Assembly: GCA_030649735.1 (NCBI GenBank)
Contig: JAUSFL010000023.1
Location: forward strand, 15,698-79,697
DNA: 64,000 nucleotides
DNA from: Candidatus Iainarchaeum sp.
GTDB lineage: Archaea; Iainarchaeota; Iainarchaeia; Iainarchaeales; UBA10191
Direction of reading: 5' to 3'
Translations under genes and position numbers: made by a program
Notes under the pieces: generated by a model
What the model was told of the DNA's origin: nothing
The model's database searches: none
Seen by the model: the letters and a program-made list of their open reading frames with translations, nothing else
In this document: one piece after another, positions 1-64,000 of the stretch
Layout: the number at the start of each line of letters is the position of its first letter
How positions within the stretch are numbered: position 1 is the first letter of the stretch

Positions 1-1163
1 TTGTTTTGTCGCATGCGCATTTGGACCATATTGGCTTTGTTCCTGCTTTAATCAAGCATGGCTTTAAGGGAAAAATTTACTGCACTAAGCCGACAAGGGA
101 TTTGATGCACGTTTTATTGGCTGACGCTTTTGCTATTTCCAAAGAGCGCGGCCAAGAGCTTTATTCAGCGAAAGACATTGAGAAGACAATGCGGCTTGTT
201 GAGGTTGTCCCTTTTGAAAAATCAGTGAAAATTTCAAGGAATTTTTCCTTCAAGCTTTTTTCTTCTGGCCATATTATTGGCTCTGCAATGATTTTGATGA
301 ATTGCGCTGGCAAGCATTTGCTTTACACTGGGGATTTTAACACTCGGGAATCAAATCTTTTGGAAGGCTGTAAGATTCCTAAGGAGAAAGTTGATTTTTT
401 AATTATGGAAGCGACTTATGGCTCCAAGAAAGACATGCTGCCTTCATTGAAGTCTGTGAGCAAGGAATTTGCTGACGCTGTGAACGGGACTTTTCTTTTG
501 GGCGGCAAGGTTTTAGTGCCTGTTTTTGCTGTTGGAAGAGGGCAGGAGTTGATGTTTGTTTTGGAGAATTACATTCGCTCTGGTTATCTTCCTTGCGACA
601 CTGTTGTTTTTGTTGATGGAATGATTAATTCTGTGAACAAGATTTGCAGGCATAATGTCGTTTTTTTGAGGCCTGAAATTCCTGCAAGGATTTTGAATTC
701 TGATGATGATCCTTTCAAGAGCCCTTTTTTCAAGATTCCGGAATCTAAAAGCAAGTCTGAAGTTTACGCTGCGGAGAACGCGGTTATTTTGGCCACTAGT
801 GGAATGCTTACTGGCGGGCCTTCTGTTTCATACTTCAAAAGGCTTGCGAGGAACGAGCGCAATTTGATTGCTTTGGTTGGCTTTCAAGGAAAGGACAGTT
901 TGGGCAGGGAATTATTGAATGGGGCCAAAGAAGTCAAAATAAAGGAAAGCAGGGTTCCTGTCAAGGCAATGGTTAGAAAATTCGGCTTTTCAGGCCATGC
1001 GGATTTTTTGGGGCTGTTTGAGTTTGTCCGAAAGATTGCGCCTTCAAAGATTTTCATTGTTCACGGCGAGCATTCAAAGCAGTTGGAGTTTGTTGCCGTG
1101 GTTAAGAATAAATTGAAGAAAGAGGCTATTGTTCCAAAGGCTTTGGAAGTGTTTGACTTATGA
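1..1163 (+). CDS. beta-CASP / metallo-beta-lactamase family ribonuclease (aCPSF/RNase J-like), C-terminal part; 5' end lies outside the window
   Basis: Reading frame is open to the window edge. An HxHxDH metallo-beta-lactamase motif (HAHLDHIG) sits at the start. About 380 aa of beta-CASP-like sequence follow, ending with an FSGHAD-type motif. Confidence 0.6.
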   Translation, partial: VLSHAHLDHIGFVPALIKHGFKGKIYCTKPTRDLMHVLLADAFAISKERGQELYSAKDIEKTMRLVEVVPFEKSVKISRNFSFKLFSSGHIIGSAMILMNCAGKHLLYTGDFNTRESNLLEGCKIPKEKVDFLIMEATYGSKKDMLPSLKSVSKEFADAVNGTFLLGGKVLVPVFAVGRGQELMFVLENYIRSGYLPCDTVVFVDGMINSVNKICRHNVVFLRPEIPARILNSDDDPFKSPFFKIPESKSKSEVYAAENAVILATSGMLTGGPSVSYFKRLARNERNLIALVGFQGKDSLGRELLNGAKEVKIKESRVPVKAMVRKFGFSGHADFLGLFEFVRKIAPSKIFIVHGEHSKQLEFVAVVKNKLKKEAIVPKALEVFDL

Positions 1164-1570
1164 GTGAGAAGAAAGCCCAGGTTGCCGCGGAGTACCTTAT
1201 AATAAGCGGTTTTTTGCTGTTGGCAGTGATTGTTTTTTTCATTTACTCGATTTCAAGCTATAATGATTCTGTTTCTTTCACCAAGGCAAAGAATGTCGTT
1301 GATTCATTGTCTAATACTGCATCGCAGCTTTCCGGCCTTGGGAATGGCAGTTCTTTGGTTGTTGACTTGGAGTTTCCTGAAAACATCCAGTCTTTTCAGG
1401 TTTCTGGAAAGACATTCAGGCTTTTTTTGACTACTGGCTCAGGAACGCAAGAGTATTATGCGGAGTCAAGGCTTGACTTGAATTCTGCTGTTCTTCCATT
1501 GACTTCTGGATTTCATTCAATCAAGGTTTCGCGCTTGAACAACAAGGTTGACTTTGTAGAGGTAAAATGA
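1160..1570 (+). CDS. class III signal peptide (archaeal type IV pilin-like) protein; minor pilin or pseudopilin candidate
   Basis: N-terminus is MSEKKAQVAAEYLIISGFLLLAVIVFF: a basic stretch, an AQxxAAEY Flp/archaeal prepilin-like motif, then a TM helix. Start overlaps the upstream stop (ATGA). Confidence 0.55.
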   Translation: MSEKKAQVAAEYLIISGFLLLAVIVFFIYSISSYNDSVSFTKAKNVVDSLSNTASQLSGLGNGSSLVVDLEFPENIQSFQVSGKTFRLFLTTGSGTQEYYAESRLDLNSAVLPLTSGFHSIKVSRLNNKVDFVEVK

Positions 1571-1945
1571 ATGATTTCTGGCTTTAGGGCGCAGATTTCC
1601 ACAGAGGCTTTGTTCGCTGTTGTCATTATCTTGATCATTGGGCTTGTAATAAGCGTTTTTGCTTCTTTGAAAAGCTCTGAGTCTTCAGGCTTGTTCACTG
1701 CTTTTTCTGAAAAGGCGGAGTGCGAAAAGGTTTCTTCAATAATTTATTCCCTTTCCAATTCCAGCGCAAAGCCAAGCGTTGTTTTTGACTTGGACTTGAA
1801 TGCTTCGGTTCTGAACGGCTTTGTTTATGTCGGGGAGTATTATTGCGATTTTTTGGGTTCTGCTTCTGACGCGAATATTTCTTCAGGCACTTGGATTGCT
1901 TCAAAGAATTCTCAAGGGGTTGTTGTTTTTGCCAAAGTCGCTTGA
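1571..1945 (+). CDS. class III signal peptide (type IV pilin-like) protein
   Basis: N-terminus is MISGFRAQISTEALFAVVIILIIGLVI: the G-F-R-A-Q-x-S-x-E motif typical of prepilins, followed by a TM helix. Tightly packed after the previous gene. Confidence 0.55.
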   Translation: MISGFRAQISTEALFAVVIILIIGLVISVFASLKSSESSGLFTAFSEKAECEKVSSIIYSLSNSSAKPSVVFDLDLNASVLNGFVYVGEYYCDFLGSASDANISSGTWIASKNSQGVVVFAKVA

Positions 1946-2432
1946 CTCTAAAGGCCAGTCGATTTTTCTTGACCTGGCTTTTGGGGTTTTTTTGTTCTTG
2001 CTGTTGTTTGCCTTCATTTACTCGCAGTGGCAAACTAATATTTCTGTGGCAAGCCAGGAGTCTGATTTTGAAGAGCTTTCTTCAAGGGCCTTGATGTCTT
2101 GCGATTCTTTGGTTTCTTCGGCCGGAACTCCTGCAAACTGGTTCTTGCTTTCAAGCGCGGATGACATTAACACAATTGGAATCGCAAGGAAAAAGCGTTC
2201 TCTTGACGACAGGAAGCTCTCAAGGTTTTTGTCATTGGATTATAATGTTTCCCAGCAAAAGCTGAAGCTTTCCGGCTTTGACTTTTACTTTCACTTGTTC
2301 AATTCCAATGGAATCGATTTCAATTATGGCGTTTCTCCAGACTCAAACAAGGTTGTTGTTTCCTTGAGGAGAATTGTCGACTATCAAGGGGTGGAAAGCA
2401 TTGTCGATTGCTCAGTCTACAGGCAAGAATAG
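1920..2432 (+). CDS. pilin-like protein with class III signal peptide; start codon uncertain (TTG)
   Basis: The ORF-track frame 1821..2432 overlaps the previous gene by ~120 nt. In-frame TTG codons at 1920, 1923 and 1929 give LPKSLDSKGQSIFLDLAFGVFLFLLLFAFIY, i.e. a KGQS prepilin-like motif plus a TM helix. Confidence 0.4.
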   Translation: MLFLPKSLDSKGQSIFLDLAFGVFLFLLLFAFIYSQWQTNISVASQESDFEELSSRALMSCDSLVSSAGTPANWFLLSSADDINTIGIARKKRSLDDRKLSRFLSLDYNVSQQKLKLSGFDFYFHLFNSNGIDFNYGVSPDSNKVVVSLRRIVDYQGVESIVDCSVYRQE

Positions 2433-4812
2433 CCTGAAAGGGTTTGTTTTCAGCATTGACGCTGTTTTGGCCGTGATTCTAGTAAGCTCTGCAATTCTTG
2501 CAACGCAAACAAGCTTTTTCCAGTATTCCCATTCGTCAATCAATGTTCTTGCAAAGTCTGCTGATGACGTTTTTTCGACTTTGCAGGACACTGGGTTTTT
2601 GTTTCAGGAAACAGACAGGAATTCACTGGACAATGCCGCGCTTTCCTTTTACTTCAAGGCGAAGGGGCTTTTGCCTTCAAACTCTGGCCTTCAAGTCAGG
2701 CTTTCACAATATAATTTGAATAAGGAATCCTGCAGGCAATTCAAGGATTTTAACAACTGTTTTGCTTTGGCTGGAGAAGTCATTGTCGGTGATGCAATTG
2801 ACAGCAATGAAATTGCTTTTGGAAAGCGGTTGATTGTTAAAAAGCAAAGCCCCGGAGACTGCAATATTTCCGCGCAGTTTTCAGACTTGCCGCTAAATCA
2901 GTTTCCAAAAGAGTTTGGCAGTGCTTTTTTTGACACTGCTTTTTTTGCTTCTGGCGGCGATTTGAACATCGGAGTTGCCGCAAGCTATAACAGCCTTCCT
3001 TTAATGTCTGGAAGTTCAATACAGTGTGATGAGAACATTCATGTTGACTTGAATGCTTATTTTCCAACCACTGGAAGGCCTCCAATAAACATGATTTTTG
3101 GATCTGACAAGAGCTTGAGCATGGGGGAATGCACCATTGCCAAAGGAATTGTTTTGGACTCAAATAAAGGAACAACCTCTTCAACTTTCGTCAAAATTCA
3201 CGAGTTTTCTTTAAGCGACAATAATGCTTTTGATGTCTTGCTTGAATGGTCTGCCACTTGTTCTTCAAACTGTCCTGAAATGTACGTTGTCGCGCCTAAT
3301 GGCACTACAAAGTATGGCCTTGGTTTTCCTTCAACTACTGACTTGAATGTCAAAACTTGCAATTCTGGAGACTCTTTGAATTCCAAGGCTTATTATTTGG
3401 GCAAGTCCACTTTTGACTATTTGGCAGTTAACTCTAATGTCGGAAATTCTAAGTCCGGAACTTGGCAGGTTTGGGCAAGAAAGTCCGGAAGCGCGATTGA
3501 TTACAACTTGACTGTCAAAAGAATAAGGAATGATTATTTTTCCTCAAGCACTCTGACTGTTTTGCCTTGGAATAATCCAATTTCAAAGATTGAACTGGCC
3601 CAGGTTTTTATTGCAAGGTTTAATGAAAATGCTTTGTGGGATCCTGTTGCTGACGAGTATGCTTATGCTGAAATTGGCACTGACAAGAAAAGTGGCGGTA
3701 ATGGTTCTTCAATACAACCTAGCAGTGGCTTAAGGCCTATTGGAGACCAGGCCTTCAAAAGCCAGTTGAAGAATCTTTCCCCAGTAAGCGTTGATTCTTC
3801 GGCTTATGGGTTTGCAATGTCTGGCGACGACATGATGAATGATATTCTTGCAGACCAGCCGTCTGCCGAAGTCCGGGCAGAAATTATTTTTGGAGATGCA
3901 AATAGTTATGGAACTCCAAATGCGGTCGCTGCCGCGCAGGATGCAAAGGATAGGAACATTGTTGTTTTCACTGTTGGCTTTGGAAGAGACCATAATTTCA
4001 CTGACTTGAAAATGATTTCCGCAATTACTGGTGGGACTTTTTACAATGCTTCTGACGAGAATGCTTTGCTTTCAATTTTTGATACTATTGCGCAGAGGAT
4101 TTTTGCGCTTTCGGGCTACGCCTACGGAATTGGAATTCCTGACTTGAATATTACAATTCCAGTCCTTGCTGGCAGTGAAATTAACACTCCAGCAAGCAAT
4201 TTTCAGGGAACTTTTGAGCTTTCTTCAAGTTCTTTGCGATTTTTCATCACAGACATTAATATTTTGAGTCCTTGGTATGGATCTTATAATATTTCGTTCC
4301 CCTGCACAATGTCTTGCGCTTCGGAAAAAAAATACCTTCCGGAATTTGGAACAAATTACTCTTACACAGACACTAATGGAAATTATTACGCGAATAATTT
4401 TGACATAAACAAGTACATTGACGTTAATTTTTTGTATAGGGACTTAAGGCTTTCTTTTATGAATGCCGAATTGTTTGATATTAACCATTTGACTGTCACT
4501 GCACAGCTTTCTAATGTCGGCGACTTGAACACTTTAAGTTATCCTTCAGGAATGACTGACTTGAACTTTTCAGTAAATGGCTCTTTTGCCGGAACCAAGA
4601 CAATTCAAGGGCTTTGTGGGCATTTGAATCCTTTATGCGGCCTTTGGTTTGACTTAAACAGCGTGGAATTGTTTCGGGAGGGTGAAATTGAGGTTTCTAT
4701 TGACGCAAATAAGGCGCGTGATTGTCCTTTGGGGAATTCTGTAAAAATAATCTGCAATTCTCAATTAATCACCCAATTTTATGTTGTTGAGTTTGGAGTG
4801 TGGGAAAAATGA
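2374..4812 (+). CDS. large pilin-like protein with class III signal peptide and a vWA (von Willebrand factor A) domain; TadG-like pseudopilin / tip adhesin candidate
   Basis: N-terminus KGFVFSIDAVLAVILVSSAILA is prepilin-like. A MIDAS DxSxS motif (MIFGSDKSLSM) lies near nt 3115. The vWA C-terminal signature NIVVFTVGFG...ITGGTFYNASDENALLSIFDTIAQRI lies near nt 3960-4090. An alternative TTG start is at 2401. Confidence 0.6.
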   Translation: MSTIKGWKALSIAQSTGKNSLKGFVFSIDAVLAVILVSSAILATQTSFFQYSHSSINVLAKSADDVFSTLQDTGFLFQETDRNSLDNAALSFYFKAKGLLPSNSGLQVRLSQYNLNKESCRQFKDFNNCFALAGEVIVGDAIDSNEIAFGKRLIVKKQSPGDCNISAQFSDLPLNQFPKEFGSAFFDTAFFASGGDLNIGVAASYNSLPLMSGSSIQCDENIHVDLNAYFPTTGRPPINMIFGSDKSLSMGECTIAKGIVLDSNKGTTSSTFVKIHEFSLSDNNAFDVLLEWSATCSSNCPEMYVVAPNGTTKYGLGFPSTTDLNVKTCNSGDSLNSKAYYLGKSTFDYLAVNSNVGNSKSGTWQVWARKSGSAIDYNLTVKRIRNDYFSSSTLTVLPWNNPISKIELAQVFIARFNENALWDPVADEYAYAEIGTDKKSGGNGSSIQPSSGLRPIGDQAFKSQLKNLSPVSVDSSAYGFAMSGDDMMNDILADQPSAEVRAEIIFGDANSYGTPNAVAAAQDAKDRNIVVFTVGFGRDHNFTDLKMISAITGGTFYNASDENALLSIFDTIAQRIFALSGYAYGIGIPDLNITIPVLAGSEINTPASNFQGTFELSSSSLRFFITDINILSPWYGSYNISFPCTMSCASEKKYLPEFGTNYSYTDTNGNYYANNFDINKYIDVNFLYRDLRLSFMNAELFDINHLTVTAQLSNVGDLNTLSYPSGMTDLNFSVNGSFAGTKTIQGLCGHLNPLCGLWFDLNSVELFREGEIEVSIDANKARDCPLGNSVKIICNSQLITQFYVVEFGVWEK

Positions 4813-5765
4813 GCCTGCGAATTTCCCGGAAGGGAATTTTGTTCACTTTCATGTCCTTGCTTTTGATTCTTTCACTGCTTTCATTGGTTGATTCTTTGAA
4901 TTCGCAAAGGTCAAGCCTTAAGGCAAACGCGGCTTTAGTTTATTCCCTGAATTCCACTAGTTCTCGCTTTGACAACGTATATTCCGACTTTGTTTTTTTG
5001 GACAAGGACGCCAATGCAAGGCTTGTTGACCAAAGGAACCTGCCTTTTTCATACTCTATGGATTATAATTCTTTGAGCATTGTTCAAGAGCTTCCTTTGA
5101 GGATTAGTGTTTGGAACAATTACTTTGACCTTGTAAACGCTTATGTTATTTTTTTGAAGGACTCTAACACCGGGTTTTCAAGCGAATTTGCAGTTGATGC
5201 AAACACTGTGAAAAACGCGATTTGGGGCGGCAGCGTTCAAGACTTGAATTTCGTGCTTTTGCCCCAGTGCCTTTTTTATGACGTGAATTCTTCGCTTTAC
5301 TCGGCCGGGTTTTATTCAGCATCTTTTTCTGGCTGTTCTTTTGACTCTTCAAAAATCGGCAAGTATTCGGTAATTGTTTCCTTGAAAAGCCCTGCTGTTG
5401 AAGACTATAATTCAATAACTTACAATATTCCCGGCTTTTCAAATCCGGCAAATCCGGCTTTTGAATTCCTGCTTTTGGACAATAACTGCGCCAAATGCTC
5501 TCTTTCCCAGGCAAGCAAGAGCATTATTGGCTATTTTGACCCGACGCAAAGCGGCTGGATTACTGTAAAGTGCGTTGGGGCTTTGTGCCATTCCAAAGAC
5601 ATTAATATTTTCGTCAGTTCCGGCTTGCAGGCATTTCATTCTGGAGAGCGCGTGGACGTGAATTTCACTGTAAAATTCAAGAATTTCATTGATTCCTTTT
5701 ATTTCAAGGACTTTAATGCGTCAGTGACAAACAATGATTTTAACATTGTCTATTCGAATGCCTAA
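4809..5765 (+). CDS. pilin-like secreted/membrane protein (class III signal peptide-like N-terminus)
   Basis: MSLRISRKGILFTFMSLLLILSLLSLV: an RKG motif followed by a hydrophobic helix. ATGA overlap with the upstream gene. Seen only within the pilus locus. Confidence 0.45.
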   Translation: MSLRISRKGILFTFMSLLLILSLLSLVDSLNSQRSSLKANAALVYSLNSTSSRFDNVYSDFVFLDKDANARLVDQRNLPFSYSMDYNSLSIVQELPLRISVWNNYFDLVNAYVIFLKDSNTGFSSEFAVDANTVKNAIWGGSVQDLNFVLLPQCLFYDVNSSLYSAGFYSASFSGCSFDSSKIGKYSVIVSLKSPAVEDYNSITYNIPGFSNPANPAFEFLLLDNNCAKCSLSQASKSIIGYFDPTQSGWITVKCVGALCHSKDINIFVSSGLQAFHSGERVDVNFTVKFKNFIDSFYFKDFNASVTNNDFNIVYSNA

Positions 5766-5811
5766 CCGTCAGTAATTAAAAGCCAAAATGCATTATATTT
5801 AACGTGGTTTA

Positions 5812-7668
5812 ATGGGTTTTTTCCAAAGCATAATGGAGCTTTTTGGCCTGAGAAAGAAGAAAATTCTAGATTCTTCCAGCAAGGCTGCAATCCCTGTCCA
5901 GCCTGTCCCAAGGCTTGCTGAAAAAGCCCTGCCAAAAAATTCCTTGCTTGAGGAAAAGTTTGATTCGCCTTCTTCAAGTTCTTCAAGGAAAAAGTTCGCT
6001 TTCGGGAAAAACAAGCCTGTTTTGAAGCGGGCAAAGCAAAAGTCGGTTAATCCCTTGCAGTTTGAGGTAGAGCAGATTTTGACTGCCGCGCTTTCATTGA
6101 AAAAAAAGATTGAAGCCAGGAAAAGGAAAAAGCATTCTAAATCAAAGAAAAAAAAGCCAAAAAAGCTTTCAAAAAAGCAGCAAAGGCGGCTTTTAATCAA
6201 GGAATTGAAGGAAACTTTGACTCCATTGTCTCCCGAAGTGCTTAATAAAATGAAAAACAAGGTTTCCCGGGCAAATCCTTTGACTGCCGTTGAAATCCAG
6301 CGCTTGAGGTTTAATTTGAACAGCGGCCTTGCTGCCAAAAACCCCGAAGAGGCCGAAATCCGCACTGAAGAGCTTGACCGCATTAGAAAAACCCTTTTGG
6401 AAAAGCCCGCGGCAAGCATTACTGAAAAAGAATTGCGCACTGAAGAATTGGAAAGAATCCGCAAGTCTCTTGCAGAGCCTGGAGGAAATGGCCGCGACCG
6501 GCCTTTTCAATCAGCAGAAACACAGTCTCAAGCCTCGCAAAATAACTTTCAAGCCATTCCTAAATCTCAAAGTCTTCAACAGCAGGATTCAATGCCTTCT
6601 GTTCGGCAGCAGAATTCACAGCCGCAATTTTCCGGAATTCAAGGAACTGTTGTCCAAGTGCCTGAAGGCGCGAGCGTTTTCATAGGAAGCCAGCCGCCGC
6701 AAGTCCAGCAGGCTGTTCAGCAAAAAAAGTCTGAAGAGTCCCAATTAAGCATTGATGATGACATTTCAGCGACTGAAAGGCTGCTTAAGGCCTTGGAGCA
6801 GGATTATTTGAAGCGCAGGATTTCAGAGCAAGAGTACAGGCAAAGGGTTTTGGACCTGAACCAAAGATTGCGCGAATTGAAAATCAAGAAGAAAATTCAG
6901 GGAGAAAAGCCTGTTGAAATAAAGCTTCCTGATTCTGAAAAACCCCTGGAAGATCCGGAACAAAAAATTCCAGCGCCCGCGCCAGCCTCAAAGCCTTTAA
7001 GATCAAAATTTCAGTTTTCCAGGCCTTCAGTGCATTATGCTGTTCCGCAAGGCAATGATTCCTTGACTCCGGAAATGCAGAAGTTTTTGCAGGAACGGCT
7101 TGGCAAAAGCGATGACGCAAAGCTTTCAGAGCTTGAAGCGAACGTGCAAAAGCTAATGAAAAAATACAATCTTTCAGAATCAGAGGCAGAGGAAAAAATA
7201 GCGAAAATTGACAGCCCGAAGGTCTTGCAAAGCTTTGACAAGCTTGTTGACTTGATTGAGCTTGAGCAGCGCACCCAGAAATTAATGCAGGAGCAATTGC
7301 AGATTGCAAAAGACCGTTCTCCAAAGCAGGAGGAAAAGTCCGAGTTTGGAAGCGGGTTTGAGGCAGGGGTTCCAAAAAAGAAAATTGAAGAAGTGAAGGC
7401 AATTGTTGTTGAATTGCAAAAGCACCGCATTGTGACAGACTTTGACAAGCTTTTGGAGCTGGTTCAAAGTAAGGGAAAAGTGAGTGAAAGCGACGCATTT
7501 AAGGAATTGAAGATTTCCAAGGACAAATTAAAGGATTGCATTAATGTTTTGGAGCAGAACAATCTTGTGAGGGTTGAGTTTCCGCCGATTGGAACGTCAG
7601 TCATTTTTGACGTTAATTACATCCCTCCAGTGAAGCTATCCAAGCAGGAAAAGAATGAAAAAAAGTGA
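5812..7668 (+). CDS. Lys/Glu-rich coiled-coil, low-complexity protein of unknown function within the pilus locus
   Basis: Long K-rich tracts (KRKKHSKSKKKKPKKLSKKQQRR). An internal ~25-aa duplication (EIRTEELDRIRKTL / ELRTEELERIRKSL). A possible winged-helix-like C-terminal ~90 aa. Immediately upstream of the ATPase. Confidence 0.5.
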   Translation: MGFFQSIMELFGLRKKKILDSSSKAAIPVQPVPRLAEKALPKNSLLEEKFDSPSSSSSRKKFAFGKNKPVLKRAKQKSVNPLQFEVEQILTAALSLKKKIEARKRKKHSKSKKKKPKKLSKKQQRRLLIKELKETLTPLSPEVLNKMKNKVSRANPLTAVEIQRLRFNLNSGLAAKNPEEAEIRTEELDRIRKTLLEKPAASITEKELRTEELERIRKSLAEPGGNGRDRPFQSAETQSQASQNNFQAIPKSQSLQQQDSMPSVRQQNSQPQFSGIQGTVVQVPEGASVFIGSQPPQVQQAVQQKKSEESQLSIDDDISATERLLKALEQDYLKRRISEQEYRQRVLDLNQRLRELKIKKKIQGEKPVEIKLPDSEKPLEDPEQKIPAPAPASKPLRSKFQFSRPSVHYAVPQGNDSLTPEMQKFLQERLGKSDDAKLSELEANVQKLMKKYNLSESEAEEKIAKIDSPKVLQSFDKLVDLIELEQRTQKLMQEQLQIAKDRSPKQEEKSEFGSGFEAGVPKKKIEEVKAIVVELQKHRIVTDFDKLLELVQSKGKVSESDAFKELKISKDKLKDCINVLEQNNLVRVEFPPIGTSVIFDVNYIPPVKLSKQEKNEKK

Positions 7669-7675
7669 TTTGTGA

Positions 7676-9208
7676 ATGTCGGCAAAGATTTTGGAAAATT
7701 ATGACGTGAAGGCAGACAATGTCGCCGTTGAAGTGCAGGTTGTCGAGGCAGAGAACGAGTTTGTAAGGCAGTACTTGCTCAGCATTCCAGAATACGGCCT
7801 TGGGACAAAGGCGCTTTTGGAAAACTTGAAAGCGTCAATAATAACCGATGCGGGCATCAATGCGGAGAAAATGCTCAACCCAAAATTCATGAAAGAATTA
7901 AAGGACAGGTTTGCAGAAAAAGCCGGCAAATTATTGCAGAGGGAATTGCCTGACTCAAAGCCTGAAATAAGGAACACTTTGATTGGGCTTTTGATCCATG
8001 AAATGCTTGGCTTGGGAAAAATAGAGTTTTTGCTTGCTGACGGGAATTTGGAAGAAATTGTCATTAATTCTGCAGCAGAGCCAATTTGGGTTTATCACAA
8101 GAAGTTCGGCTGGCTGAAATCCAATGTTTTTGTCGAGCCAGAGGCTGAAATCCAGAATTTTGCAAACATCATTGCAAGAAGGGTTGGAAAGCAAATAACC
8201 ACTTTGAATCCATTGCTTGACGCGCACTTGATTACTGGAGACCGCGCAAACGCGACTTTATTCCCGATTTCCACGCGCGGAAACACAATCACAATAAGGC
8301 GCTTTAGGAGAGACCCTTGGACTGTTACAGACATTATTGACAACAAGACGGCGTCTGCGGAATTAATGTCTTTGGTGTGGCTTGCAATACAGTATGAAAT
8401 GAACATTTTGATTTCCGGCGGAACTGGCTCTGGAAAAACCTCAATGCTGAACGTATGCATGCCTTTCATTGAAGCAAACAATCGAATAATATCTATTGAG
8501 GACACCAGGGAAATCCAATTGCCCGAGTTTTTGCACTGGGTTCCTTTGACAACGCGCGAGCCGAATTCTGAAGGCAAGGGAGAAATCTCAATGCTTGACT
8601 TGCTTGTCAATAGCTTGAGAATGCGGCCTGACAGGATAATTGTCGGAGAAGTCAGGAGGCAAAGGGAAGCCGAAGTGATGTTTGAGGCAATGCACACAGG
8701 CCATTCAGTGTACACTACAGTGCACGCCAACACTGCCGATGAAACAATCCGCCGCTTGGTCAGCCCCCCAATAAGCATTCCGATAACAATGCTTGATTCA
8801 GTGCATTTGAACCTTGTAATGTTCAGGAACAGGCGCGTTGGCGCAAGAAGGGTTTTGCAGCTTGCCGAATACATCAGTGAAAAGCGCTCTGAAAATGAAG
8901 AGCGCGTGCGCGCGAACATTTTGTACCGCTGGAAGCCAGCCTCTGACGAAATTTCAAAGCATTCTGAAAGCATTCGATTTTATGATGAGCTTGCAATGCA
9001 CACTGGCTTCACGCCTGATGAAATGCAGGCTGACTTGAAGCAAAAGAAGGAAATCCTCGAATGGCTTGTGAAAAACAAGATTCGCGACATTTCAAGCGTT
9101 GGAAGAGTGATTGCCGAATATTATCTGGACACTTCAAGCATTACTTCGCTTGTTGAAAAAAACAAGGTTCCTTCATGGTTTGTTGAGAAGAGGGCGGTTG
9201 TAGAGTGA
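7676..9208 (+). CDS. type IV filament assembly ATPase, FlaI/TadA/VirB11 (GspE) family
   Basis: Walker A GGTGSGKTS, Asp/Walker B box RPDRIIVGEVR, His box HTGH. About 510 aa, matching archaeal secretion-superfamily ATPases. Confidence 0.9.
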   Translation: MSAKILENYDVKADNVAVEVQVVEAENEFVRQYLLSIPEYGLGTKALLENLKASIITDAGINAEKMLNPKFMKELKDRFAEKAGKLLQRELPDSKPEIRNTLIGLLIHEMLGLGKIEFLLADGNLEEIVINSAAEPIWVYHKKFGWLKSNVFVEPEAEIQNFANIIARRVGKQITTLNPLLDAHLITGDRANATLFPISTRGNTITIRRFRRDPWTVTDIIDNKTASAELMSLVWLAIQYEMNILISGGTGSGKTSMLNVCMPFIEANNRIISIEDTREIQLPEFLHWVPLTTREPNSEGKGEISMLDLLVNSLRMRPDRIIVGEVRRQREAEVMFEAMHTGHSVYTTVHANTADETIRRLVSPPISIPITMLDSVHLNLVMFRNRRVGARRVLQLAEYISEKRSENEERVRANILYRWKPASDEISKHSESIRFYDELAMHTGFTPDEMQADLKQKKEILEWLVKNKIRDISSVGRVIAEYYLDTSSITSLVEKNKVPSWFVEKRAVVE

Positions 9209-10113
9209 AAGCCAAGCCAAAGGCAAAAAAGAAGATTTCAATTCCTTTCGCGCCTTTTCCACTGCCTGTCTTGAAGAACATTGCGCAAAATTTTTTAGGA
9301 ATCGGGGAAATGATAGCGCATGCCTTTCCATACCTTGAGCTTCAGCTAAAGCAGGCTGAAATTGAATTGAAGAAGGAAGAGTACGGCGCGATAATGTTCT
9401 TGATGTTTGTTTTTTACTTTTTGCTTTTTGGGCTGCTTGTTTACTTTGTGGCATTAAGGCTTGCGCCAAAGCAGGCGTTGCCAATGGCTTTCACTATTGG
9501 CGGAGTTTTAGGGCTTTTGATTCTTGTTCAATTAAGCGCTTATCCAGCAATCCTTGTCAAAAAGAAAGTTCGCGACATTGAAAGGAACTTGGTTTTTGCC
9601 TTGCGCACAATGCTCATTGAAATAAAGTCCGGGGTTTCCTTGTTTGATACATTGAATGTCATTGCGCAAGGCGATTATGGGATTTTGAGCGATGAATTCA
9701 AGCAGGCAATTGATGAGATAGAGACTGGCACTGCGGAAGAGGACGCTTTGCAGAAGATTGCAATGCAAAATCCTTCATTGTTTTTCAGGAAGGCATTGTG
9801 GCAATTGGTTAATGGAATGAAGGCCGGCGCTGATGTCGCGACTGTAATGACAGAGCTTGTCAATTCAATTGGAAAAGAGCAGGTCATTGAAATAAACCGT
9901 TACGGCGGCTCGCTACGACTGCTTTCATTGATTTACATGATGATGGGGGTCATTATTCCTTCAATGGGCTTGACTTTGCTCATTGTGCTGTCTTCTTTTC
10001 CGCAAATCAAGATTGTGGATGAAATGTTTTGGGGACTGCTTGCATTGGTTGTTTTAATGCAGTTCATGTTTTTGGGGTTTATGAAAAGCAAGAGGCCGAA
10101 TCTTATCGGGTGA
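9205..10113 (+). CDS. TadB/FlaJ-like polytopic membrane platform protein (T2SS-F domain)
   Basis: T2SS-F-like segment LIEIKSGVSLFDTLNVIAQ...ALWQLVNGMKAGADVATVMTELVNSIGKEQ flanked by TM helices. ATGA-type overlap with the ATPase gene. Confidence 0.8.
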   Translation: MKAKPKAKKKISIPFAPFPLPVLKNIAQNFLGIGEMIAHAFPYLELQLKQAEIELKKEEYGAIMFLMFVFYFLLFGLLVYFVALRLAPKQALPMAFTIGGVLGLLILVQLSAYPAILVKKKVRDIERNLVFALRTMLIEIKSGVSLFDTLNVIAQGDYGILSDEFKQAIDEIETGTAEEDALQKIAMQNPSLFFRKALWQLVNGMKAGADVATVMTELVNSIGKEQVIEINRYGGSLRLLSLIYMMMGVIIPSMGLTLLIVLSSFPQIKIVDEMFWGLLALVVLMQFMFLGFMKSKRPNLIG

Positions 10114-10120
10114 ATAAAGA

Positions 10121-11104
10121 ATGGTTTACAGCAGGATTTCAGCGTTTATTCCTTCAGGCATCAGGGAAGCCTTTGCGAAAGAAATAGATTATTTAGGAAT
10201 TAATATCGAGTCCGGAAAGTTTGTCGGATTCATTTTTTCATTCGGGCTTGCCTTAAGCCTTGGCATTGCATTAAATCTTCAATTGTTTTACCAAATTCCT
10301 TTCCTGCTTTCATTCGCGCTTTTTGCGAGCCTTTTCATTGGCGGAATTTATGTCTGGCTTAGCATTACTGCGGAAAGCAAGGGAAAGTTTGTCGAAAAAA
10401 TCTTGCCCGATGCCTTGCAGTTGATTGCAAGCAACATTCGCTCTGGCTTGACGACTGAAAGGGCATTATTGGTTTCTGCAAGGCCTGAATTCGGGCCTTT
10501 GGAGGAAGAGTTGAGAAAAGCATCCAAGCGCATTCTTACAGGAACTCCAATACAGGAGGCATTGTCAGACATTCCAAAGCGCATTAATTCCAAGACTGTC
10601 GAGAAAACAATTTGGCTTGTGAATAAGGGAGTTTCTTCAGGCGGCCAGATTGCGGATGTCTTGACACAGCTTTCTGACGACTTGCGGGAGCAGAATTCAT
10701 TGCAGGATGAAATTCGCGCGAACATCAGCATTTATGTGATGCTCATTTTCTTTTCCGCAGCAATTGGGTCTCCAATAATGCTTGGAATTTCCTCTTTTAT
10801 AGTGCAGATTCTGCACAAGCAGATTTCAGGCATTCAGACTGTTGACACTTCAAGGATTTCTGCGCATTCCAAAAGCCCGTTTTCTGGAATTCCAAAATCA
10901 AGCATTGACCCTGACTTTGTGCTGGTTTTTGCAGAATTGTCCTTGCTTGTCACGACGATTTTTGCCTCAATGACAATGGGAATAATCAATACTGGCAATG
11001 AAAAGAACGGCTTGAAGTACTTTCCTGCCTTGCTGATTGTTTCTTTCGGGATTTTCCTGGCAATACGGTTTGTGCTTTTCACAATGTTCAAGGCAATGGT
11101 CTAG
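10121..11104 (+). CDS. TadC/FlaJ-like polytopic membrane platform protein (second T2SS-F domain protein)
   Basis: T2SS-F-like segment LQLIASNIRSGLTTERALLVSA...WLVNKGVSSGGQIADVLTQLSDDLREQ with multiple TM helices. Together with the previous gene it resembles a split FlaJ or a TadB+TadC pair. Confidence 0.8.
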   Translation: MVYSRISAFIPSGIREAFAKEIDYLGINIESGKFVGFIFSFGLALSLGIALNLQLFYQIPFLLSFALFASLFIGGIYVWLSITAESKGKFVEKILPDALQLIASNIRSGLTTERALLVSARPEFGPLEEELRKASKRILTGTPIQEALSDIPKRINSKTVEKTIWLVNKGVSSGGQIADVLTQLSDDLREQNSLQDEIRANISIYVMLIFFSAAIGSPIMLGISSFIVQILHKQISGIQTVDTSRISAHSKSPFSGIPKSSIDPDFVLVFAELSLLVTTIFASMTMGIINTGNEKNGLKYFPALLIVSFGIFLAIRFVLFTMFKAMV

Positions 11105-11199
11105 TTCTATCCAAGTTTGGATTTCAGAGTCAAAGTTTGCTTTGAGCCTTTCGGCTTTTAAAAAAAAGAAAAAAGAAAGGAAGAATTATTTCCTTTCAA
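11105..11199. terminator. convergent intergenic region with a short hairpin and long oligo-T/oligo-A tracts (candidate bidirectional archaeal terminator)
   Basis: AGCCtttcGGCT hairpin followed by TTTT and then an A-run on the plus strand. The minus strand reads CTTTTTTCTTTTTTTT directly after the pilin stop. Confidence 0.45.
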
Positions 11200-11613
11200 T
11201 TAAACAGTTCCTGCAACGCAAGTTGTTGATTCAGTGTGTGAAATTCCGTTGGCAGTGTATGAGATGCTCATTACATACGTTGACCCTGCCGCTATTGGAC
11301 TTGTGAAGACAGCGTTAGTGTCTGCGCTTCTTGATAAGCTAGTGCTTCCCATTAATCCCGCGCCTAAGTCTCCGCTTGCGTTAAGGTCGCTCATTGTGCC
11401 TGAAGAGCCGTTTTGGATTGCTAGGCTGATTCCTGTTGCTTGAATTGCGTAATCCTTCAACAGCAGTCTTCCGCCGAACTGCGTGCAGTTTGCTGGAGTG
11501 TTGAAAACACCGAAAGCGAACAAGGCTGCGACAACAATTACTATTACTACCAAGGCCCACCCGTAAGTCATGAGGTATTCCAAGGCTGATTGTCCCTTAC
11601 TGTTCAATTGCAT
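11200..11613 (-). CDS. Flp-like / archaeal type IV major pilin precursor (class III signal peptide)
   Basis: From the internal ATG at 11613: MQLNSKGQSALEYLMTYGWALVVIVIVVAALFA, a classic KGQ-SALEY prepilin motif plus TM helix. C-terminal half is Ser/Thr/Gly/Asn-rich. GGAGGA sits immediately upstream. The upstream part of the long ORF (to 11715) is treated as non-coding. Confidence 0.8.
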   Translation of the reverse strand: MQLNSKGQSALEYLMTYGWALVVIVIVVAALFAFGVFNTPANCTQFGGRLLLKDYAIQATGISLAIQNGSSGTMSDLNASGDLGAGLMGSTSLSRSADTNAVFTSPIAAGSTYVMSISYTANGISHTESTTCVAGTV

Positions 11614-11724
11614 TCCTCCTTTTAATTTTATGAATGTAATAGTTTCTATTATGCTTTGGCAGTATTTAAACCTAATGCTGGCTTTTGTTTTTCGGAAAAC
11701 TTTAAATTGTCGCATTGAGTCATT
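11614..11724. promoter_or_regulatory. divergent promoter region between the major pilin gene (-) and the first KaiC/FlaH-like gene (+)
   Basis: TATA-like TATTTAAA at 11663-11670 (~50 nt upstream of the pilin ATG) and CTTTAAAT at 11701-11708 (~20 nt upstream of the + gene ATG). Confidence 0.4.
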
Positions 11725-12477
11725 ATGTTTGTAATTATGGCTGCAGCTTCAAAAAAGCAGGAATTGGCCGGCGCCTCTTTAGATTCCGTAAAGCGAATTC
11801 AAACAGGAATTCAAGGCTTTGATGAATTGGTTGAGGGTGGAATTCCCGCAAACTCATTGGTTGTCTTGACTGGCTCTTGCGGCACTGGAAAAAGCACTTT
11901 TGCAATGAATTTTCTGGTGCAGGGCGCGTTGAATGGCGAGCCAGGATTGTACATTAGCCTGGAAGAGAATGTTGACGACAACATTCAAGAAATGACTTTG
12001 TTTGGCTGGCCAATCAAGAAATTGATTGAAGAAAAAAAGCTTGCCATAACACAGCCTGAACTGTATGATTTTGACAAGCTTGTAACCCACATTGAGGATT
12101 TTGTCTCAAAATTGAAGGCAAAGCGGATCGTAATTGACTCTTCCTCATTGATTGGCTTGTATTTTAAGGACGCTTTCAAGGTAAGAAAGGCAATGGTTGA
12201 CCTTGAGACAATGCTCAAGCGATTGAATTGCACTGCGATGGTGATTAATGAAGTCAAGGAAGGCGATGCCGGGCTTTCAACTTACGGCGTTGAAGAATTC
12301 ATTGCCGACGGCGTCATTGTATTGTACTGCCAGAAGAAGGAAAACCTGTACACTAGGGCAATAAACATCAGGAAAATGCGTTCCACAAACCATTCAATGA
12401 AAATCCACCCAATCCACATTAAAAGGCCCGGGGGCATTACGGTTTTTGCTTCTGAGGAAGTTTTCACTGAATTTTAG
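11725..12477 (+). CDS. FlaH/KaiC-like RecA-superfamily ATPase (single RecA domain)
   Basis: IQGFDELVEGGIPANSLVVLTGSCGTGKSTF (Walker A), ...GVEEFIADGVIVL..., ...IRKMRSTNHS... match the FlaH/KaiC/aRadC pattern. About 250 aa. Confidence 0.8.
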   Translation: MFVIMAAASKKQELAGASLDSVKRIQTGIQGFDELVEGGIPANSLVVLTGSCGTGKSTFAMNFLVQGALNGEPGLYISLEENVDDNIQEMTLFGWPIKKLIEEKKLAITQPELYDFDKLVTHIEDFVSKLKAKRIVIDSSSLIGLYFKDAFKVRKAMVDLETMLKRLNCTAMVINEVKEGDAGLSTYGVEEFIADGVIVLYCQKKENLYTRAINIRKMRSTNHSMKIHPIHIKRPGGITVFASEEVFTEF

Positions 12478-12523
12478 AATTGGTTTTTATACTTGTTTTT
12501 TTCTAAGTCTTAGTTGATAATGA

Positions 12524-13228
12524 ATGGTTACAATGGAATTTGAGAGGACAAAGTCCGGAATTCCCGGCTTTGATGAATTATTGTATGGGGGCATTCCGAA
12601 AGGAAACCTTGTAGTGCTTTCAGGAGACCCCGGCTCTGGAAAGACTGTTTTTTGCTTCATGTTTTTGTATGAGGGCGTTTTGCGCTTTGACGAGCCCGGA
12701 ATTTACGTCAGCCTGGAAGAAAGCGCTGACGATCTTTTGAGCAATTCATTGGAGTTTGGAATGGACCTGGCCCCGTTGATCAAGGCAAACAAGCTGAAAA
12801 TAATAACAATCGAGCTTTATGACTTTGACAAGCTGAAAAGCTCGATTGAGGATGCCGTGCAAAGCATTGGCGCAAAGCGCGTTGTCGTTGATCCAGGCGT
12901 TGTTTTCAGGCTTTTCTTTGAGAAAGAGCTTGACGCCAGAAAGCGCATTCTTTCGCTTGGAAAAATGCTCAAGCATTTGGGCTGCACCAGCGTCGTGACA
13001 AACGAGCTTTCGCTGGATGATAGCAAGAGCCTTTTTGGATTGGAAGAGTATGTTGCTGACGGCGTGGTTTTAATGTATCACACCAAGTCCCAAAATCGCT
13101 TCATTCGAAGCATTGCCGTAGTGAAAATGCGCGGCACAAAGATTTCGGAAAACCTGCATCCTTTGCAGATTGCAAAGAATGGATTGAAGGTTTTGTCAAC
13201 GCAGGAATTGTTTGAGGATGTTGAGTAA
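12524..13228 (+). CDS. FlaH/KaiC-like RecA-superfamily ATPase (second paralog)
   Basis: IPGFDELLYGGIPKGNLVVLSGDPGSGKTVF (Walker A), GLEEYVADGVVLMY, VVKMRGTKIS. About 234 aa. Confidence 0.8.
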   Translation: MVTMEFERTKSGIPGFDELLYGGIPKGNLVVLSGDPGSGKTVFCFMFLYEGVLRFDEPGIYVSLEESADDLLSNSLEFGMDLAPLIKANKLKIITIELYDFDKLKSSIEDAVQSIGAKRVVVDPGVVFRLFFEKELDARKRILSLGKMLKHLGCTSVVTNELSLDDSKSLFGLEEYVADGVVLMYHTKSQNRFIRSIAVVKMRGTKISENLHPLQIAKNGLKVLSTQELFEDVE

Positions 13229-13841
13229 GATGCCTTTAAAGCCTTCTGGTTTTTCTGATTTTGACTTTGAGCAATTGCTTAGCCCGAACCGCGCGATAAA
13301 CTCAAAGATTTCCTTGGCTTTGGATGGCATTCCCAATGATTTTGTGGTTTTGTTCATTGTTGACTTGAAGAATTATGCGGGAACTGTTGTTGAATTATTG
13401 CGTGTGCTTCAATTGGAAAATAATACTGGGGTTTACTTGACAATAAACAAGCCGGTTGAGGATTTAATCCGCACTTTCAAAGCCCAAAGGCTTGACACTG
13501 AAAAGATTTTTTTCATTGACGCAATAAGCGCTCTTTCTGAAAGGAAGACTTTGGAGTCCCAAAACATTATTTTGCTTGACAGTCCCACGGACTTGATTGA
13601 AATAAACAATATTGTTTCGAAAAAAATCGCGTTGGAAGAGAGCAAGTTTGTTGTTTTTGACTCATTGAGCACTTTGCTTTTGTACAATAAGCCAATGGCT
13701 GTTGAGAAATTCCTGCATGTTTTGGTCGGCAAAATGCGCGGCTCCAGGGTCAAGGGCTTTTTGATTACTGTAAAAAGCTCTGAGCATGCCGGATTGATTG
13801 AAACAATCAGCCAGTTTGTCGACAAGATTGTTGAAATTTAA
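13212..13841 (+). CDS. KaiC/FlaH-like paralog with a degenerate (lost) P-loop
   Basis: Same overall pattern (GFSDFDFEQLL...DGIPNDFVVLFIV..., VGKMRGSRV) but no GxxGxGK[ST] motif. Its start overlaps the preceding paralog. Confidence 0.55.
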   Translation: MRMLSKMPLKPSGFSDFDFEQLLSPNRAINSKISLALDGIPNDFVVLFIVDLKNYAGTVVELLRVLQLENNTGVYLTINKPVEDLIRTFKAQRLDTEKIFFIDAISALSERKTLESQNIILLDSPTDLIEINNIVSKKIALEESKFVVFDSLSTLLLYNKPMAVEKFLHVLVGKMRGSRVKGFLITVKSSEHAGLIETISQFVDKIVEI

Positions 13842-15196
13842 GGCTGGCTTTTCACTTCAATTTCCTGCCCCAGGATTTCTTTGGCTTTTTCCTGCAGTTT
13901 GATGATTTCTTCCCTTATTTTCATTTTTTGAGTTTCCTTGATTGTCTTTACTGCCGAAAGTTCGTTGGTTTTTTGGACGGCTTCCCTTTCAATGCTTTCT
14001 TCCCTTGCTTTAAGGCCGTTTATTTGCCTGAACAGCGTGCTTTTTTCCAATGCTTCGTGGACTTTGGGCAATTCCTTGTCTATTTCATTAAGCCGCCAGA
14101 AAAAAGTGCTGAAGAAATCGAAATTTTTCAATTCTTCAATTGCCTGGATTTTCCTGTTTTTTTCTTTCTCGTCCTTGAATGAGATTTTCCCTTTATTTAT
14201 CGCGTTTTCCATTTCTTGCAGGCATTGCTTTAGGATTTCTCCCTTTGGGTCCTGCCTTAATGCGTTAAAGCTGTCTTCCAAGTATGATGAAAGCATTCTT
14301 TCCTGCTCTTTTTCCAGAATCCATTCCTTGTTTGACGACAGGGTTTGCATTTTTCTCAGTTGCTTTTCCAAAGGCATAAGTAAATTTGCGGCTTTTTCCC
14401 GAAGGTCTTTTTTTTCGCCCAGCAGTTTTTCTTTTGATTTCTCGTTTTTTTCAAATTCCTGGAATGCTTCGCCATTTTTCAGCCCGTCCGCGTCTTTCAA
14501 AACCCCGCTTTTTTCAGCGTCAAGCTCCTGGATTTCTTTTTCCCTGTCCTTGATTTCATTCTCTTTTTCCGCAACTTGCCTTTCTTTTCCTCGAATGCCG
14601 CCAATTATTTCCAGGACTCTTTGCATTTGCGCTGTTTTGGAGCTTTTTGAAAGCTCGAATAATTCAATCAATTGCTTTTCCAATTCTTCAATTGTTTTTC
14701 CAAGCTCGTTCATTTCTTTTTTCGCCAAAAGCCCGGTGTACGCGATGTTTTTCCTGAAGGACATTATGTCTTGCTGGAATTCCCTCGCGGAATTTTGGCA
14801 GTACGCAAAGTTTTGCTCAAACGATTTTCTTTCAGGCGGCCTTGTTTTTTCCAGAAGAGTCTGCATTTTTCCTGAAAAGCTTTCCTTGCTTGACTGGACG
14901 ATTTTCCTGAAGTATTTGTTTTCGCCTTCCTGCTCAAAATCCAGGCCTTCAATGTTTTTTGTGCTGTCTTCAGCCGAGTGGATTGTTTCCTTTATTTTTG
15001 CGAATTTTGAAAGGCATTCCTTGCCGAATTCTTTCTTTTCCTGCTCGAAGATTTTTTCAACTTCGGCCTTTAGCTCTTCAACGCCAATGGCTCTCTTGCC
15101 TTCTGGCATTTGCTCTTTCTTTCCGAAAATCTTGTCCAAAAAACCCATAACGACTGGAATTATGGCTTGAAACTTCTTTAAAACCAATTCTTTCAA
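13838..15196 (-). CDS. Lys/Glu-rich coiled-coil protein, unknown function
   Basis: 452-aa ORF with long heptad-like K/E-rich segments. The antisense frame is low-complexity. Tail-to-tail with the degenerate KaiC-like gene. Confidence 0.6.
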   Translation of the reverse strand: MKELVLKKFQAIIPVVMGFLDKIFGKKEQMPEGKRAIGVEELKAEVEKIFEQEKKEFGKECLSKFAKIKETIHSAEDSTKNIEGLDFEQEGENKYFRKIVQSSKESFSGKMQTLLEKTRPPERKSFEQNFAYCQNSAREFQQDIMSFRKNIAYTGLLAKKEMNELGKTIEELEKQLIELFELSKSSKTAQMQRVLEIIGGIRGKERQVAEKENEIKDREKEIQELDAEKSGVLKDADGLKNGEAFQEFEKNEKSKEKLLGEKKDLREKAANLLMPLEKQLRKMQTLSSNKEWILEKEQERMLSSYLEDSFNALRQDPKGEILKQCLQEMENAINKGKISFKDEKEKNRKIQAIEELKNFDFFSTFFWRLNEIDKELPKVHEALEKSTLFRQINGLKAREESIEREAVQKTNELSAVKTIKETQKMKIREEIIKLQEKAKEILGQEIEVKSQP

Positions 15197-15207
15197 AACA
15201 TTGTATT

Positions 15208-16092
15208 ATGGCTCCAAGCGTTAGATTGTCACCTTCTGGAATTTCCGCATTCACGCAATGCCCGCGAAAATTCTATTTTCGCCATATTGAAAGGCTTCCT
15301 GAACCGGCGTCTGTCTTTCAGGTCCGCGGCAAAATAATCCACAAGGTTTTTGAGCTTTTTTTCCAGACAATTGACATTTCAAAAATCGACCAGAAAAAGC
15401 ACTGGCATGGCATTTGGGATGATTTTCGGGCAGTTTGCTTTGCATTGCTGGATGAGGAATGGTCAAAGATTGGAAAGCCTGGCGCGGGCTATGATGATAT
15501 TTTTGAAAGCGCCGAACAGAAAAAAGGGCTTTTTGAAGAAACGCGGGAGTTTTTGGATTTTTTTTCCGCAAAAATGGCCTATTCGTTCTATAATAAATTG
15601 CACGAGCTTGAAAAGGACGAGTGGTTTGACGCGAATTTGAAAAAGCACTTTTACCCTAAAGGCCGCGAGTTCAAAATAGAGCTTGTTGAAGAAAACATCA
15701 TTGGCTTCATTGACAAGACATTGAATCTTTATGGTGATGGGGTCGCGATTGTCGATTACAAGACTTCAAAATCTTCATTGCCGCATTTCATTTCAGAAGC
15801 CGACTTGAAGCAGTGCAAGGTTTATGCCTGGCTTTGGAACAAAAAATTCAATGAAATTCCCCGCTTTGTCTCGATTTTTTACGTGAGGGACGGCGAGAGC
15901 GTTTATTACCCGATTTCTGAAAAAGACCTTAAGGAAGTCGATGATTCTATTGAGGAAATTCGCTCTAAAGGCCGTGAGATTTCAAACTTTCGCAAAAAGC
16001 CTTCAAGGCTTTGCGAGTACTGCGCTTTTTTTCCAAAATGCTTTGAAAACAAGGAAGAGTTTGAAGCAGTTCTGCAAAAACTCAAAAATTGA
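15208..16092 (+). CDS. Cas4/RecB-family PD-(D/E)XK nuclease with a 4-Cys Fe-S cluster motif (stand-alone; no CRISPR nearby)
   Basis: N-terminal Cys (FTQCPRKFYF); D...IVDYKTSK (D/EYK catalytic motif); QCKVYAWL (QhxxY); C-terminal CEYCAFFPKC (CX2CX5C). Confidence 0.8.
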   Translation: MAPSVRLSPSGISAFTQCPRKFYFRHIERLPEPASVFQVRGKIIHKVFELFFQTIDISKIDQKKHWHGIWDDFRAVCFALLDEEWSKIGKPGAGYDDIFESAEQKKGLFEETREFLDFFSAKMAYSFYNKLHELEKDEWFDANLKKHFYPKGREFKIELVEENIIGFIDKTLNLYGDGVAIVDYKTSKSSLPHFISEADLKQCKVYAWLWNKKFNEIPRFVSIFYVRDGESVYYPISEKDLKEVDDSIEEIRSKGREISNFRKKPSRLCEYCAFFPKCFENKEEFEAVLQKLKN

Positions 16093-16197
16093 ATTGTTGA
16101 TTGCCTTAAACCAAAAACAACCTTTACGCTAATTGTCTTAAATGAGTTGGCTTTTTGACGTAATGTTTTTATTCTGCCTGTTTCATAAGGACTTTAG

Positions 16198-17595
16198 GTG
16201 AGTCTTTCTTTGTCCAATGGAACCAATGGAAACAGCCATAACAGCAACGGCAATAACGAACGCGTCCAAATCCCGCAATTAGATGCAAGAAAGCGCGTGC
16301 ACAATTTCAAGGAAGTAGAGCTTGGATTCTCTAAAGAGCAGGCATTAAAGGAAGCCTCGCGCTGCCTGCAATGCGCAGAGCCTTCCTGCATTCAAGGCTG
16401 TCCTGCAAAAATCCAAATCAGGGACTTCATCAAGGCATTGCTTGAAGGCAGCAATGGCGAAGCAATTGAAATCATTGAGCAATCCAATTATTTTCCTAAA
16501 ATCTGCGGCAGAATTTGCCAGCAAGAATTCCAATGCGAAGGAAATTGCATTCTTGCAAAATCAGGCAAGGCAATAAACATTGGCGGCCTGGAAAGATTTG
16601 TCGGAGACACTCATTCAACAAGCCTGAAGCCAATCAAGGCCAATGGCCAAAAAGTCGCGGTTGTCGGAAGCGGGCCTTCAGGCCTTACAGTCGCAATCCA
16701 ATTGAGCCAGCTCGGCTATGACACCACAGTTTTTGACTCAAGCAAGACAATTGGCGGAGTGATAAAGTATGGAGTGCCCGAATTCAGGCTTCCGAAAAAA
16801 ATCGTTGAAAGCGAATTGCGCAAAATAAAAAAGCTTGGAGTGAAATTTTCAAGAAAGCAGTTCATTGGCTCAGAACAGTCAGTCATTGACTTACTGCACG
16901 ATGGGTTTGACGCTGTCTTTGTCGGAACTGGAGTCGGAGAGGCAAAAATGCTTGAAATGCCAGGCAAGCAATTGACTGGAATAATTCCCGCAGTCAATTT
17001 TTTGATTGCAAAAAACTTGCATGAAAAAAACATGATTGAAAAAGGCGACAAGGTATTGGTAATTGGAGCAGGCTTTGTTGGAATGGACGCGGCAAGGACT
17101 GCAATGCGCTTAGGCGCAAAAGAAGTCACTGTTGCCGCGTTTGAAAGCCCGAAAAAAATGACTTTAGGAATCAAGGAAATCAAGGAAGCGCAGGATGAAG
17201 GAATTTCATTCAAGTACTTGCTTCGCGCTGAAGAATTCTTGGGCGAAGGAATCATTGAGGCAGTAAAGCTAAGAAAGCTCCGCGAGCTTGAAGACGGAAC
17301 AGTGATTGACACTGACGATTTCGAAACAATTAAATCAAGCAAAGTGCTCATAGCAATTGGCTTAAGGCCAAGCATTGACGACAAGGTAAAGCAGCCTTTA
17401 AGGACTGAAGGCGGTAAAATCAATGTTGACGAAAACAACATGACCTCAATTGAAGGGATTTTTGCGGCAGGCGACGCAGTCACTGGCCCAAAAACAGTAA
17501 TTGCCGCAATTGCAGCAGCAAAAAAAGCCGCTCTTTCAATGCACACTTTTTTGCAAAAGAAAGATTTGGAAAAAAAAGGTGGAAAAAATGCCTAA
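16198..17595 (+). CDS. GltD-family FAD/NAD(P)H-dependent oxidoreductase with N-terminal 4Fe-4S binding region (glutamate synthase small subunit / SudA-like)
   Basis: Cys cluster CLQCAEPSCIQGCP...CGRICQQEFQCEGNC; two Rossmann GxGxxG motifs (VAVVGSGPSG, VLVIGAGFVG); C-terminal AAGDAVTG. Confidence 0.75.
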   Translation: MSLSLSNGTNGNSHNSNGNNERVQIPQLDARKRVHNFKEVELGFSKEQALKEASRCLQCAEPSCIQGCPAKIQIRDFIKALLEGSNGEAIEIIEQSNYFPKICGRICQQEFQCEGNCILAKSGKAINIGGLERFVGDTHSTSLKPIKANGQKVAVVGSGPSGLTVAIQLSQLGYDTTVFDSSKTIGGVIKYGVPEFRLPKKIVESELRKIKKLGVKFSRKQFIGSEQSVIDLLHDGFDAVFVGTGVGEAKMLEMPGKQLTGIIPAVNFLIAKNLHEKNMIEKGDKVLVIGAGFVGMDAARTAMRLGAKEVTVAAFESPKKMTLGIKEIKEAQDEGISFKYLLRAEEFLGEGIIEAVKLRKLRELEDGTVIDTDDFETIKSSKVLIAIGLRPSIDDKVKQPLRTEGGKINVDENNMTSIEGIFAAGDAVTGPKTVIAAIAAAKKAALSMHTFLQKKDLEKKGGKNA

Positions 17596-18871
17596 GACTT
17601 CCGCACTTCAAGAATTTTACAAGAAAACATTGGATGAGCGTTTGCAAATCCTCAAGGAAACAACTGGGCTTTCAGACGAAGACCTTGCACAGCTCAAAAA
17701 GTATTCTGCGCTTGATTTCGAAACAGCAAATCGCATGATAGAAAATGTAATTGGAACTTTCGCGCTTCCTTTTGGCATTGCAACAAACTTCATAATCAAT
17801 GGCCGCGAGCTTTTGATTCCAATGGCAATTGAAGAGCCAAGCGTTATTGCCGCAGCCTCCAATGCCGCAAAGCTCTCGCGCTCTACCGGCGGCTTCAAAG
17901 CAAAAGCTTCAGATCCAATAATGATTGGTCAAATTCTCTTGGTCAATGCAAAAAACCCTGAAAAGGCAATCAAGGAATTAATGATCAACAAGCAAAAGCT
18001 CATTGAGTTTGCAAACTCTAAAGACCCAGTGCTTTGCAAAATCACTGGCGGAGCAAAAGACTTACAAGTCCGCAAACTGCACAAAATGCTAGTGGTTCAC
18101 TTGCTTGTGAATTGCGGCGACGCAATGGGAGCAAACGCAGTCAACACAATGCTTGAAGGAATTGCGCCAAAAATTGAGGAATTGACTGGCGCAATAGCGC
18201 GCGCTAAAATACTCTCCAACCTTGCAGTCCACAGGACAGTGCATGCAGAATGCATTTGGAGCAAAAAAGAGCTTGAAGAAAGCACCAAAGGGCAAGTGAA
18301 AGGAGAAGACGTTGTTGAAGCAATCCTTCAAATGTTTGACTTTGCAGAGCAAGACCCTTTCCGCGCAACAACTCACAATAAGGGAATAATGAACGGCATT
18401 GACGCAGTAGTCCTTGCAACTGGAAATGACTGGCGCGCAATAGAAGCCGGAGCGCATTCTTTCGCTTCTTTCGGAAAGCACCAATATTCTTCCCTTACAA
18501 AATACTCCAAAACAAAAGAAGGAGACTTGCAGGGAGAAATAAACATTCCAATGGCAGTAGGCCTTGTCGGCGGCGCAACAAAAACCCACCCGATCGCAAA
18601 AATTTCTTTGAAAATCCTTGACGTGCAAACAGCAAGCGAGCTTGCAGAAATCATTGCCTCTGTTGGCCTGGCGCAAAACTTTGCAGCAATCCGCGCCCTG
18701 GCAACCGAAGGAATACAGGCAGGCCACATGAAACTTCATGCAAAAAACGTTGCAGTAAACGCCGGGGCTTCCAAGGAAATGGTTGACAAGATTGCAGAGC
18801 AAATGATTGCTGAAAAAAGCGTTAACGCGCAGCGCGCGCAAGAATTGCTGAAACAATACCAAAACAAATAA
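17588..18871 (+). CDS. hmgA: 3-hydroxy-3-methylglutaryl-CoA reductase (class II-like)
   Basis: ENVIGTFALPFGIA and the rest of the conserved HMGR catalytic core. ATG at 17588 preceded by GGTGG. The upstream extension of the ORF-track frame is discounted. Confidence 0.85.
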   Translation: MPKTSALQEFYKKTLDERLQILKETTGLSDEDLAQLKKYSALDFETANRMIENVIGTFALPFGIATNFIINGRELLIPMAIEEPSVIAAASNAAKLSRSTGGFKAKASDPIMIGQILLVNAKNPEKAIKELMINKQKLIEFANSKDPVLCKITGGAKDLQVRKLHKMLVVHLLVNCGDAMGANAVNTMLEGIAPKIEELTGAIARAKILSNLAVHRTVHAECIWSKKELEESTKGQVKGEDVVEAILQMFDFAEQDPFRATTHNKGIMNGIDAVVLATGNDWRAIEAGAHSFASFGKHQYSSLTKYSKTKEGDLQGEINIPMAVGLVGGATKTHPIAKISLKILDVQTASELAEIIASVGLAQNFAAIRALATEGIQAGHMKLHAKNVAVNAGASKEMVDKIAEQMIAEKSVNAQRAQELLKQYQNK

Positions 18872-18912
18872 TAAGAATCTTTGAGTAAGTTTTAGGAAAA
18901 TTGGTGAAATAA

Positions 18913-19959
18913 TTGGAAAAAATAGGAATTGTCGGTTACGGAGCATACATTCCAAAATTCAGGATCAAGGCAGAAGCCATTGCTGAAGTTTGGGGCGAAA
19001 ACGCCGATAAAATCAAGGCAGGCCTTGGGCTTACGGAAAAGTCATTGCCTGCAAAAGACGAAGACACTACAACAATCAGCGTTCAAGCAGCACGCAATGC
19101 GCTGCTCCGTGCTGGAATTGTTGGAAAAAAAATTGGCGCATTATACATTGGCTCTGAATCACACCCTTACGCTGTAAAGCCGACTGCTGCAACAGTCGCT
19201 GACGCAATTCAGGCCGGCTTTGACACAATGGCTGCAGACACTGAATTTGCCTGCAAGGCTGGAAGCGCCGCAATTCAAATGGTTGCTGGCTTAGTAAAGA
19301 GTGAAATGATAGAGTATGGAATGGCAATTGGCTCTGACACTTCACAATCATCCCAAGGAAATGCATTGGAATATTCAGCAGCTTCTGGTGGCGCAGCATT
19401 TATTTTAGGCCGCGAAAAAAAAGAGATTATTGCAGAATTGGAAAAAACTCTTTCTTTCACTAGTGACACTCCGGACTTTTGGCGCAGAGGTTTGCAGGAA
19501 ACTCCAGAGCATGCTGGAAGATTTACTGGAGAACCTGCTTACATGAAGCATGTTTTGGGGGCAACTCAAATGATTCTTTCAGAAACAAACTCAAAGCCGT
19601 CAGACTTTGACTATGCAGTATTCCACATGCCTAATGGAAAGTTTCCATTACAGGCTGCAAAAAAGCTTGGATTTTCAACAGAGCAAGTAAAGCCTGGATT
19701 GGTTGTTTCAAAAATTGGCAATACTTATTCTGGCTCTTCGCTTTTAGGACTCTCTAGTGTTTTGGACATTGCAAAAGCAGGCCAGAAAATTCTTGTTACA
19801 AGTTATGGTTCTGGCTCTGGAAGCGATTCTTTCATTTTCAAGACAACAAAGCGTTTGGAAGAAGTGCAAGACAAGGCAAAAAAAACAGAAGATTACGTTG
19901 CCCGAAAAGAATATGTTGGATATTCAAAATACAGGCAGCACATGGCAATGGTAGTGTGA
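18913..19959 (+). CDS. archaeal HMG-CoA synthase
   Basis: MEKIGIVGYGAYIPKFRI... is the typical archaeal HMGCS N-terminus (condensing-enzyme fold). TTG start. Confidence 0.8.
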   Translation: MEKIGIVGYGAYIPKFRIKAEAIAEVWGENADKIKAGLGLTEKSLPAKDEDTTTISVQAARNALLRAGIVGKKIGALYIGSESHPYAVKPTAATVADAIQAGFDTMAADTEFACKAGSAAIQMVAGLVKSEMIEYGMAIGSDTSQSSQGNALEYSAASGGAAFILGREKKEIIAELEKTLSFTSDTPDFWRRGLQETPEHAGRFTGEPAYMKHVLGATQMILSETNSKPSDFDYAVFHMPNGKFPLQAAKKLGFSTEQVKPGLVVSKIGNTYSGSSLLGLSSVLDIAKAGQKILVTSYGSGSGSDSFIFKTTKRLEEVQDKAKKTEDYVARKEYVGYSKYRQHMAMVV

Positions 19960-20234
19960 AATTTATGGATAAGAAGAAAATTATTGTTTTTTTGGCTTTG
20001 ACAATTTTGATTCTTATACTCTTTGAAATTATATTTTCGGTTTCAAATTATAGCTTAGTTTCAGGATTTAGTTCACAAAGGGGTTTTCCATTTCCTTACT
20101 ACGCAGAATTACCTTGCTCTTCGAGGGAAGATTCCTTAATGTGCAGAGAATATGCATTTCTAGTTGTGGATATTGCAATTGCCGCGATTATTTCTGCTGG
20201 CGTGACTTTTTTAATTATGAGGCATTCTAAATGA
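19956..20234 (+). CDS. small membrane protein (1-2 TM), unknown; inserted between HMGCS and thiolase
   Basis: 92-aa ORF with a TM helix (IIVFLALTILILILFEIIF) and a second hydrophobic C-terminal segment. Overlaps neighbouring gene ends by 4 nt on each side. Confidence 0.45.
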   Translation: MKFMDKKKIIVFLALTILILILFEIIFSVSNYSLVSGFSSQRGFPFPYYAELPCSSREDSLMCREYAFLVVDIAIAAIISAGVTFLIMRHSK

Positions 20235-21382
20235 AAATTGGAGTCATTGGAACTGGTTTGACAAAGTTTGGCGAAATTTGGGACAAGTCGCTCCGTGACC
20301 TTTTGGCAGAAGCGCAGCTAAAGTCTTTGGAAGAGGCAGGAATTTCTCCAAAAGACATTGAAATGATTTTTACAGGCAACATGTGCGCTGGCGCTTTAAG
20401 CGGTCAATTGCACATTGGCGCAATGGCTGCAGAAAACCTGCGATTAAATGTTCCGTCAACTCGAGTTGAAGGCGCTTGCGCTTCTGGAGCATTGGCAATA
20501 AGGGCAGGAATTGCTGCAATCGAATCTGGAGCCGCAAAAATAGTTCAAGTGAATGGCGTTGAAAAAATGACTGATGTTTCAACAGAGCAAGTGACCACTG
20601 CCTTGATGGGCGCTGGAGACGAGGAAGTTGAAGGATTTCAAGGAGCGACTTTTCCTGCACTTTACGCTTTAATGGCGCGCGCTTACATGCAAGAGTTTGG
20701 CTTGACTCGCGAAGAGCTTGCTGCAGTTCCTGTGAAAAGCCACAAGCACGGTTCAATGAATCCAATAGCCCAGTACCAGAAAGAGCTTTCAATTGATGAC
20801 GTGATTAATGCCTCAATGGTTTCAGACCCGCTCACGCTAATGGATTGCTCCCCAATAACTGACGGTGCTTCTTCAATAATCCTTGCCACTGAAAGCATTG
20901 CAAAAAAATTGAACAATGATGCTGTCTGGGTTGTGGGAAGCGGACAGGCTTCTGACACTCTTGCTCTTTCAAACCGCGACTCGCTCAGCGAGATTAAGGC
21001 AACGCGTTTTGCTGCAGAGCATGCTTTCAAGCAGGCTGGAATTACTGCAAGGGATGTTCACTTGGCTGAAGTGCATGATTGCTTTTCAATTGCAGAGCTT
21101 TTGGCAATTGAAGGATTGGGATTGGCAAAGAAGGGAGAGGCTGGAAAGCACGCTGCAGCAGGCCATCATTACTTTGATTCTAAAATGCCAATCAACACTT
21201 GCGGCGGCTTAAAGTCTTGCGGCCATCCAATTGGAGCGACTGGAGTAAAGCAGGCTGTTGAAATAGTGCATCAATTGCAGAATCGCGCTGGAAAACGCCA
21301 AGTGAAAAAGGCAGAAGTTGGAGTTGCACAAAACGTTGGAGGCACAGGCGCTACTGTAGTAGTGAATGTGTTCAAAAGGTGA
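20231..21382 (+). CDS. acetoacetyl-CoA thiolase (archaeal thiolase-fold protein)
   Basis: MKIGVIGTGLTKFGE...EGACASGALAI... (active-site Cys region), C-terminal GHPIGATG. Archaeal ACAT pattern. Confidence 0.85.
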   Translation: MKIGVIGTGLTKFGEIWDKSLRDLLAEAQLKSLEEAGISPKDIEMIFTGNMCAGALSGQLHIGAMAAENLRLNVPSTRVEGACASGALAIRAGIAAIESGAAKIVQVNGVEKMTDVSTEQVTTALMGAGDEEVEGFQGATFPALYALMARAYMQEFGLTREELAAVPVKSHKHGSMNPIAQYQKELSIDDVINASMVSDPLTLMDCSPITDGASSIILATESIAKKLNNDAVWVVGSGQASDTLALSNRDSLSEIKATRFAAEHAFKQAGITARDVHLAEVHDCFSIAELLAIEGLGLAKKGEAGKHAAAGHHYFDSKMPINTCGGLKSCGHPIGATGVKQAVEIVHQLQNRAGKRQVKKAEVGVAQNVGGTGATVVVNVFKR

Positions 21383-21768
21383 AATTAATGCCATTATTCA
21401 AGAAAGCAAGATTGACAAGAGGCCGGCTCTTTGAAAAAGTTGGCGCTTTTTCACAGGCTGGGTCAAGGAATTTTGCAAAAGTTTACACTAAGCAATTGTC
21501 TGTAGCCACTGGCAGGCCTGCAATCGCAAAGTCTTTGGCAAATGAACAAGATAGGTTTTCTCCAGATTATGCCCAAATTTTAAGAAATTTGGGAAAAACT
21601 AGGATTCGTGGGACTAAAAGAGAAAAAGTTGTCCAAAGAAAAAAGATCGTGAGAGCAATTAGTAAAAAGACTGGTTCTCCTCCAAGGCATTTTGGCCTGG
21701 CGTTAAGGGAATCGAGAATAATTGCCGAAGTCCCGCATCCTACATCAGTCAAAAGGAGGGCTAAATAA
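21379..21768 (+). CDS. small highly basic protein, unknown; inserted between thiolase and the DUF35 scaffold
   Basis: 129 aa, Arg/Lys-rich. GTG/ATG start overlaps the thiolase stop and its stop overlaps the DUF35 start. No recognisable motif. Confidence 0.4.
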   Translation: MKLMPLFKKARLTRGRLFEKVGAFSQAGSRNFAKVYTKQLSVATGRPAIAKSLANEQDRFSPDYAQILRNLGKTRIRGTKREKVVQRKKIVRAISKKTGSPPRHFGLALRESRIIAEVPHPTSVKRRAK

Positions 21769-22166
21769 TGTTTCGAAGCACGCCAATAATTCGCTGGAGA
21801 AAATACCAAGAGCGCTATAATTTGATGGGCGCAAAGTGCGAGAAGTGCGGCAAACTACATTACCCGCAGCCTGCATTATGCACTTGCGGTTCTTCAAAAT
21901 TCATTGCGCACAAGTTCAAGGGAGAAGGCACTTTGCTTTCTTTCACTGACATTGGCTCTGGCCCAGAGGCCTATGCAGAGCATGCGCCTTACTGCCTTGG
22001 AATAATCCAATTGTCTGAAGGCCCTAAGATTACAAGCCAGCTTTCAGACTGCAAGTTGGAAGACTTGAAGATTGGAATGCAAATGATTGCGACTTTCAGG
22101 AAGTTTTACTCTTCCGGAGAAAAAGGCGCAATTTATTACGGAACAAAATTCACGCCGAAATGGTGA
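21768..22166 (+). CDS. DUF35-family OB-fold / zinc-ribbon protein (thiolase-HMGCS complex scaffold)
   Basis: Zinc ribbon CEKCGKLHYPQPALCTCG followed by an OB-fold-like C-terminus. Conserved adjacency with archaeal thiolase and HMGCS. Confidence 0.75.
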   Translation: MFRSTPIIRWRKYQERYNLMGAKCEKCGKLHYPQPALCTCGSSKFIAHKFKGEGTLLSFTDIGSGPEAYAEHAPYCLGIIQLSEGPKITSQLSDCKLEDLKIGMQMIATFRKFYSSGEKGAIYYGTKFTPKW

Positions 22167-22227
22167 TTTTTCGTTCATTGTCTTTCAAAAAATAGTTTTT
22201 AATCATTCATTGCAGTAATTGATTATT

Positions 22228-23226
22228 ATGAAACAAGTCAAGGCTTCAGCTCCGGGAAATCTGTTCTTTGCAGGAGAGCACGCAGTGGTTTACAATTATC
22301 CAGCAATTGTCACTTCCATTGGAAAGCGGACTTTTGTCACAGCTTCTTCAAGAGAAGATATTATAGTTGAAATTGAGAGTAGTGCTTTTGGAATTGCGAC
22401 AGCAAAAAACCGCAATGGCCAGTTGATTGAGCGCTCCATGGAAAAGAAAGAATTGAATTCTGTAATGGATTTGTGCGAGAAAGTAATTCAAGACTTCAAG
22501 ATTTCTGACGGCTTTTCCTTAAAGATTGAGTCCGAAATTCCAGTAGAGTCTGGAATGTCTTCAAGCACTGCTGTTTTGTGCGCTAGTTTTTGCGCAATCA
22601 CTGAATTGTTCGGTCAGCACGTAAAGCCTGAAAAGTATTTTGATTCTTTGTATCCTTTGCAGGTGAAAATTCACGGTGGAAAGGCTTCAGGCGCGGAAAT
22701 TTACTCTTCTTCAGTTGGTGGATTCAACAGGATTCAAAAAGTTGAAGAGAACGGAAAAGTCGTGCAGAAAGTAAAGTCTTTGGGAAAGCAAGAGTTTTCA
22801 GTGGTTATTGGGAACACTAAAGTGCGCGGCCCAACAGCACTTGTTGTTGGAGTTCATCACCCAAGTATAATTAAGAGATTTCCAGAATTAGTTCGGGATT
22901 CTTGGAAAAAAATTGAAAAAATCGTGAAGTCAATGCAGTCAGCAATAAAAAAAGGGGATGTGGTAAAAGTTGGAAAGTTAATGACTGCAAACCAGAAAGT
23001 TCTTTCCAAAATTATGCTTTCTCACCCAAAATTGGACGATTGCATTACTGAAGCCTTGAAGGCCGGTGCTTTAGGAGCAAAGCTTTCTGGCGGAGGCTGG
23101 GGCGGAGTAATGTTTGCCTTAGTGCGCAAGGAAGACGAGGATAAAGTTGCAAAGGCAATTGAAAGCACTGGAAGCGAGGCAATAATTACCGAAATTGGCG
23201 GAGAAGGAGTCAGAGTTGAGGAATAA
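22228..23226 (+). CDS. mvk: mevalonate kinase (GHMP kinase family)
   Basis: SAPGNLFFAGEHAVVY (motif 1) and PVESGMSSSTAV (GHMP ATP-binding motif). Confidence 0.8.
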   Translation: MKQVKASAPGNLFFAGEHAVVYNYPAIVTSIGKRTFVTASSREDIIVEIESSAFGIATAKNRNGQLIERSMEKKELNSVMDLCEKVIQDFKISDGFSLKIESEIPVESGMSSSTAVLCASFCAITELFGQHVKPEKYFDSLYPLQVKIHGGKASGAEIYSSSVGGFNRIQKVEENGKVVQKVKSLGKQEFSVVIGNTKVRGPTALVVGVHHPSIIKRFPELVRDSWKKIEKIVKSMQSAIKKGDVVKVGKLMTANQKVLSKIMLSHPKLDDCITEALKAGALGAKLSGGGWGGVMFALVRKEDEDKVAKAIESTGSEAIITEIGGEGVRVEE

Positions 23227-23235
23227 TTTGATATT

Positions 23236-23793
23236 ATGAAAAAGAAAATTATCGTTGGAATTACTGGCGCTTCTGGAATAGAATACGCTATCGAGTTCTT
23301 GAAGGGACTGAAAGAGCGCAAGGAAATAGAGACTCACTTGATAATTAGCGAGGCCGCAAAGAAAGTTCTCGAAATAGAGACCGAATTCAAAAGCAAGGAT
23401 CTGGAAAAGCTTGTTGACTTTGTTTACGACAACAAAAACATGGCTGCTTCAGTAAGTTCTTCGAGCTTTAAGATTGATTCAATGATTGTAATTCCAGCTT
23501 CTGTGAAAACCTGCTCTGCAATAGCGAATGCTTACACTGACGAATTGATTGTGCGCTGCGCTGATAACATGTTAAAGTTTAAGAAAAAATTAGTTGTTTG
23601 TATTAGAGAAACGCCATTAAGTTCCGCTTGCCTGAAAAATTTGCACGAGCTTTCACTGATGGGTGCAGTTGTGATGCCTTTAAGTCCTGGCTTTTATTTG
23701 AATCCAAAGTCTAAAAAAGACTTAATCTTTTTTATGATTGGTAAGTGCCTTGATTCTTTGGAAATTGACAATGACTTCAAAAGGTGGAAATAA
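23236..23793 (+). CDS. ubiX: UbiX-family flavin prenyltransferase (prenyl-FMN synthase)
   Basis: MKKKIIVGITGASGIEYAIEFLK... is the typical UbiX/Pad1 flavoprotein N-terminus. About 185 aa. Confidence 0.8.
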   Translation: MKKKIIVGITGASGIEYAIEFLKGLKERKEIETHLIISEAAKKVLEIETEFKSKDLEKLVDFVYDNKNMAASVSSSSFKIDSMIVIPASVKTCSAIANAYTDELIVRCADNMLKFKKKLVVCIRETPLSSACLKNLHELSLMGAVVMPLSPGFYLNPKSKKDLIFFMIGKCLDSLEIDNDFKRWK

Positions 23794-25097
23794 TGGGTTT
23801 TAGGGATTATTTGCAAAAGCTTGAAAAGTCTCACAAGTTGCAAAAAATTAGCGCGTCTGTTTCAAAGCATTTGGAAGCTTCAGGGATTCTAAAAGCCATT
23901 GAGCCTAAGGCAGTTCTTTTTGAAAAAATCAAAGAAAGCAATTTTAAAGTGGCTGGAAATGTTTTTCCGACAAAAGATTCAATAGCCGATTATGTGGGTT
24001 GCGAGACAAGTGAATTGATTTCAACAATCAATAAAGCAATCTCTAACATGAAAGCCCCTGAGGAAACAAAGAATGCAAAATGCCAGGAAGTCGTTGAAGA
24101 AATCGTTGACCTTGATAAATTGCCTATTTTATTCCATTGTGCGCATGATGGTGGAAATTACATAAGCTCTGGGATTGTTGTTTCAAAAGACAAAGAATTC
24201 GGGCAAAACCTTGACTTTCACAGGATGATGCAGATTGGAAAGAATAAGTTTTCAGTAAGGATTGTTAAAGAGCGAAATTTTGACACTTTCTTGAAGAAAA
24301 ACGGCGAAATGGACATTGCTGTTTGCATAGGAAACGGAGCAAATGTTCTGGTTGCTGCTGCAACTTCAATAGAAATTGGAAAAAACGAGCTTGGAATTGC
24401 AAATGCGCTAGAGCCTTTGACAGTCACTCGCGCTAAAACTTCGGACTTGCTTATCCCTTCAGACTGCGAGTTTGTGATTGAAGGAAGGATTGTGCTTGAA
24501 GAAAAGGCAAATGAAGGTCCGTTTGTTGACTTGACTGAAACTCTTGATGTTGTAAGGCAAGAGCCAGTTCTTACAGTAAAAAAAATAACCCACAGGAAAG
24601 ACGCAATCTGGCAGGCACTGCTTCCAGGTGCATTAGAGCACAAGGTTTTGATGGGAATGCCGCGCGAACCCACAATTTTCAAGAAAGTCAACGAGGCAGG
24701 AGTGAAATGCATTGATGTTAATGTAAATCCTGGAGGCTGCAGCTGGTTGCATGCTATTGTGAAGATCGACAAGCAAAATGAAGACGATGGAAAAAAGGCA
24801 ATTGACGCTGCATTTGAAGGCCATAAGAGCTGCAAGCATATTTTTATTGTCGACAAGGACATTGACATTTACAATCCATTGGATGTGGAGTGGGCAATGG
24901 CAACGCGCTTTCAGGCAGATGTGGACTTTAAAATGAAAGCCAGGGAAAAAGGCTCAAGCCTTGATCCAAGCGCTGATCCTGAAACCCACTTTACCACAAA
25001 ATGTGGTTTGGACTGCACTGCATCCTTGCAGGTCAAAGGAAAGAATTTTTCCAAAGAGCCTTTCCCGCAGGTTGACTTGAAAAAGTATTTGAAGTGA
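23784..25097 (+). CDS. UbiD-family decarboxylase; candidate anhydromevalonate-phosphate decarboxylase of the alternative archaeal MVA pathway
   Basis: About 437 aa with UbiD-like organisation, directly downstream of ubiX and upstream of the aconitase-X pair. Functional assignment rests on gene context. Confidence 0.65.
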   Translation: MEIMGFRDYLQKLEKSHKLQKISASVSKHLEASGILKAIEPKAVLFEKIKESNFKVAGNVFPTKDSIADYVGCETSELISTINKAISNMKAPEETKNAKCQEVVEEIVDLDKLPILFHCAHDGGNYISSGIVVSKDKEFGQNLDFHRMMQIGKNKFSVRIVKERNFDTFLKKNGEMDIAVCIGNGANVLVAAATSIEIGKNELGIANALEPLTVTRAKTSDLLIPSDCEFVIEGRIVLEEKANEGPFVDLTETLDVVRQEPVLTVKKITHRKDAIWQALLPGALEHKVLMGMPREPTIFKKVNEAGVKCIDVNVNPGGCSWLHAIVKIDKQNEDDGKKAIDAAFEGHKSCKHIFIVDKDIDIYNPLDVEWAMATRFQADVDFKMKAREKGSSLDPSADPETHFTTKCGLDCTASLQVKGKNFSKEPFPQVDLKKYLK

Positions 25098-25103
25098 TTT
25101 GAA

Positions 25104-26282
25104 ATGAAACTGACTGCTGACGAAAAGAAAATGCTTGCAGGCAAGCACGGGAATGCAGTAAAGAAGTCAATGGAAATTCTAGTGGCGCTTGGAGAGATTT
25201 TTGGAGCTAAAAGGCTGATTGATGTTGCAAGCGTTCAGGTTGCTGGAGTAAGCTATCATAATTTGGGCGATGCTGGATTGGAATTCTTGGAAGAGCTTGC
25301 AAAGGATGGCAAAGTCAAAGTATTGACTACTTTGAATCCTGCAGGAATGGACTTGGAAAACTGGAAGAACTTGGGAATTTCCCCAGAGTTTGCCGAAAAG
25401 CAAAAGAAAGTTATTGATGCCTTTGAAAAATTAGGCGTTGTAACAACTTGCACTTGCACTCCTTATTTTGTGGGAAACTTGCCGCGATTTGGAGAGCACA
25501 TTGCATGGAGCGAAAGCAGTGCTGTCGCATTTTCAAATTCTATTATTGGGGCGTTCACAAACAAGGAGGGTGGACCAAGTGCTTTGGCTGCTGCATTGAC
25601 TGGAAAAACTCCTGAATATGGTCTGCATTTGAAAGAAAACAGACAAGCTCAAGTCTTAGTAAATGTAAAAGCAAGGCTTGAAGGAACGCGGGATTTTGGG
25701 GCATTAGGTTATGCGATTGGAAAAAAGATTGGCACAAAAATTCCATTGATTAAAGGAATTAAGAAAGCAAGCATTGAAGAACTGAAAAATTTCAGCGCGA
25801 GCATTGCAACTTACGGCGGAACCGGGCTTTATCATATTGCGGGCATTACTCCTGCAAAAACACAAGCCCCTAAGGAAATAGTTTCAATAGGCGAATCAGA
25901 CATTGAAGCCGCAAAAACAGCATTAAATGACGCGGTTGAAGGTGAAATTGACCTTGTTGCAATAGGCTGCCCGCATTGCTCAATTAAAGAATTGCAAAAT
26001 ATTGCAAAGCTTTTGAAAGGGAAGAAAGTTAAAAAGGAAATTTGGATTTGCGTTGCAAGACCAGTGAAAAGCATTGCTGACAAAATGGGATATTCAAAAA
26101 CAATTGAAGAGTCAGGGGCAAAATTTGCATGCGACACTTGCATGGCAGTCGCTCCGTTGAAAGGCAGGTTTAAGGGGCTGGCTACAGACTCTGCCAAGGG
26201 CTGTTTTTATGGCAGGGGCAGCAATTCTTTCAAGACAAAATTTTGCACAATGGAAGAATGCATTCAAGAGGCGATTGAATGA
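25104..26282 (+). CDS. aconitase X catalytic subunit (AcnX large subunit); candidate phosphomevalonate dehydratase large subunit
   Basis: About 392 aa with an AcnX/DUF521-like Cys/Ser-rich pattern (CTCTPYF..., GCPHCS, CDTCM). Confidence 0.7.
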   Translation: MKLTADEKKMLAGKHGNAVKKSMEILVALGEIFGAKRLIDVASVQVAGVSYHNLGDAGLEFLEELAKDGKVKVLTTLNPAGMDLENWKNLGISPEFAEKQKKVIDAFEKLGVVTTCTCTPYFVGNLPRFGEHIAWSESSAVAFSNSIIGAFTNKEGGPSALAAALTGKTPEYGLHLKENRQAQVLVNVKARLEGTRDFGALGYAIGKKIGTKIPLIKGIKKASIEELKNFSASIATYGGTGLYHIAGITPAKTQAPKEIVSIGESDIEAAKTALNDAVEGEIDLVAIGCPHCSIKELQNIAKLLKGKKVKKEIWICVARPVKSIADKMGYSKTIEESGAKFACDTCMAVAPLKGRFKGLATDSAKGCFYGRGSNSFKTKFCTMEECIQEAIE

Positions 26283-26668
26283 ATCTTAAAGGAAGGAAAA
26301 TCTGCGCTGGAAAAGCCAAAGGCGAGGCAATTGTTTCAAATCAAGGAATTTCATTTTATGGCGGCGTAGACCCTAACACTGGAATTGTTGTTGAAAAAGG
26401 CCACGAGCTTGAAGGCAAAAGCATTGCAGGAAAAATTCTTGTTTTTCCGCAAGGAAAAGGCAGCACTGTAGGGAGCTACACAATGTACCGCCTGAAAAAG
26501 AATGGAAAAGCGCCTTTAGCAATTATAAACAAGGAATGCGAAACAATAGTTGCTGTTGGGGCAATAATTTCAGAAATTCCCTGCATTGACAAGATTGACA
26601 TTTCCCAAATAAAAACCGGCCAAAATTTAGCGGTTGATGCAGAGAACGGAATTGTGGAAGTGCAATAA
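26279..26668 (+). CDS. aconitase X swivel-domain subunit (AcnX small subunit); candidate phosphomevalonate dehydratase small subunit
   Basis: About 129 aa, GKAKGEAIV...GKILVFPQGKGSTVGSY pattern of the DUF126/AcnX swivel domain. Overlaps the large-subunit stop. Confidence 0.7.
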   Translation: MNLKGRKICAGKAKGEAIVSNQGISFYGGVDPNTGIVVEKGHELEGKSIAGKILVFPQGKGSTVGSYTMYRLKKNGKAPLAIINKECETIVAVGAIISEIPCIDKIDISQIKTGQNLAVDAENGIVEVQ

Positions 26669-27474
26669 TGCCTGTTCCATTGTATATTATGAAGGTTGGC
26701 GGTTCTGTTTGCACTAAAAAGGCAGAGAACAAATTTGAGGCAAATCGCGAATTAATAGCAAAAGTCGCTTCTGAAATAAAGCGCGCGCAAGCAAATAAAG
26801 AATTCCAATTAATTTTAGTCCATGGCGCAGGGCCCTTTGGGCACACTAATGTGAAAAATTACGGCATTAATGATGGAATAAAGACAGAACAGCATGTTGA
26901 AGGATTTATCAAAACTCACTTGGCAATGCAGGAATTAAATTCTGTGTTTTTGCAAGAGTTTGAAAACGCAGGCTTGAAGGCGATTGCAATTGACCCGACA
27001 GCTTGCATTGTTCAAAACAACAAGAAAATCTCAAAGTTTGAAACTTTACCTCTAGAACTTCTTTTGAAAATGAACTCTAAAATAATTTCCATAATGTACG
27101 GCGACATGGTTGTTGACTTGAAAATTGGCGGCAGTGTAGTGAGCGGCGATGCGATAATTTCTTACCTTGCACACCGATTGAAGGCAAGCAAGATTCTGCT
27201 TGGGACTGATGTTGCCGGAGTTTTTGAGGCAGACCCTAAAAAATTTCCCAACGCCAAACGAATTGAAATAATTGACAAGAAAAATTTCAATCAAATAATA
27301 AAAAACGTGACTGGATCTAATGCAATTGACGTTACGGGGGGAATGAAAGAGAAACTCTTGAAATTACGGCAGCAGCTTTCTGGCTGCAATGCACTGATTT
27401 TTGACATGCGCATTGCCGAAAACACTATCAAAGCGCTTGTCGGAAGCGTTGAAGGAACTAAAATTCTACTTTGA
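26668..27474 (+). CDS. ipk: isopentenyl phosphate kinase (amino-acid-kinase fold)
   Basis: IMKVGGSV...ILVHGAGPFGH motif characteristic of IPK. About 268 aa. Confidence 0.8.
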   Translation: MPVPLYIMKVGGSVCTKKAENKFEANRELIAKVASEIKRAQANKEFQLILVHGAGPFGHTNVKNYGINDGIKTEQHVEGFIKTHLAMQELNSVFLQEFENAGLKAIAIDPTACIVQNNKKISKFETLPLELLLKMNSKIISIMYGDMVVDLKIGGSVVSGDAIISYLAHRLKASKILLGTDVAGVFEADPKKFPNAKRIEIIDKKNFNQIIKNVTGSNAIDVTGGMKEKLLKLRQQLSGCNALIFDMRIAENTIKALVGSVEGTKILL

Positions 27475-28278
27475 TTTCTTGAATGCTTTTTCAATTTCGG
27501 CAATTAACTTAGTTATTGGCTGGGAATTCTCGAATATTTGGTCATAAATTTCTGAAAAATCCTTTAATCCTTTAATGCAAATCCAACAGCTTGAATGCAT
27601 ATTGGATGGAAGAGTAAATCCAAGCATTAATTCTTTTTCTGTTATTGCCATTGAATTAATGCTTCTTAAGGGGGCATATCTCAATTCCATGTTTTCTAAT
27701 TTGGAGAGTTTTTTCAGGTTTTCAAATGCTTGCTTGTCCTTTTTTTCTATTATTGTGGATTTTGTCAAATCCCCAGCAATCAAGTATTTGACAAAAATTT
27801 CGTTTTTTTCTATTTTAGCTATCAAAGCATCCAAATATTTGCCCATATCCGGTTCAAAATAACGTTCACTCTCAAAAATAAGCCCCGGAGTTTTCGAGCT
27901 AAGCTTTATGTTTTTTGCTTTGCTTATAATTTTACAAAGATGATTCCAACTTTCCTTTCGATTAAAGAATATTTTTGCATTGACCCAGTCTTTGCATTCT
28001 TTTCCTGACTCGTAATTTTCTAAAACTCTTCTAGTAAAGGCATTTATTTCTTTGAGCCAAATTGGGTTTAAACTATATTCTCTTTCCTTTTTTGTGATTA
28101 TGCCGTCATCCAAAAGCACAGTTAAACACTTGTGAATGGCTTGATATGACAGATTTCTTCCAAGATTCCTTTGAACTTTATGGTAAACTTCTTTTGCATT
28201 CAAAGGCCATTCTTCAGAAAGAACCGCAATTATGTTTTTACTAACTGATTCTTTTTGCATCAAGAAACTTAAAACCAT
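27466..28278 (-). CDS. winged-helix transcriptional regulator candidate, divergent from idi and tail-to-tail with ipk
   Basis: N-terminal wHTH-like region (NAKEVYHKVQRNLGRNLSYQAIHKCLTVLLDDGIITKKEREYSLNP) plus a ~180-aa C-terminal domain of unknown function. Confidence 0.5.
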   Translation of the reverse strand: MVLSFLMQKESVSKNIIAVLSEEWPLNAKEVYHKVQRNLGRNLSYQAIHKCLTVLLDDGIITKKEREYSLNPIWLKEINAFTRRVLENYESGKECKDWVNAKIFFNRKESWNHLCKIISKAKNIKLSSKTPGLIFESERYFEPDMGKYLDALIAKIEKNEIFVKYLIAGDLTKSTIIEKKDKQAFENLKKLSKLENMELRYAPLRSINSMAITEKELMLGFTLPSNMHSSCWICIKGLKDFSEIYDQIFENSQPITKLIAEIEKAFKKSK

Positions 28279-28359
28279 AAAATACTCAAGGGTAATAAGC
28301 TTAAAATTAGAGAACTCTGATTTAAATACTATAAATTTAGTGGAATATTCAAATTAGGG

Positions 28360-28456
28360 TTAAAATGCCTTTAAACTAATTAACCTTTAAAACCTCTAAA
28401 AAGGTTTTAAAGTTTCAAAAACAAGCCAAATTTTTGAAACCTTTAAAAACTCCTTT
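28360..28456. promoter_or_regulatory. intergenic region with repeated CCTTTAAA(A)C elements including a 10-bp inverted repeat
   Basis: Inverted repeat CTTTAAAACC (28385-28394) / GGTTTTAAAG (28403-28412) with an 8-nt spacer. Further copies at 28368-28376 and 28440-28450. Candidate operator and/or TATA elements of the divergent promoters. Confidence 0.5.
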
Positions 28457-28471
28457 TTGGATAGTTTTATC

Positions 28472-29527
28472 ATGGCTTTAAAAAAGAAGGAAATCCAGAC
28501 TGTTTCTCGAAAGAGAGAGCACATTGACATTTCGTTAAAGCATGACGTGCAGTTCAAGAAAAAGACCACTGGCTTTGAGGATGTAGAGCTGGAGTACTTG
28601 GCTTTGCCTGAATTGGATTTTAAGGAAATTGACACTTCAACAAAGTTTTTGGGCTTTAATTTTTCATTCCCACTGTTTGCCAGTTCTATCACTGGCGGCC
28701 ATGCTGATGTTAAGAAAATCAACGAGGAAATAGCAAAGGCCTGCAGCAATGCAGGAATTGGAATGGCTTTGGGAAGCATTCGAGCAATGCTAGAGGACAA
28801 GAAAGTTGCAGATTCTTACAAAGTCCGAAAGTTTTTGCCTAAAGGATTCTTGGCGGGAAATTTAGGAGTTTCCCAATTGAAGGATTATTCTGCACAGCAG
28901 ATTGGAAAAGCGCTTGATGAATTGCAGGCTGACGCGTTGTTCATTCATTTGAACGCTGCCCAAGAGGCATTGCAAAAGGATGGAACTCCAAACTTCAAGA
29001 ACTGCATCAAGCAATTATATGATTTTTGCGAGGCTTTTGAAAAGCCGGTTATTTTGAAGGAAGTGGGTAATGGAATTTCCGGAACCACTGCCGAAATGCT
29101 AAAGGACGTTGAGTTTGAGGCTTTGGATGTTGCGGGCGCTGGCGGGACTTCCTGGACTGCAATTGATTCTTTAAGGGGCAATAAGGAAATTGCGGAAACT
29201 TTTTGGGATTTTGGAACCCCGACTGCAGTGAGCTTGATTCAGGCAAGAATGGTTTTTGATTCCACTCCAATAATCGCTTCTGGAGGAATCCGCTCCGGGC
29301 TTGACGTTGCAAAAGCAATCACTTTAGGCGCTGACTTGGCTGGAACTGCAATGCCTGTACTGCATGCGCAGCACAAGGGTGGAGTGAAGGGAATTGAAGA
29401 ATTGTTCTCAAAAATGCAGAAAGAATTCAGGATTGGAATGTTTTTGACTGGCGCAAAAAAGCCCGAGGAATTAAAGGGCAGAAAGTATTACTTGTTTGGA
29501 AAAACCGCGGAATGGGTCGAGCAATAA
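28472..29527 (+). CDS. fni: type 2 isopentenyl-diphosphate isomerase (FMN-dependent IDI-2)
   Basis: TIM-barrel FMN-oxidoreductase pattern: SSITGGHA, ILKEVGNGIS, ASGGIRSGLDVAKAITLGADL. ATG at 28472. Confidence 0.8.
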   Translation: MALKKKEIQTVSRKREHIDISLKHDVQFKKKTTGFEDVELEYLALPELDFKEIDTSTKFLGFNFSFPLFASSITGGHADVKKINEEIAKACSNAGIGMALGSIRAMLEDKKVADSYKVRKFLPKGFLAGNLGVSQLKDYSAQQIGKALDELQADALFIHLNAAQEALQKDGTPNFKNCIKQLYDFCEAFEKPVILKEVGNGISGTTAEMLKDVEFEALDVAGAGGTSWTAIDSLRGNKEIAETFWDFGTPTAVSLIQARMVFDSTPIIASGGIRSGLDVAKAITLGADLAGTAMPVLHAQHKGGVKGIEELFSKMQKEFRIGMFLTGAKKPEELKGRKYYLFGKTAEWVEQ

Positions 29528-29992
29528 ATGCCTGCCAGAAAGCCGGCAAAGCCTGGAAGAAAAGAATTGATAAAGCAGATTAGAATGTTTGGCAGCGACG
29601 GCTACACTCCTGCTGGTTTAAGGGCTGAAAGCGCAAGTTTTAGGCAATCTGAGAGTCTTTTCAAGAGAACAGATTATCGCCCAGAGTATGCGGAGAATTC
29701 CAGAAGAGCTGCGATTGCCTCAAGGTTTGCTGCAATGCAAAAGTCAGGGGCTTTGGAACGAATTAAATTAAGGGCTGCTGCCGGAAGAAAAAGCAAGGCT
29801 TCAAGAAAAATGGTAGTTGCAAATATTAAAAGTTTGAGGAAGAAAAGTTATTCTCCGGAAGAATTAAGGGCTGCAAGCAGGCAGCTTAGCGCAAGAGGCC
29901 ATAAGGAACTGGCTTTGGCCACTCGTTTTTCAGCAATGGAAAAGTCCGGCTCTTTGAAGAGATTGAAAAAAAACTCTAAAGCAAGGCGCTAA
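29528..29992 (+). CDS. small basic protein with an internal repeat (RFAAMQKSGALERIKL / RFSAMEKSGSLKRLKK); unknown function
   Basis: Begins MPARKPAKPGRK. Shares the N-terminal motif and the R[FY]A[AS]M motif with two nearby ORFs. Confidence 0.5.
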   Translation: MPARKPAKPGRKELIKQIRMFGSDGYTPAGLRAESASFRQSESLFKRTDYRPEYAENSRRAAIASRFAAMQKSGALERIKLRAAAGRKSKASRKMVVANIKSLRKKSYSPEELRAASRQLSARGHKELALATRFSAMEKSGSLKRLKKNSKARR

Positions 29993-30098
29993 TTTCTTCA
30001 TTTTTCGCTTTTTTCCAAGGGCTTAAATACCAAAAGGCTTTTATTAACTGTAATCAGTAAATAATACAGTTTTGCGTGTTTTTCTAGAGTGATTTTTA

Positions 30099-30860
30099 AT
30101 GGCTGCTGAATCGATTGAATTGCTGGAGCAATTAGGGCTTACAGAATACGAGGCCAAGACTCTTTCCACATTGTTCAGGCTTAAGGAAACAGAGGCTCCG
30201 GAAATCAGCCGCTTGGCCCAGGTTCCAAAAACAAGGGTTTATGATGTATTGGAGCGCTTGACAAAGCGCGGCCTGGTGATTGAAATTTACGGCAGGCCGA
30301 AAAAATACCGCGTTATGGAGCCGGAAACTGTCTTTGAAGAATTGATTAATGGAAAAAAGGCGGAGATTAAAGGCCTTGAGGAAAAGGCAAGGATTGTCAA
30401 AAACTTGTTTGGCAATGTGAAGCTTTCTGAAGAAGAGTCCGGGGAAAAAGTCATGAAAGTCAAGGACAAGAATGACTTTTTGCGGATTCTCGCGCAAGAA
30501 ATTGATTCCGCAAAAAGCGAGGTTGTGGCTTTCTCAAAGCTTGACGAAAACCAGGCAATCTTGAAGGAAGCATTGCATAATGCCTTGGAAAGGAATGTTA
30601 ACGTGAAAATGCTTTCAAAAGTCCCAAAGTCTTTAAGCGCTGAGGCAAAGCTTTTTTCAAAGAATGGAATGTCCTTGAGAGACCATGATCATGGAATGAA
30701 CGCTTACATCATTGATGGAAAAAAAGTCATTTTGGCATTGAGCGATTTTTCAAAGGAAAAGCCAGAATACCATTTTACTATCTGGAACAACCACAAGCCA
30801 ATGGTCAACACAATCCAGAAATACTTTGACCACTGCTGGGCCCAAGGCAAAGATGTTTGA
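30099..30860 (+). CDS. TrmB-family transcriptional regulator
   Basis: N-terminal TrmB HTH (LGLTEYEAKTLSTLFRLKETEAPEISRLAQVPKTRVYDVLERLTKRGLV) plus a C-terminal effector domain. Confidence 0.75.
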   Translation: MAAESIELLEQLGLTEYEAKTLSTLFRLKETEAPEISRLAQVPKTRVYDVLERLTKRGLVIEIYGRPKKYRVMEPETVFEELINGKKAEIKGLEEKARIVKNLFGNVKLSEEESGEKVMKVKDKNDFLRILAQEIDSAKSEVVAFSKLDENQAILKEALHNALERNVNVKMLSKVPKSLSAEAKLFSKNGMSLRDHDHGMNAYIIDGKKVILALSDFSKEKPEYHFTIWNNHKPMVNTIQKYFDHCWAQGKDV

Positions 30861-31084
30861 AAATGCCCGCCAGAAAAACTCCTTTTTTGAAAAGAAAGAA
30901 CAACAAGCGCGTTGTTCTAAGGCATGCTGAATTCTTCCAAACAAGGCTGCGCGAGGACAACTTGTTTTTTGGAAAAATGGTTCTGGACGCGTCAAAGGCT
31001 GCAACGGGTAAAAAAAAGTCTTCTTTGCGCAGGATTGCGATTGCAAGGCGTTATGCCTCAATGCTGCAAGGGAAAAAGCAGTGA
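30857..31084 (+). CDS. small basic protein, paralogous to the N- and C-terminal motifs of 29528..29992
   Basis: MKMPARKTPFLKRK...IAIARRYASMLQGKK repeats the MPARK and RxA[AS]M motifs. Confidence 0.4.
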   Translation: MKMPARKTPFLKRKNNKRVVLRHAEFFQTRLREDNLFFGKMVLDASKAATGKKKSSLRRIAIARRYASMLQGKKQ

Positions 31085-31140
31085 TTAAGTCCGGCAAAGC
31101 CGCAATCTAATTTATTAATTCTCAAGCGCTATTTTTTTGC

Positions 31141-31842
31141 ATGCCTGCAAAAAAGCCAAGGCTTTCCAATACTAGGAATTTTTTGAAGAAAATGCCGCAG
31201 CTTGCATTTCGCGGAACAACGCTAGACCATATTCCTCAAGAAATACATTATGGAAAAAAGCGCGTTGAGGGAATTCCTCACTTTTTCATTACTACTGAAG
31301 ACTTGTTTCATGGAAAGACAAGAAACATTGTGCACAGGCTTTACTCCACTGTTGCAGAGTCAATGAACAGCGCGTTCCATTATTCTGGAGCGAAAATTGG
31401 GTTTGAAAACCATTCTTTGACTGTTTCAAAGCCGTCAAAAACTCCAGTCGTTCTTTTGGTAGTCAATCCAAGGAAAGGCAAGGGAGCTCATGTTGAAAGC
31501 TGGAATTTTCCTGAAGAAAGAAGGGCTTTTTCCACAACTAATATTGCCACTGTGAAAAAAGCTAAAGACAACAGAATCCTTAATGTTACTGAAATTCCGC
31601 AGTTTGGAAAGAACGCGAAAGTCTTGCCCATTGAAATTTCAGAAAAAGACTTTGCCGACGCGAATAAAGCTTGGGAAGCTTACAGGCAGAAAAACATTGA
31701 ATTGTTCAGCAAAGGCTATGCTGAAGGCCACAGTGCCATCAATTTTGCCTACAATTTTTTGATAAGGCGTGTGACGCAAAAGGCATTGCCTTTAATCAGG
31801 CAGAATGCAATGTTTGGGCGGGCAGTTAGGAAAAAGCCTTAA
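31141..31842 (+). CDS. hypothetical protein beginning MPAKKP (possible third member of the MPA[RK]K family)
   Basis: 233-aa ORF. Its N-terminus MPAKKPRLSNTRNFLKK resembles the other two. No other motif recognised. Confidence 0.45.
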   Translation: MPAKKPRLSNTRNFLKKMPQLAFRGTTLDHIPQEIHYGKKRVEGIPHFFITTEDLFHGKTRNIVHRLYSTVAESMNSAFHYSGAKIGFENHSLTVSKPSKTPVVLLVVNPRKGKGAHVESWNFPEERRAFSTTNIATVKKAKDNRILNVTEIPQFGKNAKVLPIEISEKDFADANKAWEAYRQKNIELFSKGYAEGHSAINFAYNFLIRRVTQKALPLIRQNAMFGRAVRKKP

Positions 31843-31887
31843 ATGCCTTTCACCTTTAATTTAATTGATTGAGTTTTAGTGGTAATT

Positions 31888-33597
31888 ATGGGATTTGAGG
31901 ATGTTGCTTACAGGTATGCCATAAAGAATGCCTTTTTGCATGCTGGAAAGGCAGACCTTGCGGCAGTTGTTGGAAAAGTCATTGCGTTAAAAAAAGACCT
32001 GGATTTTGTCTCTGCAATGCCGCGAATTAAGGAAATTGTCGCGCAAGTGAATGCAATGTCTTTTGAGCAAATCAAGGAAGAGTATGAAAAGTTTTCTGAA
32101 ACAGGCTACGAGCTAAAGCCAAAAGACAAGGAAGAAGGCCTTCCACCTTTAGACTGGGCAGAGAAAGGCGAGGAATTGGTTGCAAGAATTGCGCCAAACC
32201 CTTCAAGTGTAATGCACTTGGGGCATGCGAGGCAAGTTATTCCAAACTATTACTATGTTGAAAAATATGGCGGAAAATTCATTTTGCGTTTTGACGACAC
32301 TGACCCTAAAGTGAAAAGGCCAATGCCAATGCAAGAGGCAAAAAAATGCTATCTTGAAGATTTGGAATGGCTTGGAGTGAAGAAAATTTCAACAATATTC
32401 TTTGCATCAGATAGGATTGAAAGATATCACGAGATTATTGGAAAGCTTTTTGAAATGGGAAAAGCATATGTTTGTGACTGCGAGCCTGAAAAATGGCGTG
32501 AACTAACTAAAAACTCCAAGGCTTGTCCTTGCCGCGAGCTTTCAGTGGAAGACCAGATTGCAAAATGGAAGAAAATGCTTTCCCACGAGTTTAAGGAAGG
32601 CCAAGTTGTTGCAAGAGTTAAGACTGACTTGAATGACAAGGACCCGAGCATTAGGGACTGGTGGCTTGCAAAAATTGTTGACAATCCAGACCACCCAAAT
32701 CCCGTAACCAAGGGAGTTCATGTTTGGCCGTCTTATAATTTAGCTTCAGTGGTTGATGACCATGATTTTGGAGTCACTTTAATCATTCGCGGACAAGAGC
32801 ACGCGCAAAACGCAACAAAGCAAAAATGGGTTGCTGATTATTTTGGCTGGGTTTACCCGCACACTATCACGACTGGTAGAATAAGGCTTGAAGGCTCTTT
32901 AATGAGCAAGAGCAAAATCAAGGCGGCAATTGAAGCCGGAGAGCTTTCCGGAGTTGATGATCCAAGGGTTGGAACAATCCAGACTTTGCGCAGGCGTGGG
33001 ATTACTCCAGAGTCTTTGCAGAAAGTAATTTTGAATTTGGGAATTAATCCTAATGATTCAGTAATTAGTGTTGACGCTTTGTATGACGCGAATCGCAAAA
33101 TCATTGATCCAATTTCTGACAGAGTAAGCTTTGTTGAAGATCCAATTCAATTGGACGTGCAGTTTTCTCCAAGGTTTGAGGTTAAAGTTCCAATCCATCC
33201 TGACTTTCCAGAACGCGGGGAAAAAGTTTTTGCGCTTTCTGAAGGCAGCCAAATTTTCACTGTCTCTAAAAAAGAGCTTGAAAAGCTCAAGGTTGGAGAG
33301 ACTTTCCGCTTGAGGAATGCGTACAATGCAAAGCTTGTTGACTTGAAAGACAAGGTGGCTTTTGCGCATTTCACTGGCTTTGAAAAGATCAACAAGATAG
33401 TTCTTGTCTGGCTTTTGCCTGAAGAATTGGTTGATGCTGAAGTGACAATGGATGATGCTGAAAAAGTTGAAGGCGTTGCTGAATCTTTCATTCTGGAAAA
33501 GAAAGCCGGCGACCGCGTGCTTTTGGAAAAGTTTGGCTATTGCATTGTTGACGAATGCTCGAAAAAGCTTGTGAAGCTTTGGTATTCGCACAAATAG
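31888..33597 (+). CDS. gltX: glutamyl-tRNA synthetase (archaeal/eukaryal type)
   Basis: HIGH-class motif (SVMHLGHAR) and KMSKS-like motif (LMSKSK). About 570 aa. Confidence 0.85.
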   Translation: MGFEDVAYRYAIKNAFLHAGKADLAAVVGKVIALKKDLDFVSAMPRIKEIVAQVNAMSFEQIKEEYEKFSETGYELKPKDKEEGLPPLDWAEKGEELVARIAPNPSSVMHLGHARQVIPNYYYVEKYGGKFILRFDDTDPKVKRPMPMQEAKKCYLEDLEWLGVKKISTIFFASDRIERYHEIIGKLFEMGKAYVCDCEPEKWRELTKNSKACPCRELSVEDQIAKWKKMLSHEFKEGQVVARVKTDLNDKDPSIRDWWLAKIVDNPDHPNPVTKGVHVWPSYNLASVVDDHDFGVTLIIRGQEHAQNATKQKWVADYFGWVYPHTITTGRIRLEGSLMSKSKIKAAIEAGELSGVDDPRVGTIQTLRRRGITPESLQKVILNLGINPNDSVISVDALYDANRKIIDPISDRVSFVEDPIQLDVQFSPRFEVKVPIHPDFPERGEKVFALSEGSQIFTVSKKELEKLKVGETFRLRNAYNAKLVDLKDKVAFAHFTGFEKINKIVLVWLLPEELVDAEVTMDDAEKVEGVAESFILEKKAGDRVLLEKFGYCIVDECSKKLVKLWYSHK

Positions 33598-33734
33598 AGT
33601 TAGGCACTACATGTTTTGAACTCTTGAAAGGAAAACGCTTTCTTTTTTAAAGATTCCCTCGCAAGAGTATTGTATTAATTTAGTTTTAAGCCAATGAAAA
33701 AAGCCCTATTTGCGGCTTTAAGAGGTGATTTAAA

Positions 33735-34097
33735 ATGGCTAATTTTGGTTTTGAAGTCCCGAAAGAATTGCAGGAAAAGCAACTGCAGTTTTTGGAAAAA
33801 ATCCACAAGGGCGGGAAAATAAAAGTCGGAGTCAATGAAACAACCAAAATGGTTGAGCGCGGAACAGCAAAATTAGTCATTGTCGCAAAAGACGTTTCGC
33901 CTGCAGAATTGGTAATGCACTTGCCTTTAATCTGCAAGGAAAAGAACATTCCGTGCACTTTTGTCGACACTAAGAAAGAGCTTGGCGAAAGAGCAGGCAT
34001 TGGAGTGGGCACTTCAGCAATTGCTGTTGTTGACGAAGGCGAAGCAAAAAAAGACCTTGAAGACATTGTCAAGAAAGTCAAGGAATTGGCAAAGTAG
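33735..34097 (+). CDS. rpl7ae: ribosomal protein L7Ae
   Basis: KGGKIKVGVNETTKMVERGTAKLVIVAKDVSP...IPCTFVDTKKELGERAG matches L7Ae/L30e. Confidence 0.9.
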   Translation: MANFGFEVPKELQEKQLQFLEKIHKGGKIKVGVNETTKMVERGTAKLVIVAKDVSPAELVMHLPLICKEKNIPCTFVDTKKELGERAGIGVGTSAIAVVDEGEAKKDLEDIVKKVKELAK

Positions 34098-34101
34098 GTG
34101 A

Positions 34102-34317
34102 ATGTTTATGGCAGAGCAGGGAACTCCGGCAGAAATTGTTGAAATTGTAAAAAGAACTGGCGCTAATGGAGAAATCATCCAAGTCCTTTGCAGGATTCTT
34201 GAAGGCGAGGAAAAAGGCCGAATCAAAAGGCGAAACGTTAAGGGAAACTGCAAGGTCGGCGACGTTCTTATTTTGCTAAGCGCTGAAAGAGAAGCCAAGG
34301 AAATCAGGGCAAGGTAA
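34102..34317 (+). CDS. rps28e: ribosomal protein S28e
   Basis: AEIVEIVKRTGANGEIIQVLCRILEGEEKGRIKRRNVKG...GDVLIL is the S28e signature. Confidence 0.9.
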   Translation: MFMAEQGTPAEIVEIVKRTGANGEIIQVLCRILEGEEKGRIKRRNVKGNCKVGDVLILLSAEREAKEIRAR

Positions 34318-34331
34318 AAGGGTGTGCTTTA

Positions 34332-34541
34332 ATGAACTGTACTTTTTGCGGTAAAGAAATCCTTAAAGGGACTGGAAAAATTTTCGTGACCAAAGAAGGC
34401 AATGTCAGCTATTTTTGCGCCCAAAAGTGCGAAAAGAATTCCTTAAAGCTGGGAAGGAAAAAGGAAAAAGTCAAGTGGACTGCGGCCTACCAGAAGGAAA
34501 AGAAAGTAAGGCTTATTGCACTGCACAAGAAAGAAAAGTGA
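34332..34541 (+). CDS. rpl24e: ribosomal protein L24e
   Basis: CTFCGKEILKGTGKIFVTKEGNVSYFCAQKC zinc-binding L24e motif. Confidence 0.9.
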   Translation: MNCTFCGKEILKGTGKIFVTKEGNVSYFCAQKCEKNSLKLGRKKEKVKWTAAYQKEKKVRLIALHKKEK

Positions 34542-34549
34542 AATTCTGA

Positions 34550-35041
34550 ATGATTGAAAAAACTCTCGTGCTTTTGAAGCCTGATGCTGTCCAAAGAAGC
34601 CTTGCTGGGGAAATCATTTCACGGTTTGAGAGAGCCGGCTTGAAAATCATTGGAATGAAGCTGGTTCACATTGACAAGGAATTTGCAAGAAAGCATTACA
34701 CTGAAGATGTTGCGAAAAGGCGCGGCGAGCAAGTGAGGAACTGGCTTATAGAATATATTACTGAAGGCCCTGTTGTTGCATTGGTTTTGGAAGGCGTTGA
34801 CGCAATAGACCATGTGAGGAAATTGACTGGGGTTACAGAGCCTAAAAGCGCTGCTCCTGGAACAATCCGCGGAGATTACGCGCACATGAGCTATGGGCAT
34901 GCTGACGAAAAGAAAATTCCCATAAAAAATCTCGTTCATGCCTCGGGAAACAAGGAAGACGCTGAATTTGAAGTTCCATTATGGTTTTCTGAAAGCGAAT
35001 TGTTTGATTACAAGACAGTGCATCAGCACTTGACGCAATAA
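34550..35041 (+). CDS. ndk: nucleoside diphosphate kinase
   Basis: EKTLVLLKPDAVQR...NLVHASG (active-site His region). Classic L7Ae-S28e-L24e-ndk arrangement. Confidence 0.85.
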   Translation: MIEKTLVLLKPDAVQRSLAGEIISRFERAGLKIIGMKLVHIDKEFARKHYTEDVAKRRGEQVRNWLIEYITEGPVVALVLEGVDAIDHVRKLTGVTEPKSAAPGTIRGDYAHMSYGHADEKKIPIKNLVHASGNKEDAEFEVPLWFSESELFDYKTVHQHLTQ

Positions 35042-35062
35042 TTTTTCCCGCGTTTTCTAATT

Positions 35063-35515
35063 TTACTGTTTTTCCCAAGGGTAAACTATCCAAGCGCTGG
35101 TTTCTTCCATGAAGTAGTCTGGCTTGTGCATTGAGCCTGGCTTTTTGTGCAGTACTGCGGTCTTGATTGATTTTGGCTTTTGCCTTTTGAGGATTTTTTT
35201 TATCAATTCCAGGCTTTCTCCGGAGTCTGCGACTTCATCAATGACTAAAACCCTTTTTCCCGTGCAGAGTTTTTTTGGAATGTCCTGCTGGAAAACAAGT
35301 TCTGCCTTTTGGTGCTTTAAGTCCTTGTAGTGGATGCATTTTACAGCGTACAATTCCTTGTTGTCGAGCTCGTGGGAAATTATCAATGCGGGAAAAAGCC
35401 CTCCGCGAATCACTGCAACCAAAATTTGAGGCCTGAATTTTGAATTAATCACTTTCCAGGCCAATTGCCTTGAGAGCGAGTCAGTCGCTTTCCAGTTGTA
35501 AAATTGCTTTTCCAT
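35063..35515 (-). CDS. type I phosphoribosyltransferase (purine PRTase-like)
   Basis: PRPP-binding motif VLVIDEVADSGESL. About 150 aa. Confidence 0.7.
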   Translation of the reverse strand: MEKQFYNWKATDSLSRQLAWKVINSKFRPQILVAVIRGGLFPALIISHELDNKELYAVKCIHYKDLKHQKAELVFQQDIPKKLCTGKRVLVIDEVADSGESLELIKKILKRQKPKSIKTAVLHKKPGSMHKPDYFMEETSAWIVYPWEKQ

Positions 35516-35612
35516 AATTACTTAACTTTTCAGGCTTTTTAAATGATTTCCTTTAAGGCGCCTGGAAAAGGCATTGTTTTATTATGGGTTTTTCCCAAAT
35601 TCAATTTAACTT

Positions 35613-36134
35613 ATGACTATTGAAGAAAAACCAAGGCCCGCGGTTCCTGACTGCAAGAGAATTTCCTGGGATGAATACTTTATGGAAATTGCCCGTGCTT
35701 CTGCAAAGCGCGCTTCCTGCTTCAAAAAGCAGGCCGGCGCAGTGATTGTGAAAAACAAGCAGATTCTTTCAACTGGATTTAATGGCGCTCCGCGCGGAGT
35801 CAAGGACTGCTTTGAAAAAGGCGAGTGCATGCGCCAGAAGGACAATGTTCCTTCAGGAACCCGCTTGGAGTATTGCATGGCAACCCATGCAGAGCAGAAT
35901 GCAATTGTTCAGGCAGCGCGTTCTGGAGTTTCAATAGATAATTCAGCGCTTTACACTACTGTCCAGCCTTGCGTTTTGTGCGCAAAGGTAATCATTAATG
36001 CTGGAATTAAGGAAGTTGTTTTTGAAATTCCCCAAAAAGACTTCAACAAAAAGCAGCCATTGCCTGAGTCAGACTTGCTTGCCGCTTCTCTTTTGGAAGA
36101 GGCCGGCGTCAAGGTAAGGCAGTGGAAAAAGTAA
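35613..36134 (+). CDS. dCMP deaminase (cytidine/deoxycytidylate deaminase family)
   Basis: Zinc motifs HAEQNA and PCVLCAK (H-A-E ... P-C-x-x-C). Confidence 0.8.
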   Translation: MTIEEKPRPAVPDCKRISWDEYFMEIARASAKRASCFKKQAGAVIVKNKQILSTGFNGAPRGVKDCFEKGECMRQKDNVPSGTRLEYCMATHAEQNAIVQAARSGVSIDNSALYTTVQPCVLCAKVIINAGIKEVVFEIPQKDFNKKQPLPESDLLAASLLEEAGVKVRQWKK

Positions 36135-36148
36135 TCCTGGTTTTTTTT

Positions 36149-36673
36149 ATGCGTGAGCTAGAGCTTGAACGGACTTTTCTCGCAAAATTCCTGCCTGAAG
36201 GCCTTAAGGAATGCAAGCGCAAGGAAATAATTGACGTTTACATTCCAAGATCAAGGGAGCATCCTACTTTGAGGATTCGCAAGAATGGCGAAAGCTTTGA
36301 AATCACAAAGAAAGAGCCAGTGCAAGGCGATGATGCTTCAAAGCAATTGGAGCAGACAATTCATCTTTCCAAGGAAGAATTCGAGTCTCTTGCAAGGCTT
36401 GATGGAAAAAAAGTCGCAAAACTCAGGCATTATTACAAGTTTGGCGGAAAAACTTTTGAAATTGACGTTTTTTGCGGCGCGCTTGAAGGACTGGTTTTGG
36501 TTGACATTGAATTTGATGACGAGAATGAAAAAGACTCTTTTGAAATGCCTGAATTCTGCCTTGCTGACGTGACTTTGGAAAAGTTTGCCGCGGGCGGAAT
36601 GCTTTGCGGAAAATCATACAAGGACATAGAGCCAGCATTGAAAAAATACGATTATAAAAAATTGTTTTTGTGA
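36149..36673 (+). CDS. CYTH-domain protein (triphosphate tunnel metalloenzyme, CyaB/ThTPase-like)
   Basis: N-terminal ELERTFL (EIERKF-like CYTH signature). About 175 aa. ATG at 36149 is preferred over the GTG at 36122. Confidence 0.6.
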   Translation: MRELELERTFLAKFLPEGLKECKRKEIIDVYIPRSREHPTLRIRKNGESFEITKKEPVQGDDASKQLEQTIHLSKEEFESLARLDGKKVAKLRHYYKFGGKTFEIDVFCGALEGLVLVDIEFDDENEKDSFEMPEFCLADVTLEKFAAGGMLCGKSYKDIEPALKKYDYKKLFL

Positions 36674-37152
36674 TTTCGATGTATGAGCCGAAAAAAGAAT
36701 TCATGCTTGCTGCAATCGAGGCTGCTTTGGGGGCAAAAAATATTGGCGATTATGCGATTGGCGCAGCGGTTGTGAAAGATGGAACGATTATTGCAAAGGC
36801 GGGCACAAGCGTCAAGACTGACCAAAACCCTGTAAACCATGGAGAAATGGTCGCCATTCAAAAGGCGGCGAAATTTTTGGGAAACAGGGTTTTGGAAGGT
36901 TGCGTTCTGTACACTACTCACGAGCCTTGCCCAATGTGTGCTTCAGCCGCTGTTTGGGCCAGAATGGATGGGATTGTTTTTGGGGCAACAATGCAGGACA
37001 TGTTTGAGTTTGCTTCAAAAAACAGGGGCAAGGAATTCTCTTGGAGGACTATTTCAATTTCTGCAGGAAAAGTTTTGGAAAAAGGAAACCCAAAGCTTTT
37101 TTTAGTCAAGGAATTCATGCGCAAGGAATGTGTTGAATTGTTCCATTGCTAG
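36670..37152 (+). CDS. CDA-fold nucleoside/nucleotide deaminase (TadA/guanine-cytosine deaminase-like)
   Basis: HGEMVAI and HEPCPMCASA zinc-binding motifs. Confidence 0.75.
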   Translation: MISMYEPKKEFMLAAIEAALGAKNIGDYAIGAAVVKDGTIIAKAGTSVKTDQNPVNHGEMVAIQKAAKFLGNRVLEGCVLYTTHEPCPMCASAAVWARMDGIVFGATMQDMFEFASKNRGKEFSWRTISISAGKVLEKGNPKLFLVKEFMRKECVELFHC

Positions 37153-37196
37153 ATTTTCCCGAGGTTTTATTAACAAAAAAAGCATGATTGTTCCTT

Positions 37197-38012
37197 ATGG
37201 GCCAGAAAGTTGTTGCAGTTATTGCAGCGCATAATGAGGAAGTTTCAATTCAGGACACTTTGGAAATCCTTAATTCTTTCAGGCAAAAAAGGCTGCTTGA
37301 TGAAATTGTGGTTGTGAATGACGGCAGCACTGATAGGACTGCTGAGATTGCAAGGCGTTTTGGCGCTGTTGTTGCAAGCCATTCAAGAAACCAGGGAAAG
37401 CGGGCTTGCTTTATTACTGGCGCTTTCAAAGCAAGGGAGCTTGGCGCTTCCACAATGTTTATGCTTGATGCGGACATCATGGAATTCCCGGAACAAACTT
37501 TCAGGAAAATGGTTTCTTCAGTGACTAGTGAGGGAAAGCTGATGGCAATTGCGCAGCAGTTTGAGGAATCGCCCAGCCCTAAGGAAGTCCTTGACGGCGT
37601 TTCGCATTACAAAGTCAATAACTATCATTCTAATGCCCAAAGGGCTTTTAGCATTAGTGCATTGGAGCCATTGTTTAGGAACAACAAGAAGTGGGTTTCT
37701 TTGCTCACTTCAAAGGCTCATAAGTTCTTGACTCGTACTGAAAAGGCTGCTGGCAGCAAGTGGGGCCTTGAGTTTGCGTTGGACTATTTGATTCCCGCAG
37801 GAAAAGCTGTCTTTCTTCAGGAATTTCCTGTTTGCACTAGGCCTGCTTTCAGGAAGAATTCCAACCATGGAATGGTGCAAGAGCAGGGCAGGGGAATTGT
37901 GAAAATGAAAATGGCTGAAAGGAAGAATGCCGCGAAAAAGCTTTGGAGATTAAGGGCGAGAAAAAAATTTGCCAAAAGCCCAAGGCATGTTGTTTTGAAA
38001 AGGCCGCTTTAG
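37197..38012 (+). CDS. family 2 glycosyltransferase (GT-A fold) with a basic C-terminal tail
   Basis: VAVIAAHNEE...VVVNDGSTD...LDADI (DxD) pattern. Arg/Lys-rich C-terminal ~35 aa. Confidence 0.75.
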   Translation: MGQKVVAVIAAHNEEVSIQDTLEILNSFRQKRLLDEIVVVNDGSTDRTAEIARRFGAVVASHSRNQGKRACFITGAFKARELGASTMFMLDADIMEFPEQTFRKMVSSVTSEGKLMAIAQQFEESPSPKEVLDGVSHYKVNNYHSNAQRAFSISALEPLFRNNKKWVSLLTSKAHKFLTRTEKAAGSKWGLEFALDYLIPAGKAVFLQEFPVCTRPAFRKNSNHGMVQEQGRGIVKMKMAERKNAAKKLWRLRARKKFAKSPRHVVLKRPL

Positions 38013-39676
38013 ATTTTCAATTCCTTGTCTTGCTCGAAAGAAATGCCTTTCTTTAACGCGATTTCTGCCTTTTGCAGTTCTGTTCCAAGGTACATTGCGT
38101 GGCTTCCTTGCATGCTGATGTCGTTTGAGATTCTGGAGTACAGTTCTTTTGCAGTCTTTCCGCCCCACATTCTTAATGCCTGCGAGCTTTCAGGATGCAT
38201 TAAAGTGCATGAAATTTCTTCGCCTTTTAATTCCACGAGAAAGTTTCCTTTCGCATCTCTAAAGTCCTTGCGTGGTTTTCTGTAAAGCTTTAGGGCTGTT
38301 TCAACCTGCTGGTAGTAGTTGTTGTAGATTTGCGCGCTGCTTGAAATTATTATCAATAATCCGCAAGGCACTTTGATTGCTTCCGCAATTTCTTTCTGGA
38401 TTGCGGCCATTCCGTAGGCGTTTTCAGGCCAGCCTTGAACCATGTCATGGCTTCTGAAATAAACTGTTAAATTCAATTTTTCGTCCTGGACCATTGCCTG
38501 AATCATCACTAAGCAAGGAGAGCTCTTGTGCTTTCTTAAAAGCTCGTCTGCGGGATGCCATGTCACTGCAACAATCGCTTTTGAGTAAGGGTCGCGCTTT
38601 AAGGTTTCAATCATGTCTTTCACTTGATTTATTTCCGCTTTTTCCCCGTTGAATTTCACGTTTTCGAGAATGAATTCTCCCTTTCCGAACTCGAAGTTTT
38701 GGATTGCGTCATTTTCCAAAAGTTCTTTCAGTTCCTTGCTTGAAGGGCTGTAGTAAGCGCGGAGCTTGTTTCCGTAAGTGTATGCCTTTCCTGCTGGCAG
38801 TTCTGGCGAAAGAATTTCTGACTGGTATGCGCGGATTTTTTCAACAGTCAATGGAATCAGGAATGGATTCAATGACAAGTCCATGTTTTGCGCGTCTTCA
38901 ATAACGCACGCCATGTTGTTTATTTCCTTCACCCAGCGGTCAGTATTCGCGTTCATCAGGTTTTTTCTTCCGTAAGTGTAAATTGCGTGAATCATTTCCA
39001 GCCAGGTTTCAGGAATTGTTTTCCCCTGAACCAGTAAAGGCCCGCCTTCGAAAGGCAGGCTTTCACCCATTTCTTCAAACGCAAAAACCACTGGATTTTC
39101 CAAGAATACCTTTTTCTTTTCCAATGTTTTCAAAAGCTCATTTGCTCTTTCAATTTTTTCATCCAATGATGCATTGGGCATTTCAGAGTTCAAATCTATC
39201 AATTGCACGTTTTCCGAGACTTTTTGAATCATTCCTGTGGGGATGTTCTTGTCAAAGTAAACCGCGCTTTCAAATCCTGGAATTTTTCTTTCGCCAGTAA
39301 TTCCTTGCTTGAAAAACGCGCGGATTGCGTTAGCGCTTGTCACTTGCTGCAGGCCTTGGTTGTTTGGGGAAGCGCAGGCATACTCGTTGCCGAGCATTAT
39401 CATATAGCGTATTTGCGGGTTTGCAAGTAAATTCCTGACCATTCCCGCAAGCCCTGCTGGAGTGTAAAAGTTTGTCGCGATTGCAAGGTTTTCTTTGGAA
39501 AGCTTTGGCATTATTACATCACGCATTGTCCAGAGGAAAGTGACTGAGACTTGCGCGTCATTAAGTTCTGCGTCTTTTCCGACAGCGAACGAGACCCTGT
39601 CTTTCACAACCACTGGCCAGCCTTTGCCTCCAGTGCTGTCTTTCTGGTTTTTTATTTCATCAATCAATCCAGCCAT
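38009..39676 (-). CDS. thymidylate synthase (ThyA-fold) homolog with a ~220-aa N-terminal extension
   Basis: C-terminal half has SSPCLVMIQAMV (catalytic Cys region), LTVYFRSHDMVQGWPENAYGMAAIQ (RSxD...G.P.N) and SSAQIYNNY. N-terminal ~220 aa unrecognised. Confidence 0.6.
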   Translation of the reverse strand: MAGLIDEIKNQKDSTGGKGWPVVVKDRVSFAVGKDAELNDAQVSVTFLWTMRDVIMPKLSKENLAIATNFYTPAGLAGMVRNLLANPQIRYMIMLGNEYACASPNNQGLQQVTSANAIRAFFKQGITGERKIPGFESAVYFDKNIPTGMIQKVSENVQLIDLNSEMPNASLDEKIERANELLKTLEKKKVFLENPVVFAFEEMGESLPFEGGPLLVQGKTIPETWLEMIHAIYTYGRKNLMNANTDRWVKEINNMACVIEDAQNMDLSLNPFLIPLTVEKIRAYQSEILSPELPAGKAYTYGNKLRAYYSPSSKELKELLENDAIQNFEFGKGEFILENVKFNGEKAEINQVKDMIETLKRDPYSKAIVAVTWHPADELLRKHKSSPCLVMIQAMVQDEKLNLTVYFRSHDMVQGWPENAYGMAAIQKEIAEAIKVPCGLLIIISSSAQIYNNYYQQVETALKLYRKPRKDFRDAKGNFLVELKGEEISCTLMHPESSQALRMWGGKTAKELYSRISNDISMQGSHAMYLGTELQKAEIALKKGISFEQDKELKI

Positions 39677-39736
39677 TGCTATTCCCTTTTTTTTAAATAG
39701 TCTGCAAAATGATTAAAACCAGAACGTTGGTTTTGT

Positions 39737-40378
39737 TCAGTTTTTAAAAAGCAAGTCCAGCTCTTTTTGCACTTGAATCCAGACTTCTTCAATGCTTTTG
39801 CTTCCGTCAATGACTTTGATATTGTGGTCTGGAAGCAGTTTTGGAAGTTCCAAGTAATTCTGCCTTGCCTTTTCCAAAAAGCCTGTTTTTTCAAACTTTT
39901 CATTCTTGAAATTTCCCGTAATTTTTTTCCTTTCATTGTCTATTGCAGAGCGCTGCATTGCAAGTTCTGCAGGGCAGTCAATTAACAGCACTAAATCCGG
40001 CTTTTGCACTTTTGCATGAAGCTTGATGATTTTTTGCAAGTCATTGCCTTGGGCTTTTTGGTAAGCGAAAGTAGAGTACATGAACCTGTCGCAAAGCACT
40101 ATTGTTCCCTGCTTCAAGTTTGGCAAAATCAGATTCTGCAAGTGGTCTTGCCTGTCCTTTAAATAAAGCTCGAGGTATTTTTCTGCATTGGCTTCTGGCT
40201 CTGTGTCTTTGGATAGCAATTCTCTAATCATTGTCCCATATTTCCTGTATGTAGGCTCGCGCGTCAAGAGAATGTAATTCTTTTTTGATTTTTTGAAAAT
40301 GTAATTTGCTGCCTTCAAGAACTGCGTGCTTTTTCCGCACCCGTCAATGCCTTCCCAAATTATGAATTTTCCTTGCAT
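39737..40378 (-). CDS. tmk: thymidylate kinase
   Basis: IIWEGIDGCGKSTQ P-loop and LTREPT motif. Confidence 0.85.
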   Translation of the reverse strand: MQGKFIIWEGIDGCGKSTQFLKAANYIFKKSKKNYILLTREPTYRKYGTMIRELLSKDTEPEANAEKYLELYLKDRQDHLQNLILPNLKQGTIVLCDRFMYSTFAYQKAQGNDLQKIIKLHAKVQKPDLVLLIDCPAELAMQRSAIDNERKKITGNFKNEKFEKTGFLEKARQNYLELPKLLPDHNIKVIDGSKSIEEVWIQVQKELDLLFKN

Positions 40379-40473
40379 TTCAGATTGAATGAATTTACTG
40401 TTTTAAAAGCCTTTAGTGACATTACTTGTTTTACAAAGATGAATTCAAGCAAAATTTCAGAAAGTGTTTTTTT

Positions 40474-42228
40474 ATGCCTACCATCAGGAAGCCAATCATC
40501 ACAGTCCTTGGGCATGTTGACCATGGAAAGACCTCTTTTTTGGACGCCATTCGCGGAACCACTGTTGTTGAGAAGGAAGCCGGCAGGATTACGCAGCACA
40601 TTGGCGCTACTGAAGTCCCAATAGAAGCAGTTACAAAGATTGCCGGCCCGCTTCTTGAAAAATACAAGTTTAATTTGACAATTCCCGGGCTTTTGTTCAT
40701 TGACACTCCGGGCCATGAGGCTTTTTCAAACTTGCGCAGGAGAGGCGGAAGCATTGCGGACTTGGCTGTTTTGGTCATTGACATAATGCAGGCCTGCCAG
40801 CCCCAGACTTCTGAAAGCATTGAAATCTTGAAGGCTTTCAAGGTTCCTTTTGTGATTGTTGCAAACAAGGTTGACTTGATTCAAGGCTGGGAAAAGCATC
40901 CTGGAATGAGCTTTACTGAAAGCATCAAGCTTCAGGAAGACTATGTTCAAACTGATTTGGATGAGAAAATTTACTGTCTGGTTGGGGAAATGTTCCACAA
41001 GGGCTTTGTGTGCGAGCGCTTTGACAGGATTTCTGATTTTACAAAGCAGGTTGCGATAATTCCTTTAAGCGCGAAAGACGCTGAAGGATTGCCTGAAGTT
41101 TTGCTTTTTCTTGCTGGCTTGAGCCAAAAGTTTTTGGAAAGCCAGTTGAGGATTGAAGTTTCAGGCCAGGGAAAGGGAACAGTGCTTGAAGTGAAGGAAG
41201 AGAAAGGGTTGGGAAAAACAATTGATGTCATTTTGTATGATGGCTCTTTGAAAGTCGGCGATGAGATTATTGTCGGCGCAGTTAATGGGTTTGTGAAAAC
41301 CAAGATTCGCGCCTTGCTCCAGCCAAAGCCCTTGGATGAAATTCGCTCTCCAGAGCAAAAGTTTGATTCAGTCAGGGAAGTAAGCGCTGCAGTTGGAATA
41401 AAGATTGCAGCCCCGAATTTGGAAGGCGTTCTTGCAGGCAGTCCTTTGATTGTTTACCAAAAGCCAGAGGATGAAGAGGAAGTGCTCAAGGAAGTTGTTG
41501 GATTGAACATTGAGTCAGAGGCTTTGGGGCCTGTTGTGAGGACTGATGCATTGGGCAGTTTGGAGGCCTTGACAATGCTTTTGGACAAGGCCGGAATCAA
41601 GCCGCGCTTTGCGTCAGTTGGCGAGGTTTCAAGAAGGGACATTATTGAGGCTGTCGGCGTTGCCAAAGAAGACAAGTTCAAGGGAGTTGTTTTTGCATTC
41701 AACACAAAATTGAATGACGGCGCTGTTGAAGAATTGAAAAAAAATCCAGTGAAAGTTTTTTCAGCAAATGTCATTTACAGGCTCATTGAAGATTATGAAA
41801 AGTGGGTTAGTGATGAAAACGCGGCAGAGAAAAAGTCTGTTTTGGAAAAAATCGTGTTTCCTGCAAGAATCATTGTGGTCCGAAATTGCATTTTTCGCAA
41901 CGCAAATCCCGCGATTGTTGGAGTGAAGGTTTTGGGCGGCAAATTAAGGCCTGGCGCCAAATTGTTCAATGGCGAGAAATTGCTTGGCGAAGTCATTGCA
42001 ATACAGGACAAGGGAAGCAATTTGCAGGAATTAAAGCAAGGCCAAGAGGCCGCGATTTCCATAACTGACGCGGTTTGCGGCCGCAATCTTTTCGAAGAGG
42101 ACGAGCTTTTGACAGTGCTTTCAGTCAATGATTATGCGGAAATTTTGAAAATAAAGGACGCCTTTACGCAGGCTGAATTGGACTTGGCTGAAGAAATCAG
42201 GAACAAGTTAAGGAAGCAAAGCAAGTAG
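40474..42228 (+). CDS. infB: translation initiation factor aIF5B (IF2 homolog)
   Basis: PIITVLGHVDHGKTSFLDAIRGT GTPase G1, DTPGHEAF G3, NKVD G4. About 585 aa from the ATG at 40474. Confidence 0.9.
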   Translation: MPTIRKPIITVLGHVDHGKTSFLDAIRGTTVVEKEAGRITQHIGATEVPIEAVTKIAGPLLEKYKFNLTIPGLLFIDTPGHEAFSNLRRRGGSIADLAVLVIDIMQACQPQTSESIEILKAFKVPFVIVANKVDLIQGWEKHPGMSFTESIKLQEDYVQTDLDEKIYCLVGEMFHKGFVCERFDRISDFTKQVAIIPLSAKDAEGLPEVLLFLAGLSQKFLESQLRIEVSGQGKGTVLEVKEEKGLGKTIDVILYDGSLKVGDEIIVGAVNGFVKTKIRALLQPKPLDEIRSPEQKFDSVREVSAAVGIKIAAPNLEGVLAGSPLIVYQKPEDEEEVLKEVVGLNIESEALGPVVRTDALGSLEALTMLLDKAGIKPRFASVGEVSRRDIIEAVGVAKEDKFKGVVFAFNTKLNDGAVEELKKNPVKVFSANVIYRLIEDYEKWVSDENAAEKKSVLEKIVFPARIIVVRNCIFRNANPAIVGVKVLGGKLRPGAKLFNGEKLLGEVIAIQDKGSNLQELKQGQEAAISITDAVCGRNLFEEDELLTVLSVNDYAEILKIKDAFTQAELDLAEEIRNKLRKQSK

Positions 42229-42240
42229 TTTTTCCGCACA

Positions 42241-42250
42241 TTTTTTAAAT
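42241..42250 (+). promoter_or_regulatory. TATA-like element upstream of the ilvBN leader ORF (leaderless start predicted)
   Basis: TTTTTTAAAT lies ~25 nt upstream of the ATG at 42273. No SD sequence in between. Confidence 0.35.
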
Positions 42251-42272
42251 TCCTCGCAAGTTATTTATTGTC

Positions 42273-42350
42273 ATGTTTAGTGCAATGCCATCAAAAGTTC
42301 TGCTGCCAGTCGCTGTTTTGGTAGTCTTGGTTGTTGCACTGGTTGCTTAA
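42273..42350 (+). CDS. candidate Val/Leu-rich leader peptide ORF upstream of ilvBN (25 codons)
   Basis: MFSAMPSKVLLPVAVLVVLVVALVA: 9 Val and 5 Leu among the last 17 codons. Sits in the 208-nt gap before ilvB. Confidence 0.3.
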   Translation: MFSAMPSKVLLPVAVLVVLVVALVA

Positions 42351-42436
42351 GCATTCCTGAAAAAAATCGAATTCTGGGAGTGCGGGATTAAAAAGTTCAG
42401 AAGTCTTTAGAAAAAAAGGAAAGAAAGTGGAAAAAA

Positions 42437-44140
42437 ATGAATGGTGCTGAGGCAGTGTTGAAGGCATTGCAGGAAGAGAAAGTCAGGCATTCTTTCGGGG
42501 TTACTGGCGGTTCTGTAATTCCATTGTTTGACGAGTACTTCAAGGACAATCATGAAATCAGGCACATTCCAGTAAGGCATGAGCAGGGCGCTGCGCACGC
42601 GGCTGACGGCTATGCAAGGGCTTCTGGAAAGCCAGGAGTTTGCATTGCGACTTCAGGCCCTGGAGCAACTAATTTGGTCACTGGAATAATGACTGCTTTC
42701 ATGGATTCTAGTCCAATGGTTGCTTTGGGCGGGCAGGTTGCTACTTCGCTGATTGGGAATGACGCCTTTCAAGAGTCTGACATGATGGGAATAACTCTTC
42801 CAATAACAAAGCATAATTTTCAAATCCGCTCTCCGGAAAAAATCAATTCCACAATAAAGAACGCGTTCAAGATTGCGACCACTGGAAGGCCCGGGCCTGT
42901 TTACATTGACTTGCCTAAAGACACTTTAATGAAGGAAGTTTCTGCTGTGGAGAAAGTTCCATTGCATGGCTATAAGCCGAACTTGAAAGGCCATCCATTG
43001 CAGGTGAAAAAGGCTGCAGAGCTTTTGCTGAATGCCGAAAGGCCTGTCTTGCTTTTGGGCGGCGGAGTCATTCTTGCAAACGCCGCAAAGGAAGCTGCAG
43101 AATTGGCTTTGGAATTCAACATTCCAGTAATAACCACTTTAATGGGAAAGTCGGCATTTCCTGAAACAAATGCTCTCTCGCTTGGAATGCTTGGCATGCA
43201 TGGGAGAAAATGCGCGAATTACGCTATTTCCAATGCTGATGTGGTTTTGGCTGTCGGCTGCAGGTTTAATGACAGGATTACTGGAAAGCTTTCAACATTC
43301 TTGAAGGACGCAAAATTAATCCACATTGACGTTGATAATTCAGAGATTGGAAAAATCGTTCCTTCAGCAATTCCGATTGTTGGGGACGCAAAGCTTGTTT
43401 TGCAAGACTTGCTTTTGGCCGCAAAAAAGTTTTCTTTAGCGAAGAAAACAACTTGGTCTGAAAAATTAAAGGTTTTGGCGAAAGAATGCGACTGTGACTT
43501 GAATATTTCTTCAAATCCGGCAGACCCTAAAAGAGTGATTTTTGAAATTTCCAAAGTCCTCAAGGAAAATGACATTGTAACCACTGGGGTAGGCCAGCAT
43601 CAAATGTTTGCAGCGCACTTCCTAAAGCGCGATAGGCCAAGGACTTTCATTTCCAGCGGCGGCGCCGGAACAATGGGATTTGGATTTCCTGCCGCGATTG
43701 GCGCAAGGCTTGCAAGGCCGGATTCTGAAGTTTTCAACATTGATGGCGATGGAAGCTTTGGAATGAATGTCCAGGAGCTTGCAACCTGCAGGTTTGAAAA
43801 CATTAAGGTCATTCCGGTAATTTTCAATAATTCTTACTTAGGAATGGTCAGGCAGTGGCTTGAACTGTTTTATGAAAAGCGGTATTCCACTGTTGACTTG
43901 GGGCAAAGCACTGACTTTTCTAAAATTTCTGAAGGCTTTGGAGTGAAGGGATTGAGGGTTGAAAGGCCTTCAGAGCTTGCTGAAGCGTTCCAGGCCGCGT
44001 TGAAGAATGATGAAACAACTGTAATTGATGTTGCAATCGCGCCAGAAGCAAACATCACTCCAATGTTTTCTGCGGGCTCTTCAGTCTTTGAAATGTTCGG
44101 ACCTTGCATTACTGAAAATTATTTTAAGAGGGCATTGTAA
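42437..44140 (+). CDS. ilvB: acetolactate synthase large subunit (ThDP-dependent)
   Basis: ThDP-binding GDGSFGMN...NN motif. Three-domain ~567-aa ALS pattern (GVTGGSVIPLFD, FISSGGAGTMGFGFPAAIGA). Confidence 0.85.
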   Translation: MNGAEAVLKALQEEKVRHSFGVTGGSVIPLFDEYFKDNHEIRHIPVRHEQGAAHAADGYARASGKPGVCIATSGPGATNLVTGIMTAFMDSSPMVALGGQVATSLIGNDAFQESDMMGITLPITKHNFQIRSPEKINSTIKNAFKIATTGRPGPVYIDLPKDTLMKEVSAVEKVPLHGYKPNLKGHPLQVKKAAELLLNAERPVLLLGGGVILANAAKEAAELALEFNIPVITTLMGKSAFPETNALSLGMLGMHGRKCANYAISNADVVLAVGCRFNDRITGKLSTFLKDAKLIHIDVDNSEIGKIVPSAIPIVGDAKLVLQDLLLAAKKFSLAKKTTWSEKLKVLAKECDCDLNISSNPADPKRVIFEISKVLKENDIVTTGVGQHQMFAAHFLKRDRPRTFISSGGAGTMGFGFPAAIGARLARPDSEVFNIDGDGSFGMNVQELATCRFENIKVIPVIFNNSYLGMVRQWLELFYEKRYSTVDLGQSTDFSKISEGFGVKGLRVERPSELAEAFQAALKNDETTVIDVAIAPEANITPMFSAGSSVFEMFGPCITENYFKRAL

Positions 44141-44643
44141 TGAGTTTTGAGAAAAAATCCAATGGGTTGAGAAAGCACATTGTTGGAATGCTTGTGAATG
44201 ACGAGCCCGGGGTTTTGGCAAAGATTTCCGGAATGTTCACTCGCCGCGGCTTTAACATTGACACTATCATTGTCGGAAAGACAAACATTCCTGATGTTTC
44301 CCACATTGTAATAAGCCTTTTGGGGAATGACAGGACTATAGAGCAGTTGGACAAGCAATTGTACAAAATGATTGACATTGTAAAGCTTGCTGACTTTAGC
44401 GAGTCAAATGCAGTGGTTCGAGAGCATTGCCTCTTGAAGGTTTCTTCCACTGAAAAAAGCGTTGAGCACTTGAATAATGTATGCAAACTTTTCGAGGCCC
44501 GCGTGCTTCACGTGAACACTGAAAGCGTCATTGTGGAACTCGCAAGCTCTCCTTCAAAAATTGATTCATTGATTGAAACCCTTGCCCCTTTTGGAATCAA
44601 GGAATTAAGCAGGACCGGAGTCAACGCGCTGCAGAAAGACTGA
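44140..44643 (+). CDS. ilvN: acetolactate synthase small (regulatory) subunit
   Basis: ACT domain HIVGMLVNDEPGVLAKISGMFTRRGFNIDTI. ATGA overlap with ilvB. Confidence 0.85.
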   Translation: MSFEKKSNGLRKHIVGMLVNDEPGVLAKISGMFTRRGFNIDTIIVGKTNIPDVSHIVISLLGNDRTIEQLDKQLYKMIDIVKLADFSESNAVVREHCLLKVSSTEKSVEHLNNVCKLFEARVLHVNTESVIVELASSPSKIDSLIETLAPFGIKELSRTGVNALQKD

Positions 44644-44708
44644 CTTTTTTTTGGTTTTTGGTTTTAAAAACTGGCATATTTTAAATTCTTGGAATTCTTT
44701 ATTGTTTA

Positions 44709-45428
44709 ATGCCTCAAATCATCCGTCAAGGCGTTGCTGCCAAGTGGCGTTCTGAAAGACTGCAGCAAGCGCGGAAAAGCCTTCATGACAAATTAAGGGT
44801 TTTCAAAGGGGCCAGCGCGCATCAGAGGAGAATGTACGCTGACTTGAGGAAAACAATTGTTTTTGGAAAGAAATTCCTTTCAACTTTTCCTGAAATTGAA
44901 GTGCGCGGGAAGAAAAGGAAAAAATTTGCATTATTTCTTTCTAGGACTGATTGGGAGTCTCCGGTTTCAATTGCATTGAATGTCCAGGACGTGCCAAAGG
45001 GAAGCAACTTGCCTGGCGCTTGGCATCCCAGGCTAATGCAAAGCAAGCTTGCTGAAGCCGGCTTGGAATTTGACAAAAATAGTGTAATAATGACTCTTCA
45101 AGGAAGGCAATTAACTGAAAGAGAGCAGAAAGCCAAGCCATTGCTTGACTTGTTCAAAAACTGTTCTGGAAAATCTTGGGCTGACTTTCTTGTTGAAAGA
45201 GTTGAAGAGCACGCAAGGCAATTGGGCTTTAAGCAATGCAAAATCAGGGAGCCAAGCACGCTCGTATTTTACCAAACTCCAGTGGTTTCAAAGCCTGGCA
45301 GTTCCAGAAGGCCTGCAACTGATGGGGAAAAATTGAAAATCAGGCAGCAAATGCACAAGCTGTATGACGGCACTGCATTAAGCCACCATTACAGGAAAGA
45401 AGGAGAATTTTGGGTCAAGGATTTGTAA
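44709..45428 (+). CDS. hypothetical basic protein
   Basis: 239-aa ORF, Arg/Lys-rich, no recognised motif. Confidence 0.45.
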   Translation: MPQIIRQGVAAKWRSERLQQARKSLHDKLRVFKGASAHQRRMYADLRKTIVFGKKFLSTFPEIEVRGKKRKKFALFLSRTDWESPVSIALNVQDVPKGSNLPGAWHPRLMQSKLAEAGLEFDKNSVIMTLQGRQLTEREQKAKPLLDLFKNCSGKSWADFLVERVEEHARQLGFKQCKIREPSTLVFYQTPVVSKPGSSRRPATDGEKLKIRQQMHKLYDGTALSHHYRKEGEFWVKDL

Positions 45429-45532
45429 GTTTAAAAAGCAGGGGCTTTTTAAAGATTTTCCACCAATTTTACTGTATTAATTCCTAATTTTTTGGAATTT
45501 CTGCATTTTCGTCTGGGAAACTGGCGAGGGGG

Positions 45533-46033
45533 TTGTTTTCAATGCAGTTAATAATCAGCGATCCTAAAAACGCAAAGGCTTTTGCAAAAAAAATCGAGGA
45601 TTCAAAGCCTTTTATTGGAAAAAAAGTCGGTGACACTGTCCAGCTTTCAAGCGTTGGCTTGGAAGGCTATGAGGCAAAAATTACTGGCGGCAGTGACAAG
45701 ACTGGCACTCCAATGCGCTTTGACATTCCAGGCATTGGCAGAAAGAAAGTTTACATTACAACAGGCCCTGGATTTGTTCCTTTAAGGAAAGGCCAGAGGA
45801 GAAGGGTTTTCGTGCGCGGAAACGCTGTTGCTGAAGACATTCATCAATTGAACCTGAAAGTCACAAAATTCGGCTCAAAATCTTTGGAAGAGTATTTCCC
45901 AAAGGCTGAAAAGAAGGAAGAAGAGCAAAAATTGAGCGTTAAGGAAGAAATGGTAAAGAAGTCCTTGGATTCAGTCGACAAAGTGACTGCTGAAGAAGCG
46001 GCTGCAATGGTCAAGGAAATCAAAAAGCATTAA
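45533..46033 (+). CDS. rps6e: ribosomal protein S6e
   Basis: ITGGSDKTGTPMRFDIPGIGRKKVYITTGPGF...RKGQRRRVFVRGNAV matches S6e. Confidence 0.85.
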   Translation: MFSMQLIISDPKNAKAFAKKIEDSKPFIGKKVGDTVQLSSVGLEGYEAKITGGSDKTGTPMRFDIPGIGRKKVYITTGPGFVPLRKGQRRRVFVRGNAVAEDIHQLNLKVTKFGSKSLEEYFPKAEKKEEEQKLSVKEEMVKKSLDSVDKVTAEEAAAMVKEIKKH

Positions 46034-46049
46034 AGAGTGGTTTTGAATA

Positions 46050-47444
46050 GTGGCTGAAAAAAAAACTAAAGTTCCAAAAAAAGCAAAAGTTCCGGAAACT
46101 CCAATCGCGGAGATTTCTGAAGCTTCGGCTTTGGCTGAAAAGCCAGTCAAAACAAAATCTTCTGCAAAAAAAGCGAGGGAAAAAGAAATTCCCGCAATTG
46201 CTGAAGCAAAAAAACCTGAAAAAAAGCAGGAGAAAATTTTTGCAGGCGAGCCAGAGCCTTTGCAGGCGGCCTTGAACATTGGAATGGTAGGCCATGTAGA
46301 TCATGGAAAAACTTCTTTGACAAAAGCGTTGACTGGCCGCTGGACTGACACGCACAGTGAAGAGCTCAAGAGGGGAATTTCAATTCGCCTAGGCTATGCT
46401 GACGCGACTTTCAGGAAATGCCCGAACTGTAAGGGAAGCGAGGCATTCACTTCGCAAAAAACCTGCCCTTCCTGCGGCACAGCAGCAAAAGTCTTGCGGA
46501 AAATCAGCATTGTTGACGCTCCAGGCCATGAGACTTTAATGGCAACAATGCTTTCAGGCGCGGCTTTAATGCATGGCGCGATTTTGGTCATTGCTGCAAA
46601 CGAGCCTTGCCCTCAGCCTCGCACTGCAGAGCATTTGATGGCCTTGATGCTTTCAGGGATCGAGCACATTGTCGTTGCCCAAAACAAGGTTGACCTAGTG
46701 CCTAGGGAGCAGGCAATGCAAAATTATCAGGCAATAAAGAAATTCCTGCAAGAGAACGGATTTGAAAAAGCGCCGATAATCCCGACTGCAGCAAATATTG
46801 GGGCAAACATTGACTTGCTTATTGAGGCAATCCAGGAAGCAATTCCGACTCCAGAGTTTGACACTTCAAAGCCTGCAAAAATGTATGTTGCAAGGAGCTT
46901 TGACATCAACAAGCCTGGAATTATTCCAGAACAGCTTGTTGGCGGAGTTGTTGGGGGAAGCATTATTGAAGGCAAAATTAAAGTCGGTGATGAAATTGAA
47001 ATTTCTCCAGGCATTGAGGGAAAAAAAGTGCTGACCAAGGTTTCAAGCCTTAGCACTTCAAACAACAAGCTTCAAGAGGCAATGCCTGGCGGATTGATTG
47101 CAATCGGAACTTTGATTGATCCTTCAATTACTCGCAATGACCAATTGCGCGGCCAAGTTGTCGGAATGCCTGGAAAGCTTCCAGAGCCTGTTTCCCGCCT
47201 TAAGCTGGAATTGCATTTAATCAAAAGGCTGATAACGCAGGAATTGCAGGAAATTAAAATGAACGAGCCTGTTGTCTTGACTGTAGGCACAATGACCACT
47301 GTCGGAACAGTTGTTTCAAGCACTAAAGAGAGAATTGATGTTTTATTGAAAGCGAAAGTGATTGCGGAAAAAGGCCAAAAAATCGCAATCAGCAAGAAAG
47401 ATGCCGGAAGATGGAGGTTGGCTGCTTTTGGAATCTGCAATTAA
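46050..47444 (+). CDS. eif2g: translation initiation factor aIF2 gamma subunit, with a possible Lys/Ala-rich N-terminal extension
   Basis: NIGMVGHVDHGKTSL (G1), zinc ribbon CPNCKGSEAFTSQKTCPSCG, DAPGHE (G3), QNKVD (G4). About 75 aa precede the conserved core. An alternative in-frame TTG lies near 46258. Confidence 0.85.
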   Translation: MAEKKTKVPKKAKVPETPIAEISEASALAEKPVKTKSSAKKAREKEIPAIAEAKKPEKKQEKIFAGEPEPLQAALNIGMVGHVDHGKTSLTKALTGRWTDTHSEELKRGISIRLGYADATFRKCPNCKGSEAFTSQKTCPSCGTAAKVLRKISIVDAPGHETLMATMLSGAALMHGAILVIAANEPCPQPRTAEHLMALMLSGIEHIVVAQNKVDLVPREQAMQNYQAIKKFLQENGFEKAPIIPTAANIGANIDLLIEAIQEAIPTPEFDTSKPAKMYVARSFDINKPGIIPEQLVGGVVGGSIIEGKIKVGDEIEISPGIEGKKVLTKVSSLSTSNNKLQEAMPGGLIAIGTLIDPSITRNDQLRGQVVGMPGKLPEPVSRLKLELHLIKRLITQELQEIKMNEPVVLTVGTMTTVGTVVSSTKERIDVLLKAKVIAEKGQKIAISKKDAGRWRLAAFGICN

Positions 47445-47811
47445 AATCGCGTTTGACACCAACATGCTTTTGGGCATTGAGCAATTCAAGCTTCACTTGA
47501 AGGAAGAAATCGACAGGGTTTTGCCCAAGGCAGAATTGGCTGTCCCGGACCAGGTTATTGAAGAATTGGGAAAGCTCGCTTTCAAAAGCAAGGCATTGGA
47601 AAAGCAGGTTAAAATCGCGCTTGCGTTTTTGAAGGCTGAGAAAGTCAAAACATTGAAATGGCGTGAAATTAACGCCGACAAAGCCCTTTTAGGGCTTTCG
47701 AAGAATGGTTTTATAATAGCGACTAACGACAAGGAACTGAGGAAAAGCATAAAAAAGAATTCTGGCAAATGCTTAATACTCAGGAAAAAAAAGTACTTAA
47801 TTTTGGAATAA
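47401..47811 (+). CDS. PIN-domain protein (conserved neighbour of aIF2-gamma in archaea)
   Basis: IAFDTNMLL (PIN motif 1) ...ATND... About 137 aa from the ATG at 47401. Overlaps the eif2g 3' end. Confidence 0.6.
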   Translation: MPEDGGWLLLESAIKIAFDTNMLLGIEQFKLHLKEEIDRVLPKAELAVPDQVIEELGKLAFKSKALEKQVKIALAFLKAEKVKTLKWREINADKALLGLSKNGFIIATNDKELRKSIKKNSGKCLILRKKKYLILE

Positions 47812-47848
47812 TGGTTTTGAAAAATTTTGAAAAAAAGAGGTTGAAAGA

Positions 47849-48481
47849 ATGTATCAAGTATGCACTGTTCACGACACTGTCAGGGTTCCGCCAAACAAGT
47901 TTGCGGGAGAAATCAACAAGTCAATCTTAAAGATTGTTCAAGAGCAGTATGAAGGGCTCGTGGACGAGGATTTGGGCGTTGTTGTTTCAGTAGTTAGCGC
48001 TTCAAAAACCAGCGAGGGAAAAGTCGTTCCAGGGGACGGCGCGGCATATTATGATGCAGACCTCGAGCTTTTGATGTACAAGCCAATAGTGCAGGAAGTA
48101 GTTGAAGGAAGCATTTCTGAAGTGACTGAATTTGGGGCTTTCATAAAAACAGGGCCTTTGGAAGGCTTGATTCACGTTTCGCAAATAATGGATGATTACA
48201 TAAATCATGACGCAAAGCTTCCTGGCTTTGTCGGAAAAGAGTCCGGGAAAAAATTAACAAAGAACGAGAATGTGCTTGCAAGGATTGTGACTGTTTCATT
48301 GAGGGGAACTATTCCGGAATCAAAAATCGGCCTGACAATGAGGCAATTCGGGCTTGGAAAGGAAGACTGGCTTAAGGTTGACGAGAAAAAGAAGGAAAAG
48401 AAAGAGACAGACAAGGTAAAAAAGGAAGACAAGTTTGCCAAGTCAAAAGGCGGAGACCGCGAGCAAAGGCCCAAAAAATAA
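47849..48481 (+). CDS. rpoE: DNA-directed RNA polymerase subunit E-prime (Rpb7 homolog) with S1 domain
   Basis: Rpb7-like N-domain plus S1 domain (GSISEVTEFGAFIKTGPLEGLIHVSQI). Lys-rich C-terminus. Confidence 0.8.
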   Translation: MYQVCTVHDTVRVPPNKFAGEINKSILKIVQEQYEGLVDEDLGVVVSVVSASKTSEGKVVPGDGAAYYDADLELLMYKPIVQEVVEGSISEVTEFGAFIKTGPLEGLIHVSQIMDDYINHDAKLPGFVGKESGKKLTKNENVLARIVTVSLRGTIPESKIGLTMRQFGLGKEDWLKVDEKKKEKKETDKVKKEDKFAKSKGGDREQRPKK

Positions 48482-48503
48482 TTTTTTAAGGAAGTGAAAG
48501 CAG

Positions 48504-48701
48504 ATGGTAATGCAGGGAAAGGCTTGCAGGAATTGCAGGAAAGTCATTGAGGAAGGCAGCAAGTGCCCCAATTGCAAGGGCGAAAGCTTCACCACTTTCT
48601 GGCGCGGCTTTGTCGTATTGCTAAAGCCAGAGCACAGTGAAATCGCAAAGAAAATGGCAATTGAACTGCCTGGAAAGTACGCTTTAAGGTTAAGCAGGTG
48701 A
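48504..48701 (+). CDS. spt4: transcription elongation factor Spt4 / RNAP subunit E-double-prime
   Basis: Zinc ribbon CRNCRKV...CPNC. About 65 aa. Confidence 0.8.
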   Translation: MVMQGKACRNCRKVIEEGSKCPNCKGESFTTFWRGFVVLLKPEHSEIAKKMAIELPGKYALRLSR

Positions 48702-48705
48702 TTTA

Positions 48706-49014
48706 GTGAAGGTAGAAATTGAAAAAAAAGTCAAGAATCCATTGTTGCACAGGACTGACATTAGCTTCAAGGTCGAGAATGCGGAAAAAACCCCGAACAG
48801 GAAAGACCTGCGTGAAAAGCTTGCCGCGCTTACGGCAGCAAAGCCAGAGCTTTTGATTCTGGGAAAAATCTCGCAAGATTACGGCTCAATGCAAATTTCA
48901 GGAAACGCAATGCTTTACGACAATGAGGAAAGCCTTGAAAAGATAGAGCTTTTGAAGTTCAAGAGGAAAAACTTTCCTGAAAAGTACGCTAAAAAAGAAG
49001 AGGAAAAAAAGTAA
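48706..49014 (+). CDS. rps24e: ribosomal protein S24e
   Basis: NPLLHRTDISFKVEN...TPNRKDLREKLAA pattern. GTG start. Confidence 0.8.
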   Translation: MKVEIEKKVKNPLLHRTDISFKVENAEKTPNRKDLREKLAALTAAKPELLILGKISQDYGSMQISGNAMLYDNEESLEKIELLKFKRKNFPEKYAKKEEEKK

Positions 49015-49027
49015 TTTGGTGAATTGA

Positions 49028-49345
49028 ATGATTGAAACCACGACAGATTTTGTTCCAGGAATGAAGATTGCAAGAATTCTTGGAGTAGTCCGCGGGAACA
49101 CGATAAGGTCAAGGGGTGTTGGCGGCCACTTTATTGCAGGCCTTCAAGGGGCTTTCGGCGGCGAAATAACGGCTTATGTTGTTGCCTTGAATGAGGCAAG
49201 GACTGAAGCATACAATAGAATGCTTGAAGATGCAGGCAAGCTTGGCGCCGATGCAGTAATTAACATTCGTTTTGTAACCAGTGAAGTAATGCCCGGGGCA
49301 GCGGAGCTTTTGGCTTATGGAACTGCGGTAAAACTAAGCAAGTAA
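49028..49345 (+). CDS. YbjQ/DUF74 (UPF0145) family protein
   Basis: ILGVVRGNTIRSRGVGGHFIAGLQGAFGGEI...AVINIRF is the typical YbjQ pattern. Confidence 0.7.
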   Translation: MIETTTDFVPGMKIARILGVVRGNTIRSRGVGGHFIAGLQGAFGGEITAYVVALNEARTEAYNRMLEDAGKLGADAVINIRFVTSEVMPGAAELLAYGTAVKLSK

Positions 49346-49362
49346 AAAGGTGAAAATGAATT

Positions 49363-49578
49363 ATGGTTGAAAAAAAGACTGACGCAAAGGCCGCGGCCAA
49401 AGGCCCTGTGAAAGGCAAGAAAAAAAAGCTCAAGAATGCATTGTACGAGATTAAGGGCGACAGTGTTTCGCGAAAAAACAAGTTCTGCCCGAAATGCGGC
49501 GCCGGAGTTTTCTTGGCAAACCACAAGGACAGGGTTTCTTGCGGAAAATGCGGCTATGCTGAATGGAAGCAAAAGTAA
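49363..49578 (+). CDS. rps27ae: ribosomal protein S27ae
   Basis: Zinc ribbon CPKCGAGVFLANHKDRVSCGKCG. Lys-rich N-terminus. Confidence 0.85.
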   Translation: MVEKKTDAKAAAKGPVKGKKKKLKNALYEIKGDSVSRKNKFCPKCGAGVFLANHKDRVSCGKCGYAEWKQK

Positions 49579-49614
49579 AAAGCCCGCGCTAGCAAAAGCC
49601 GTGCTTTCGCTTTT

Positions 49615-50253
49615 TTGCACAATGAGATTTTAAACATTTCAAGACCAAAAATCATTATGATATTCAATTTTTTGCTTGAGGCAGTCCTGCTTTTGGTTCC
49701 TTTGGTTTACTTCAAAAGGAATGGATTGAATGCTGTCAAAGAGCTTGGGTTGGAGGGAAAGAAAGCCTCAAGCGCTTGGAAATACTCTTTGATAATCCTT
49801 GGCGCAATGGCTTTGGTTTCTTTTGCGCTTGCGCTGGTTTTCAATTTTTTTGGCGCGAACGACATTTCCAAAGTCGCTGATGTTTTGCAGGCCGCAAAAT
49901 CAGCATCGCTGTTTTTCGTTTTCACAATCACCGTGGGCGTTGTTTTGGAGGAGTTTTTCTTCCGCGGCTTTTTGATAAAATTCATTGACAGGCAATTGTG
50001 GGGCGAAAAAAAATCGCAAAGCAGGCGCGCAAAAGCCAGGGGATTTTTGCAGGAGTATTCTGGAGTGATTCTTTCTTCGCTGTTTTTTGGAGTTTTGCAT
50101 TTTGGCTATGGGAGCGTTTCAGAAATAATTGGGGCAGTGAGCTTGGGGCTTGTTTTGGCCTTGTTTTTCAAGAAATACCAGAACCTTTACGCAAACACTT
50201 ACGCCCACTTGCTGTGGAATGCAATAGTCATTTTTGGGGCCGGAATCGCGTGA
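49615..50253 (+). CDS. CPBP-family (CAAX protease / Abi) intramembrane metalloprotease
   Basis: EEFFFRG (EExxxR), FGVLH (FxxxH) and HLLWN motifs in TM helices. An alternative ATG start lies at 49657. Confidence 0.7.
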   Translation: MHNEILNISRPKIIMIFNFLLEAVLLLVPLVYFKRNGLNAVKELGLEGKKASSAWKYSLIILGAMALVSFALALVFNFFGANDISKVADVLQAAKSASLFFVFTITVGVVLEEFFFRGFLIKFIDRQLWGEKKSQSRRAKARGFLQEYSGVILSSLFFGVLHFGYGSVSEIIGAVSLGLVLALFFKKYQNLYANTYAHLLWNAIVIFGAGIA

Positions 50254-50257
50254 TTTT

Positions 50258-51286
50258 ATGATTTGTTTGGCTTTGGAATGCACAGCGCACACTTTAGGGT
50301 TTGCAGTTGTTGAAAGAACTGCTGCCGGAGAGTGCAAGATTCTTTCCAATGAAAAAGACACTTTCAAGACTGAAAGCGGCGGAATGGTTCCGTTAGAGCT
50401 TCGCGCTCATCACGAGCGAGTTTGGGAAAGCGTTTTACAAAAGGCGCTTGAAAATTCAGGCAAAGCATGGGATGGCATTGACTTGATTGCGTTTTCTTCA
50501 GGGCCTGGCATGGCGCCCGCGTTGATTGCCGGCATGCAGGTTGCAAAAAAGCTTGCGTTGGAAAACAAGAAGCCATTGTTAGGAGTCAATCATTGCGTCG
50601 CGCACATTGAGATTGGAAAGGCATTGGCTGGAAGCAAAGACCCTGTTGTAGTTTACGCTTCCGGGGCCAACACTCAAATCATTGGCTTTGAAACAGGATA
50701 TTACAGGGTTTTTGGCGAAACTTTGGACATTGGAATCGGGAATCTTTTGGACTCTTTCGGGCGCTCTTTAGGATTGGGATTTCCGGCAGGCCCGGCGTTA
50801 GACAAGTGGTATTTTGAAGGCAGGCAATTCATTGAATTGCCTTACACTGTGAAGGGAATGGACTTGGTTTTTTCCGGCCTTGAAACTTTTGCCGAAAAAT
50901 ACTGGGAAAAGAATTCTTTCGGGAAGACTTTGGAAGAGCAAGGGCAGTTGAAAAAAGACCTTGCTTTTTCCTTGCTGCATAACGCGTTTGCTGAATTGAC
51001 TGAGGTTACAGAACGAGCTTTGGCGCATACTGAAAAAAGCGAGGTTTTGGTTGTTGGGGGAGTTGGGGCTTCGCGCGCTTTAAAGGAAATGCTTGAGAAA
51101 ATGTGCAAGGCGCGCGGCGCGCAATTGTTCATCACTCCGCTTTCAGTTGTCGTGGACAATGCCGCAATGATTGCGTGGCTTGCTCTTTTGGAGCAGAATG
51201 CCGGAAGAGCGCAAAAGCTTTCAGAAATTGACATTAACCCAAAATGGCGGACAGACCAGGCAGAGGCAATCTGGATTAAAAACTAA
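50258..51286 (+). CDS. kae1: Kae1 (tRNA N6-adenosine threonylcarbamoyltransferase, KEOPS subunit)
   Basis: MICLALECTAHTLGFAVV..., ...SSGPGMAPALIAG...GVNHCVAHIEIG metal-binding His pair. No Bud32 fusion or adjacent Bud32 gene. Confidence 0.85.
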   Translation: MICLALECTAHTLGFAVVERTAAGECKILSNEKDTFKTESGGMVPLELRAHHERVWESVLQKALENSGKAWDGIDLIAFSSGPGMAPALIAGMQVAKKLALENKKPLLGVNHCVAHIEIGKALAGSKDPVVVYASGANTQIIGFETGYYRVFGETLDIGIGNLLDSFGRSLGLGFPAGPALDKWYFEGRQFIELPYTVKGMDLVFSGLETFAEKYWEKNSFGKTLEEQGQLKKDLAFSLLHNAFAELTEVTERALAHTEKSEVLVVGGVGASRALKEMLEKMCKARGAQLFITPLSVVVDNAAMIAWLALLEQNAGRAQKLSEIDINPKWRTDQAEAIWIKN

Positions 51287-51303
51287 AAGCCCATTAATAA
51301 AAT

Positions 51304-51951
51304 ATGCAAGAACGCTTTTTTGATTTTTTGTTCTATTCAACAACGGTAATTTTTCTTGTAATCGCTTATCTTACGGGAAATTTTGCAATAATGCGGGGAA
51401 TTATTGCTTTTGAATCCCTTGCCCTTCTAATAAATATAGTGCTTTTCTATGCCGCTTCCCAACTCATTGTTTCAAAAAAGCATTCTGCAAAGCTAATACT
51501 TGCATTGTATGTTGCTTTCGTGGCTTTTTTTCCATTCGCTATTGGAAAATTAAATTCAGGCATTCTGACAATTTACTCTCTTTCATATTTTTATATTTCA
51601 ATATTTTCGCGCTTTTTTCTATTCTTTCACTTTGCAAAAGAAAAAGCAAAAATGGATGGGATTTTAGAGAATGACCAAAAGCAAATTTCAGCGGAGTTTT
51701 CAGAAAATGTGGGACATACAATTCAAAAGTTCTGTCTTTTTTTTGCATCTGGAATGATTTCCGGGCTCGTCATACTACCATTAGGCTTTGGATTAACTGC
51801 TGGCGGTTTATACACCCAGCTGACTATTGCTTTTACTGCCTTGATTTATTTTATAATAATTGCATTATTTTCGCTTTATTCATCCCTAAACTTGAAAATG
51901 CATCGAAATCTTTTAAGGCTTTTAACAAAACGCCACACAAAAAGAAAGTAA
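51304..51951 (+). CDS. polytopic membrane protein, unknown
   Basis: 215 aa with about 6 hydrophobic helices. No motif recognised. Confidence 0.5.
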   Translation: MQERFFDFLFYSTTVIFLVIAYLTGNFAIMRGIIAFESLALLINIVLFYAASQLIVSKKHSAKLILALYVAFVAFFPFAIGKLNSGILTIYSLSYFYISIFSRFFLFFHFAKEKAKMDGILENDQKQISAEFSENVGHTIQKFCLFFASGMISGLVILPLGFGLTAGGLYTQLTIAFTALIYFIIIALFSLYSSLNLKMHRNLLRLLTKRHTKRK

Positions 51952-52012
51952 ATAGATAAATGTCGCATGGTACTAATTCCAGAAAGGAAAAGAGACGGAG
52001 TTGGCCTAAAGT

Positions 52013-52732
52013 TTAGAATTTCAAAAGCATTGTTGCAATTGCAATTGCCACAAATCCCGCAAGGGTTGCCAAGAGTGCCGGAAAGTCCTTTTGCTGCTTG
52101 TGCGCTTCAGGCAATAGGTCGCTTGCGCCCAAGTAAAGGAACCATCCTGCAACGAATGCTATCAGGAAACCAAGCTGGCTTTCGTCAATTGGAAGCGCCA
52201 ATGCGGTTCCAGCGCCTGCAAACACTGCAATCGCCAATGCAATGAACCATTTCCAAAACTGGTTTTTCTTTCTCAAAAGCATTACTGTAACTGAATTGAC
52301 CCCGTCTGGAATGCTGTGCACTACGATTGCCAATGCAACGATTATTCCGACCTGGGGGCTTGTCTTGAATGAAAGAATTATGACTGCGCCATCCAAGAAC
52401 CTGTGCAATACAAGCCCAAGAATTGCCGAAGCGCTTGAAGGCTTTGCGTGCCTTTCAGAATCGCAGTGCTTTTCAGTGCACGGGTGGACCAGAATGAATC
52501 GTTCAAGCAAAAAATAGAGCAAGAATCCGAACGCGAGAAAAAAGCTTGTCAGGCGCGCTTCTGAAAGGCCGAATGCTTCAGGCAGCAAGTCAAAGAATGC
52601 AATTCCAATCAGCAGTCCAGAGCTTAATGCAACAAGCAATTTAAGGTTTTTCTCGAATTTTGTTGCAAGAAAGCCCCCGAAAAATGTTGCCGCGATTGCG
52701 GCAATCAAGAATGCAATTGCCTGAATGTCCAA
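52013..52732 (-). CDS. ZIP-family metal (zinc) transporter
   Basis: HRFLDG and HSIPDG ZIP signature motifs in TM helices. Central His/Cys-rich loop (HPCTEKHCDSERH). Confidence 0.8.
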   Translation of the reverse strand: MDIQAIAFLIAAIAATFFGGFLATKFEKNLKLLVALSSGLLIGIAFFDLLPEAFGLSEARLTSFFLAFGFLLYFLLERFILVHPCTEKHCDSERHAKPSSASAILGLVLHRFLDGAVIILSFKTSPQVGIIVALAIVVHSIPDGVNSVTVMLLRKKNQFWKWFIALAIAVFAGAGTALALPIDESQLGFLIAFVAGWFLYLGASDLLPEAHKQQKDFPALLATLAGFVAIAIATMLLKF

Positions 52733-52741
52733 AATACCACT

Positions 52742-53077
52742 TTATTTTTTTGCGACTGCTTTCAATACTTCTTGCTTCAGGCTTTTGCAGCTTTCCTGCA
52801 GTGCTGAAATGAAATTCCATTCAGTTGCTGTTGAGACAATTTTTTTCTTTGGCGCGATTATCCTGCAGTGGACTTCGTACTGCTTGCGCGCGCCTTTCTT
52901 GTTTTTTTGCCCGAATTCCTTGGCTTGAATTGTCATTTCGAATTCTGGAAGCACGTTGGAGATTTTTTCAAAATTTTCCTTTACCGTGCTTAATGCAGTC
53001 AGTTCGTCAATTTCATCCAATTCCGGAAAACCCAGCAGTTTTATGCCGTTTTCTTGAGAGAATTTTTTCAAAGCCAT
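52742..53077 (-). CDS. hypothetical protein with possible HPF/RaiA (ribosome hibernation factor)-like fold
   Basis: About 111 aa. Its hydrophobic/basic periodicity resembles the beta-alpha-beta-beta-beta-alpha fold of HPF. Similarity is weak and judged by eye only. Confidence 0.35.
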   Translation of the reverse strand: MALKKFSQENGIKLLGFPELDEIDELTALSTVKENFEKISNVLPEFEMTIQAKEFGQKNKKGARKQYEVHCRIIAPKKKIVSTATEWNFISALQESCKSLKQEVLKAVAKK

Positions 53078-53143
53078 CCTAAACCTACCTCTTGTTTCAT
53101 TTTCATTATAGAGTCTTAACGCAGAGAATTATTATAAATTGTG

Positions 53144-53413
53144 TTATTTTGCCTTGAACGCAAAATGAATGTATGCAAAGAGCACAATCAGCACTGCCAG
53201 GAAGAAATAGCTTAATGGCGCCGGAATGAAGTTTATTGCAGGGTCCACCCAAACGTAAATTCCTGCTGCTATCAGGAACACTATCAATATTTGGCTAAAG
53301 TACTTGAAGACCGCGCGCGGGTTTTTTATTTTCAGCGCTTTTTCAATTGCCTTGTTTCTTATGCGAAGGCCTATTTCCAGATTTTTTGCCCTGATTTTTT
53401 TCATGGCGCCCAT
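53144..53413 (-). CDS. small membrane protein (2 TM), unknown
   Basis: 89-aa ORF with two hydrophobic helices. Overlaps the downstream gene start by a few nt. Confidence 0.45.
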   Translation of the reverse strand: MGAMKKIRAKNLEIGLRIRNKAIEKALKIKNPRAVFKYFSQILIVFLIAAGIYVWVDPAINFIPAPLSYFFLAVLIVLFAYIHFAFKAK

Positions 53414-53417
53414 TAAT

Positions 53418-55601
53418 TCACCCGTTTAGCGTCCAGCCAGTGGCTGAATTGCAAGTGTAGCTTTCGACAATTTGCGCGTTTGCAGCAAGCACGCACGTTG
53501 GGGCAGTGCATGCGGTGCTTCCGCAGGAATAAATGCTTTTTGCAGAGCACAGTATTTTTGCCTTGTCCGGGCTGTTGTCTGCTGAAAGCGGATAATTGTT
53601 TGTGACCATGTTTCCCAAGTAGCAGCAGTCAGTGCCTTGGTAATTGTTTTTTATCTGGCTTGGATTGCATGCCTCGTTTAAAGTTATTTCCTGGCTGATT
53701 GGGATGCCAAGCATTAGTTTTAGCTGCATTTCTTGAGGGGCAAATTGTCCTGAATTGTCTGAGATAAGCAAAGTGTAGTTTCCTTCAATTACTGGGTCAA
53801 ATACCGCGATTCCTGTTTCGCTAGTAAAGAATGAACTGTAATAATCCGCGGGGTTTTTGAAAAGCACTGCGCTGATGTTTGGCAGCAGGTTTCCGTCAAA
53901 TGATTTTATGGTGATTGTTACTGTCGAGTTTCCAGTGGCCGAGCAGCTTGCGCTGTTGAAAAGGCAGTCGCATTTGTTTTTGAAGCTGCTGCCGTTGATT
54001 TTGGAGCAGGCCTCTTGCTTGCTTGTTTTTTTTGCGAAAGTGTAATAGCAGTCGTCAGGCTTGTCGAATGCACCAAGCTGGTAGACTGCGCCCACTGGAA
54101 GAGTTGCGCAGAGTGAATCGTTTGACCTTGCAGCCGCGACATTTCCAAAGCATTTTGGCTTGTTTGACGCAAAATAAAGGATGTCGCAGATTTTTTCGTC
54201 AGTTTTCAGGCCCGCAATTTCTGAAACGCAGCTGTCGTTTCCCGGACCGTATGTTTCAAGCTTTTCAGTGCTGTTTTTTGCCTCGAGCAGGATTTCACTG
54301 CAGTATTTTTCGTCAATTTGGGCTATTGCTGTTTGCGAATGGCAGTTTATTTTCTTTATCTTGTCATTAATGAACTTGCAGTAATCCGTGGTTTTTGTGT
54401 TTTTTGAAGCGTTCAGGATGCAGTCGTCCTTCAATTCTTGCGTGATTATTTTCGTGCACGTGTTTGCGTCATTGATGGCAGTGTCATTGTAGCACTTGTC
54501 TGAAAGGTTTTGGTCGCTTGAAATGCTGTCGCAGATTGAAGCCGTGGTTTTTATCACTGCAAGGTTGTAATAGCAGTTGTTTTTTTCAGCGGGCTGGCTT
54601 ATTTTTGGGCATTCGCTTTCATTTTCAAGCAAGTTTGCAATTTGGTTGATGCATGCGTCCCTTGGCTGCTGGCTTGAGATTGAATAGCAAAGGTCGGTGT
54701 TTTTTTCTTTCACCGCGAAAGAATTGAAGCATTCGTCTCTTTTCACGCTGCTGGCTATTTTGCCGCAGTTTTCGGAAGTTTCCTGCGCTAATGCGATTTC
54801 ATTGATGCAGTCGTTCTTTGACTGCGCGTTTTCTATCTGCTGGCAGCTGTCAATTTTTTTCAATGCCCTTGCGATTTGGTAGTGGCAGGAGTCTTTTTTT
54901 TCGCTGTTTGTTATTGAACGGCAGTATTCTTCGTTTTGGCTGCTTGATGCCGCGTTCAATATGCAGTCGTCTTTTTCTGCAGTGCCTTTCAGCACATTGC
55001 AGGTTTCGGGGCTTTTTGCCTGCTTGGTTGTTTCTGCAATGCAGCTTTGCCTTGCTGTTTCATTGGTTATTTCTTCGCAGGCCTGCAAATTTCCTGTCTG
55101 TTGCGCTACTATTGAAATGCAGTTTTCTTTAATGTCAATGCTTGAAACAAGCTTGCATGTTTCAATGTCTTTTGCCGCTGTTGCCGCCTGGTTTAGGCAA
55201 TTGTCCCTGTTTTCGGCATTTTCCATTTTCAGGCAGGCTTCCTTGCTTTGCGGGTTTGCAGTGAAAATGATGTTGCAGCTGTCTTTCACTGTTTGGGAGC
55301 TTATTTTGCCGCAATAGTTTTGGTCATTTTTTGCAGTTGCCAGTGCTTGAAAGCATGAGTCTTTTTTGCCTGCTGTTGCTATTTCACTGCAGCTTTCAAT
55401 TCCAGTGCTTGCAAGGCTTAAAAGGCAATTTTCCTTGGTTAGCTGTGCTGGGAGGGATTTGCATTCTAAAATCAGTTCTGCAGGCGTTTTTACGGGCGGT
55501 TTTTTCTTGGTGCATCCTGAAATCGCTATTCCGACAATTAGCAAGGCAAAAATTGCCAGCGTCAGCTTTTTGTTCAACTGCATTAGTTTATTACATTCCA
55601 T
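53418..55601 (-). CDS. secreted lipoprotein composed of ~14 tandem 26-aa two-cysteine repeats plus a C-terminal beta-sandwich-like and Cys-rich region
   Basis: Signal peptide with lipobox (LLIVGIAISGC). Regular C-x11-C-x13 periodicity, e.g. GKKDSCFQALATAKNDQNYC / TVKDSCNIIFTANPQSKEAC. C-terminal TVTITIKSFDGNL...GNYTLLISDN domain. Confidence 0.75.
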   Translation of the reverse strand: MECNKLMQLNKKLTLAIFALLIVGIAISGCTKKKPPVKTPAELILECKSLPAQLTKENCLLSLASTGIESCSEIATAGKKDSCFQALATAKNDQNYCGKISSQTVKDSCNIIFTANPQSKEACLKMENAENRDNCLNQAATAAKDIETCKLVSSIDIKENCISIVAQQTGNLQACEEITNETARQSCIAETTKQAKSPETCNVLKGTAEKDDCILNAASSSQNEEYCRSITNSEKKDSCHYQIARALKKIDSCQQIENAQSKNDCINEIALAQETSENCGKIASSVKRDECFNSFAVKEKNTDLCYSISSQQPRDACINQIANLLENESECPKISQPAEKNNCYYNLAVIKTTASICDSISSDQNLSDKCYNDTAINDANTCTKIITQELKDDCILNASKNTKTTDYCKFINDKIKKINCHSQTAIAQIDEKYCSEILLEAKNSTEKLETYGPGNDSCVSEIAGLKTDEKICDILYFASNKPKCFGNVAAARSNDSLCATLPVGAVYQLGAFDKPDDCYYTFAKKTSKQEACSKINGSSFKNKCDCLFNSASCSATGNSTVTITIKSFDGNLLPNISAVLFKNPADYYSSFFTSETGIAVFDPVIEGNYTLLISDNSGQFAPQEMQLKLMLGIPISQEITLNEACNPSQIKNNYQGTDCCYLGNMVTNNYPLSADNSPDKAKILCSAKSIYSCGSTACTAPTCVLAANAQIVESYTCNSATGWTLNG
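54250..55420 (-). repeat. in-frame tandem coding repeats of ~78 nt period (the 26-aa Cys-repeat array)
   Basis: Periodicity is visible at the protein level across residues ~60-450 of the lipoprotein. Several spurious antisense ORFs stack over it. Confidence 0.6.
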
Positions 55602-55717
55602 GCCTTTAAAAAATTTGCCTCAAAAAGCCGGCTTTGGTTAGGTTTTTACCTTACCAAAAAGAAAACAATATTTAAATAGCAAGAGAATATTGTTAGTTGT
55701 GTGGGGGTTTTTCTAAA

Positions 55718-58579
55718 ATGGACAGTAAAAAATTTATCATATTATTCGCTGCCTTGATTTTTTCAGCGGGCTTTGCCTTGGCTGTTGATTCAAACGGTTC
55801 CGATTCAAACTCAGACAAGCCTGTTGCTTGCATTTGCACAATGGAGTACGCGCCAGTGTGCGGTTCTGATGGGAAAACCTATTCTAACGGTTGTGTTGCA
55901 AAATGCGCCGGAATAATTGATTTTAAGCCAGGCGCCTGCAATGACTCAATTCCTGAAGTGATTTATCCTTCATTTGGGGTTGACTTCAAGCTTTTCCAAA
56001 CCCAAACTGCTGTTTTGGAGAATTATAAGATTGCCCTCGCAAAAATTCTTGTTCCTATAGAAGTGCAATGCGTTGATGGCGTTTGCCCAGAAATAGCTTC
56101 ACAAGTCCAAATTATTTTGGAAGTCAGCAAAAAGTCTGACAATGGCTATGTTTCTGAAAAGGCTTACTTGGGAGAATATTCAGAGGCCGGCCTTTTAGGA
56201 ATCAAAATCCAGTCACGCGGTATAAATTCAGTTTCGGGATATGCTGTCTTGACTGTTTTCAAGGAAAACATCATGCCAGAGCCAATCAAAGCAGCTCTTG
56301 GCGAAGAATTCAAGCTTTTGCAATTGCAGCAAGCCAACATCCAGGATAACGGAAGCACTGCGATGAAGCTTGTTCTGGAAAGAATTGACAACTTGCACAT
56401 TGTGTGCATTAAGGCGCCTTGCCCGAATTATTCTGCAGTAATGACTGCAAGCATTGCAAATGACGGAATGTATTCTTTCAAAGTCCTTAATGGCTCCAGC
56501 TATTTCCTTGGAAATTACGTTGTTAACTTTACTTCCACTGACGGGACTTCAGGAAAGTTTGTTGTAAAGAAAATTTCAGACACTAACACAACTCCAGCAG
56601 ACATTTATGTCAATGTTGATGAATACTTCAAGCTTGTCGAAAGCCAGACAGCAATCTTTAAGACTGGGGAATTTTCAGTGACTCTTGCAGGCGTTGAAAA
56701 TACTGCAACATGCAGTGCAATAGGCTGTCCGCCTTCACAGTCAGTAGTAAAGATAGGCATAAATTCACTTAATGGGCTGCTTGGAAGCTCTTTAGTTACT
56801 TTAAAACAAGGCGAGAGCGCTGAAAGAAATGGCTTTTCAATAACTGTCGTGGGAATTGATTTTTCGGGAAAGACCGCAAAGTTTGTGATTTCAAAAATCC
56901 AGGAAAACCCTGTAGAAAAGACAGTTTATTTGAATGAAAAATTCAAGCTTGCTGAGAAGGAAAGCGCCCGCGTGTTAAGCGGTAATCAAAGATGCCCTCA
57001 AGGCGCAACCTGCATTGCGAGCGCAATGCCGGCGCGCGAAATAATGAAAATTAAGCTCTTGTCAATTAGCCAGTACAAATGCGCTGAAACCAGCACTAGC
57101 GGAGTTTCAGTGAAATGCATTGGAAGCAAGCCTTTTGCAAGAGTTGTGCTAGGCTATGAAGATGGCAATATTGGAACGGCAACTGAAACAACAATTAGTG
57201 AAGGCGGAAGCATCTGGTTCAATGGATTTGAAGTGAACTTGCTTGATGTTTCATTGCAAGCCCCAAATTCTGGAGTTTTCATTGTAAGGCAGCCGAGCAT
57301 TCCTGAATACATTAAAGCAAGCTTGGATGAAAAGTTTGAATTGAATCTATTAAGTTCTGGAGCAAATACTGCATTGATTGCTGGAGAGGGAATTTTTGTA
57401 AAGCTTGAAGGCCTTTCAAACGAATGCGTTCAGGCGCGTGCTGATGCCGGCAACCCACGTTATGCAAAAGTTTCAGTGTGGAAAGAATCTGACAATGCAT
57501 CGCAAGGATTTGGAATCAATGTTGGCGAGTCATTGAGCATTTACGGCCTGAAATTAAGCCTTTTGGGGACTACTTGCGGAAGCGCAATTTTCATTGCGGC
57601 CAAGGATTCAAACCCTGAAGTCATTAACGTGCATGTCGGAGAGCCTTTCAAATTGCAGAAAGACAAGGCTGCAAGGGTTTTAGAGGCAAACTTGAGGATT
57701 GATGTATTGAATTTGATTAATGTCTGCGCAAGCTGCGCTTCAACTTCTGACTCAAATGCGGTTGCATCTTGCGTTGGCGGGCTTTGCTATTCAAGCGTGC
57801 AATTCAGCGTGAGCAATTATGCATTCGAGCAGTCAAAGATTGGAACTACAGTCAGCACTACAGTAATAAACAGCACTACGGTTTCAACAACCGAGTCAAA
57901 CAGCACTTCAAGTGCTAGTAGTAGTGGCGGCGGTTCAGGAAGCGCTTTTATTGAAATTCCTCCAATGCCTTGGAAGACTTTCACTCTTTCAGCCGGAGAA
58001 AGCACTGAAGTTGGAGACTTTGAAATCAGGGTTTTGAATGTTAGTTCTGAAAGCGCTGAGTTTGAAGTCTTGAAAAAATCCACCGGGCAGTCCTTCAATT
58101 ATGTAATTAAGGCTGGCTGGAACTTGTTTTCAGTCCCTGGGAAGATTGATTCCGGAAGCAATAATTGCGAGAGCGGCAATTTCAAGCTTTTCGAGTATGA
58201 TTCAGCAGCAAAGAAATTCAATAGTGTTTCAGAGCCTTCTCCAGGAAAGGCATACTGGCTTTTTAATTCTGGAAAGTCTTGCGAAGCAAAGGCGACAATC
58301 AGGGATGCCGTTGCATTAAGCGGCCTGCCTTCCTTGAATGCCGGCTGGAATTTTGTCGCAATAGTTCCTGAAATGCTCGGAAGCAAAATCAGCGGGCTTG
58401 GGAACTGCAAGTTCAAGAGTGCTTTCTCTTGGAATGCTTCTTCAAAAATCTGGCAGAATGCATTGAACAAGAAGTTGGCAAGTGAAGACTTAGGGAGCGC
58501 AATTGTTGTATTCTCTGAAGGCGCTTGCTCTTTGGCGGGCGCTGTGGAGACTCAGCCCCCAATGCCTCCGAGCCCTTGA
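55718..58579 (+). CDS. large secreted protein with an N-terminal Kazal-type domain and six ~105-aa internal repeats, a Ser/Thr-rich linker and a C-terminal domain
   Basis: Signal peptide MDSKKFIILFAALIFSAGFALA. Kazal motif CICTMEYAPVCGSDGKTYSNGCVAKCAG. Repeat units begin I..xxxxExFKL (DFKLFQTQ, EEFKLLQLQ, EYFKLVESQ, EKFKLAEKE, EKFELNLLS, EPFKLQKDK). Ends QPPMPPSP. Confidence 0.75.
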   Translation: MDSKKFIILFAALIFSAGFALAVDSNGSDSNSDKPVACICTMEYAPVCGSDGKTYSNGCVAKCAGIIDFKPGACNDSIPEVIYPSFGVDFKLFQTQTAVLENYKIALAKILVPIEVQCVDGVCPEIASQVQIILEVSKKSDNGYVSEKAYLGEYSEAGLLGIKIQSRGINSVSGYAVLTVFKENIMPEPIKAALGEEFKLLQLQQANIQDNGSTAMKLVLERIDNLHIVCIKAPCPNYSAVMTASIANDGMYSFKVLNGSSYFLGNYVVNFTSTDGTSGKFVVKKISDTNTTPADIYVNVDEYFKLVESQTAIFKTGEFSVTLAGVENTATCSAIGCPPSQSVVKIGINSLNGLLGSSLVTLKQGESAERNGFSITVVGIDFSGKTAKFVISKIQENPVEKTVYLNEKFKLAEKESARVLSGNQRCPQGATCIASAMPAREIMKIKLLSISQYKCAETSTSGVSVKCIGSKPFARVVLGYEDGNIGTATETTISEGGSIWFNGFEVNLLDVSLQAPNSGVFIVRQPSIPEYIKASLDEKFELNLLSSGANTALIAGEGIFVKLEGLSNECVQARADAGNPRYAKVSVWKESDNASQGFGINVGESLSIYGLKLSLLGTTCGSAIFIAAKDSNPEVINVHVGEPFKLQKDKAARVLEANLRIDVLNLINVCASCASTSDSNAVASCVGGLCYSSVQFSVSNYAFEQSKIGTTVSTTVINSTTVSTTESNSTSSASSSGGGSGSAFIEIPPMPWKTFTLSAGESTEVGDFEIRVLNVSSESAEFEVLKKSTGQSFNYVIKAGWNLFSVPGKIDSGSNNCESGNFKLFEYDSAAKKFNSVSEPSPGKAYWLFNSGKSCEAKATIRDAVALSGLPSLNAGWNFVAIVPEMLGSKISGLGNCKFKSAFSWNASSKIWQNALNKKLASEDLGSAIVVFSEGACSLAGAVETQPPMPPSP

Positions 58580-58635
58580 GTTTTGGGAAAAAAACCAGTA
58601 AAACAGCAACTATTAAAAATTTGGAGACTGTAATT

Positions 58636-58860
58636 ATGCAAGGAAGTCGTGAAATGAGAAAGTTTTTTGTTTTAGGAATTGTTTTGCTAGTGTTTTCTTT
58701 GCTGTTTTTGAGCGGCTGCGCTGAGCAAAAAATAGGGCCTGGCGTTGACAATAATTCAGCGAGCAATCCAGGCAATGCGACCGGCGCTGCTTCAAGCATT
58801 CCAATGCCTCCGGCAAACCCTGAAGAAGGCAATGCTGAAGTTCCAATACTGCCGATTTGA
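58636..58860 (+). CDS. small secreted lipoprotein, unknown
   Basis: MQGSREMRKFFVLGIVLLVFSLLFLSGC has an LSGC lipobox. GGAG lies 8 nt upstream of the ATG. Tail contains IPMPPANP, cf. the PMPP at the end of the Kazal protein. Confidence 0.5.
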   Translation: MQGSREMRKFFVLGIVLLVFSLLFLSGCAEQKIGPGVDNNSASNPGNATGAASSIPMPPANPEEGNAEVPILPI

Positions 58861-58874
58861 AAGCTGATTGAAAA

Positions 58875-59180
58875 ATGGGAATTGATTTTTTAAAGCCAAA
58901 TTTTGGGAAAAAAATTCTTTTTGTAATTTTTGCAGTTATTTCTTTTTTTATTTTAAGTGCGGCTAATCCAATAATTTTTCCTTGCCTTGCACGGCCGGTC
59001 ATTCCCAATCCACCGGCATTTTCTGAAAGCATTTGCGGGTTTCCTTTTAACATTGTTTTTGGAGCAAGCATTCAGTACACTCCAGTTTCAATGCTTTTGC
59101 TTGCAGTCTTTCTTTTGGTGATTCCTTACTTGCTTTCTTGCGGAGTTGTGGAGTTTTTTAGAAAAAGTTCAAAGAATTAG
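58875..59180 (+). CDS. small membrane protein (2-3 TM), unknown
   Basis: 101-aa hydrophobic ORF. Confidence 0.4.
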   Translation: MGIDFLKPNFGKKILFVIFAVISFFILSAANPIIFPCLARPVIPNPPAFSESICGFPFNIVFGASIQYTPVSMLLLAVFLLVIPYLLSCGVVEFFRKSSKN

Positions 59181-59204
59181 TTTTTTTTTTGAAGCTGTGA
59201 AGTT

Positions 59205-59720
59205 TTATTGCATTATTCCGCTTTCGTCGTCTATTTGCTTTGCGATTTTTTTCGTTTTTTCGAAGACTTTGTTCACATCGGCTTCTAGCTCTTCGATTGT
59301 TCGGAGTATTGAGTTGCTTCTTACTCCGTAAAGCCTTCCGCGCTTTACTACAAGGCCGCTTCTTTGGAGGTTGTTCAATTGGTTTATTACTGCTCCGCGG
59401 GAAATCCCCATTTTTTTGGCCAGTTCAGAGCTTGAGAGCATTCCATGCTGTCCTGGCTCTTTGATTGAATTGTGGGAAGTGTTGAATAATTCCTTGAACA
59501 CTTGGCTTGTTGTTTTTTCCTTTCCTAAAGGCTCTAAAAGCCCAAAGCTTTTGCACAAGTAGTCTAATTCTTCCTCTACTTTGTTTGAGAATGGCGGTTC
59601 AATGCTTTTCACTGACAGTTCGAAAGAATGGACCCTTCTTGTTGGCTTTGGGAATGGCTTTGTTGTTATAAGGAAAGAGTTTTCAGGGGCATTCAATAGC
59701 CGTCTGTTTGTCGGATGCAT
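59205..59720 (-). CDS. winged-helix transcriptional regulator candidate, divergent from grpE
   Basis: C-terminal HTH LSSSELAKKMGISRGAVINQLNNLQRSGLVVKRGRLYGV. N-terminal ~80 aa unrecognised. Confidence 0.55.
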   Translation of the reverse strand: MHPTNRRLLNAPENSFLITTKPFPKPTRRVHSFELSVKSIEPPFSNKVEEELDYLCKSFGLLEPLGKEKTTSQVFKELFNTSHNSIKEPGQHGMLSSSELAKKMGISRGAVINQLNNLQRSGLVVKRGRLYGVRSNSILRTIEELEADVNKVFEKTKKIAKQIDDESGIMQ

Positions 59721-59811
59721 GCAAATTAGGGGTTCAGAAAGCCTTAAAAAGTTAATTGTTTAAATTAAAGTAGTATAGTCTGTAAAATCTAGACACTTTG
59801 GAGTTTTTTTT

Positions 59812-60585
59812 GTGTTTGAGAAAAAAAAAGAGCAAGCAAAGAAAGAAGATCCTAAAGAAAGCCCAGAGCCTAAAAGAATAACAATTGAAGAAGCTGTTGA
59901 AGACAACAAGGCCTTAATTGAGACTTTGCAAAGGCTTCAGGCAGACTTTGAAAACTTCAAGAAACGCGAGGAAAAAAACCGCGAAGAGTTCTCAAAATTC
60001 TGCACTGCAAGCATTTTCTTTGACCTGCTGGAAATAATGGATTCTTTTGAAAGCGCAATGCAAAAATGCACTCCAGACCAAAACGAGGCGTTAGAGCCGT
60101 TGTATTACCACTTGAAAAAATTCCTTGAAAAAAACAACGTAACCCAGTTTTCGGCATTGAATGAAATGTTCAATCCAGAACTGCATGAAGTGCTGCTTAC
60201 AGGATACAATTCCTACAAGGACGAAAACATTGTCCTGGAGGAAATAAAGAAAGGGTATTTTGTTTTTGACAAGGTCTTAAGGCACGCGCAAGTGAAAATA
60301 AACCAAAGGCCAGTGAAAAAAATCGAGGAAATAAAAAAAGAGCTAAAGGACCAATTGAACAAGCTTTCAGGGACTGAAGCAAGCGCGAAAAAAGAAAGGG
60401 AAGAGCAAAAAGGCAAGGACGCTGTTGCAGACAAGCTGTTCTCCAAAGAAAGCGCTTCTCCGCAAAATGAAGCAAAAGAAAACCAGCAAGCCAAAGAAAG
60501 CAATTCTCAAAATTCAGGCAATAATACTTCTCAAAAGGAAAGCAATTTGAATCCAGAAAACGGGGGTTCTCAAAATGCAAAATAA
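59812..60585 (+). CDS. grpE: GrpE nucleotide exchange factor with a low-complexity K/E/S/N-rich C-terminal extension
   Basis: LQADFENFKKREEKNREE (GrpE DNxRKR region) plus a conserved C-terminal beta-domain (GYFVFDKVLRHAQVKI). Tail QQAKESNSQNSGNNTSQ. Confidence 0.85.
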   Translation: MFEKKKEQAKKEDPKESPEPKRITIEEAVEDNKALIETLQRLQADFENFKKREEKNREEFSKFCTASIFFDLLEIMDSFESAMQKCTPDQNEALEPLYYHLKKFLEKNNVTQFSALNEMFNPELHEVLLTGYNSYKDENIVLEEIKKGYFVFDKVLRHAQVKINQRPVKKIEEIKKELKDQLNKLSGTEASAKKEREEQKGKDAVADKLFSKESASPQNEAKENQQAKESNSQNSGNNTSQKESNLNPENGGSQNAK

Positions 60586-61510
60586 TTTTAATACTCTGCA
60601 CGATGCTAATTTTGATTTAATCAATCAAATACAAAAAATCAGGGTGAATGGGAATTTGCAGACAATGCGAAAGCAAATAGGCTCTGAAAACTTAAAATCT
60701 CTATTAATTGCTTTCTACCCCAAATATAATATTACTGAGATTCAGGAAATTATTGGAGTTCCTGACTCTACTGTTGAAAGATGGCTCAAACAATTAGGGG
60801 TTGAATTAACGCGAAATCATATAACTAACTTAGTAGTTCCAGCAAATTTTGAAAGTTCTGTAGTTTTAACTGAAAGAAGCAAATCAACAAAAATTTCTGC
60901 AATAACTATTGATGAAGGTTTGTCTTATTTAGTTGGATTCTGCATTGGGGATGGTTCTGTGCAAAAATTCTGTATCGAAGTGTTCAATAAGGACTCTGGG
61001 ATGAAAGAGCATCTGGCTCAAGTAATGAAAAGGTACGGAAAAGTAGGCGAAAGCATAAGGCAAAATGGTTTGTGGAAGTTGAGATTATCAAGTGTGAAAA
61101 TAGCTGATTTGATAAAAAGAAATAAATCTATCAGACAAGATACTATTGATTATATTCTAACAAATGACAAATTAGCACGCCAGTTCTTGGCTGGGCTTTG
61201 GGATGCTGAAGGGAGTGTTCTCAAGCAGGGAAAATATTTCCACATTTACTTATATAATTCGGATAAAAACCTAATAGACAATATTTCAGAGTTTTTGAAT
61301 TCGGTCGGAATTGAAAATTCAATTATTCCCATGAAAAAAAGAAATAAAGAATATAATCTAAACGGAAGAATAATTGTGCCAAGAAAAACAGTTTATCGTC
61401 TTGGAATCCCTAAAAAGCATTTTAAACAATGGGGTGAACTGATTGGCTTGCACTTAAAACACAGTAAAAAAGCAATTATGGTTAAAGAAATTTTGAAGGG
61501 GGATTGTTAA
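60575..61510 (+). CDS. free-standing double-motif LAGLIDADG homing endonuclease (mobile element) between grpE and dnaK
   Basis: Two LAGLIDADG motifs: LSYLVGFCIGDGSV and FLAGLWDAEGSV. N-terminal HTH-like segment (ITEIQEIIGVPDSTVERWLKQLGV). Overlaps the grpE end by 11 nt and abuts the dnaK ATG. Confidence 0.75.
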   Translation: MQNNFNTLHDANFDLINQIQKIRVNGNLQTMRKQIGSENLKSLLIAFYPKYNITEIQEIIGVPDSTVERWLKQLGVELTRNHITNLVVPANFESSVVLTERSKSTKISAITIDEGLSYLVGFCIGDGSVQKFCIEVFNKDSGMKEHLAQVMKRYGKVGESIRQNGLWKLRLSSVKIADLIKRNKSIRQDTIDYILTNDKLARQFLAGLWDAEGSVLKQGKYFHIYLYNSDKNLIDNISEFLNSVGIENSIIPMKKRNKEYNLNGRIIVPRKTVYRLGIPKKHFKQWGELIGLHLKHSKKAIMVKEILKGDC

Positions 61511-63403
61511 ATGAGTAAGATCATCGGCATCGACCTCGGGACTTCCAATTCTGCTGCTTCAGTTCTTGAAGCCGGAAAGCCGCGAATCATTCCCTCAGCC
61601 GAAGGAATGAGCCTTTATGGCAAGGCATTTCCAAGCGTTGTCGCTTTCACTAAAGACGGGCAAATGCTTGTCGGAGAGCCTGCAAAAAGGCAGGCAGTGT
61701 CAAACCCTTCAGGAACCTTCACTGCTTTCAAGAGAAAAATGGGAACTGACTTCAAATATTCCGTGAATGGAAAAGAATACAATCCCCAGCAATTAAGCGC
61801 TTTCCTTCTGCAAAAAATCAAGAAAGACGCCGAGGCTTTTTTTGGGGAAAAAGTGGAAAAGGCAGTAATCACTGTTCCCGCATACTTTGACGACAACCAA
61901 CGGCAGGCCACTAAAGACGCCGGCTTGATTGCCGGGCTTGAAGTCATTAGGATAATCAACGAGCCAACGGCAGCGGCCTTGGCTTATGGCCTTGACAAGC
62001 AGTCCAAAGAGCAAAAAATCATAGTGTTTGACCTTGGCGGTGGAACTTTAGACGTTACTGTAATGGAATTTGGCGGCGGAGTCTTTGAAGTGAAATCGAC
62101 TTCTGGAGACACTCAGTTGGGCGGAACAGACATGGATGCTTCGCTGACTGACTTTTTGGTTGCAGAATTCAAGAAAATCGAAGGCATTGACTTGAAGAAT
62201 GACAATGTTGCAATGCAGCGATTGAAGGAAGCCGCAGAGCGGGCAAAAATTGAATTGTCAACAACAGTCACCACAGAAATCAACTTGCCTTACTTGACTG
62301 CGAACGCTAGTGGCCCAAAGCATTTCACCCTATCATTGAACCGCGCAAAACTGGAAGAGATTGTAATGCCGTTGATCAAGCGCTGTGAAAAGCCTTTAAG
62401 GCAGGCATTGGCTGACGCAAAGCTTGAAGCCTCTGAAGTGGACCGCATTGTGCTTGTAGGAGGCCCTACAAGAATGCCTTCAGTGCAAAAATTCATTGAA
62501 ACCCAATTGGGAAAAATTCCTGAGCGCGGCGTAGATCCAATGGAAGCAGTCGCAATTGGAGCTGCAATTCAGGCTGGAGTTTTGGCCGGGGAAGTAAAGG
62601 ACATTTTGCTTTTGGACGTGACTCCATTAAGCCTTGGAGTTGAAACAATGGGCAGTGTTTTGACAAAGCTCATTGAAAGAAACACGACAATTCCAACGCG
62701 CAAGAGCCAGATTTTTTCAACTGCAGCCGATAACCAAACCGCGGTTGACATTCACGTTCTGCAGGGAGAAAGGCCAATGGCGCAGGACAATAAAACTCTC
62801 GGGCGGTTCCAGCTTGTCGGGCTGCCGCCAGCGCCAAGGGGCATTCCGCAAATTGAAGTCTCTTTCGACATTGACGCCAATGGAATAGTGCATGTTGCAG
62901 CAAAAGACCTTGGCACTGGAAAGACCCAAAGCATTAAAATCGTGGCTTCGCAAAAGCTTTCTGAAGATGAAATAAAAAGAATGCAAAAAGAGGCCGAAGA
63001 GCACGCCTCAGAAGACGAGAAAAGAAAGCAGGGCGCTGAAATAATAAATTCTGCAGACTCAATGGTTTACAGCACTGAAAGATTATTGAAAGACTTTGAG
63101 GGAAAAGTCTCGGCAGAAGAAATTGACGCCATTAAAAAGAAAATCGAGGAATTGAAGTTTTTGCTAAAGCCTGAAAAGAAAGATTCTGCAATAATCAAGT
63201 CAAAGTTTGAAGAGCTTCAGTCCTTGGTCCAGCAGGCCTCGACAGAGCTTTACCAAAAGGCCTCGCAAAATTCGCAGGATGCCGAGCAGCCCCAAGATTC
63301 TCAAGGCCAAGGCCAAGCGCAAGATTCTGGAAAAGGCTCAAGCTCCAGCCACGACAATGCAGTTGACGCAGACTTCAAGGTAGAAGACGACAAGAAAAAG
63401 TGA
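61511..63403 (+). CDS. dnaK: molecular chaperone DnaK (Hsp70)
   Basis: [16 protein letters not shown] (Hsp70 signature 1), [13 protein letters not shown], full ATPase and substrate-binding domains. 630 aa. Confidence 0.95.
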
Positions 63404-63453
63404 TTAGCTAGAATATAATTGAGAGTTCAATCAAAATGGAGGGGTGATTTTGA

Positions 63454-63882
63454 ATGGCTAAAGATTTTTATGAATTGCTTGGAGTTCCAAAAAATGCAAC
63501 AATAGGGCAAATTAAGCAAGTATACAGAAGGCTTGCGAAAAGATATCACCCCGACACTAGTAGAACCAGTGAAACTGCAGCAATTTTTAGAGAAATAAAC
63601 ACAGCGTATTCGGTACTTTTAGATCCTCAAAAACGTGCTGTCTACGACCGAAATTTGAATTTTTCGCAGGAACCGCCTCATAGGGCTAAAGAAAAGCCGA
63701 GAGATGTGGACGCAGTTGTTAGAGAAGGACTTAAAGTTGCTAGAGAAGTTTTGGAAAGAAAGAGGAGAGAGAAAGAAGCTACTAGCGCGCGCGATGAAGC
63801 ACTTATTAAAGAAGCGCTTAGGCTCGCGAAGGAACATTCAAGAAAAAAAAATTTAGGTGCTTATAAATTTAGGCCCAAATGA
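63454..63882 (+). CDS. J-domain-only protein (DnaJ-like co-chaperone fragment/paralog)
   Basis: DFYELLGVPKNAT...YRRLAKRYHPDT (HPD motif). No Gly/Phe or Cys-rich zinc-finger region. Basic C-terminus. Confidence 0.7.
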   Translation: MAKDFYELLGVPKNATIGQIKQVYRRLAKRYHPDTSRTSETAAIFREINTAYSVLLDPQKRAVYDRNLNFSQEPPHRAKEKPRDVDAVVREGLKVAREVLERKRREKEATSARDEALIKEALRLAKEHSRKKNLGAYKFRPK

Positions 63883-63923
63883 AATATTGCAGATTAAAAT
63901 AGGCAAAACTTGGAGATTGAAAA

Positions 63924-64000
63924 ATGCCAGCGCAAAAGAGAGACTATTATGAAATATTGGGGCTTCCAAAAAACTCTACTCCAGAGCAGATAAAGCAGGC
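63924..64000 (+). CDS. dnaJ: DnaJ (N-terminal J-domain start; 3' end outside window)
   Basis: MPAQKRDYYEILGLPKNSTPEQIKQA runs to the window edge. GGAG lies ~8 nt upstream. Confidence 0.6.
   Translation, partial: MPAQKRDYYEILGLPKNSTPEQIKQ

Follow-up and report, generated by a model that had tools for sequence, protein, structure and literature searches.

Does a cluster of type IV filament genes lying beside three genes for RecA-fold ATPases represent a new mixture of Tad pilus and archaellum, as a first-pass annotation of positions 1160 to 13841 had proposed, or an archaeal pilus of an established kind? The cluster lies in the 64-kb stretch of DNA analysed here (the window), on a contig from the NCBI metagenome-assembled genome (MAG) 'Candidatus Diapherotrites archaeon' (locus tags Q7R70_03145 and Q7R70_03185). 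We conclude that the locus probably specifies both the subunits and the assembly apparatus of an adhesive type IV pilus in a DPANN archaeon (Iainarchaeota/Diapherotrites), a pilus of the Epd-like/euryarchaeal group, and that the neighbouring KaiC module is most likely regulatory.

Locus and gene order

The genes listed in the first-pass annotation are real, and its recognition of an archaeal type IV filament locus is supported. All open reading frames occupy the positions given below, in agreement with the gene calls of the identical public contig. Homologues of the window genes are carried by 80 related loci, an ATPase-anchored set from Iainarchaeota, many of which come from related MAGs, such that counts are not phylogenetically independent. 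The order pil1-pil2-pil3-vWA-pil5-CC-ATPase-TadB-TadC(-pilA), which the annotation had proposed seeking in relatives, is repeated in most of the 80, and its core is found again in Woese-, Nano- and Aenigmarchaeota. Given this recurrence across most of the related loci, the window genes are not chance open reading frames.

Pilin-like proteins

An N-terminal class III signal-peptide pattern, consisting of a [KR][GA]x motif and then a hydrophobic helix, occurs in six proteins: pil1, pil2, pil3, the vWA protein, pil5 and pilA. Five had been counted at first; those five are present, and pilA brings the total to six. They comprise five minor pilins, one with a vWA adhesin domain, and one major pilin of 137 aa. 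The 64-kb window contains no gene for an A24 prepilin peptidase, which extends an absence already reported for the cluster.

The other four minor pilin-like genes besides the vWA gene are all on the forward strand. The first, pil1 (1160 to 1570, 136 aa, MSEKKAQ/VAAEYLII...), matches the Pfam Class_IIIsignal model under its cutoff (E = 8e-4) and has homologues at the same position in 38 related loci. It is followed by pil2 (1571 to 1945, 124 aa, MISGFRAQ/ISTEAL...), which found no family in the Pfam search but has 19 syntenic homologues, some enlarged to about 530 aa. Next, pil3 (1941 to 2432, about 163 aa, xDSKGQ/SIFLDL...) is a remote member of DUF7287, a family matched by the window copy at E = 0.023 and by 7 of 34 family members (best E = 2e-5); residues Q6, G62, P64 and W67 are invariant in its family. 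Beyond the vWA gene, pil5 (4809 to 5765, 318 aa, MSLRISRKG/ILFTF...) likewise found no family in the Pfam search, and 38 syntenic homologues are known.

The vWA protein (forward strand, from 2374 or 2401 to 4812, about 803 to 812 aa) is a modular pilin in which a class III signal peptide precedes a vWA domain bearing a MIDAS motif and a Cys-rich C-terminal region. The domain, which is interrupted by an insert of about 230 aa, scores 28 bits against Pfam VWA in the window protein, and all 26 homologues match this model too. The family profile matches vWA structures including, weakly, that of S. sanguinis PilB (7b7p), itself a pilin with a vWA domain. Its DxSxS motif, DKSLS near residue 243, together with the conserved columns G472/T474 and D508, would supply the MIDAS residues. 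LVIVD beta-propeller repeats are present in 18 of the 26 homologues and missing from the window copy. The protein had been called a TadG-like pseudopilin; it is indeed a vWA-bearing pilin and a predicted adhesin, but no TadE/TadG family is matched in Pfam.

The predicted major pilin, pilA (11200 to 11613, reverse strand, 137 aa), begins MQLNSKGQ/SALEYLMTYGWALVVIV..., including the class III motif, and ends in a globular, beta-rich domain with two conserved Cys residues. Across an alignment of 38 homologues of 130 to 175 aa, residues Q8, A10, E12, L14, T16, Y17, G18 and W19 are invariant, and neither Pfam nor the PDB holds a sequence relative. This is not the 'tiny Flp-like' subunit that was originally described, given its length, its two-cysteine domain and its lack of a Flp signature. 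As read from the sequence, pilA has a strong GGAGG ribosome-binding site, preceded by an A/T-rich box, and a terminator-like T-rich run downstream. The divergent intergenic region between pilA and KaiC1 (11614 to 11724) appears to hold TATA-like boxes in both directions, one of them, AACTTTAAATTG, about 25 nt upstream of the KaiC1 ATG.

Accessory protein CC, assembly ATPase and platform

CC (5812 to 7668, forward strand, 618 aa) is a predicted cytoplasmic accessory protein with 46 homologues in related loci, and the ATPase gene always lies directly downstream of it. The description of a K-rich coiled-coil protein holds: CC combines an amphipathic helix at its N terminus (MGFFQSIMELFGLRKKK) with disordered stretches rich in K and Q, a hairpin of helices and a winged-helix domain at its C terminus, which is conserved among 30 aligned homologues. 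A Pfam search with the K/Q-rich protein returned no family. Its family profile matches an ArsR-type wHTH (E = 0.0015), the winged helix is modelled by AF2 (residues 301 to 618) with pLDDT 85 to 90, and Foldseek with this model retrieves only generic winged-helix folds (ESCRT-II, MarR, Fur). A TATA-like sequence, ATTATATTTAA, can be read about 20 nt upstream of the gene.

The pilus assembly ATPase (7676 to 9208, forward strand, 510 aa) belongs to the T2SSE/VirB11 superfamily (Pfam T2SSE, 130 bits) and has an AfGspE/PilB3-like architecture. It had been annotated as FlaI/TadA, but it falls below both NCBIfam equivalog cutoffs, scoring 278 bits against 550 for FlaI, an identity we therefore reject, and 190 against 373 for TadA. 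Among solved structures its best relative is AfGspE (2oap), which aligns end to end (residues 45 to 487) at 229 bits, whereas FlaI (168 bits) and CpaF (167 bits) align over the core only; 17 of the 32 family members also match PilB3_C. AfGspE is the exemplar of 'Clade 2, arCOG01817' of Makarova et al. (PMC4858521). In a crude four-taxon test on the core domain, the ATPase did not group with FlaI, and its core-domain distance to CpaF was marginally smaller than those of AfGspE and FlaI. The full-length architecture favours AfGspE/PilB3, and the ATPase may belong to either clade 1 or clade 2 of Makarova et al.

The split platform was correctly recognised, with two TadB/TadC-like genes on the forward strand that each encode a single T2SSF domain. 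Platform protein 1 (9205 to 10113, 302 aa, Pfam 54 bits, about four TM segments) has a start that overlaps the ATPase stop codon and is followed by platform protein 2 (10121 to 11104, 327 aa, Pfam 62 bits, about five TM segments). Both are kept in nearly all related loci.

The KaiC module

Three genes of the KaiC family follow pilA on the forward strand. KaiC1 (11725 to 12477, 250 aa, Pfam KaiC 214 bits) and KaiC2 (12524 to 13228, 234 aa, 199 bits) are single-domain ATPases with intact Walker A and Walker B motifs and an intact catalytic EE pair. KaiC2 is the conserved core of the module, with orthologues (55% to 84% identity) near pilus genes in most related loci and Walker A in 32 of 33 homologues. 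KaiC1 is an extra paralogue (43% identity to KaiC2) found in the window, in locus L002 and in a few close relatives (L083 to L087). KaiC3 (from 13212 or 13218 to 13841, 207 aa) is a degenerate KaiC-like protein that scores over the cutoffs of both DUF7504 (34 bits) and Pfam KaiC (31 bits); aligned to KaiC1 and KaiC2 it lacks Walker A and the EE pair, and none of 29 homologues has a Walker A. Its start overlaps the KaiC2 stop by 11 nt. Just outside the span first annotated, CC2 (13838 to 15148, reverse strand, 436 aa), an all-helical coiled-coil protein, is encoded convergently with KaiC3, the two genes overlapping at the KaiC3 stop codon. Restricted to Diapherotrites/Iainarchaeota, CC2 accompanies KaiC2 and belongs to the module. 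The next gene in the window encodes a PD-(D/E)XK Cas4-like nuclease, a neighbour shared with the closest relative alone (L082, 84% ATPase identity); none of the 80 ATPase-anchored loci has it.

The trio had been described as FlaH/KaiC-like, and only the second half of that name survives. KaiC1 and KaiC2 score about 164 to 215 bits against KaiC models and solved KaiC, the solved structures accounting for 164 to 208 bits, versus 24 to 47 bits against ArlH/FlaH models and structures, which is the level of RecA/RadA matches; FlaH was thus rejected as their identity. For KaiC1, KaiC_arch_3 gives 168 bits, ArlH 46 and RadB 30, and its top PDB matches are KaiC and PH0186, with FlaH absent below 1e-5. 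For KaiC2, the PDB scores are 164 to 201 bits for KaiC, 131 for PH0186, 85 for SSO2452 and 35 and 24 for FlaH (4yds and 4wia). The first-pass annotation had itself allowed that the genes might be unrelated to FlaH, as separately regulated repair paralogues; the former is essentially the case, while the latter is not, since the association with the pilin gene is conserved.

Linkage of the KaiC module to the pilus genes

Of 31 fully flanked loci, 23 (74%) have a KaiC-like gene no more than 10 kb from the ATPase; the other eight, among them the complete AR10 genome region (L004), lack the module. Where present, KaiC genes may be divergent from pilA, upstream of pil1, 4 to 5 kb away or in a Woesearchaeota-type arrangement; they may also be inverted between TadC and pilA, with pilA upstream of KaiC3, and one lineage has pilA placed between KaiC2 and KaiC3. 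A reciprocal scan from KaiC2 found pilA or other pilus genes adjoining in 8 of about 10 informative metagenome contigs. In several relatives the module is 4 to 5 kb from the pilin, with genes for coaD, coaE, a PIN protein and phosphoglucomutase intervening, and two contigs (L091 and L092) carry KaiC2 and CC2 with no pilus genes within 10 kb upstream. The link is a tendency and not an obligate operon, because the module is sometimes distant, sometimes absent and sometimes without pilus genes.

Alternatively, the KaiC-like genes might be functionally unrelated to the pilus, being general signalling or stress/DNA-repair paralogues (aRadC/SSO2452-like) whose proximity reflects inherited synteny in a small, gene-dense genome. 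The intervening housekeeping genes, the eight loci that lack the module, the two contigs without pilus genes and the nuclease gene in the window all fit this explanation, as does the multi-purpose nature of archaeal KaiC-like proteins, deletion of CirA also altering cell shape and colony size (PMC10983859). We nevertheless consider it unlikely. Co-occurrence at 74% (within 10 kb on either side) is far above the roughly 10% expected by chance, our own estimate from five KaiC loci scattered in a 1-Mb genome. The linkage outlasts inversions, moves to either side of the locus, places pilA inside the module in one lineage, and appears again in Woese- and Nanoarchaeota, although the KaiC paralogues are only 30% to 35% identical; the pilus-linked KaiC-like proteins of DPANN outside Iainarchaeota are also KaiC-type. 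Similarity to RadB/RadA models is negligible (26 to 40 bits), SSO2452 scores under KaiC, and the nuclease neighbour is confined to the window and its closest relative.

A more intimate connection can also be envisaged, in which KaiC2 and KaiC3, possibly with CC or CC2, form part of the pilus motor as a cytoplasmic ring binding the assembly ATPase, like ArlH (FlaH) with its ArlX/ArlCDE scaffold; if true, a DPANN pilus would carry a motor complex built like that of the archaellum, which is the first-pass idea at its strongest. FlaH, too, is a KaiC-like RecA protein of one domain, hence a common fold with weak ArlH matches of 45 to 47 bits, a FlaH-family secondary ATPase is listed in Epd loci by Denise et al. 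2019 (PMC6668835), and the association of the KaiC module with the ATPase/pilin locus survives several rearrangements and spans DPANN phyla. Translational coupling of KaiC2 and KaiC3 suggests a hetero-oligomer, and the two helical or coiled-coil proteins beside the ATPase and KaiC genes loosely recall ArlX. We regard this as improbable, as the proteins are far nearer to KaiC/PH0186 than to FlaH, the intact EE pair of KaiC1 and KaiC2 points to an active ATPase or autokinase of the KaiC type, neither CC nor CC2 detectably resembles the other or any archaellum component, and absence from about a quarter of otherwise complete loci, together with occasional separation by housekeeping genes or occurrence apart from pilus genes, would be unusual for an essential motor part.

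Proposed function and comparison with known systems

The preferred reading is thus an adhesive pilus with a regulatory neighbour. By homology, and assuming processing, a prepilin peptidase encoded elsewhere would cut the six class III proteins after a [KR][GA][QFI] motif, and a hexameric T2SSE ATPase (7676 to 9208), acting on a two-protein, single-T2SSF platform, would polymerise abundant PilA into a fibre that the five other pilin-like proteins may prime or tip. The 800-aa vWA/MIDAS pilin would be the adhesin, plausibly for attachment to surfaces or host cells, and CC, a lineage-specific cytoplasmic accessory, may be a scaffold or regulator. A conserved module, comprising CC2, a catalytically dead paralogue of KaiC (DUF7504) and one or two active KaiC ATPases with a single domain each, would, by analogy, most likely regulate pilin expression or pilus assembly.

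The cluster probably encodes a normal adhesion pilus, with probably regulatory KaiC-type ATPases adjoining, and is no novel Tad-archaellum mixture. It differs from the archaellum in that its ATPase is not FlaI and its KaiC-like proteins are not FlaH; no archaellum-specific genes occur at the locus, and accessory genes (FlaF/FlaG/FlaC-E) are absent nearby, as first noted. Nor do the supposed Tad hallmarks indicate a mixture, since no Flp, TadE/G or TadA-equivalog signature is found at the locus, and the two single-T2SSF platform genes represent the ancestral archaeal, Epd-like state from which bacterial Tad derives (Denise 2019, PMC6668835). Epd and Tad have two such genes and a secondary ATPase in common (PMC6668835), two tadC genes are commonly found in euryarchaeal clade 1/2 loci (PMC4858521), and System 1, with two platform genes, occurs in DPANN (bioRxiv 10.64898/2026.04.22.720090), where pilus islands with unrecognisable pilins have also been described (PMC6393860).

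The combination had been thought undescribed. The pairing of a KaiC-family ATPase with an archaeal pilus is, however, already described: Makarova et al. 2016 reported a strong association of archaeal T4P loci with ATPases of the KaiC family (arCOG01171/01174/01175; PMC4858521), Denise et al. 2019 place a secondary ATPase of the FlaH family in Epd loci, and PMC6393860 shows the DPANN pilus islands. What is specific to this locus is the Iainarchaeota-wide module beside pilA, with its active KaiC, Walker-A-less pseudo-KaiC (DUF7504) and 436-aa helical protein. Its probable parallels are the KaiC-like T4P regulators proposed by Makarova et al. and, by the same analogy, CirA of Haloferax volcanii, which controls archaellum (arl) gene expression (PMC10983859).

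Organization and conservation of the locus

The open reading frames that a first-pass annotation had placed at positions 1160-13841, as a non-canonical filament locus mixing Tad-like and archaellum-like parts, are all present, and an identical public contig, assigned to the NCBI MAG 'Candidatus Diapherotrites archaeon' (= Iainarchaeota, DPANN), carries the same gene calls. Homologues likewise support that inventory of genes, except that the major pilin had been called tiny. Nine plus-strand genes are closely packed, with ends that overlap or almost abut. Five encode minor pilin-like proteins, namely pil1 (1160-1570), pil2 (1571-1945), pil3 (1941-2432), a vWA protein of 803-812 aa (2374/2401-4812) and pil5 (4809-5765). 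They are followed by CC, a 618-aa K/Q-rich coiled-coil/winged-helix protein (5812-7668), a T2SSE ATPase (7676-9208), and two platform genes, TadB and TadC, each with one T2SSF domain (9205-10113 and 10121-11104). Convergent on these, on the minus strand, is pilA (11200-11613), which encodes the predicted major pilin of 137 aa. Divergent from pilA lie KaiC1 (11725-12477) and KaiC2 (12524-13228), each with a KaiC domain, and KaiC3 (13218-13841), which encodes a degenerate KaiC/DUF7504 protein and overlaps KaiC2 by 11 nt. One further minus-strand gene, CC2 (13838-15148), falls outside the span first delimited; it encodes a 436-aa helical protein, converges on KaiC3 and overlaps the KaiC3 stop codon. 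The 46-nt gap between pil5 and CC contains a TATA-like box, and pilA has a strong GGAGG ribosome-binding site with a T-run downstream. These features were read directly from the DNA, the sigma-70 promoter/terminator scan being inappropriate for archaea and left unused.

A scan with the ATPase, taking one genome per species, recovered 80 related loci. Most belong to Candidatus Iainarchaeum MAGs, with ATPase identity of 60-69%, and the remainder to Woese-, Nano-, Aenigm- and Nanohaloarchaeota, at 55-60%. When the window proteins were searched by BLASTP against all ORFs of the 80 loci, the order pil1-(pil2)-pil3-vWA-pil5-CC-ATPase-TadB-TadC was found throughout the Iainarchaeota, usually with pilA next, and the ATPase-TadB-TadC core was found in every group. 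Contigs with DPANN-type pilus genes also occur in MAGs labelled Falkowbacteria, Chloroflexota, Methanosarcinales or Thaumarchaeota (L034, L048, L049, L056, L058, L063, L065, L072 and L080). Because these combine 57-63% ATPase identity with the Iainarchaeota gene order, they look like mis-binned DPANN sequence rather than transfers.

Pilins and the vWA protein

All six pilin-like proteins begin with a class III signal-peptide pattern, [KR][GA]x followed by a strongly hydrophobic helix, and the motif is kept in 66-100% of homologues depending on the family (15/19 to 8/8, counting only homologues aligned at the N-terminus). Several such proteins in one locus are expected of an archaeal type IV pilus, whether of Makarova clades 1/2 or Epd-like. 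In the PilA family, as aligned from 38 sequences of 130-175 aa, the N-terminus is invariant, KGQ/SALEYLMTYGWAL (the slash marks the predicted cleavage site), and is accompanied by a variable beta-rich domain and two conserved cysteines. Searches with the single sequence and with the 38 family members returned no Pfam or PDB sequence relative of PilA. The A-L-E-Y that follows its predicted cleavage site resembles the A-I-E-Y of Flp, which fits shared ancestry, but the description of the major pilin as 'tiny Flp-like' does not hold, since PilA is a 137-aa protein with a globular domain and not a short Flp or Epd-type pilin. Among the minor pilins, pil3 is a remote member of DUF7287 (7/34 family members match), and Pfam yielded no family for the rest.

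A VWA domain is present in all 26 members of the vWA-protein family. In the window copy the DxSxS motif takes the form DKSLS, and the family alignment columns G472/T474 and D508 are conserved; we read these as the putative MIDAS residues of a vWA pilin. An LVIVD beta-propeller is inserted in the vWA domain of 18 of the 26 members, while the window copy has another insert, of ~230 aa. The family profile matches solved vWA domains and, weakly, the Streptococcus sanguinis pilin PilB and the fimbrial tip protein Mfa5. It has no TadE/TadG family match; therefore the term 'TadG-like', applied to the protein on first reading, is retained for the presence of a vWA pseudopilin, as an analogy, and dropped as a statement of family membership. 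Among relatives the vWA pilin gene is highly plastic, encoding 653-1655 aa (e.g. L007, L025, L052 and L080) and standing as tandem duplicates in L006, and pil1 and pil2 are enlarged to 475-945 aa in some lineages. This plasticity and enlargement suggest fast diversification of the pilus tip.

No prepilin peptidase was found in the 64-kb window, where every multi-TM ORF was screened and the candidates were searched against Pfam, in agreement with the first-pass annotation, which had recognized none; an A24 peptidase is absent from the whole window. The multi-TM candidates gave Rce1-like and ZIP matches. The ORF at 51304-51951 (+), 215 aa with ~5 TM, was considered as a divergent prepilin peptidase and rejected, having neither a Pfam match nor a GxGD-type motif.

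Affiliation of the ATPase and platform

The best solved relative of the ATPase is AfGspE (2oap; 229 bits), with residues 45-487 aligned, including the C-terminal domain, while FlaI (168 bits) and CpaF (167 bits) align with it over the core only. Makarova et al. 2016 (PMC4858521, supplementary Fig. S4) use AfGspE to exemplify their 'Clade 2, arCOG01817'. The PilB3_C domain was detected in 17 of 32 ATPase family members, the window copy being sub-threshold (15 bits against a cutoff of 27). Against the equivalog models, the ATPase scores 278 bits with FlaI (NF058587, cutoff 550) and 190 bits with TadA (TIGR03819, cutoff 373), and it is far under the NCBIfam BasE cutoff. We rebuilt a query-anchored core alignment (residues 102-364) from PDB alignments with the three solved references. 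In it, the ATPase is 40% identical to AfGspE, 39% to CpaF and 36% to FlaI, the lowest of the three, and AfGspE and FlaI are 45.5% identical to each other. The four-point condition favours the split (window, CpaF / AfGspE, FlaI), pairing the window ATPase with neither FlaI nor AfGspE, although this is a crude four-taxon test on three solved references. The comparisons do set the window ATPase apart from those of archaella. It would belong either to Makarova clade 2 or to the Epd/Tad-related clade 1, and either way the composition is a described one. As expected of an archaeal type IV pilus, a T2SSE/VirB11-family ATPase stands beside TadC-like platform genes, an arrangement kept in the 80 loci. 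The two single-T2SSF platform genes are a Tad trait that is common to archaeal Epd-like pili (PMC6668835).

Identity of the KaiC-like proteins

KaiC1 and KaiC2 score 214 and 199 bits with Pfam KaiC (PF06745, cutoff 26.6) and 168 and 146 bits with NCBIfam KaiC_arch_3 (cutoff 249), as against 46.5 and 45.4 bits with the ArlH/FlaH equivalog NF052589, far from its cutoff of 215. When KaiC2 is searched against the PDB, KaiC proteins return 164-201 bits, PH0186 131 and PH0284 129, and the FlaH structures 4yds (35 bits) and 4wia (24 bits) come interleaved with RecA, RadA and Rad51 paralogues. The alternative that these genes encode RadB/aRadC recombination paralogues is dismissed, as the NCBIfam RadB model gives 30 bits for KaiC1 and 26 bits for KaiC2 (cutoff 172), and SSO2452 (2w0m, aRadC type), at 85-93 bits (85 with KaiC2), ranks below both KaiC and PH0186. 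The pilus-adjacent KaiC-like proteins of Woese-, Nano- and Aenigmarchaeota behave in the same way, with 127-152 bits to KaiC models against 29-51 to ArlH. By these profile and structure-based scores the RecA-fold genes are shown to be KaiC, not FlaH, and the label 'FlaH/KaiC-like', insofar as it made them FlaH homologues, is withdrawn (24-46 bits to ArlH/FlaH, against 164-201 bits between KaiC2 and KaiC structures).

Walker A, the catalytic EE pair and Walker B are intact in KaiC1 and KaiC2, which predicts active KaiC-type ATPases or autokinases. KaiC3 passes the Pfam KaiC (30.8 bits) and DUF7504 thresholds while lacking Walker A and the EE pair, and Walker A is missing from all 29 homologues as well; KaiC3 is thus a pseudo-KaiC/DUF7504 protein, a conserved pseudo-enzyme. 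All three KaiC-like proteins are single-domain, of 207-250 aa, and the locus holds no KaiA or KaiB match that would point to a KaiABC oscillator.

Linkage of the KaiC module to the pilus

In the 31 fully flanked loci, with at least 9 kb on either side of the ATPase, a KaiC1/2-like gene occurs in 23 and a KaiC3-like gene in 18. Loci with at least 5 kb downstream contain a KaiC-like gene in 32 of 48 cases. The module of KaiC, pseudo-KaiC and CC2 takes several arrangements: divergent from pilA (the window arrangement); in inverted orientation between TadC and pilA, pilA then standing immediately upstream of KaiC3 (the L024, L026 and L040 type); upstream of pil1 (L022, L038, L067 and L070); 4-5 kb downstream; or, in Woesearchaeota, as KaiC3(-)/KaiC(+)/KaiC(+) soon after TadC. 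In L037 a 4-kb gap is occupied by the housekeeping-type genes coaD, coaE, a PIN protein and phosphoglucomutase, and the module is therefore not always in an operon with the pilus. A reciprocal KaiC2 scan of metagenome contigs gave 19 loci, and pilA or pilus genes adjoin KaiC2 in 8 of ~10 with informative flanks. Two others (L091 and L092) have KaiC2 and then the helical protein, with no pilus genes within 10 kb upstream. For a 1-Mb genome with five dispersed KaiC loci, the chance of finding one in a 21-kb window is estimated at ~10%; the observed co-occurrence, 74%, is well above this, with the caveat that the loci are phylogenetically non-independent. A functional link between KaiC and the pilus is likely, though not obligate. 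A repair module made up of the KaiC genes and the Cas4-like PD-(D/E)XK nuclease downstream in the window was considered and set aside: outside the window the nuclease occurs in the closest relative, L082 (84% ATPase identity), alone, and in 0/80 of the ATPase-anchored loci.

Two helical proteins accompany these genes. CC, always directly upstream of the ATPase, carries an amphipathic helix at its N-terminus, low-complexity stretches rich in K or in Q, a confident helical hairpin and a conserved C-terminal winged helix. A profile search relates the latter to an ArsR-type regulator (E=0.0015), and Foldseek aligns its AF2 model (pLDDT 85-90) with generic winged-helix folds, those of ESCRT-II, MarR and Fur. 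As to the function of CC, nothing beyond this predicted, generic C-terminal domain could be established. CC2, convergent after KaiC2/KaiC3 in many loci, has 10 homologues in a 5.8-billion-protein database, those with organism names being from Diapherotrites or a plain 'archaeon'. It is confidently predicted to be an all-helical hairpin/coiled-coil (pLDDT 88.6) with non-specific structural neighbours. Several cytoplasmic proteins encoded around the KaiC module and the ATPase, namely CC (5812-5865), CC2 (15100-15148) and their orthologues, start alike, with an amphipathic stretch of the form MG[FL]xxx[IF]xxxFGxKK; L037 also has an extra K/E-rich 225-aa protein (17890-18567) directly upstream of KaiC2. 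The common N-terminus could be a membrane-targeting helix. The resemblance prompted a test of homology between CC and CC2, which was rejected (hhalign probability 0.1%). Both may act as scaffolds or adaptors.

Proposed mechanism and significance

The analysis shows the domain composition and its conservation, the KaiC identity of the RecA-fold proteins and the statistical KaiC-pilus linkage. By homology, a peptidase encoded elsewhere would process the six pilins, the ATPase on its two-protein platform would assemble PilA, the minor pilins would initiate or tip the fibre, and the vWA pilin would act as an adhesin. By analogy, the module of KaiC, pseudo-KaiC and CC2 may modulate pilin expression or assembly. 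A regulatory role for type IV pilus-linked KaiC-family ATPases was proposed by Makarova et al. 2016 (PMC4858521), and CirA, a KaiC-like protein encoded beside the Haloferax volcanii arl genes, represses archaellum genes and came out of a pilin-dependent motility screen (PMC10983859). The linkage seen here agrees with this published view of KaiC-like ATPases as regulators of archaeal type IV filaments.

Physical contact with a host or a surface is considered a requirement of DPANN archaea, and type IV pili are leading candidates for establishing it. The locus provides a well-conserved parts list for an Iainarchaeota pilus, of which the PilA family, the vWA/LVIVD adhesin pilin, the winged-helix CC and the KaiC module could be targeted given cultures or heterologous systems.

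Neighbouring genes

The window also holds, at 17501-29527, a contiguous archaeal-type mevalonate pathway cluster. Its first genes encode HMG-CoA reductase, HMG-CoA synthase, thiolase with a DUF35/ChsH2-type OB protein, and a GHMP (mevalonate) kinase; then come a UbiX-like flavoprotein, a UbiD-like decarboxylase and the large and swivel subunits of aconitase X (phosphomevalonate dehydratase type), and last an amino-acid-kinase-fold protein (isopentenyl phosphate kinase type) and an FMN-dependent dehydrogenase (IDI2-like). So complete a route to lipid precursors seems noteworthy in a DPANN genome, a group that the literature describes as metabolically limited. In a 555-aa fusion at 38009-39676 (-), a thymidylate synthase domain is preceded by an MtrA-like domain and followed by the pterin-binding DUF4346, an architecture that is unusual for thymidylate synthesis. 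The gene at 60575-61510 (+), for an HTH-containing LAGLIDADG/homing-endonuclease-like protein of 311 aa, lies between grpE (59812-60585), whose stop codon it overlaps, and a 630-aa ORF (61511-63403) that, from its N-terminus alone, we read as a probable dnaK. Two large secreted or membrane-anchored proteins, each with an N-terminal signal-anchor-like helix, may be surface proteins: one of 960 aa (55697-58579, +), with a Kazal-type protease-inhibitor domain near the N-terminus, and one of 727 aa (53418-55601, -), with no family match.

Comparison with known systems

Of the archaellum, the locus shares a homologous ATPase and platform (FlaI, 278 bits) and a single-domain RecA/KaiC-fold protein encoded nearby. 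It differs in that the platform is split over two genes, where ArlJ is one two-domain protein, and in the KaiC-like proteins, at 24-46 bits to ArlH/FlaH. Pfam scans of all locus proteins found no archaellin, ArlF/G, ArlCDE or ArlX, and the earlier remark that no FlaF/FlaG/FlaC-E is recognisable stands. In another reading, which we regard as improbable, the KaiC/pseudo-KaiC/helical trio, perhaps with CC, would bind the pilus ATPase physically and form a cytoplasmic ring comparable to ArlH/ArlX. If true, DPANN Epd/Tad-like pili would have an archaellum-style motor scaffold, or a phosphorylation-gated extension/retraction switch, and rings of the KaiC type would be ancestral to archaeal type IV filament motors, not an archaellum invention.

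The KaiC-like proteins have counterparts in the archaeal single-domain KaiC regulators (arCOG01171 group; PH0186, PH0284; CirA), which likewise have a single KaiC domain with Walker A, EE and Walker B, lie in the genomic neighbourhood of type IV filament loci, and are paired with an inactivated paralogue or partner. The KaiC_arch_3 score of 168 bits, below the cutoff of 249, points to a distinct DPANN subfamily. Its predicted partners are DUF7504 and the Diapherotrites-only 436-aa helical protein, and are not KaiB-like.

With bacterial Tad the locus has in common two single-T2SSF platform genes right after the ATPase, an ATPase core 39% identical to CpaF, a vWA pseudopilin analogous to TadG, the A-L-E-Y of the mature pilin N-terminus resembling Flp A-I-E-Y, and an ancestry shared with archaeal Epd-like pili (Denise 2019). 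In contrast, the ATPase is below the TadA equivalog cutoff (190 < 373), the pilin is globular and of 137 aa where Flp has ~50-60 aa, and the host is archaeal, with class III signal peptides. Neither Flp_Fap, TadE/TadG, TadZ/CpaE (ParA-like), TadV nor a secretin was found by Pfam among the locus proteins (A24 over the 64-kb window). The vWA pilin also resembles S. sanguinis PilB (PDB 7b7p), in which an N-terminal pilin signal and hydrophobic helix precede a vWA domain with a MIDAS, and both are predicted to display an adhesin on the fibre; in the window protein the vWA domain is broken by a large insert (the LVIVD propeller in relatives) and followed by a Cys-rich C-terminal region. The weak profile match (28.6 bits) argues that the fusion arose independently, here in an archaeal protein with a class III signal peptide.

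The closest likeness is to clades 1 and 2 of Makarova et al. 2016, clade 1 being the Methanococcus Epd pilus and clade 2 arCOG01817 (AfGspE AF0659, Haloferax PilB3/PilB4 loci); they correspond to 'System 1/2' of Sivabalasarma & Albers 2026, who report 'System 1', with its two platform genes, from methanogens, Thermococcales and DPANN (bioRxiv 10.64898/2026.04.22.720090). Shared features are a VirB11/T2SSE ATPase of AfGspE-like full-length architecture with a PilB3_C-type C-terminal domain (sub-threshold in the window copy), two tadC-like platform genes, KaiC-family ATPases nearby, a peptidase elsewhere, a block of about five minor pilin genes with a separate major pilin gene, and large adhesin-like proteins. 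The window locus differs from both clades in its lineage-specific pilins (PilA lacks a Pfam family and pil3 alone is remotely DUF7287), in the use of a vWA/MIDAS pilin as adhesin, into which an LVIVD propeller is often inserted, in the CC that precedes the ATPase, and in lacking a FleN/MinD or EppA gene; its 137-aa major pilin differs from the ~70 aa of clade 1. The first-pass annotation had taken FlaH homologues as a hallmark of the archaellum, not of pili, and the combination as not a described system. Both views are contradicted by the literature: a FlaH-family secondary ATPase is among the listed components of Epd loci, and Tad is inferred to stem from an archaeal Epd-like system (Denise 2019, PMC6668835); two tadC-like genes occur in clade 1 and many clade 2 loci (PMC4858521); and DPANN pilus islands rich in unrecognisable pilins were illustrated in 2019 (PMC6393860). 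Therefore, the locus is a lineage-specific example of an already described pilus type. Current views are unchanged by it, the split platform and Tad-like traits fitting the Epd-to-Tad scenario, and what is specific to the locus, namely the PilA family, the modular vWA/LVIVD pilin, the winged-helix CC and the KaiC/pseudo-KaiC/helical trio, is a set of useful annotations rather than surprises.

Follow-up and report, generated by a model that had tools for sequence, protein, structure and literature searches.

What does a protein of about 800 residues with a VWA domain do among the pilin-like genes of an archaeal type IV pilus locus: is it part of the filament, an accessory of the machine that builds it, or an unrelated neighbor? 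The gene lies in a 64,000-nucleotide stretch of DNA (the window) from an archaeon of the DPANN group, Ca. Diapherotrites/Iainarchaeum, and the first-pass annotation, made from the letters of that stretch, had described its product as a prepilin-like vWA protein and a candidate TadG-like tip adhesin. The underlying reading frame of about 800 codons is indeed present on the plus strand at 2374–4812 (812 aa when counted from the first possible TTG in the list of open reading frames), as are all of the strings quoted from it: KGFVFSIDAVLAVILVSSAILA at residues 13–34, FGSDKSLSM at 233–241, VVFTVGFG at 521–528, and GGTFYNASDENALLSIFDTIA at 544–564. The TTG at 2401 is likely to be the true start, which gives a protein of 803 aa; we prefer it because a Shine-Dalgarno-like AAGGGGTGG lies 7 nt 5' of this codon and because the resulting protein is identical to an 803-aa NCBI entry (P0001, "VWA domain-containing protein [Ca. 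Diapherotrites archaeon]"). Residues are numbered from TTG 2401 throughout, which is the first-pass numbering minus 9.

The VWA gene is accompanied, within 10 kb, by genes for five more class III-type proteins, one T2SSE ATPase and two T2SSF platform proteins (Table 1, in which a slash marks the cleavage-type site of each N-terminus). Small pilin-like gene 3, which has a weak DUF7287 match, overlaps the start of the VWA gene, and the ATG of the ~320-aa partner gene overlaps its stop codon (ATGA); these start and stop codon overlaps suggest co-translation. The assembly ATPase scores 278 bits against NCBIfam FlaI and 190 bits against the TadA family, both under the equivalog cut-offs, and the platform genes give weak NCBIfam ArlJ/UpsF matches. 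Five loci, namely the window and the related loci L001, L002, L003, and L006, share one gene order at 30–65% identity: three small pilin-like genes, VWA gene, ~320-aa partner, ATPase, pair of platform genes. A GTDB locus search with one family alignment (A1) returned three loci only. Orthologues of small genes 1 (in the same position) and 2 occur in L001 and L002, and those of gene 3 in L001, L002, and L003. In L001 and L002 the VWA gene is immediately followed by an orthologue of the partner (52% and 35% identity), and a gene of ~300 aa occupies its position in L006, while L001 and L006 also carry minus-strand genes of ~148 aa in a place equivalent to that of the candidate major pilin. A prepilin peptidase (A24-like) was not found in the 64-kb window by a GxGD motif and multi-TM scan or by Pfam over multi-TM ORFs of >200 aa; these turned up a ZIP transporter, an Rce1-like protease and nothing else. 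Searches for tRNAs and Rfam families across the window gave no matches.

Table 1. Genes of the pilus locus and parts of the VWA protein, by position in the window.
Feature	Position	Strand	Basis or remark
Small pilin-like gene 1, 136 aa (KKA/QVAAEYL)	1160..1570	+	Class_IIIsignal E 8e-4, under cut-off
Small pilin-like gene 2, 124 aa (FRA/QISTEAL)	1571..1945	+	N-terminal motif
Small pilin-like gene 3 (SKG/QSIFLD)	1929..2432	+	Likely start in-frame TTG 1929 after AGGGG
Gene for 803-aa VWA protein	2401..4812	+	Stop 4810-4812; longest ORF from 2374
Class III-type signal leader, aa 1-14 (MSIAQSTGKNSLKG)	2401..2442	+	Short, basic; predicted cleavage after G14
Hydrophobic N-terminal helix, aa 15-36 (FVFSIDAVLAVILVSSAILATQ), conserved acidic D20 at +6	2443..2508	+	
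Remainder of conserved N-terminal module, aa 37-225	2509..3075	+	Helices 45-90, then beta strands
VWA beta-1 strand and MIDAS loop, aa 226-242	3076..3126	+	D236-K-S238-L-S240 = 3106-3120
Inserted beta-sandwich, aa 243-391, Cys 244, 287, 291, 320	3127..3573	+	Between MIDAS loop and alpha-1
Rest of VWA domain, aa 392-575	3574..4125	+	alpha-1 (396-408), VVFTVGFG, GGTFYNASDENAL motifs
S467 (MIDAS Thr position)	3799-3801	+	
D499 (MIDAS Asp)	3895-3897	+	
C-terminal beta-sandwich 1, aa 576-668, invariant C635-x3-C639	4126..4404	+	Strands 581-666
CARDB-like C-terminal beta-sandwich, aa 669-803, Cys pairs 739/746 and 775/785	4405..4809	+	
Conserved ~320-aa partner, RKG/ILFTF N-terminus without acidic residue	4809..5765	+	Sequence
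Type IV filament assembly ATPase (FlaI/TadA-like)	7676..9208	+	Pfam T2SSE E 1.4e-37
Two platform genes (T2SSF / FlaJ-TadC-like)	9205-10113 and 10121-11104	+	T2SSF E 1.9e-14, 6.9e-17
Candidate major pilin (MQLNSKG/QSALEYL...)	11200..11613	-	N-terminal motif; ORF to 11715, likely Met 11613

The N-terminus of the VWA protein reads MSIAQSTGKNSLKG/FVFSIDAVLAVILVSSAILA, a short charged leader and a cleavage-type site followed by a hydrophobic helix; no other segment of the protein is hydrophobic. To describe residue conservation we used a family alignment of 77 members, in which the denominators vary from column to column. Position −1 is Gly or Ala in 52/52 sequences and position −2 is Lys or Arg in 42/52, while +6 is acidic (Asp or Glu) in all 61 and +10 is Ala in 59 of 64; the family motif is [KR][GA]F.F[ST].[DE]A..A and then a hydrophobic stretch, preceded by a leader of typically 4–25 aa. 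The acidic residue thus stands at +6 rather than at the classical +5, and Phe at +3 may not fit the strict FlaFind pattern. Pfam and NCBIfam searches at E ≤ 1 gave no class III signal (PF04021, PF07790), pilin or N-methylation match for the protein. When its profile is aligned with that of the neighboring KG/Q pilin-like protein 3, KG falls on KG and D on D in the same register; the profile-profile alignment covers signal and helix, and the heads do not align. The invariant −1 and +6 positions, the shared register with this neighbor and the type IV pilus operon support the prepilin-like N-terminus that had been proposed.

The region that follows the helix was examined in an AF2 model built from the 77-sequence alignment (mean pLDDT 85.5; a version built from 8 sequences gave 54.7 and was set aside). 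The model places helices at residues 19–36 and 45–90 and then strands at 95–155, with pLDDT mostly >90 across residues 50–160. In the family alignment this N-terminal module contains invariant Cys 111, 120, and 209 and a near-invariant Cys 154, and it is common to proteins with differing C-terminal parts. Sequence searches of Pfam and the PDB, solved pilins included, returned no match to it; residues 37–225 presumably constitute a pilin-like carrier module.

The first-pass annotation had placed a vWA/MIDAS domain between two motifs and named a Pfam search and a structure prediction as checks, and both bore it out. Pfam PF00092 matches the protein at 28.4 bits (E 2.2e-6; the cut-off is 23.8 bits), although the match spans only profile positions 108–173, the C-terminal 40% of the domain model; VWA, VWA_3, and CARDB were the only matches in a Pfam scan of the whole protein (E ≤ 1). 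Pfam VWA also matches 18/18 relatives, at best with E 1.3e-22. In the predicted structure the Rossmann-like VWA fold, a six-stranded sheet with helices on its flanks, is complete and spans both motifs, with the beta-1 strand at residues 229–236, and Foldseek ranks the pilus adhesin SpaC first for the model (E 3.9e-11). The fold matches also include ArnB and VWA2 structures, and the closest structural match, BatB, is a membrane-anchored VWA protein with no link to pili. For the N-terminal half of the domain the evidence comes from the family alignment and from the model, because Pfam and PDB sequence searches did not detect this half even with the insertion spliced out.

The MIDAS columns are conserved in the family. 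Within the DxSxS motif the family has Asp in 61/67, Ser in 62/67 and Ser in 58/66 sequences, and the distal MIDAS Asp, D499 here, which aligns with the Asp of the integrin TDG, is present in 74 of 76 members. The position of the MIDAS Thr is occupied by Ser467 in the VWA protein (Thr in 55/76 and Ser in 11/76 of the family), and this VWA subfamily lacks the canonical Gly of DxSGSM. Since the Thr is a Ser and the Gly is absent, we regard divalent-cation binding by D236, S238, S240, S467, and D499 as no more than plausible.

The two VWA motifs had been noted to lie ~290 aa apart, with large insertions held responsible, and this spacing is accounted for by a real inserted domain of 148 aa together with a lengthened loop. 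The insertion follows directly upon DxSxS and is all-beta in the model (residues 249–390), and the subtilase SubHal (5fax) has a C-terminal beta-sandwich that the family profile of the insertion matches weakly (E 9.4e-4). As its point of insertion is adjacent to the MIDAS loop in sequence, the inserted domain presumably adjoins the binding face of the VWA domain. At the same insertion site several relatives (P0007–P0009, P0022, and others) carry an LVIVD beta-propeller, and this swap of beta-sandwich for beta-propeller among close relatives suggests a specificity module. A VWA domain, then, tolerates the insertion of whole domains at its MIDAS loop.

Two beta-sandwiches complete the protein. 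The first is modeled with pLDDT of about 90, and its Cys are conserved in 74/74 family members; the family profile of the last sandwich matches the CARDB-type structure 3idu in the PDB (E 1e-4) as well as 2kl6 and 2kut, and Pfam CARDB matches the VWA protein weakly and one relative with E 2.5e-5. The C-terminus had been characterized as Cys-rich and Asn/Ser/Thr-rich, which is partly apt: its ~228 residues contain 6 Cys in three conserved pairs, 10% Asn, 9.6% Ser, and 6.6% Thr. Over its whole length the protein has 14 Cys, most of which belong to conserved pairs, as well as 12 N-glycosylation sequons, and the single hydrophobic N-terminal segment, the Cys pairs and the sequons point to an extracellular location.

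From these features we consider the VWA protein to be, probably, a modular pilin-like surface adhesin, a minor pilin of a DPANN archaeal type IV pilus. A class III signal (prepilin) peptidase would remove the short basic leader after G14, and the hydrophobic helix, which bears the invariant acidic residue, would dock together with the ~210-aa N-terminal module into the core of a filament assembled by the FlaI/TadA-like ATPase and the two-gene platform encoded downstream. There the protein would probably be a low-abundance tip subunit, beside its ~320-aa partner and the products of the three small pilin-like genes; synteny, and the analogy of the minor-pilin complexes at the tips of bacterial pili, lead us to infer pilus incorporation and tip placement. 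The exposed VWA domain would hold a divalent cation at the MIDAS, with an acidic group of the ligand completing the coordination sphere, and the 148-aa beta-sandwich beside the binding face would presumably shape specificity. The two C-terminal beta-sandwiches, predicted to be disulfide-stabilized, the second being CARDB-like, may provide bulk or a further binding surface. The most likely role of the protein in the pilus would be to grip a surface or a host cell.

The same operon context would fit equally well an accessory of the pilus machine that is held in the membrane by an uncleaved signal anchor and has its VWA ectodomain at the base, where it would anchor, prime or gate the filament or link it to the cell envelope. 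Such a role was first proposed for TadG, there is a partial likeness to PilY1, and the failure of the class III signal models in Pfam and NCBIfam to match the VWA protein is in keeping with it. We nevertheless think this reading unlikely: a plain anchor needs neither an invariant Gly/Ala at −1, Phe at +1 and Asp/Glu at +6 nor a register in common with the neighboring KG/Q pilin-like protein, and the attachment of one N-terminal module to many large C-terminal parts fits a display carrier better. Were the protein only an accessory factor of this kind, its interest would be modest.

There is a small chance that the protein is a helix-anchored surface adhesin or envelope protein that functions independently of the pilus and merely adjoins its genes. 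VWA and CARDB-like domains are generic and common in archaeal surface proteins, and the database annotation goes no further than the VWA domain; against this stand the retention of gene order across the five loci despite their divergence, the overlap of start and stop codons with the flanking pilin-like genes, and the pilin type of the N-terminal motif. A regulator of pilus or archaellum expression, ArnB-like or MoxR-associated, is very improbable despite the ArnB and VWA2 fold matches and the fact that regulation is the one VWA function described to date in archaeal type IV filament systems and the only one that reviews of archaeal type IV pili mention, since the fold matches reflect the shared VWA fold alone, the hydrophobic helix, conserved Cys pairs and sequons indicate an extracellular protein, and no FHA/ArnA partner was found among the scanned operon genes and no MoxR/GvpN ATPase among the scanned window genes or the Pfam annotations of the related loci. 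Topology and neighborhood led us to reject the ArnB-like reading and a BatA/B-like one.

The interpretation of the VWA protein as a pilin-like adhesin admits a broader, more tentative extension: it is possible that a DPANN-wide family of "carrier pilins" uses the ~210-aa module to plug interchangeable adhesive heads into the type IV pilus tip. The carrier in question would comprise the class III signal, an acidic residue invariant at +6 and a pair of conserved disulfides. As heads, relatives display VWA with a beta-sandwich or with an LVIVD beta-propeller, and longer relatives have quite different C-terminal parts of 1,000–2,000 aa. If this extension were true, the inserted domain and the type of head would set which surface or host cell is bound, and the locus would be a host-range determinant for episymbiotic archaea. 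We know of no characterized tip adhesin of archaeal type IV pili, and a literature text search found none either. Little is known about the means by which DPANN archaea attach themselves to surfaces or to host cells, and the locus supplies a concrete, testable candidate with a defined ectodomain (residues ~40–803) and five MIDAS residues open to mutation.

Among known systems, the locus as a whole resembles the archaeal type IV filament "system 1" (Epd-like) loci, which have been reported, with large adhesin-like proteins, from methanogens and some DPANN (PMC4858521; bioRxiv 10.64898/2026.04.22.720090). Shared traits are one ATPase, a two-gene platform, numerous pilin-like genes, large proteins predicted to be adhesins, and KaiC-like ATPases close by; the "system 1" adhesin-like proteins differ in having DUF2341/PilY-like, galactose-binding or Ig-fold domains. 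The vWA or von Willebrand domain is mentioned zero times in bioRxiv 10.64898/2026.04.22.720090, and PMC4858521 names vWA only for ArnB-type regulators and bacterial TadG and describes no VWA pilin-like protein. Our literature search likewise found no class III signal-VWA protein described in archaea. SpaC, RrgA, PitA, and Mfa5 of sortase and type V pili also carry a VWA domain with a MIDAS at the pilus tip, surrounded by beta domains, but they are assembled in an unrelated way (by sortase, or by protease-mediated strand exchange) and have no pilin-type helix, so the likeness is a convergent use of the VWA fold.

Two bacterial type IV systems also invite comparison. PilY1/PilC is a large non-core pilus protein whose N-terminal vWA domain is implicated in adhesion and surface sensing, and the relatives with an LVIVD insertion similarly pair VWA with a beta-propeller. 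PilY1 is not a pilin, however, but a protein with a Sec signal that is carried by minor pilins. It has a C-terminal propeller of the PilY1 family, whereas that of the relatives consists of LVIVD repeats inside the VWA domain and is replaced by a beta-sandwich in the window protein, which has no PilY1 family (PF05567) match in Pfam at E ≤ 1. TadG is likewise a large pilin-like protein with a vWA domain, and the Tad locus offers parallels in small TadE/TadF-like pseudopilins along with a TadA-type ATPase and a pair of TadB/TadC-type platform genes. The label "TadG-like" accordingly holds as a functional analogy and fails as a family assignment, since Pfam detected no TadE/TadG or PilY1 domain: the VWA protein lacks a TadE/TadG-like N-terminal domain (PF07811, PF13400; E ≤ 1) and shows no detectable sequence kinship with TadG beyond generic VWA. 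Secretin and outer-membrane components are also absent, the cell envelope being archaeal.

A precedent for the architecture is PilB of Streptococcus sanguinis (PDB 7b7p), a type IV pilin of two modules, one of them a MIDAS-dependent vWA adhesin; PilB binds host proteins, and its proposed place is the tip (PMC8179133). Both proteins are encoded in a pilus operon and combine a class III-type signal and a pilin-type N-terminal module with a C-terminal vWA domain bearing a MIDAS, and in both extra structure flanks that site ("arms" in PilB, the inserted domain here). The bacterial PilB has Glu at +5 and carries the IPR012902 N-methylation motif, whereas the archaeal VWA protein has KG/F...D(+6) and no N_methyl match; its N-terminal module is larger (~210 aa) and unrelated in sequence, its VWA domain is divided by the 148-aa insertion and precedes two beta-sandwiches, and its MIDAS Thr is a Ser. 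If the pilin-like adhesin proposed here is borne out, the "modular pilin" principle established in bacteria by PilB would extend to archaea.

The open frame of the VWA protein (2374..4812, forward strand) runs without interruption and gives 812 aa when counted from its first TTG. The identical NCBI entry begins nine codons later, at the TTG at 2401, and has 803 aa, and a Shine-Dalgarno-like stretch, AAGGGGTGG, lies 7 nt 5' of this codon. For both reasons we numbered residues from 2401, nine below the numbers of the first-pass annotation. Each sequence string cited in that annotation was found in the protein: KGFVFSIDAV... at aa 13, FGSDKSLSM at aa 233-241, VVFTVGFG at aa 521-528, and GGTFYNASDENALLSIFDTIA at aa 544-564.

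That the protein carries a VWA domain is virtually certain. Pfam PF00092 matches it with an E value of 2.2e-6 and 28.4 bits (gathering score 23.8), with the match limited to the last 40% of the Pfam model, and in PDB sequence searches integrin alpha-1 I-domains align to the same C-terminal part, with D499 coinciding with the Asp of TDG in the metal site (MIDAS). An exhaustive profile search revealed a far larger family, with 99 cluster representatives at E<=1e-30; a poor AlphaFold model from 8 sequences (pLDDT 54.7) was superseded by one on a 77-sequence alignment (mean pLDDT 85.5). In the latter, strand 229-236 runs into the DKSLS loop and is followed, in VWA order, by helix 396-408, strands 419-425 and 491-498, helix 508-517, strand 520-527, helix 534-543, strand 547-550, and helix 554-573. 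Given the Pfam match and this topology, the vWA domain and the Rossmann-like fold proposed earlier between the two motifs both stand.

The MIDAS is canonical in most family members: DxSGSM ... GxT ... (S/T)DG. Within the 77-sequence alignment, Asp fills the D236 column in 61/67 and the D499 column in 74/76, Ser fills the S238 and S240 columns in 62/67 and 58/66, and column 467 is Thr in 55/76 and Ser in 11/76. The window protein and its nearest relatives have D-K-S-L-S at the MIDAS loop, Ser at the Thr position (DSSAYG vs GSTAIG), and GD instead of SDG, and therefore present oxygen side chains at all five putative metal-ligand positions.

Right after DxSxS, residues 243-391 (148 residues) depart from the VWA fold and are modeled as all-beta. 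The insert profile weakly matches the SubHal (subtilase) C-terminal beta-sandwich (E = 9.4e-4), and we tentatively assign the insert as a SubHal-like beta-sandwich. Relatives P0007-P0009, P0022, P0027, and others instead carry a large LVIVD-repeat beta-propeller (~400-600 aa) at this site, directly after DxSGSM (the P0007 gene spans 10001-13633 of L001, a related locus), so the position next to the metal site appears to be a hot spot of whole-domain insertion. The inserted domain accounts for the ~290-aa spacing of the motifs, from which large insertions had correctly been deduced.

C-terminal to the VWA domain, residues 576-803 form two beta-sandwiches, of which the second is CARDB-like (family profile against 3idu, E = 1e-4); the Pfam CARDB match of the window protein itself is weak. 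This part holds six Cys in three conserved pairs, with 635/639 and 775/785 invariant and 739/746 kept in 53 members of the family alignment, although its earlier description as Cys-rich was an overstatement. In the conserved module N-terminal to the VWA domain (aa 15-225), Cys 111, 120, and 209 are invariant and Cys 154 nearly so (65/67); Pfam and PDB sequence searches gave no relative of this module. The whole protein has one hydrophobic segment only (aa 14-35), 14 Cys, and 12 N-x-S/T sequons, features that fit an extracellular protein.

These modules recur in other arrangements. The ~210-aa N-terminal module also starts proteins of 1,200-2,200 aa (P0063, P0096, P0101, P0121, P0134, and others) whose remainder does not match the window protein. 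Short forms (P0145 and P0147, 332-361 aa) join a short helical module directly to VWA, and in the related locus L007 a Laminin_G_3 protein comes after the VWA member P0099.

The N-terminal sequence is MSIAQSTGKNSLKG/FVFSIDAVLAVILVSSAILA, with predicted cleavage at the slash; leaders are 4-25 residues long in most family members. Around this site the family alignment has K/R at -2 (42/52), G/A at -1 (52/52), F at +1 (44/54), S/T at +4 (51/57), D/E at +6 (61/61), and A at +10 (59/64). In profile-profile comparison the motif matches a neighboring small protein with a classical KG/Q site, KG-to-KG and D-to-D. The curated class III and pilin models of Pfam and NCBIfam gave no match to the window protein, and its acidic residue at +6, not +5, counts against a pilin-like reading. 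The prepilin-like character proposed earlier is thus borne out by the conserved motif and its register, but not by curated models or the acid position. We consider it likely that the protein is a processed component of a type IV filament system. The alternative, an accessory factor that stays uncleaved and anchored in the membrane at the base of the pilus, is unlikely, as the invariant N-terminal positions would be unnecessary in a plain membrane anchor.

The VWA gene is part of an operon-like array whose overlaps, 17 nt between the coding regions of small genes 2 and 3 and 32 nt between gene 3 and the VWA gene among them, suggest translational coupling within the pilin cluster. Listed ORF starts at 1821, 2374, and 4800 overextend gene 3, the VWA gene, and the partner gene, respectively.

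Genes of the pilus locus and its immediate surroundings in the window
Product	Position	Strand	Remarks
beta-CASP/metallo-beta-lactamase RNase (aCPSF-like)	6-1163	+	cut by window edge; directly upstream of pilin cluster
small class III-type protein 1	1160-1570	+	
small class III-type protein 2	1571-1945	+	
small class III-type protein 3	~1929-2432	+	
VWA protein	2401-4812	+	
~320-aa partner	4809-5765	+	class III-like RKG/ILFTF N-terminus; ATG overlaps VWA stop (ATGA)
variable protein	5812-7668	+	618 aa, low complexity, rich in K, E, Q
FlaI/TadA-like ATPase	7676-9208	+	
T2SSF platform protein	9205-10113	+	
T2SSF platform protein	10121-11104	+	
candidate major pilin	11200-11613	-	KG/QSALEYL
KaiC-like ATPase	11725-12477	+	
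KaiC-like ATPase	12524-13228	+	
KaiC-like ATPase	13212-13841	+	degenerate; DUF7504 match

The partner has an acidic residue at neither +5 nor +6, conserves several Cys, and has orthologues directly after the VWA gene in L001 and the related locus L002. It may serve as a capping or partner subunit; in lacking the acidic residue it recalls capping subunits of the GspK/PilX type. Toward its C-terminus the variable protein carries a conserved domain of ~70 aa (aa ~535-600) that weakly matches the E2F/DP winged helix and also occurs in the otherwise very different genes that stand before the ATPase, of 165 aa in L001 and 467 aa in L002. Archaeal type IV pilus loci are known to be accompanied by KaiC-family genes, and the three here are consecutive and lie beside the locus. 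Across the 64-kb window we found no A24 prepilin peptidase gene, no tRNA genes, and no Rfam families at gathering score.

The order of three small genes, VWA gene, ~300-340-aa gene, variable gene, ATPase, and two platform genes is repeated in four further loci, whose VWA proteins share ~40% (L001, relative P0007, overall), 44% (L002, P0005), 64% (L003, Ca. Iainarchaeum, contig covering the small genes through the ATPase only), and 30% (L006, P0014) identity with the window protein. Named family members belong to Ca. Diapherotrites/Iainarchaeum, Ca. Micrarchaeota, and unclassified archaea. An unrelated surface protein is improbable, and an ArnB-like regulator, which the topology contradicts, scarcely deserves consideration.

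A modular minor pilin or adhesin is the best-supported reading, and the earlier adhesin proposal is upheld at candidate level. The N-terminal helix and module would enter the filament built by the neighboring machine, and the VWA-plus-insert head would grip a ligand via the putative MIDAS cation. The protein would sit at the pilus tip, a position suggested by its size, the co-encoded small pilin-like proteins, and analogy to PilB of S. sanguinis, a type IV pilin that binds host proteins through its vWA module and has a MIDAS on which pilus function depends (PMC8179133). We hold this full model of an adhesin on a pilus to be somewhat favored.

Our search for DPANN pili linked to VWA proteins found no paper, and in the searchable archaeal type IV filament literature VWA proteins figure solely as cytoplasmic regulators of the ArnB type or where bacterial TadG is cited. 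Because database annotation already calls this a VWA protein, the domain is not new; three features appear previously undescribed, namely the N-terminal carrier module of pilin type, the insertion of domains at the MIDAS loop, and the conservation of the pilus operon in DPANN archaea.

Among known systems, the locus matches in layout archaeal type IV filament 'system 1', reported from methanogens and some DPANN (bioRxiv 10.64898/2026.04.22.720090), in having a single ATPase, a platform split in two, and numerous pilins. The TadG-like label holds as a resemblance to TadG-type vWA pseudopilins, yet the protein lies outside that family, and Pfam detected neither TadE/G nor N_methyl domains in it. 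It likewise resembles PilY1, but Pfam detected no PilY1 domain and the N-terminal module is a separate family; the VWA and propeller pairing of the relatives recalls PilY1 with a different topology. Likeness to sortase and type V pilus tip adhesins (SpaC, Mfa5) reflects convergent use of the VWA fold, and PilB is the nearest functional likeness.

Follow-up and report, generated by a model that had tools for sequence, protein, structure and literature searches.

Archaeal type IV pilus loci show a strong association with KaiC-family ATPases, among them the "inactivated" family arCOG01175 (Makarova et al. 2016, PMC4858521). In Archaeoglobus, arCOG01175 proteins of about 220-235 aa are encoded adjoining the FlaI-type ATPase and TadC genes of clade-2 pili (PMC4858521, Suppl. 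Table S4). The KaiC-like ArlH, reported to be C2-like, forms a hexamer on ArlI, modulates it by nucleotide binding and autophosphorylation, and docks on it depending on its own phosphorylation state (bioRxiv 10.1101/2021.03.19.436134). CirA, another KaiC-like protein, is encoded in the arl cluster of Haloferax volcanii and represses motility genes; its function requires the Walker A motif (PMC10983859). The control of archaeal pili is poorly understood. Type IV pili are probably central to partner and surface attachment in the small, host-dependent DPANN archaea.

Here we describe a trio of KaiC-like genes that closes a type IV pilus gene cluster in a DPANN archaeon. Comparative genomics had already linked KaiC-family proteins, among them inactivated ones, to archaeal pilus loci (PMC4858521), so the trio overturns nothing; it fits the catalogued class of pilus-associated KaiC-like regulators. 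The window analyzed is a 64,000-nucleotide stretch of a Candidatus Iainarchaeum genome, from a DPANN lineage with scant coverage in the 2016 census. Toward one end of it, five pilin-like or minor-pilin genes (1160..5765, plus strand) encode proteins with N-terminal hydrophobic helices; Class_IIIsignal PF04021 matches at 1160-1570 (E 8e-4), and one of the five, at 2374-4812, is an 812-aa protein with a vWA domain (PF00092, E 2.2e-6). A VWA protein has the same position in L008, one of the related loci, numbered with an L, that we compared. A Lys/Glu/Gln-rich protein of 618 aa without a Pfam match (5812..7668, plus strand) follows directly upstream of the pilus ATPase; in L008 a 544-aa gene, also without a Pfam match, takes its place, and this position makes it a candidate member of the module. 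The FlaI/PilB-type pilus assembly ATPase (T2SSE; 7676..9208, plus strand, 510 aa; PF00437, E 1.4e-37) scores 278 bits against the NCBIfam FlaI model, under the cut-off of 550. Two TadC/FlaJ-like membrane platform proteins (T2SSF) are encoded next on the same strand, at 9205..10113 (PF00482, E 1.9e-14) and 10121..11104 (PF00482, E 6.9e-17). A candidate major pilin of 137 aa (11200..11613, minus strand) is divergent from the first gene of the trio. Its N-terminus, MQLNSKGQ/SALEYLMTYGWALVVIVIVVAALFAF as read from the translation, resembles a class III signal peptide with a Glu at +5 and a hydrophobic helix. The protein has no significant HMM match; a small minus-strand gene stands at its place in L001, L008 and L011.

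The T2SSE gene, the two T2SSF genes, the Class_IIIsignal match and the vWA pilin-like protein together identify, at the level of domain content, an archaeal type IV pilus locus of non-archaellum type. None of the ArlF/G/X or ArlCDE (FlaF/G/X/CDE) families was matched at the locus, and other archaellum genes are likewise absent from it. The examined part of the window showed no prepilin peptidase, and in the whole of the window neither further pilus ATPase, TadC or pilin genes nor further KaiC or DUF7504 copies occur.

The three trio ORFs lie in tandem and in the same direction, with coordinates exactly as in the first-pass annotation of this DNA. ORF1 (11725..12477, plus strand, 250 aa) is a single-domain KaiC-family ATPase and ORF2 (12524..13228, plus strand, 234 aa) a single-domain KaiC-C1-like ATPase. 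Both cover positions 1-230 of the 231-position KaiC profile PF06745 (ORF1 214 bits, E 2e-63; ORF2 199 bits, E 8.8e-59; gathering cut-off 26.6), and they share 43% identity (E 3e-66). The first-pass annotation had described two proteins of about 240 aa with intact Walker A motifs, and both strings are indeed present: GSCGTGKST at nt 11872-11898 in ORF1 (core GSCGTGKS, 11872-11895) and GDPGSGKTV at nt 12623-12649 in ORF2 (core GDPGSGKT, 12623-12646). The KMRG[ST] motif that it assigned to both proteins is found in ORF2, as a true KMRGT at nt 13124-13138, but ORF1 reads KMRST. The SLEEN, IVIDSS and RKMRST motifs of ORF1 are all intact, and ORF2 has the catalytic E65/E66 and the Walker B D123. In our alignments A3/A4, the ORF2 residues G34, G37, G39, K40, E65, D123, R195 and K201 are invariant and R203 is nearly so. 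By these motifs, ORF1 and ORF2 each carry the full set of Walker A, catalytic Glu, Walker B Asp and C-terminal Lys/Arg finger, and both are predicted to be catalytically competent.

ORF1 belongs to an orthologous group of its own in DPANN, comprising 135 proteins at E<=1e-40 with 50-79% identity; in L010-L013, members of this group occur either in the same trio or next to DUF7504 and type IV pilus genes. Its best PDB matches by sequence are KaiC, PH0186 and PH0284. ORF2 is the conserved partner of the DUF7504 gene, the family to which ORF3 belongs; its identity to the KaiC encoded upstream of DUF7504 is 84% in L008, 64% in L001 and 63% in L006. The AF2 model of ORF2 (pLDDT 89.1) has as its top Foldseek match the C1 domain of cyanobacterial KaiC (4tlb; TM 0.88/0.93, 33% identity). 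It superposes on C1 domains with TM 0.88-0.93, an rmsd of about 1.8 Å and 32-34% identity, and shares with them the Walker A, the EE pair, the Walker B and the K-x-R finger. The clock KaiC is a C1+C2 tandem of about 520 aa, whereas ORF1 and ORF2 are single domains of 234-250 aa. With the clock KaiC models (NF006799/TIGR02655) they reach 173-175 bits where the cut-off is 408 and 124 bits where it is 546, and neither KaiA nor KaiB was found among the window gene products scanned. Their scores place ORF1 and ORF2 outside the clock KaiC family, and nothing here points to a clock.

Like ORF1 and ORF2, ArlH has a single-domain KaiC/RecA fold, and its gene accompanies those of a FlaI-type ATPase and a FlaJ/TadC platform. 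ArlH offers the best functional analogy for the two proteins, an analogy of function and not of orthology. Against the ArlH/FlaH models (NF052589, NF004723, NF006320; cut-off 215) ORF1 scores 46.5 and ORF2 45.4 bits, ORF3 does not match them, and FlaH is absent from the top PDB matches of ORF1 and ORF2. Furthermore, ArlH is reported to be C2-like and ORF2 is C1-like, and ArlH keeps the Walker A that ORF3 lacks. The earlier suggestion that the trio could be FlaH-like parts of a filament machinery therefore stands as to its genomic tie to pilus machinery but not as to FlaH/ArlH orthology (about 46 against 215 bits). By curated cut-offs, none of the three genes falls into FlaH/ArlH, RadB or clock KaiC. 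CirA resembles the trio in being a KaiC-like protein encoded beside type-IV-filament genes, whose expression and activity it regulates; it acts on an archaellum in a haloarchaeon, and no dead paralog partner has been described for it.

ORF3 (13218..13841, plus strand, 207 aa) is a degenerate KaiC-like protein of the DUF7504 family (PF24336, 34 bits; cut-off 27). Its start is likely the ATG at 13218, where an identical 207-aa database protein begins, or the ATG at 13230, and not the TTG at 13212; with the ORF2 stop codon at 13226-13228, either ATG leaves the start of ORF3 tightly coupled to ORF2. The match of ORF3 to KaiC PF06745 is weak (30.8 bits, cut-off 26.6) and confined to profile positions 47-171, and weak similarity to DUF835 is also seen. 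As the first-pass annotation had noted, ORF3 has no GxxxxGK[ST]; DLKNYAGT stands in the place of the P-loop. The catalytic Glu pair is gone as well, with TINKP for SLEES (NK instead of EE), and ~50 residues are missing from the end of the KaiC domain, so that strands E192-202, E212-217 and E220-223 of ORF2 have no counterpart. A Walker-B-like segment, FDSLSTLLLYN, is kept, and its DSxSTLLxYN core is invariant in the ORF3 family. A profile-profile alignment (hhalign) of ORF3 with the KaiC alignment, at a probability of 89%, places ORF3 30-202 on ORF2 20-183. The AF2 model of ORF3 has a pLDDT of 87.2, and in Foldseek its top PDB match is PH0284 (TM 0.72) and its second FlaH (4yds), with KaiC also matched. 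These predictions point to a RecA/KaiC-like core fold without a P-loop.

The loss is not peculiar to this locus. Across 80 genome loci, Walker A occurs in 0 of 100 DUF7504 ORFs, as against 86 of 90 neighboring KaiCs, and it is absent from all 146 DUF7504 library representatives; as read from these sequences, loss of Walker A is common to the whole family. The picture of a dead paralog beside active ones is borne out, and the dead one belongs to a conserved family. PF24336 is matched by 24/24 aligned members of the ORF3 family, and 25 homologs of similar length were recovered. Family members are full-length, uniform in size (~180-220 aa) and carry invariant positions; the family counts 2451 cluster representatives at E<=1e-10 and 810 at E<=1e-30, and a scan with the narrower family alignment A2 found ORF3 relatives in 233 species-level genomes. 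Elsewhere DUF7504 is fused to adenylate/guanylate cyclase, to V4R plus a KaiB-like domain, to WD40 and to DUF835. No natural ORF2-DUF7504 fusion was present among the best 120 matches of a concatenated ORF2+ORF3 query, and the long "DUF7504" ORFs in L082, L085 and L067 revealed no informative extra domain. We found no paper mentioning DUF7504 in the literature searched. This uncharacterized family of thousands of members derives from KaiC by truncation and loss of the P-loop and keeps company with active KaiCs and pilus genes. It is a candidate "second component" of KaiC-type signaling at archaeal pili.

ORF3 does contain the string VGKMRGSRV (nt 13725-13751), which had been taken as a kept part of the fold pattern. 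As a retained, trans-acting Lys/Arg finger this motif was considered and rejected: hhalign and the KaiC and PH0284 HMM alignments place GKMRG (13728..13742, plus strand) in the helix after Walker B, where it aligns to LGKMLKHLGC of ORF2 and to LVARLKRMG of KaiC. The order of secondary structure elements also contradicts a finger, as does the lack of conservation, since just 1 of 100 DUF7504-family members has a K[MLIV]R[GSTA][STA] string. The string is therefore a chance look-alike, and the segment with the true KMRG finger is missing from ORF3.

The survey of genomic context that had been suggested for related genomes ties the trio to type IV pilus machinery across DPANN phyla. Among 80 species-level DPANN loci, a KaiC gene lies within 2 kb of the DUF7504 gene in 59, and T2SSE/T2SSF genes (pilus ATPase/TadC) lie within 10 kb of it in 45. 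Flanks of at least 5 kb on each side are available for 37 loci; of these, KaiC is present in 31, pilus genes in 25, both in 23 and neither in 4, and in 12 of the 37 the 10-kb range contains neither a pilus ATPase nor TadC. In gene-called relatives the gaps between KaiC and DUF7504 genes measure -1 to +31 nt. Across Iainarchaeota, Micrarchaeota, Woesearchaeota and Nanoarchaeota, KaiC, DUF7504 and the pilus parts are arranged in many orders and orientations, and that the parts stay together in so many distinct orders argues for selection over inherited synteny. The family is not exclusively pilus-linked; some DUF7504 relatives stand alone, such as the one in L004, which adjoins an AsnC-type regulator and TFIIB. 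Another frequent syntenic neighbor is a 452-aa coiled-coil protein (13838..15196, minus strand) that is convergent with ORF3, the stop codons overlapping, and has no Pfam, NCBIfam or PDB sequence match. Homologs lie convergent with and downstream of DUF7504 in 23/80 genome loci; the protein is a putative member of the module. In compact form, the locus shows a recurrent module in which a pilus ATPase and two TadC proteins are accompanied by a pilin, by one or two active KaiCs and by one dead KaiC-like protein.

Alongside the observed domain identities, catalytic losses, family conservation and linkage to KaiC and pilus genes, we propose that the trio probably serves a non-archaellum type IV pilus of a DPANN archaeon as its dedicated regulatory module, made up of KaiC-family proteins and including a non-catalytic adaptor. 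Under this proposal ORF1 and ORF2 would form ATP-dependent hexamers, as expected from their family, and ORF3, a KaiC-derived domain that is non-catalytic and truncated at its C-terminus, would be produced in step with ORF2. On the model of ArlH-ArlI, and of KaiC with its second components, the KaiCs may pass on their nucleotide or phosphorylation state, with ORF3 serving as adaptor or docking partner. The signal would act on either the FlaI/PilB-like ATPase/TadC motor or pilin expression, so that the output may gate pilus assembly. The closest catalogued counterpart of ORF3 would be arCOG01175, likewise a small, catalytically inactivated KaiC-family gene beside a pilus ATPase and TadC, a likeness drawn from annotation and Archaeoglobus gene positions only. 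What sets the window apart is that its dead copy has one or two active C1-like KaiCs as partners, with translational coupling between them.

A more specific version of this proposal, which we put forward tentatively as possible, is a minimal three-part switch for the host- or surface-attachment pili of DPANN archaea, built from two C1-like single-domain KaiCs and an obligate DUF7504 protein that lacks the P-loop. Here the dead domain would dock or stack on the KaiC ring and couple its ATPase state to the FlaI-like motor, ORF3 and the ring together resembling a split, half-inactivated two-tier KaiC. If true, such a regulatory architecture would be distinct from that of ArlH and without a described precedent among type IV filaments.

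In eukaryotic Rad51-paralog complexes, active paralogs receive help from degenerate ones. ORF3 might similarly be a non-catalytic regulatory protomer within a hetero-hexameric RecA/KaiC-type ring with ORF1 and/or ORF2, comparable to the alpha subunits of F1-ATPase or to Rad51 paralogs. The predicted retention of the KaiC/RecA core fold, the kept Walker-B strand with its invariant segment, the co-transcription and tight coupling with ORF2, and the recurrence of trios of two active and one dead protein in two independent DPANN lineages are what such a ring would lead one to expect. However, without the P-loop and the C-terminal Lys/Arg-finger strands ORF3 can neither host nor complete an inter-subunit active site, and the motif taken as its retained finger is a false homology. 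The fusions of DUF7504 to sensor and effector domains fit a docking or adaptor domain at least equally well. A canonical mixed ring is therefore unlikely.

We likewise doubt that the trio is a generic KaiC signaling hub, for example for stress or timing, with its proximity to pilus genes a matter of inherited gene order. KaiC-like ATPases are numerous and are proposed as general archaeal hubs; the DUF7504 relatives away from pilus genes and the cyclase, WD40 and V4R fusions would suit such a broad signaling role. Also in its favor, the downstream coiled-coil gene and the genes for PPDK, Thy1 and HMG-CoA reductase are partly syntenic among relatives. But the T2SSE/T2SSF linkage survives rearrangement into many orders and orientations across at least four DPANN phyla, and in some genomes (L013 and L042) the pilus operon itself contains the DUF7504 gene, immediately following TadC.

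The first-pass annotation had also raised a role in DNA repair together with the adjacent Cas4-like nuclease, and this has fared poorly. The trio would then be repair or recombination mediators akin to RadB, aRadC (SSO2452) or Rad55-Rad57, acting with the nuclease and possibly in pilus-mediated DNA uptake, and we regard this as very improbable. The proteins do share the RecA-superfamily fold with these mediators, and a Cas4-like PD-(D/E)XK nuclease (PF12705, E 6.5e-25) lies just downstream together with the coiled-coil gene; the same nuclease neighbor is present in L008, L009 and L011, and a shorter Cas4-like gene in L006. Their scores nonetheless fall far below the family cut-offs (26-30 against 172 bits for RadB, TIGR02237; 18-30 against 259 for RadA, NF003301; 28-40 against 403 for RadA/Sms), SSO2452 is matched at 93 bits as against 157-208 bits for KaiC, and the context is that of a pilus instead of repair. 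A functional link to the nuclease was rejected after an iterated HMM search, which recovered a nuclease like that of the window in only 4 of 93 loci (L008/L009, L011, L025); its conservation is limited to the closest relatives. The nuclease is, moreover, in a separate transcription unit, past an oppositely oriented gene, and the window holds no CRISPR array or tandem repeat.

Finally, ORF3 as a decaying pseudogene or mis-called overlapping ORF, an idea prompted by the loss of every catalytic motif and by a weakly predicted start that overlaps ORF2, is refuted by the conservation data: the family is full-length, of uniform size and has invariant positions, relatives occur in 233 species-level genomes, 810 representatives match at E<=1e-30, and the predicted fold of ORF3 is confident (pLDDT 87). 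ORF3 is no frameshifted remnant, and we give this explanation practically no weight.

ORF3, the third gene of the trio, is a conserved, non-catalytic, truncated KaiC paralog that is tightly coupled with one active KaiC gene. The three co-directional ORFs lie in the window exactly where the first-pass annotation placed them, with ORF1 at 11725-12477 (+; 250 aa; PF06745, E 2e-63), ORF2 at 12524-13228 (+; 234 aa; PF06745, E 8.8e-59) and ORF3 ending at 13841 from alternative starts at 13212, 13218 or 13230 (+; 203-209 aa; DUF7504). Both Walker A strings reported for ORF1 and ORF2 are present, while the KMRG[ST] motif claimed for both holds for ORF2 (KMRGT) and not for ORF1, which reads KMRST. The two proteins are 43% identical in pairwise comparison. 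Aligned with their relatives, they show no variation at the Walker A Gly and Lys, the catalytic Glu, the Walker B Asp or the C-terminal Lys, and almost none at the finger Arg. Their top curated-model scores were to the N-terminal half of clock KaiC and to archaeal KaiC groups (about 146-175 bits), with none of these models' equivalog cut-offs reached; the RadA/Sms model gave 28-40 bits. Among solved structures, ORF1 best matched KaiC (157-208 bits), PH0186 (168) and PH0284 (123) in sequence, SSO2452/aRadC scored 93 bits, and FlaH was not among the matches at E<=1e-5. The predicted model of ORF2 (pLDDT 89.1) superposes with the isolated KaiC C1 domain (TM 0.88-0.93, 32-34% identity), and FlaH was not found in its top 50 structural matches. 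Given these curated-model scores and structural matches, ORF1 and ORF2 are stand-alone C1-like KaiC ATPases, predicted to be catalytically competent, and not FlaH, RadB or clock KaiC. The earlier suggestion that the trio could be FlaH-like is not supported, both proteins scoring 45-46 bits on the ArlH model against a cut-off of 215.

ORF3 matches DUF7504 at 34 bits (Pfam cut-off 27) and KaiC PF06745 weakly, at 30.8 bits (cut-off 26.6) and over profile positions 47-171 of 231 only. That it could be a frameshifted pseudogene is refuted by family conservation, uniform length and a confident predicted fold. Its 25 homologs are 167-218 aa long with identity down to 28%, D97, D144, S145, T148, L149, Y152, N153 and D198 are invariant in the family, and a relative is encoded in 233 species-level archaeal genomes. 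Among 1.84 billion cluster representatives, the family profile has 3816 matches at E<=1e-3, 2451 at E<=1e-10 and 810 at E<=1e-30. The AlphaFold2 model (pLDDT 87.2, pTM 0.83) is nearest to the KaiC-like PH0284 (TM 0.72), FlaH and KaiC among solved structures. As first noticed, ORF3 has no Walker A; the motif is found in 0/146 top representatives and 0/100 family ORFs in genome loci, and in 86 of the 90 KaiC genes neighbouring the latter.

Profile-profile alignment of ORF3 residues 30-202 with ORF2 residues 20-183 (probability 89%, E 2e-6) places DLKNYAGT where ORF2 has the P-loop GDPGSGKT, and TINKP in place of the catalytic SLEES. The Walker B strand is retained (FDSLSTLL). ORF3 ends with the strand equivalent to ADGVVL of ORF2, and its predicted model has no counterpart of the three further C-terminal strands of the ORF2 model (192-202, 212-217 and 220-223), the first of which carries the true KMRGT. 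The VGKMRGSRV string of ORF3, previously read as a kept KaiC motif, is a chance look-alike, as it aligns with LGKMLKHLGC of ORF2 and LVARLKRMG of KaiC in the helix after Walker B and such a string occurs in 1/100 family members.

The trio is preceded by a complete type IV pilus cluster of a non-archaellum type. It comprises five pilin-like genes (one with a Class_IIIsignal match), a FlaI/PilB-type ATPase scoring under the FlaI cut-off, two TadC platform genes, and a divergently transcribed 137-aa candidate pilin, which had no significant match in an HMM search and is pilin-like by inspection (N-terminus MQLNSKGQSALEYL..., then a hydrophobic helix). One pilin-like gene (2374-4812, +) encodes an 812-aa vWA protein with an N-terminal hydrophobic helix, possibly a pilus tip adhesin; at the related locus L008, the corresponding position is occupied by a vWA protein of 1231 aa. 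The gene immediately before the pilus ATPase encodes a Lys/Glu/Gln-rich, low-complexity 618-aa protein (5812-7668, +) without a family match, where L008 has a 544-aa gene without a Pfam match. A beta-CASP/metallo-beta-lactamase RNase (6-1163), which is a housekeeping gene on this flank, is cut by the window start.

On contigs with gene calls that carry homologs of ORF3 or ORF1, the order T2SSE (FlaI/PilB-type ATPase)-T2SSF (TadC/FlaJ-like platform)-T2SSF-pilin(-)-KaiC (one or two)-DUF7504 seen in the window is repeated in L001/L002, L008/L009 and L011, in L010 over the part covered by that contig, which starts where the second TadC gene ends, and with inserted genes in L006/L007; L012 and L013 have convergent or operon-internal layouts. 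Across 80 species-level genome loci, a KaiC gene lies within 2 kb of DUF7504 in 59 (two such genes in 23), and T2SSE/T2SSF lie within 10 kb in 45. Where at least 5 kb is available on each side (37 loci), KaiC is found in 31, pilus genes in 25, both in 23 and neither in 4. For a ~1-Mb genome with one to three pilus loci, proximity by chance would, as a rough guess, amount to a few percent. That these components stay together in many orders and orientations argues for selected linkage, in line with the filament connection proposed in the first-pass annotation. Some ORF3 relatives are without such neighbours, as in L004, where the gene adjoins an AsnC-type regulator and TFIIB. In seven relatives, the T2SSE beside the module has a length of about 1000 aa, and that of L012 (13015-16140) contains an intein with a LAGLIDADG endonuclease; inteins thus recur in DPANN pilus ATPases.

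Downstream, a 452-aa coiled-coil gene (13838-15196, -) is convergent with ORF3, their stop codons overlapping. Its product has no Pfam, NCBIfam or PDB sequence match, and a homolog is convergent and downstream of DUF7504 in 23/80 genome loci; it may be an unrecognised module scaffold or merely syntenic. A stand-alone Cas4-like PD-(D/E)XK nuclease (15208-16092, +; PF12705, E 6.5e-25; C-terminal CxxC...C cluster) is divergent from this gene, with its start 11 bp away. A DNA repair role of the trio with this nuclease is not borne out, as ORF1 and ORF2 score 26-30 bits on RadB (cut-off 172) and a similar nuclease occurs in 4/93 loci, being conserved in the closest relatives only. No CRISPR array or tandem repeat is found within the 64-kb window. 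Housekeeping genes follow, among them a GltD-like Fe-S flavoprotein, HMG-CoA reductase and HMG-CoA synthase (16198-19959), whose order is kept in L008. Across 1-64000, long ORFs are nearly all on the + strand, GC skew is positive in 30/32 2-kb bins, and ARAGORN found no tRNA genes.

The histories of ORF1 and ORF2 differ. The KaiC directly upstream of DUF7504 in relatives is orthologous to ORF2 (84% identity in L008, 63-64% in L001 and L006). ORF1 shares 43-47% identity with each of these KaiCs and belongs to an orthologous group of its own that extends across DPANN (135 proteins at E<=1e-40). In a neighbour-joining tree of KaiCs beside DUF7504, ORF2-type proteins of Iainarchaeota/Micrarchaeota form a tight clade and ORF1-type proteins a smaller one. 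Woesearchaeota/Nanoarchaeota KaiCs fall into two other clades, between which almost all tandem pairs are split, one member in each; therefore, two active copies plus one dead copy recur in independent lineages. Seven Woesearchaeota/Nanoarchaeota loci have another layout, with two tandem KaiCs on one strand, DUF7504 on the opposite strand, then TadC-TadC-ATPase; as their KaiCs form their own clade pair, the arrangement apparently arose, or was retained, independently. In six Iainarchaeota loci, the ORF2-type/DUF7504 pair has two extra neighbours, another DUF7504 gene and a KaiC of greater length (~375-415 aa, with a ~160-aa N-terminal extension without Pfam match), and three of these loci encode an extra 675-800-aa protein with an internal DUF7504 domain.

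KaiC-family ATPases (arCOG01171, arCOG01174 and arCOG01175 by name) have been reported to show a strong association with archaeal type IV pilus systems and were suggested to act as regulators, and inactivated KaiC-family genes were placed beside FlaI/TadC of a clade-2 pilus locus in Archaeoglobus (Makarova, Koonin & Albers 2016, PMC4858521). The trio is a DPANN case of this reported association. DUF7504 was not mentioned in the searchable literature, and what is new is modest: an explicit account of its anatomy, in which P-loop, EE pair and finger strands are all missing, a seemingly obligate pairing with a C1-like KaiC, the finding that the trio recurs, and the range of fusions. Hexamer formation by ArlH on ArlI depends on the phosphorylation state of ArlH (bioRxiv 10.1101/2021.03.19.436134), and motility genes are repressed by CirA, a KaiC-like protein whose gene lies in the arl cluster (PMC10983859). 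By analogy with these precedents, ORF1 and ORF2 may form ATP-dependent hexamers, with ORF3 as a putative adaptor binding these hexamers or the pilus ATPase, and the nucleotide or phosphorylation state of KaiC could gate pilus assembly or pilin expression. A canonical mixed ring containing ORF3 is less likely and somewhat disfavoured, since neither element of the inter-subunit active site is present in ORF3.

Among DUF7504 family representatives, the domain is fused to an adenylate/guanylate cyclase domain (P0265, E 4e-21), to V4R and a KaiB-like domain (P0167; KaiB 23.7 bits, under the cut-off of 27), to WD40 repeats (P0240) and to DUF835 (P0227); no ORF2-DUF7504 fusion was present in the best 120 matches of a concatenated query. 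These partners are a signal-transduction repertoire, consistent with the degenerate domain serving in docking or as an adaptor, and suggest that it may be a general docking module of archaeal signalling proteins. Two further representatives (P0155 and P0250) carry a second degenerate copy in tandem.
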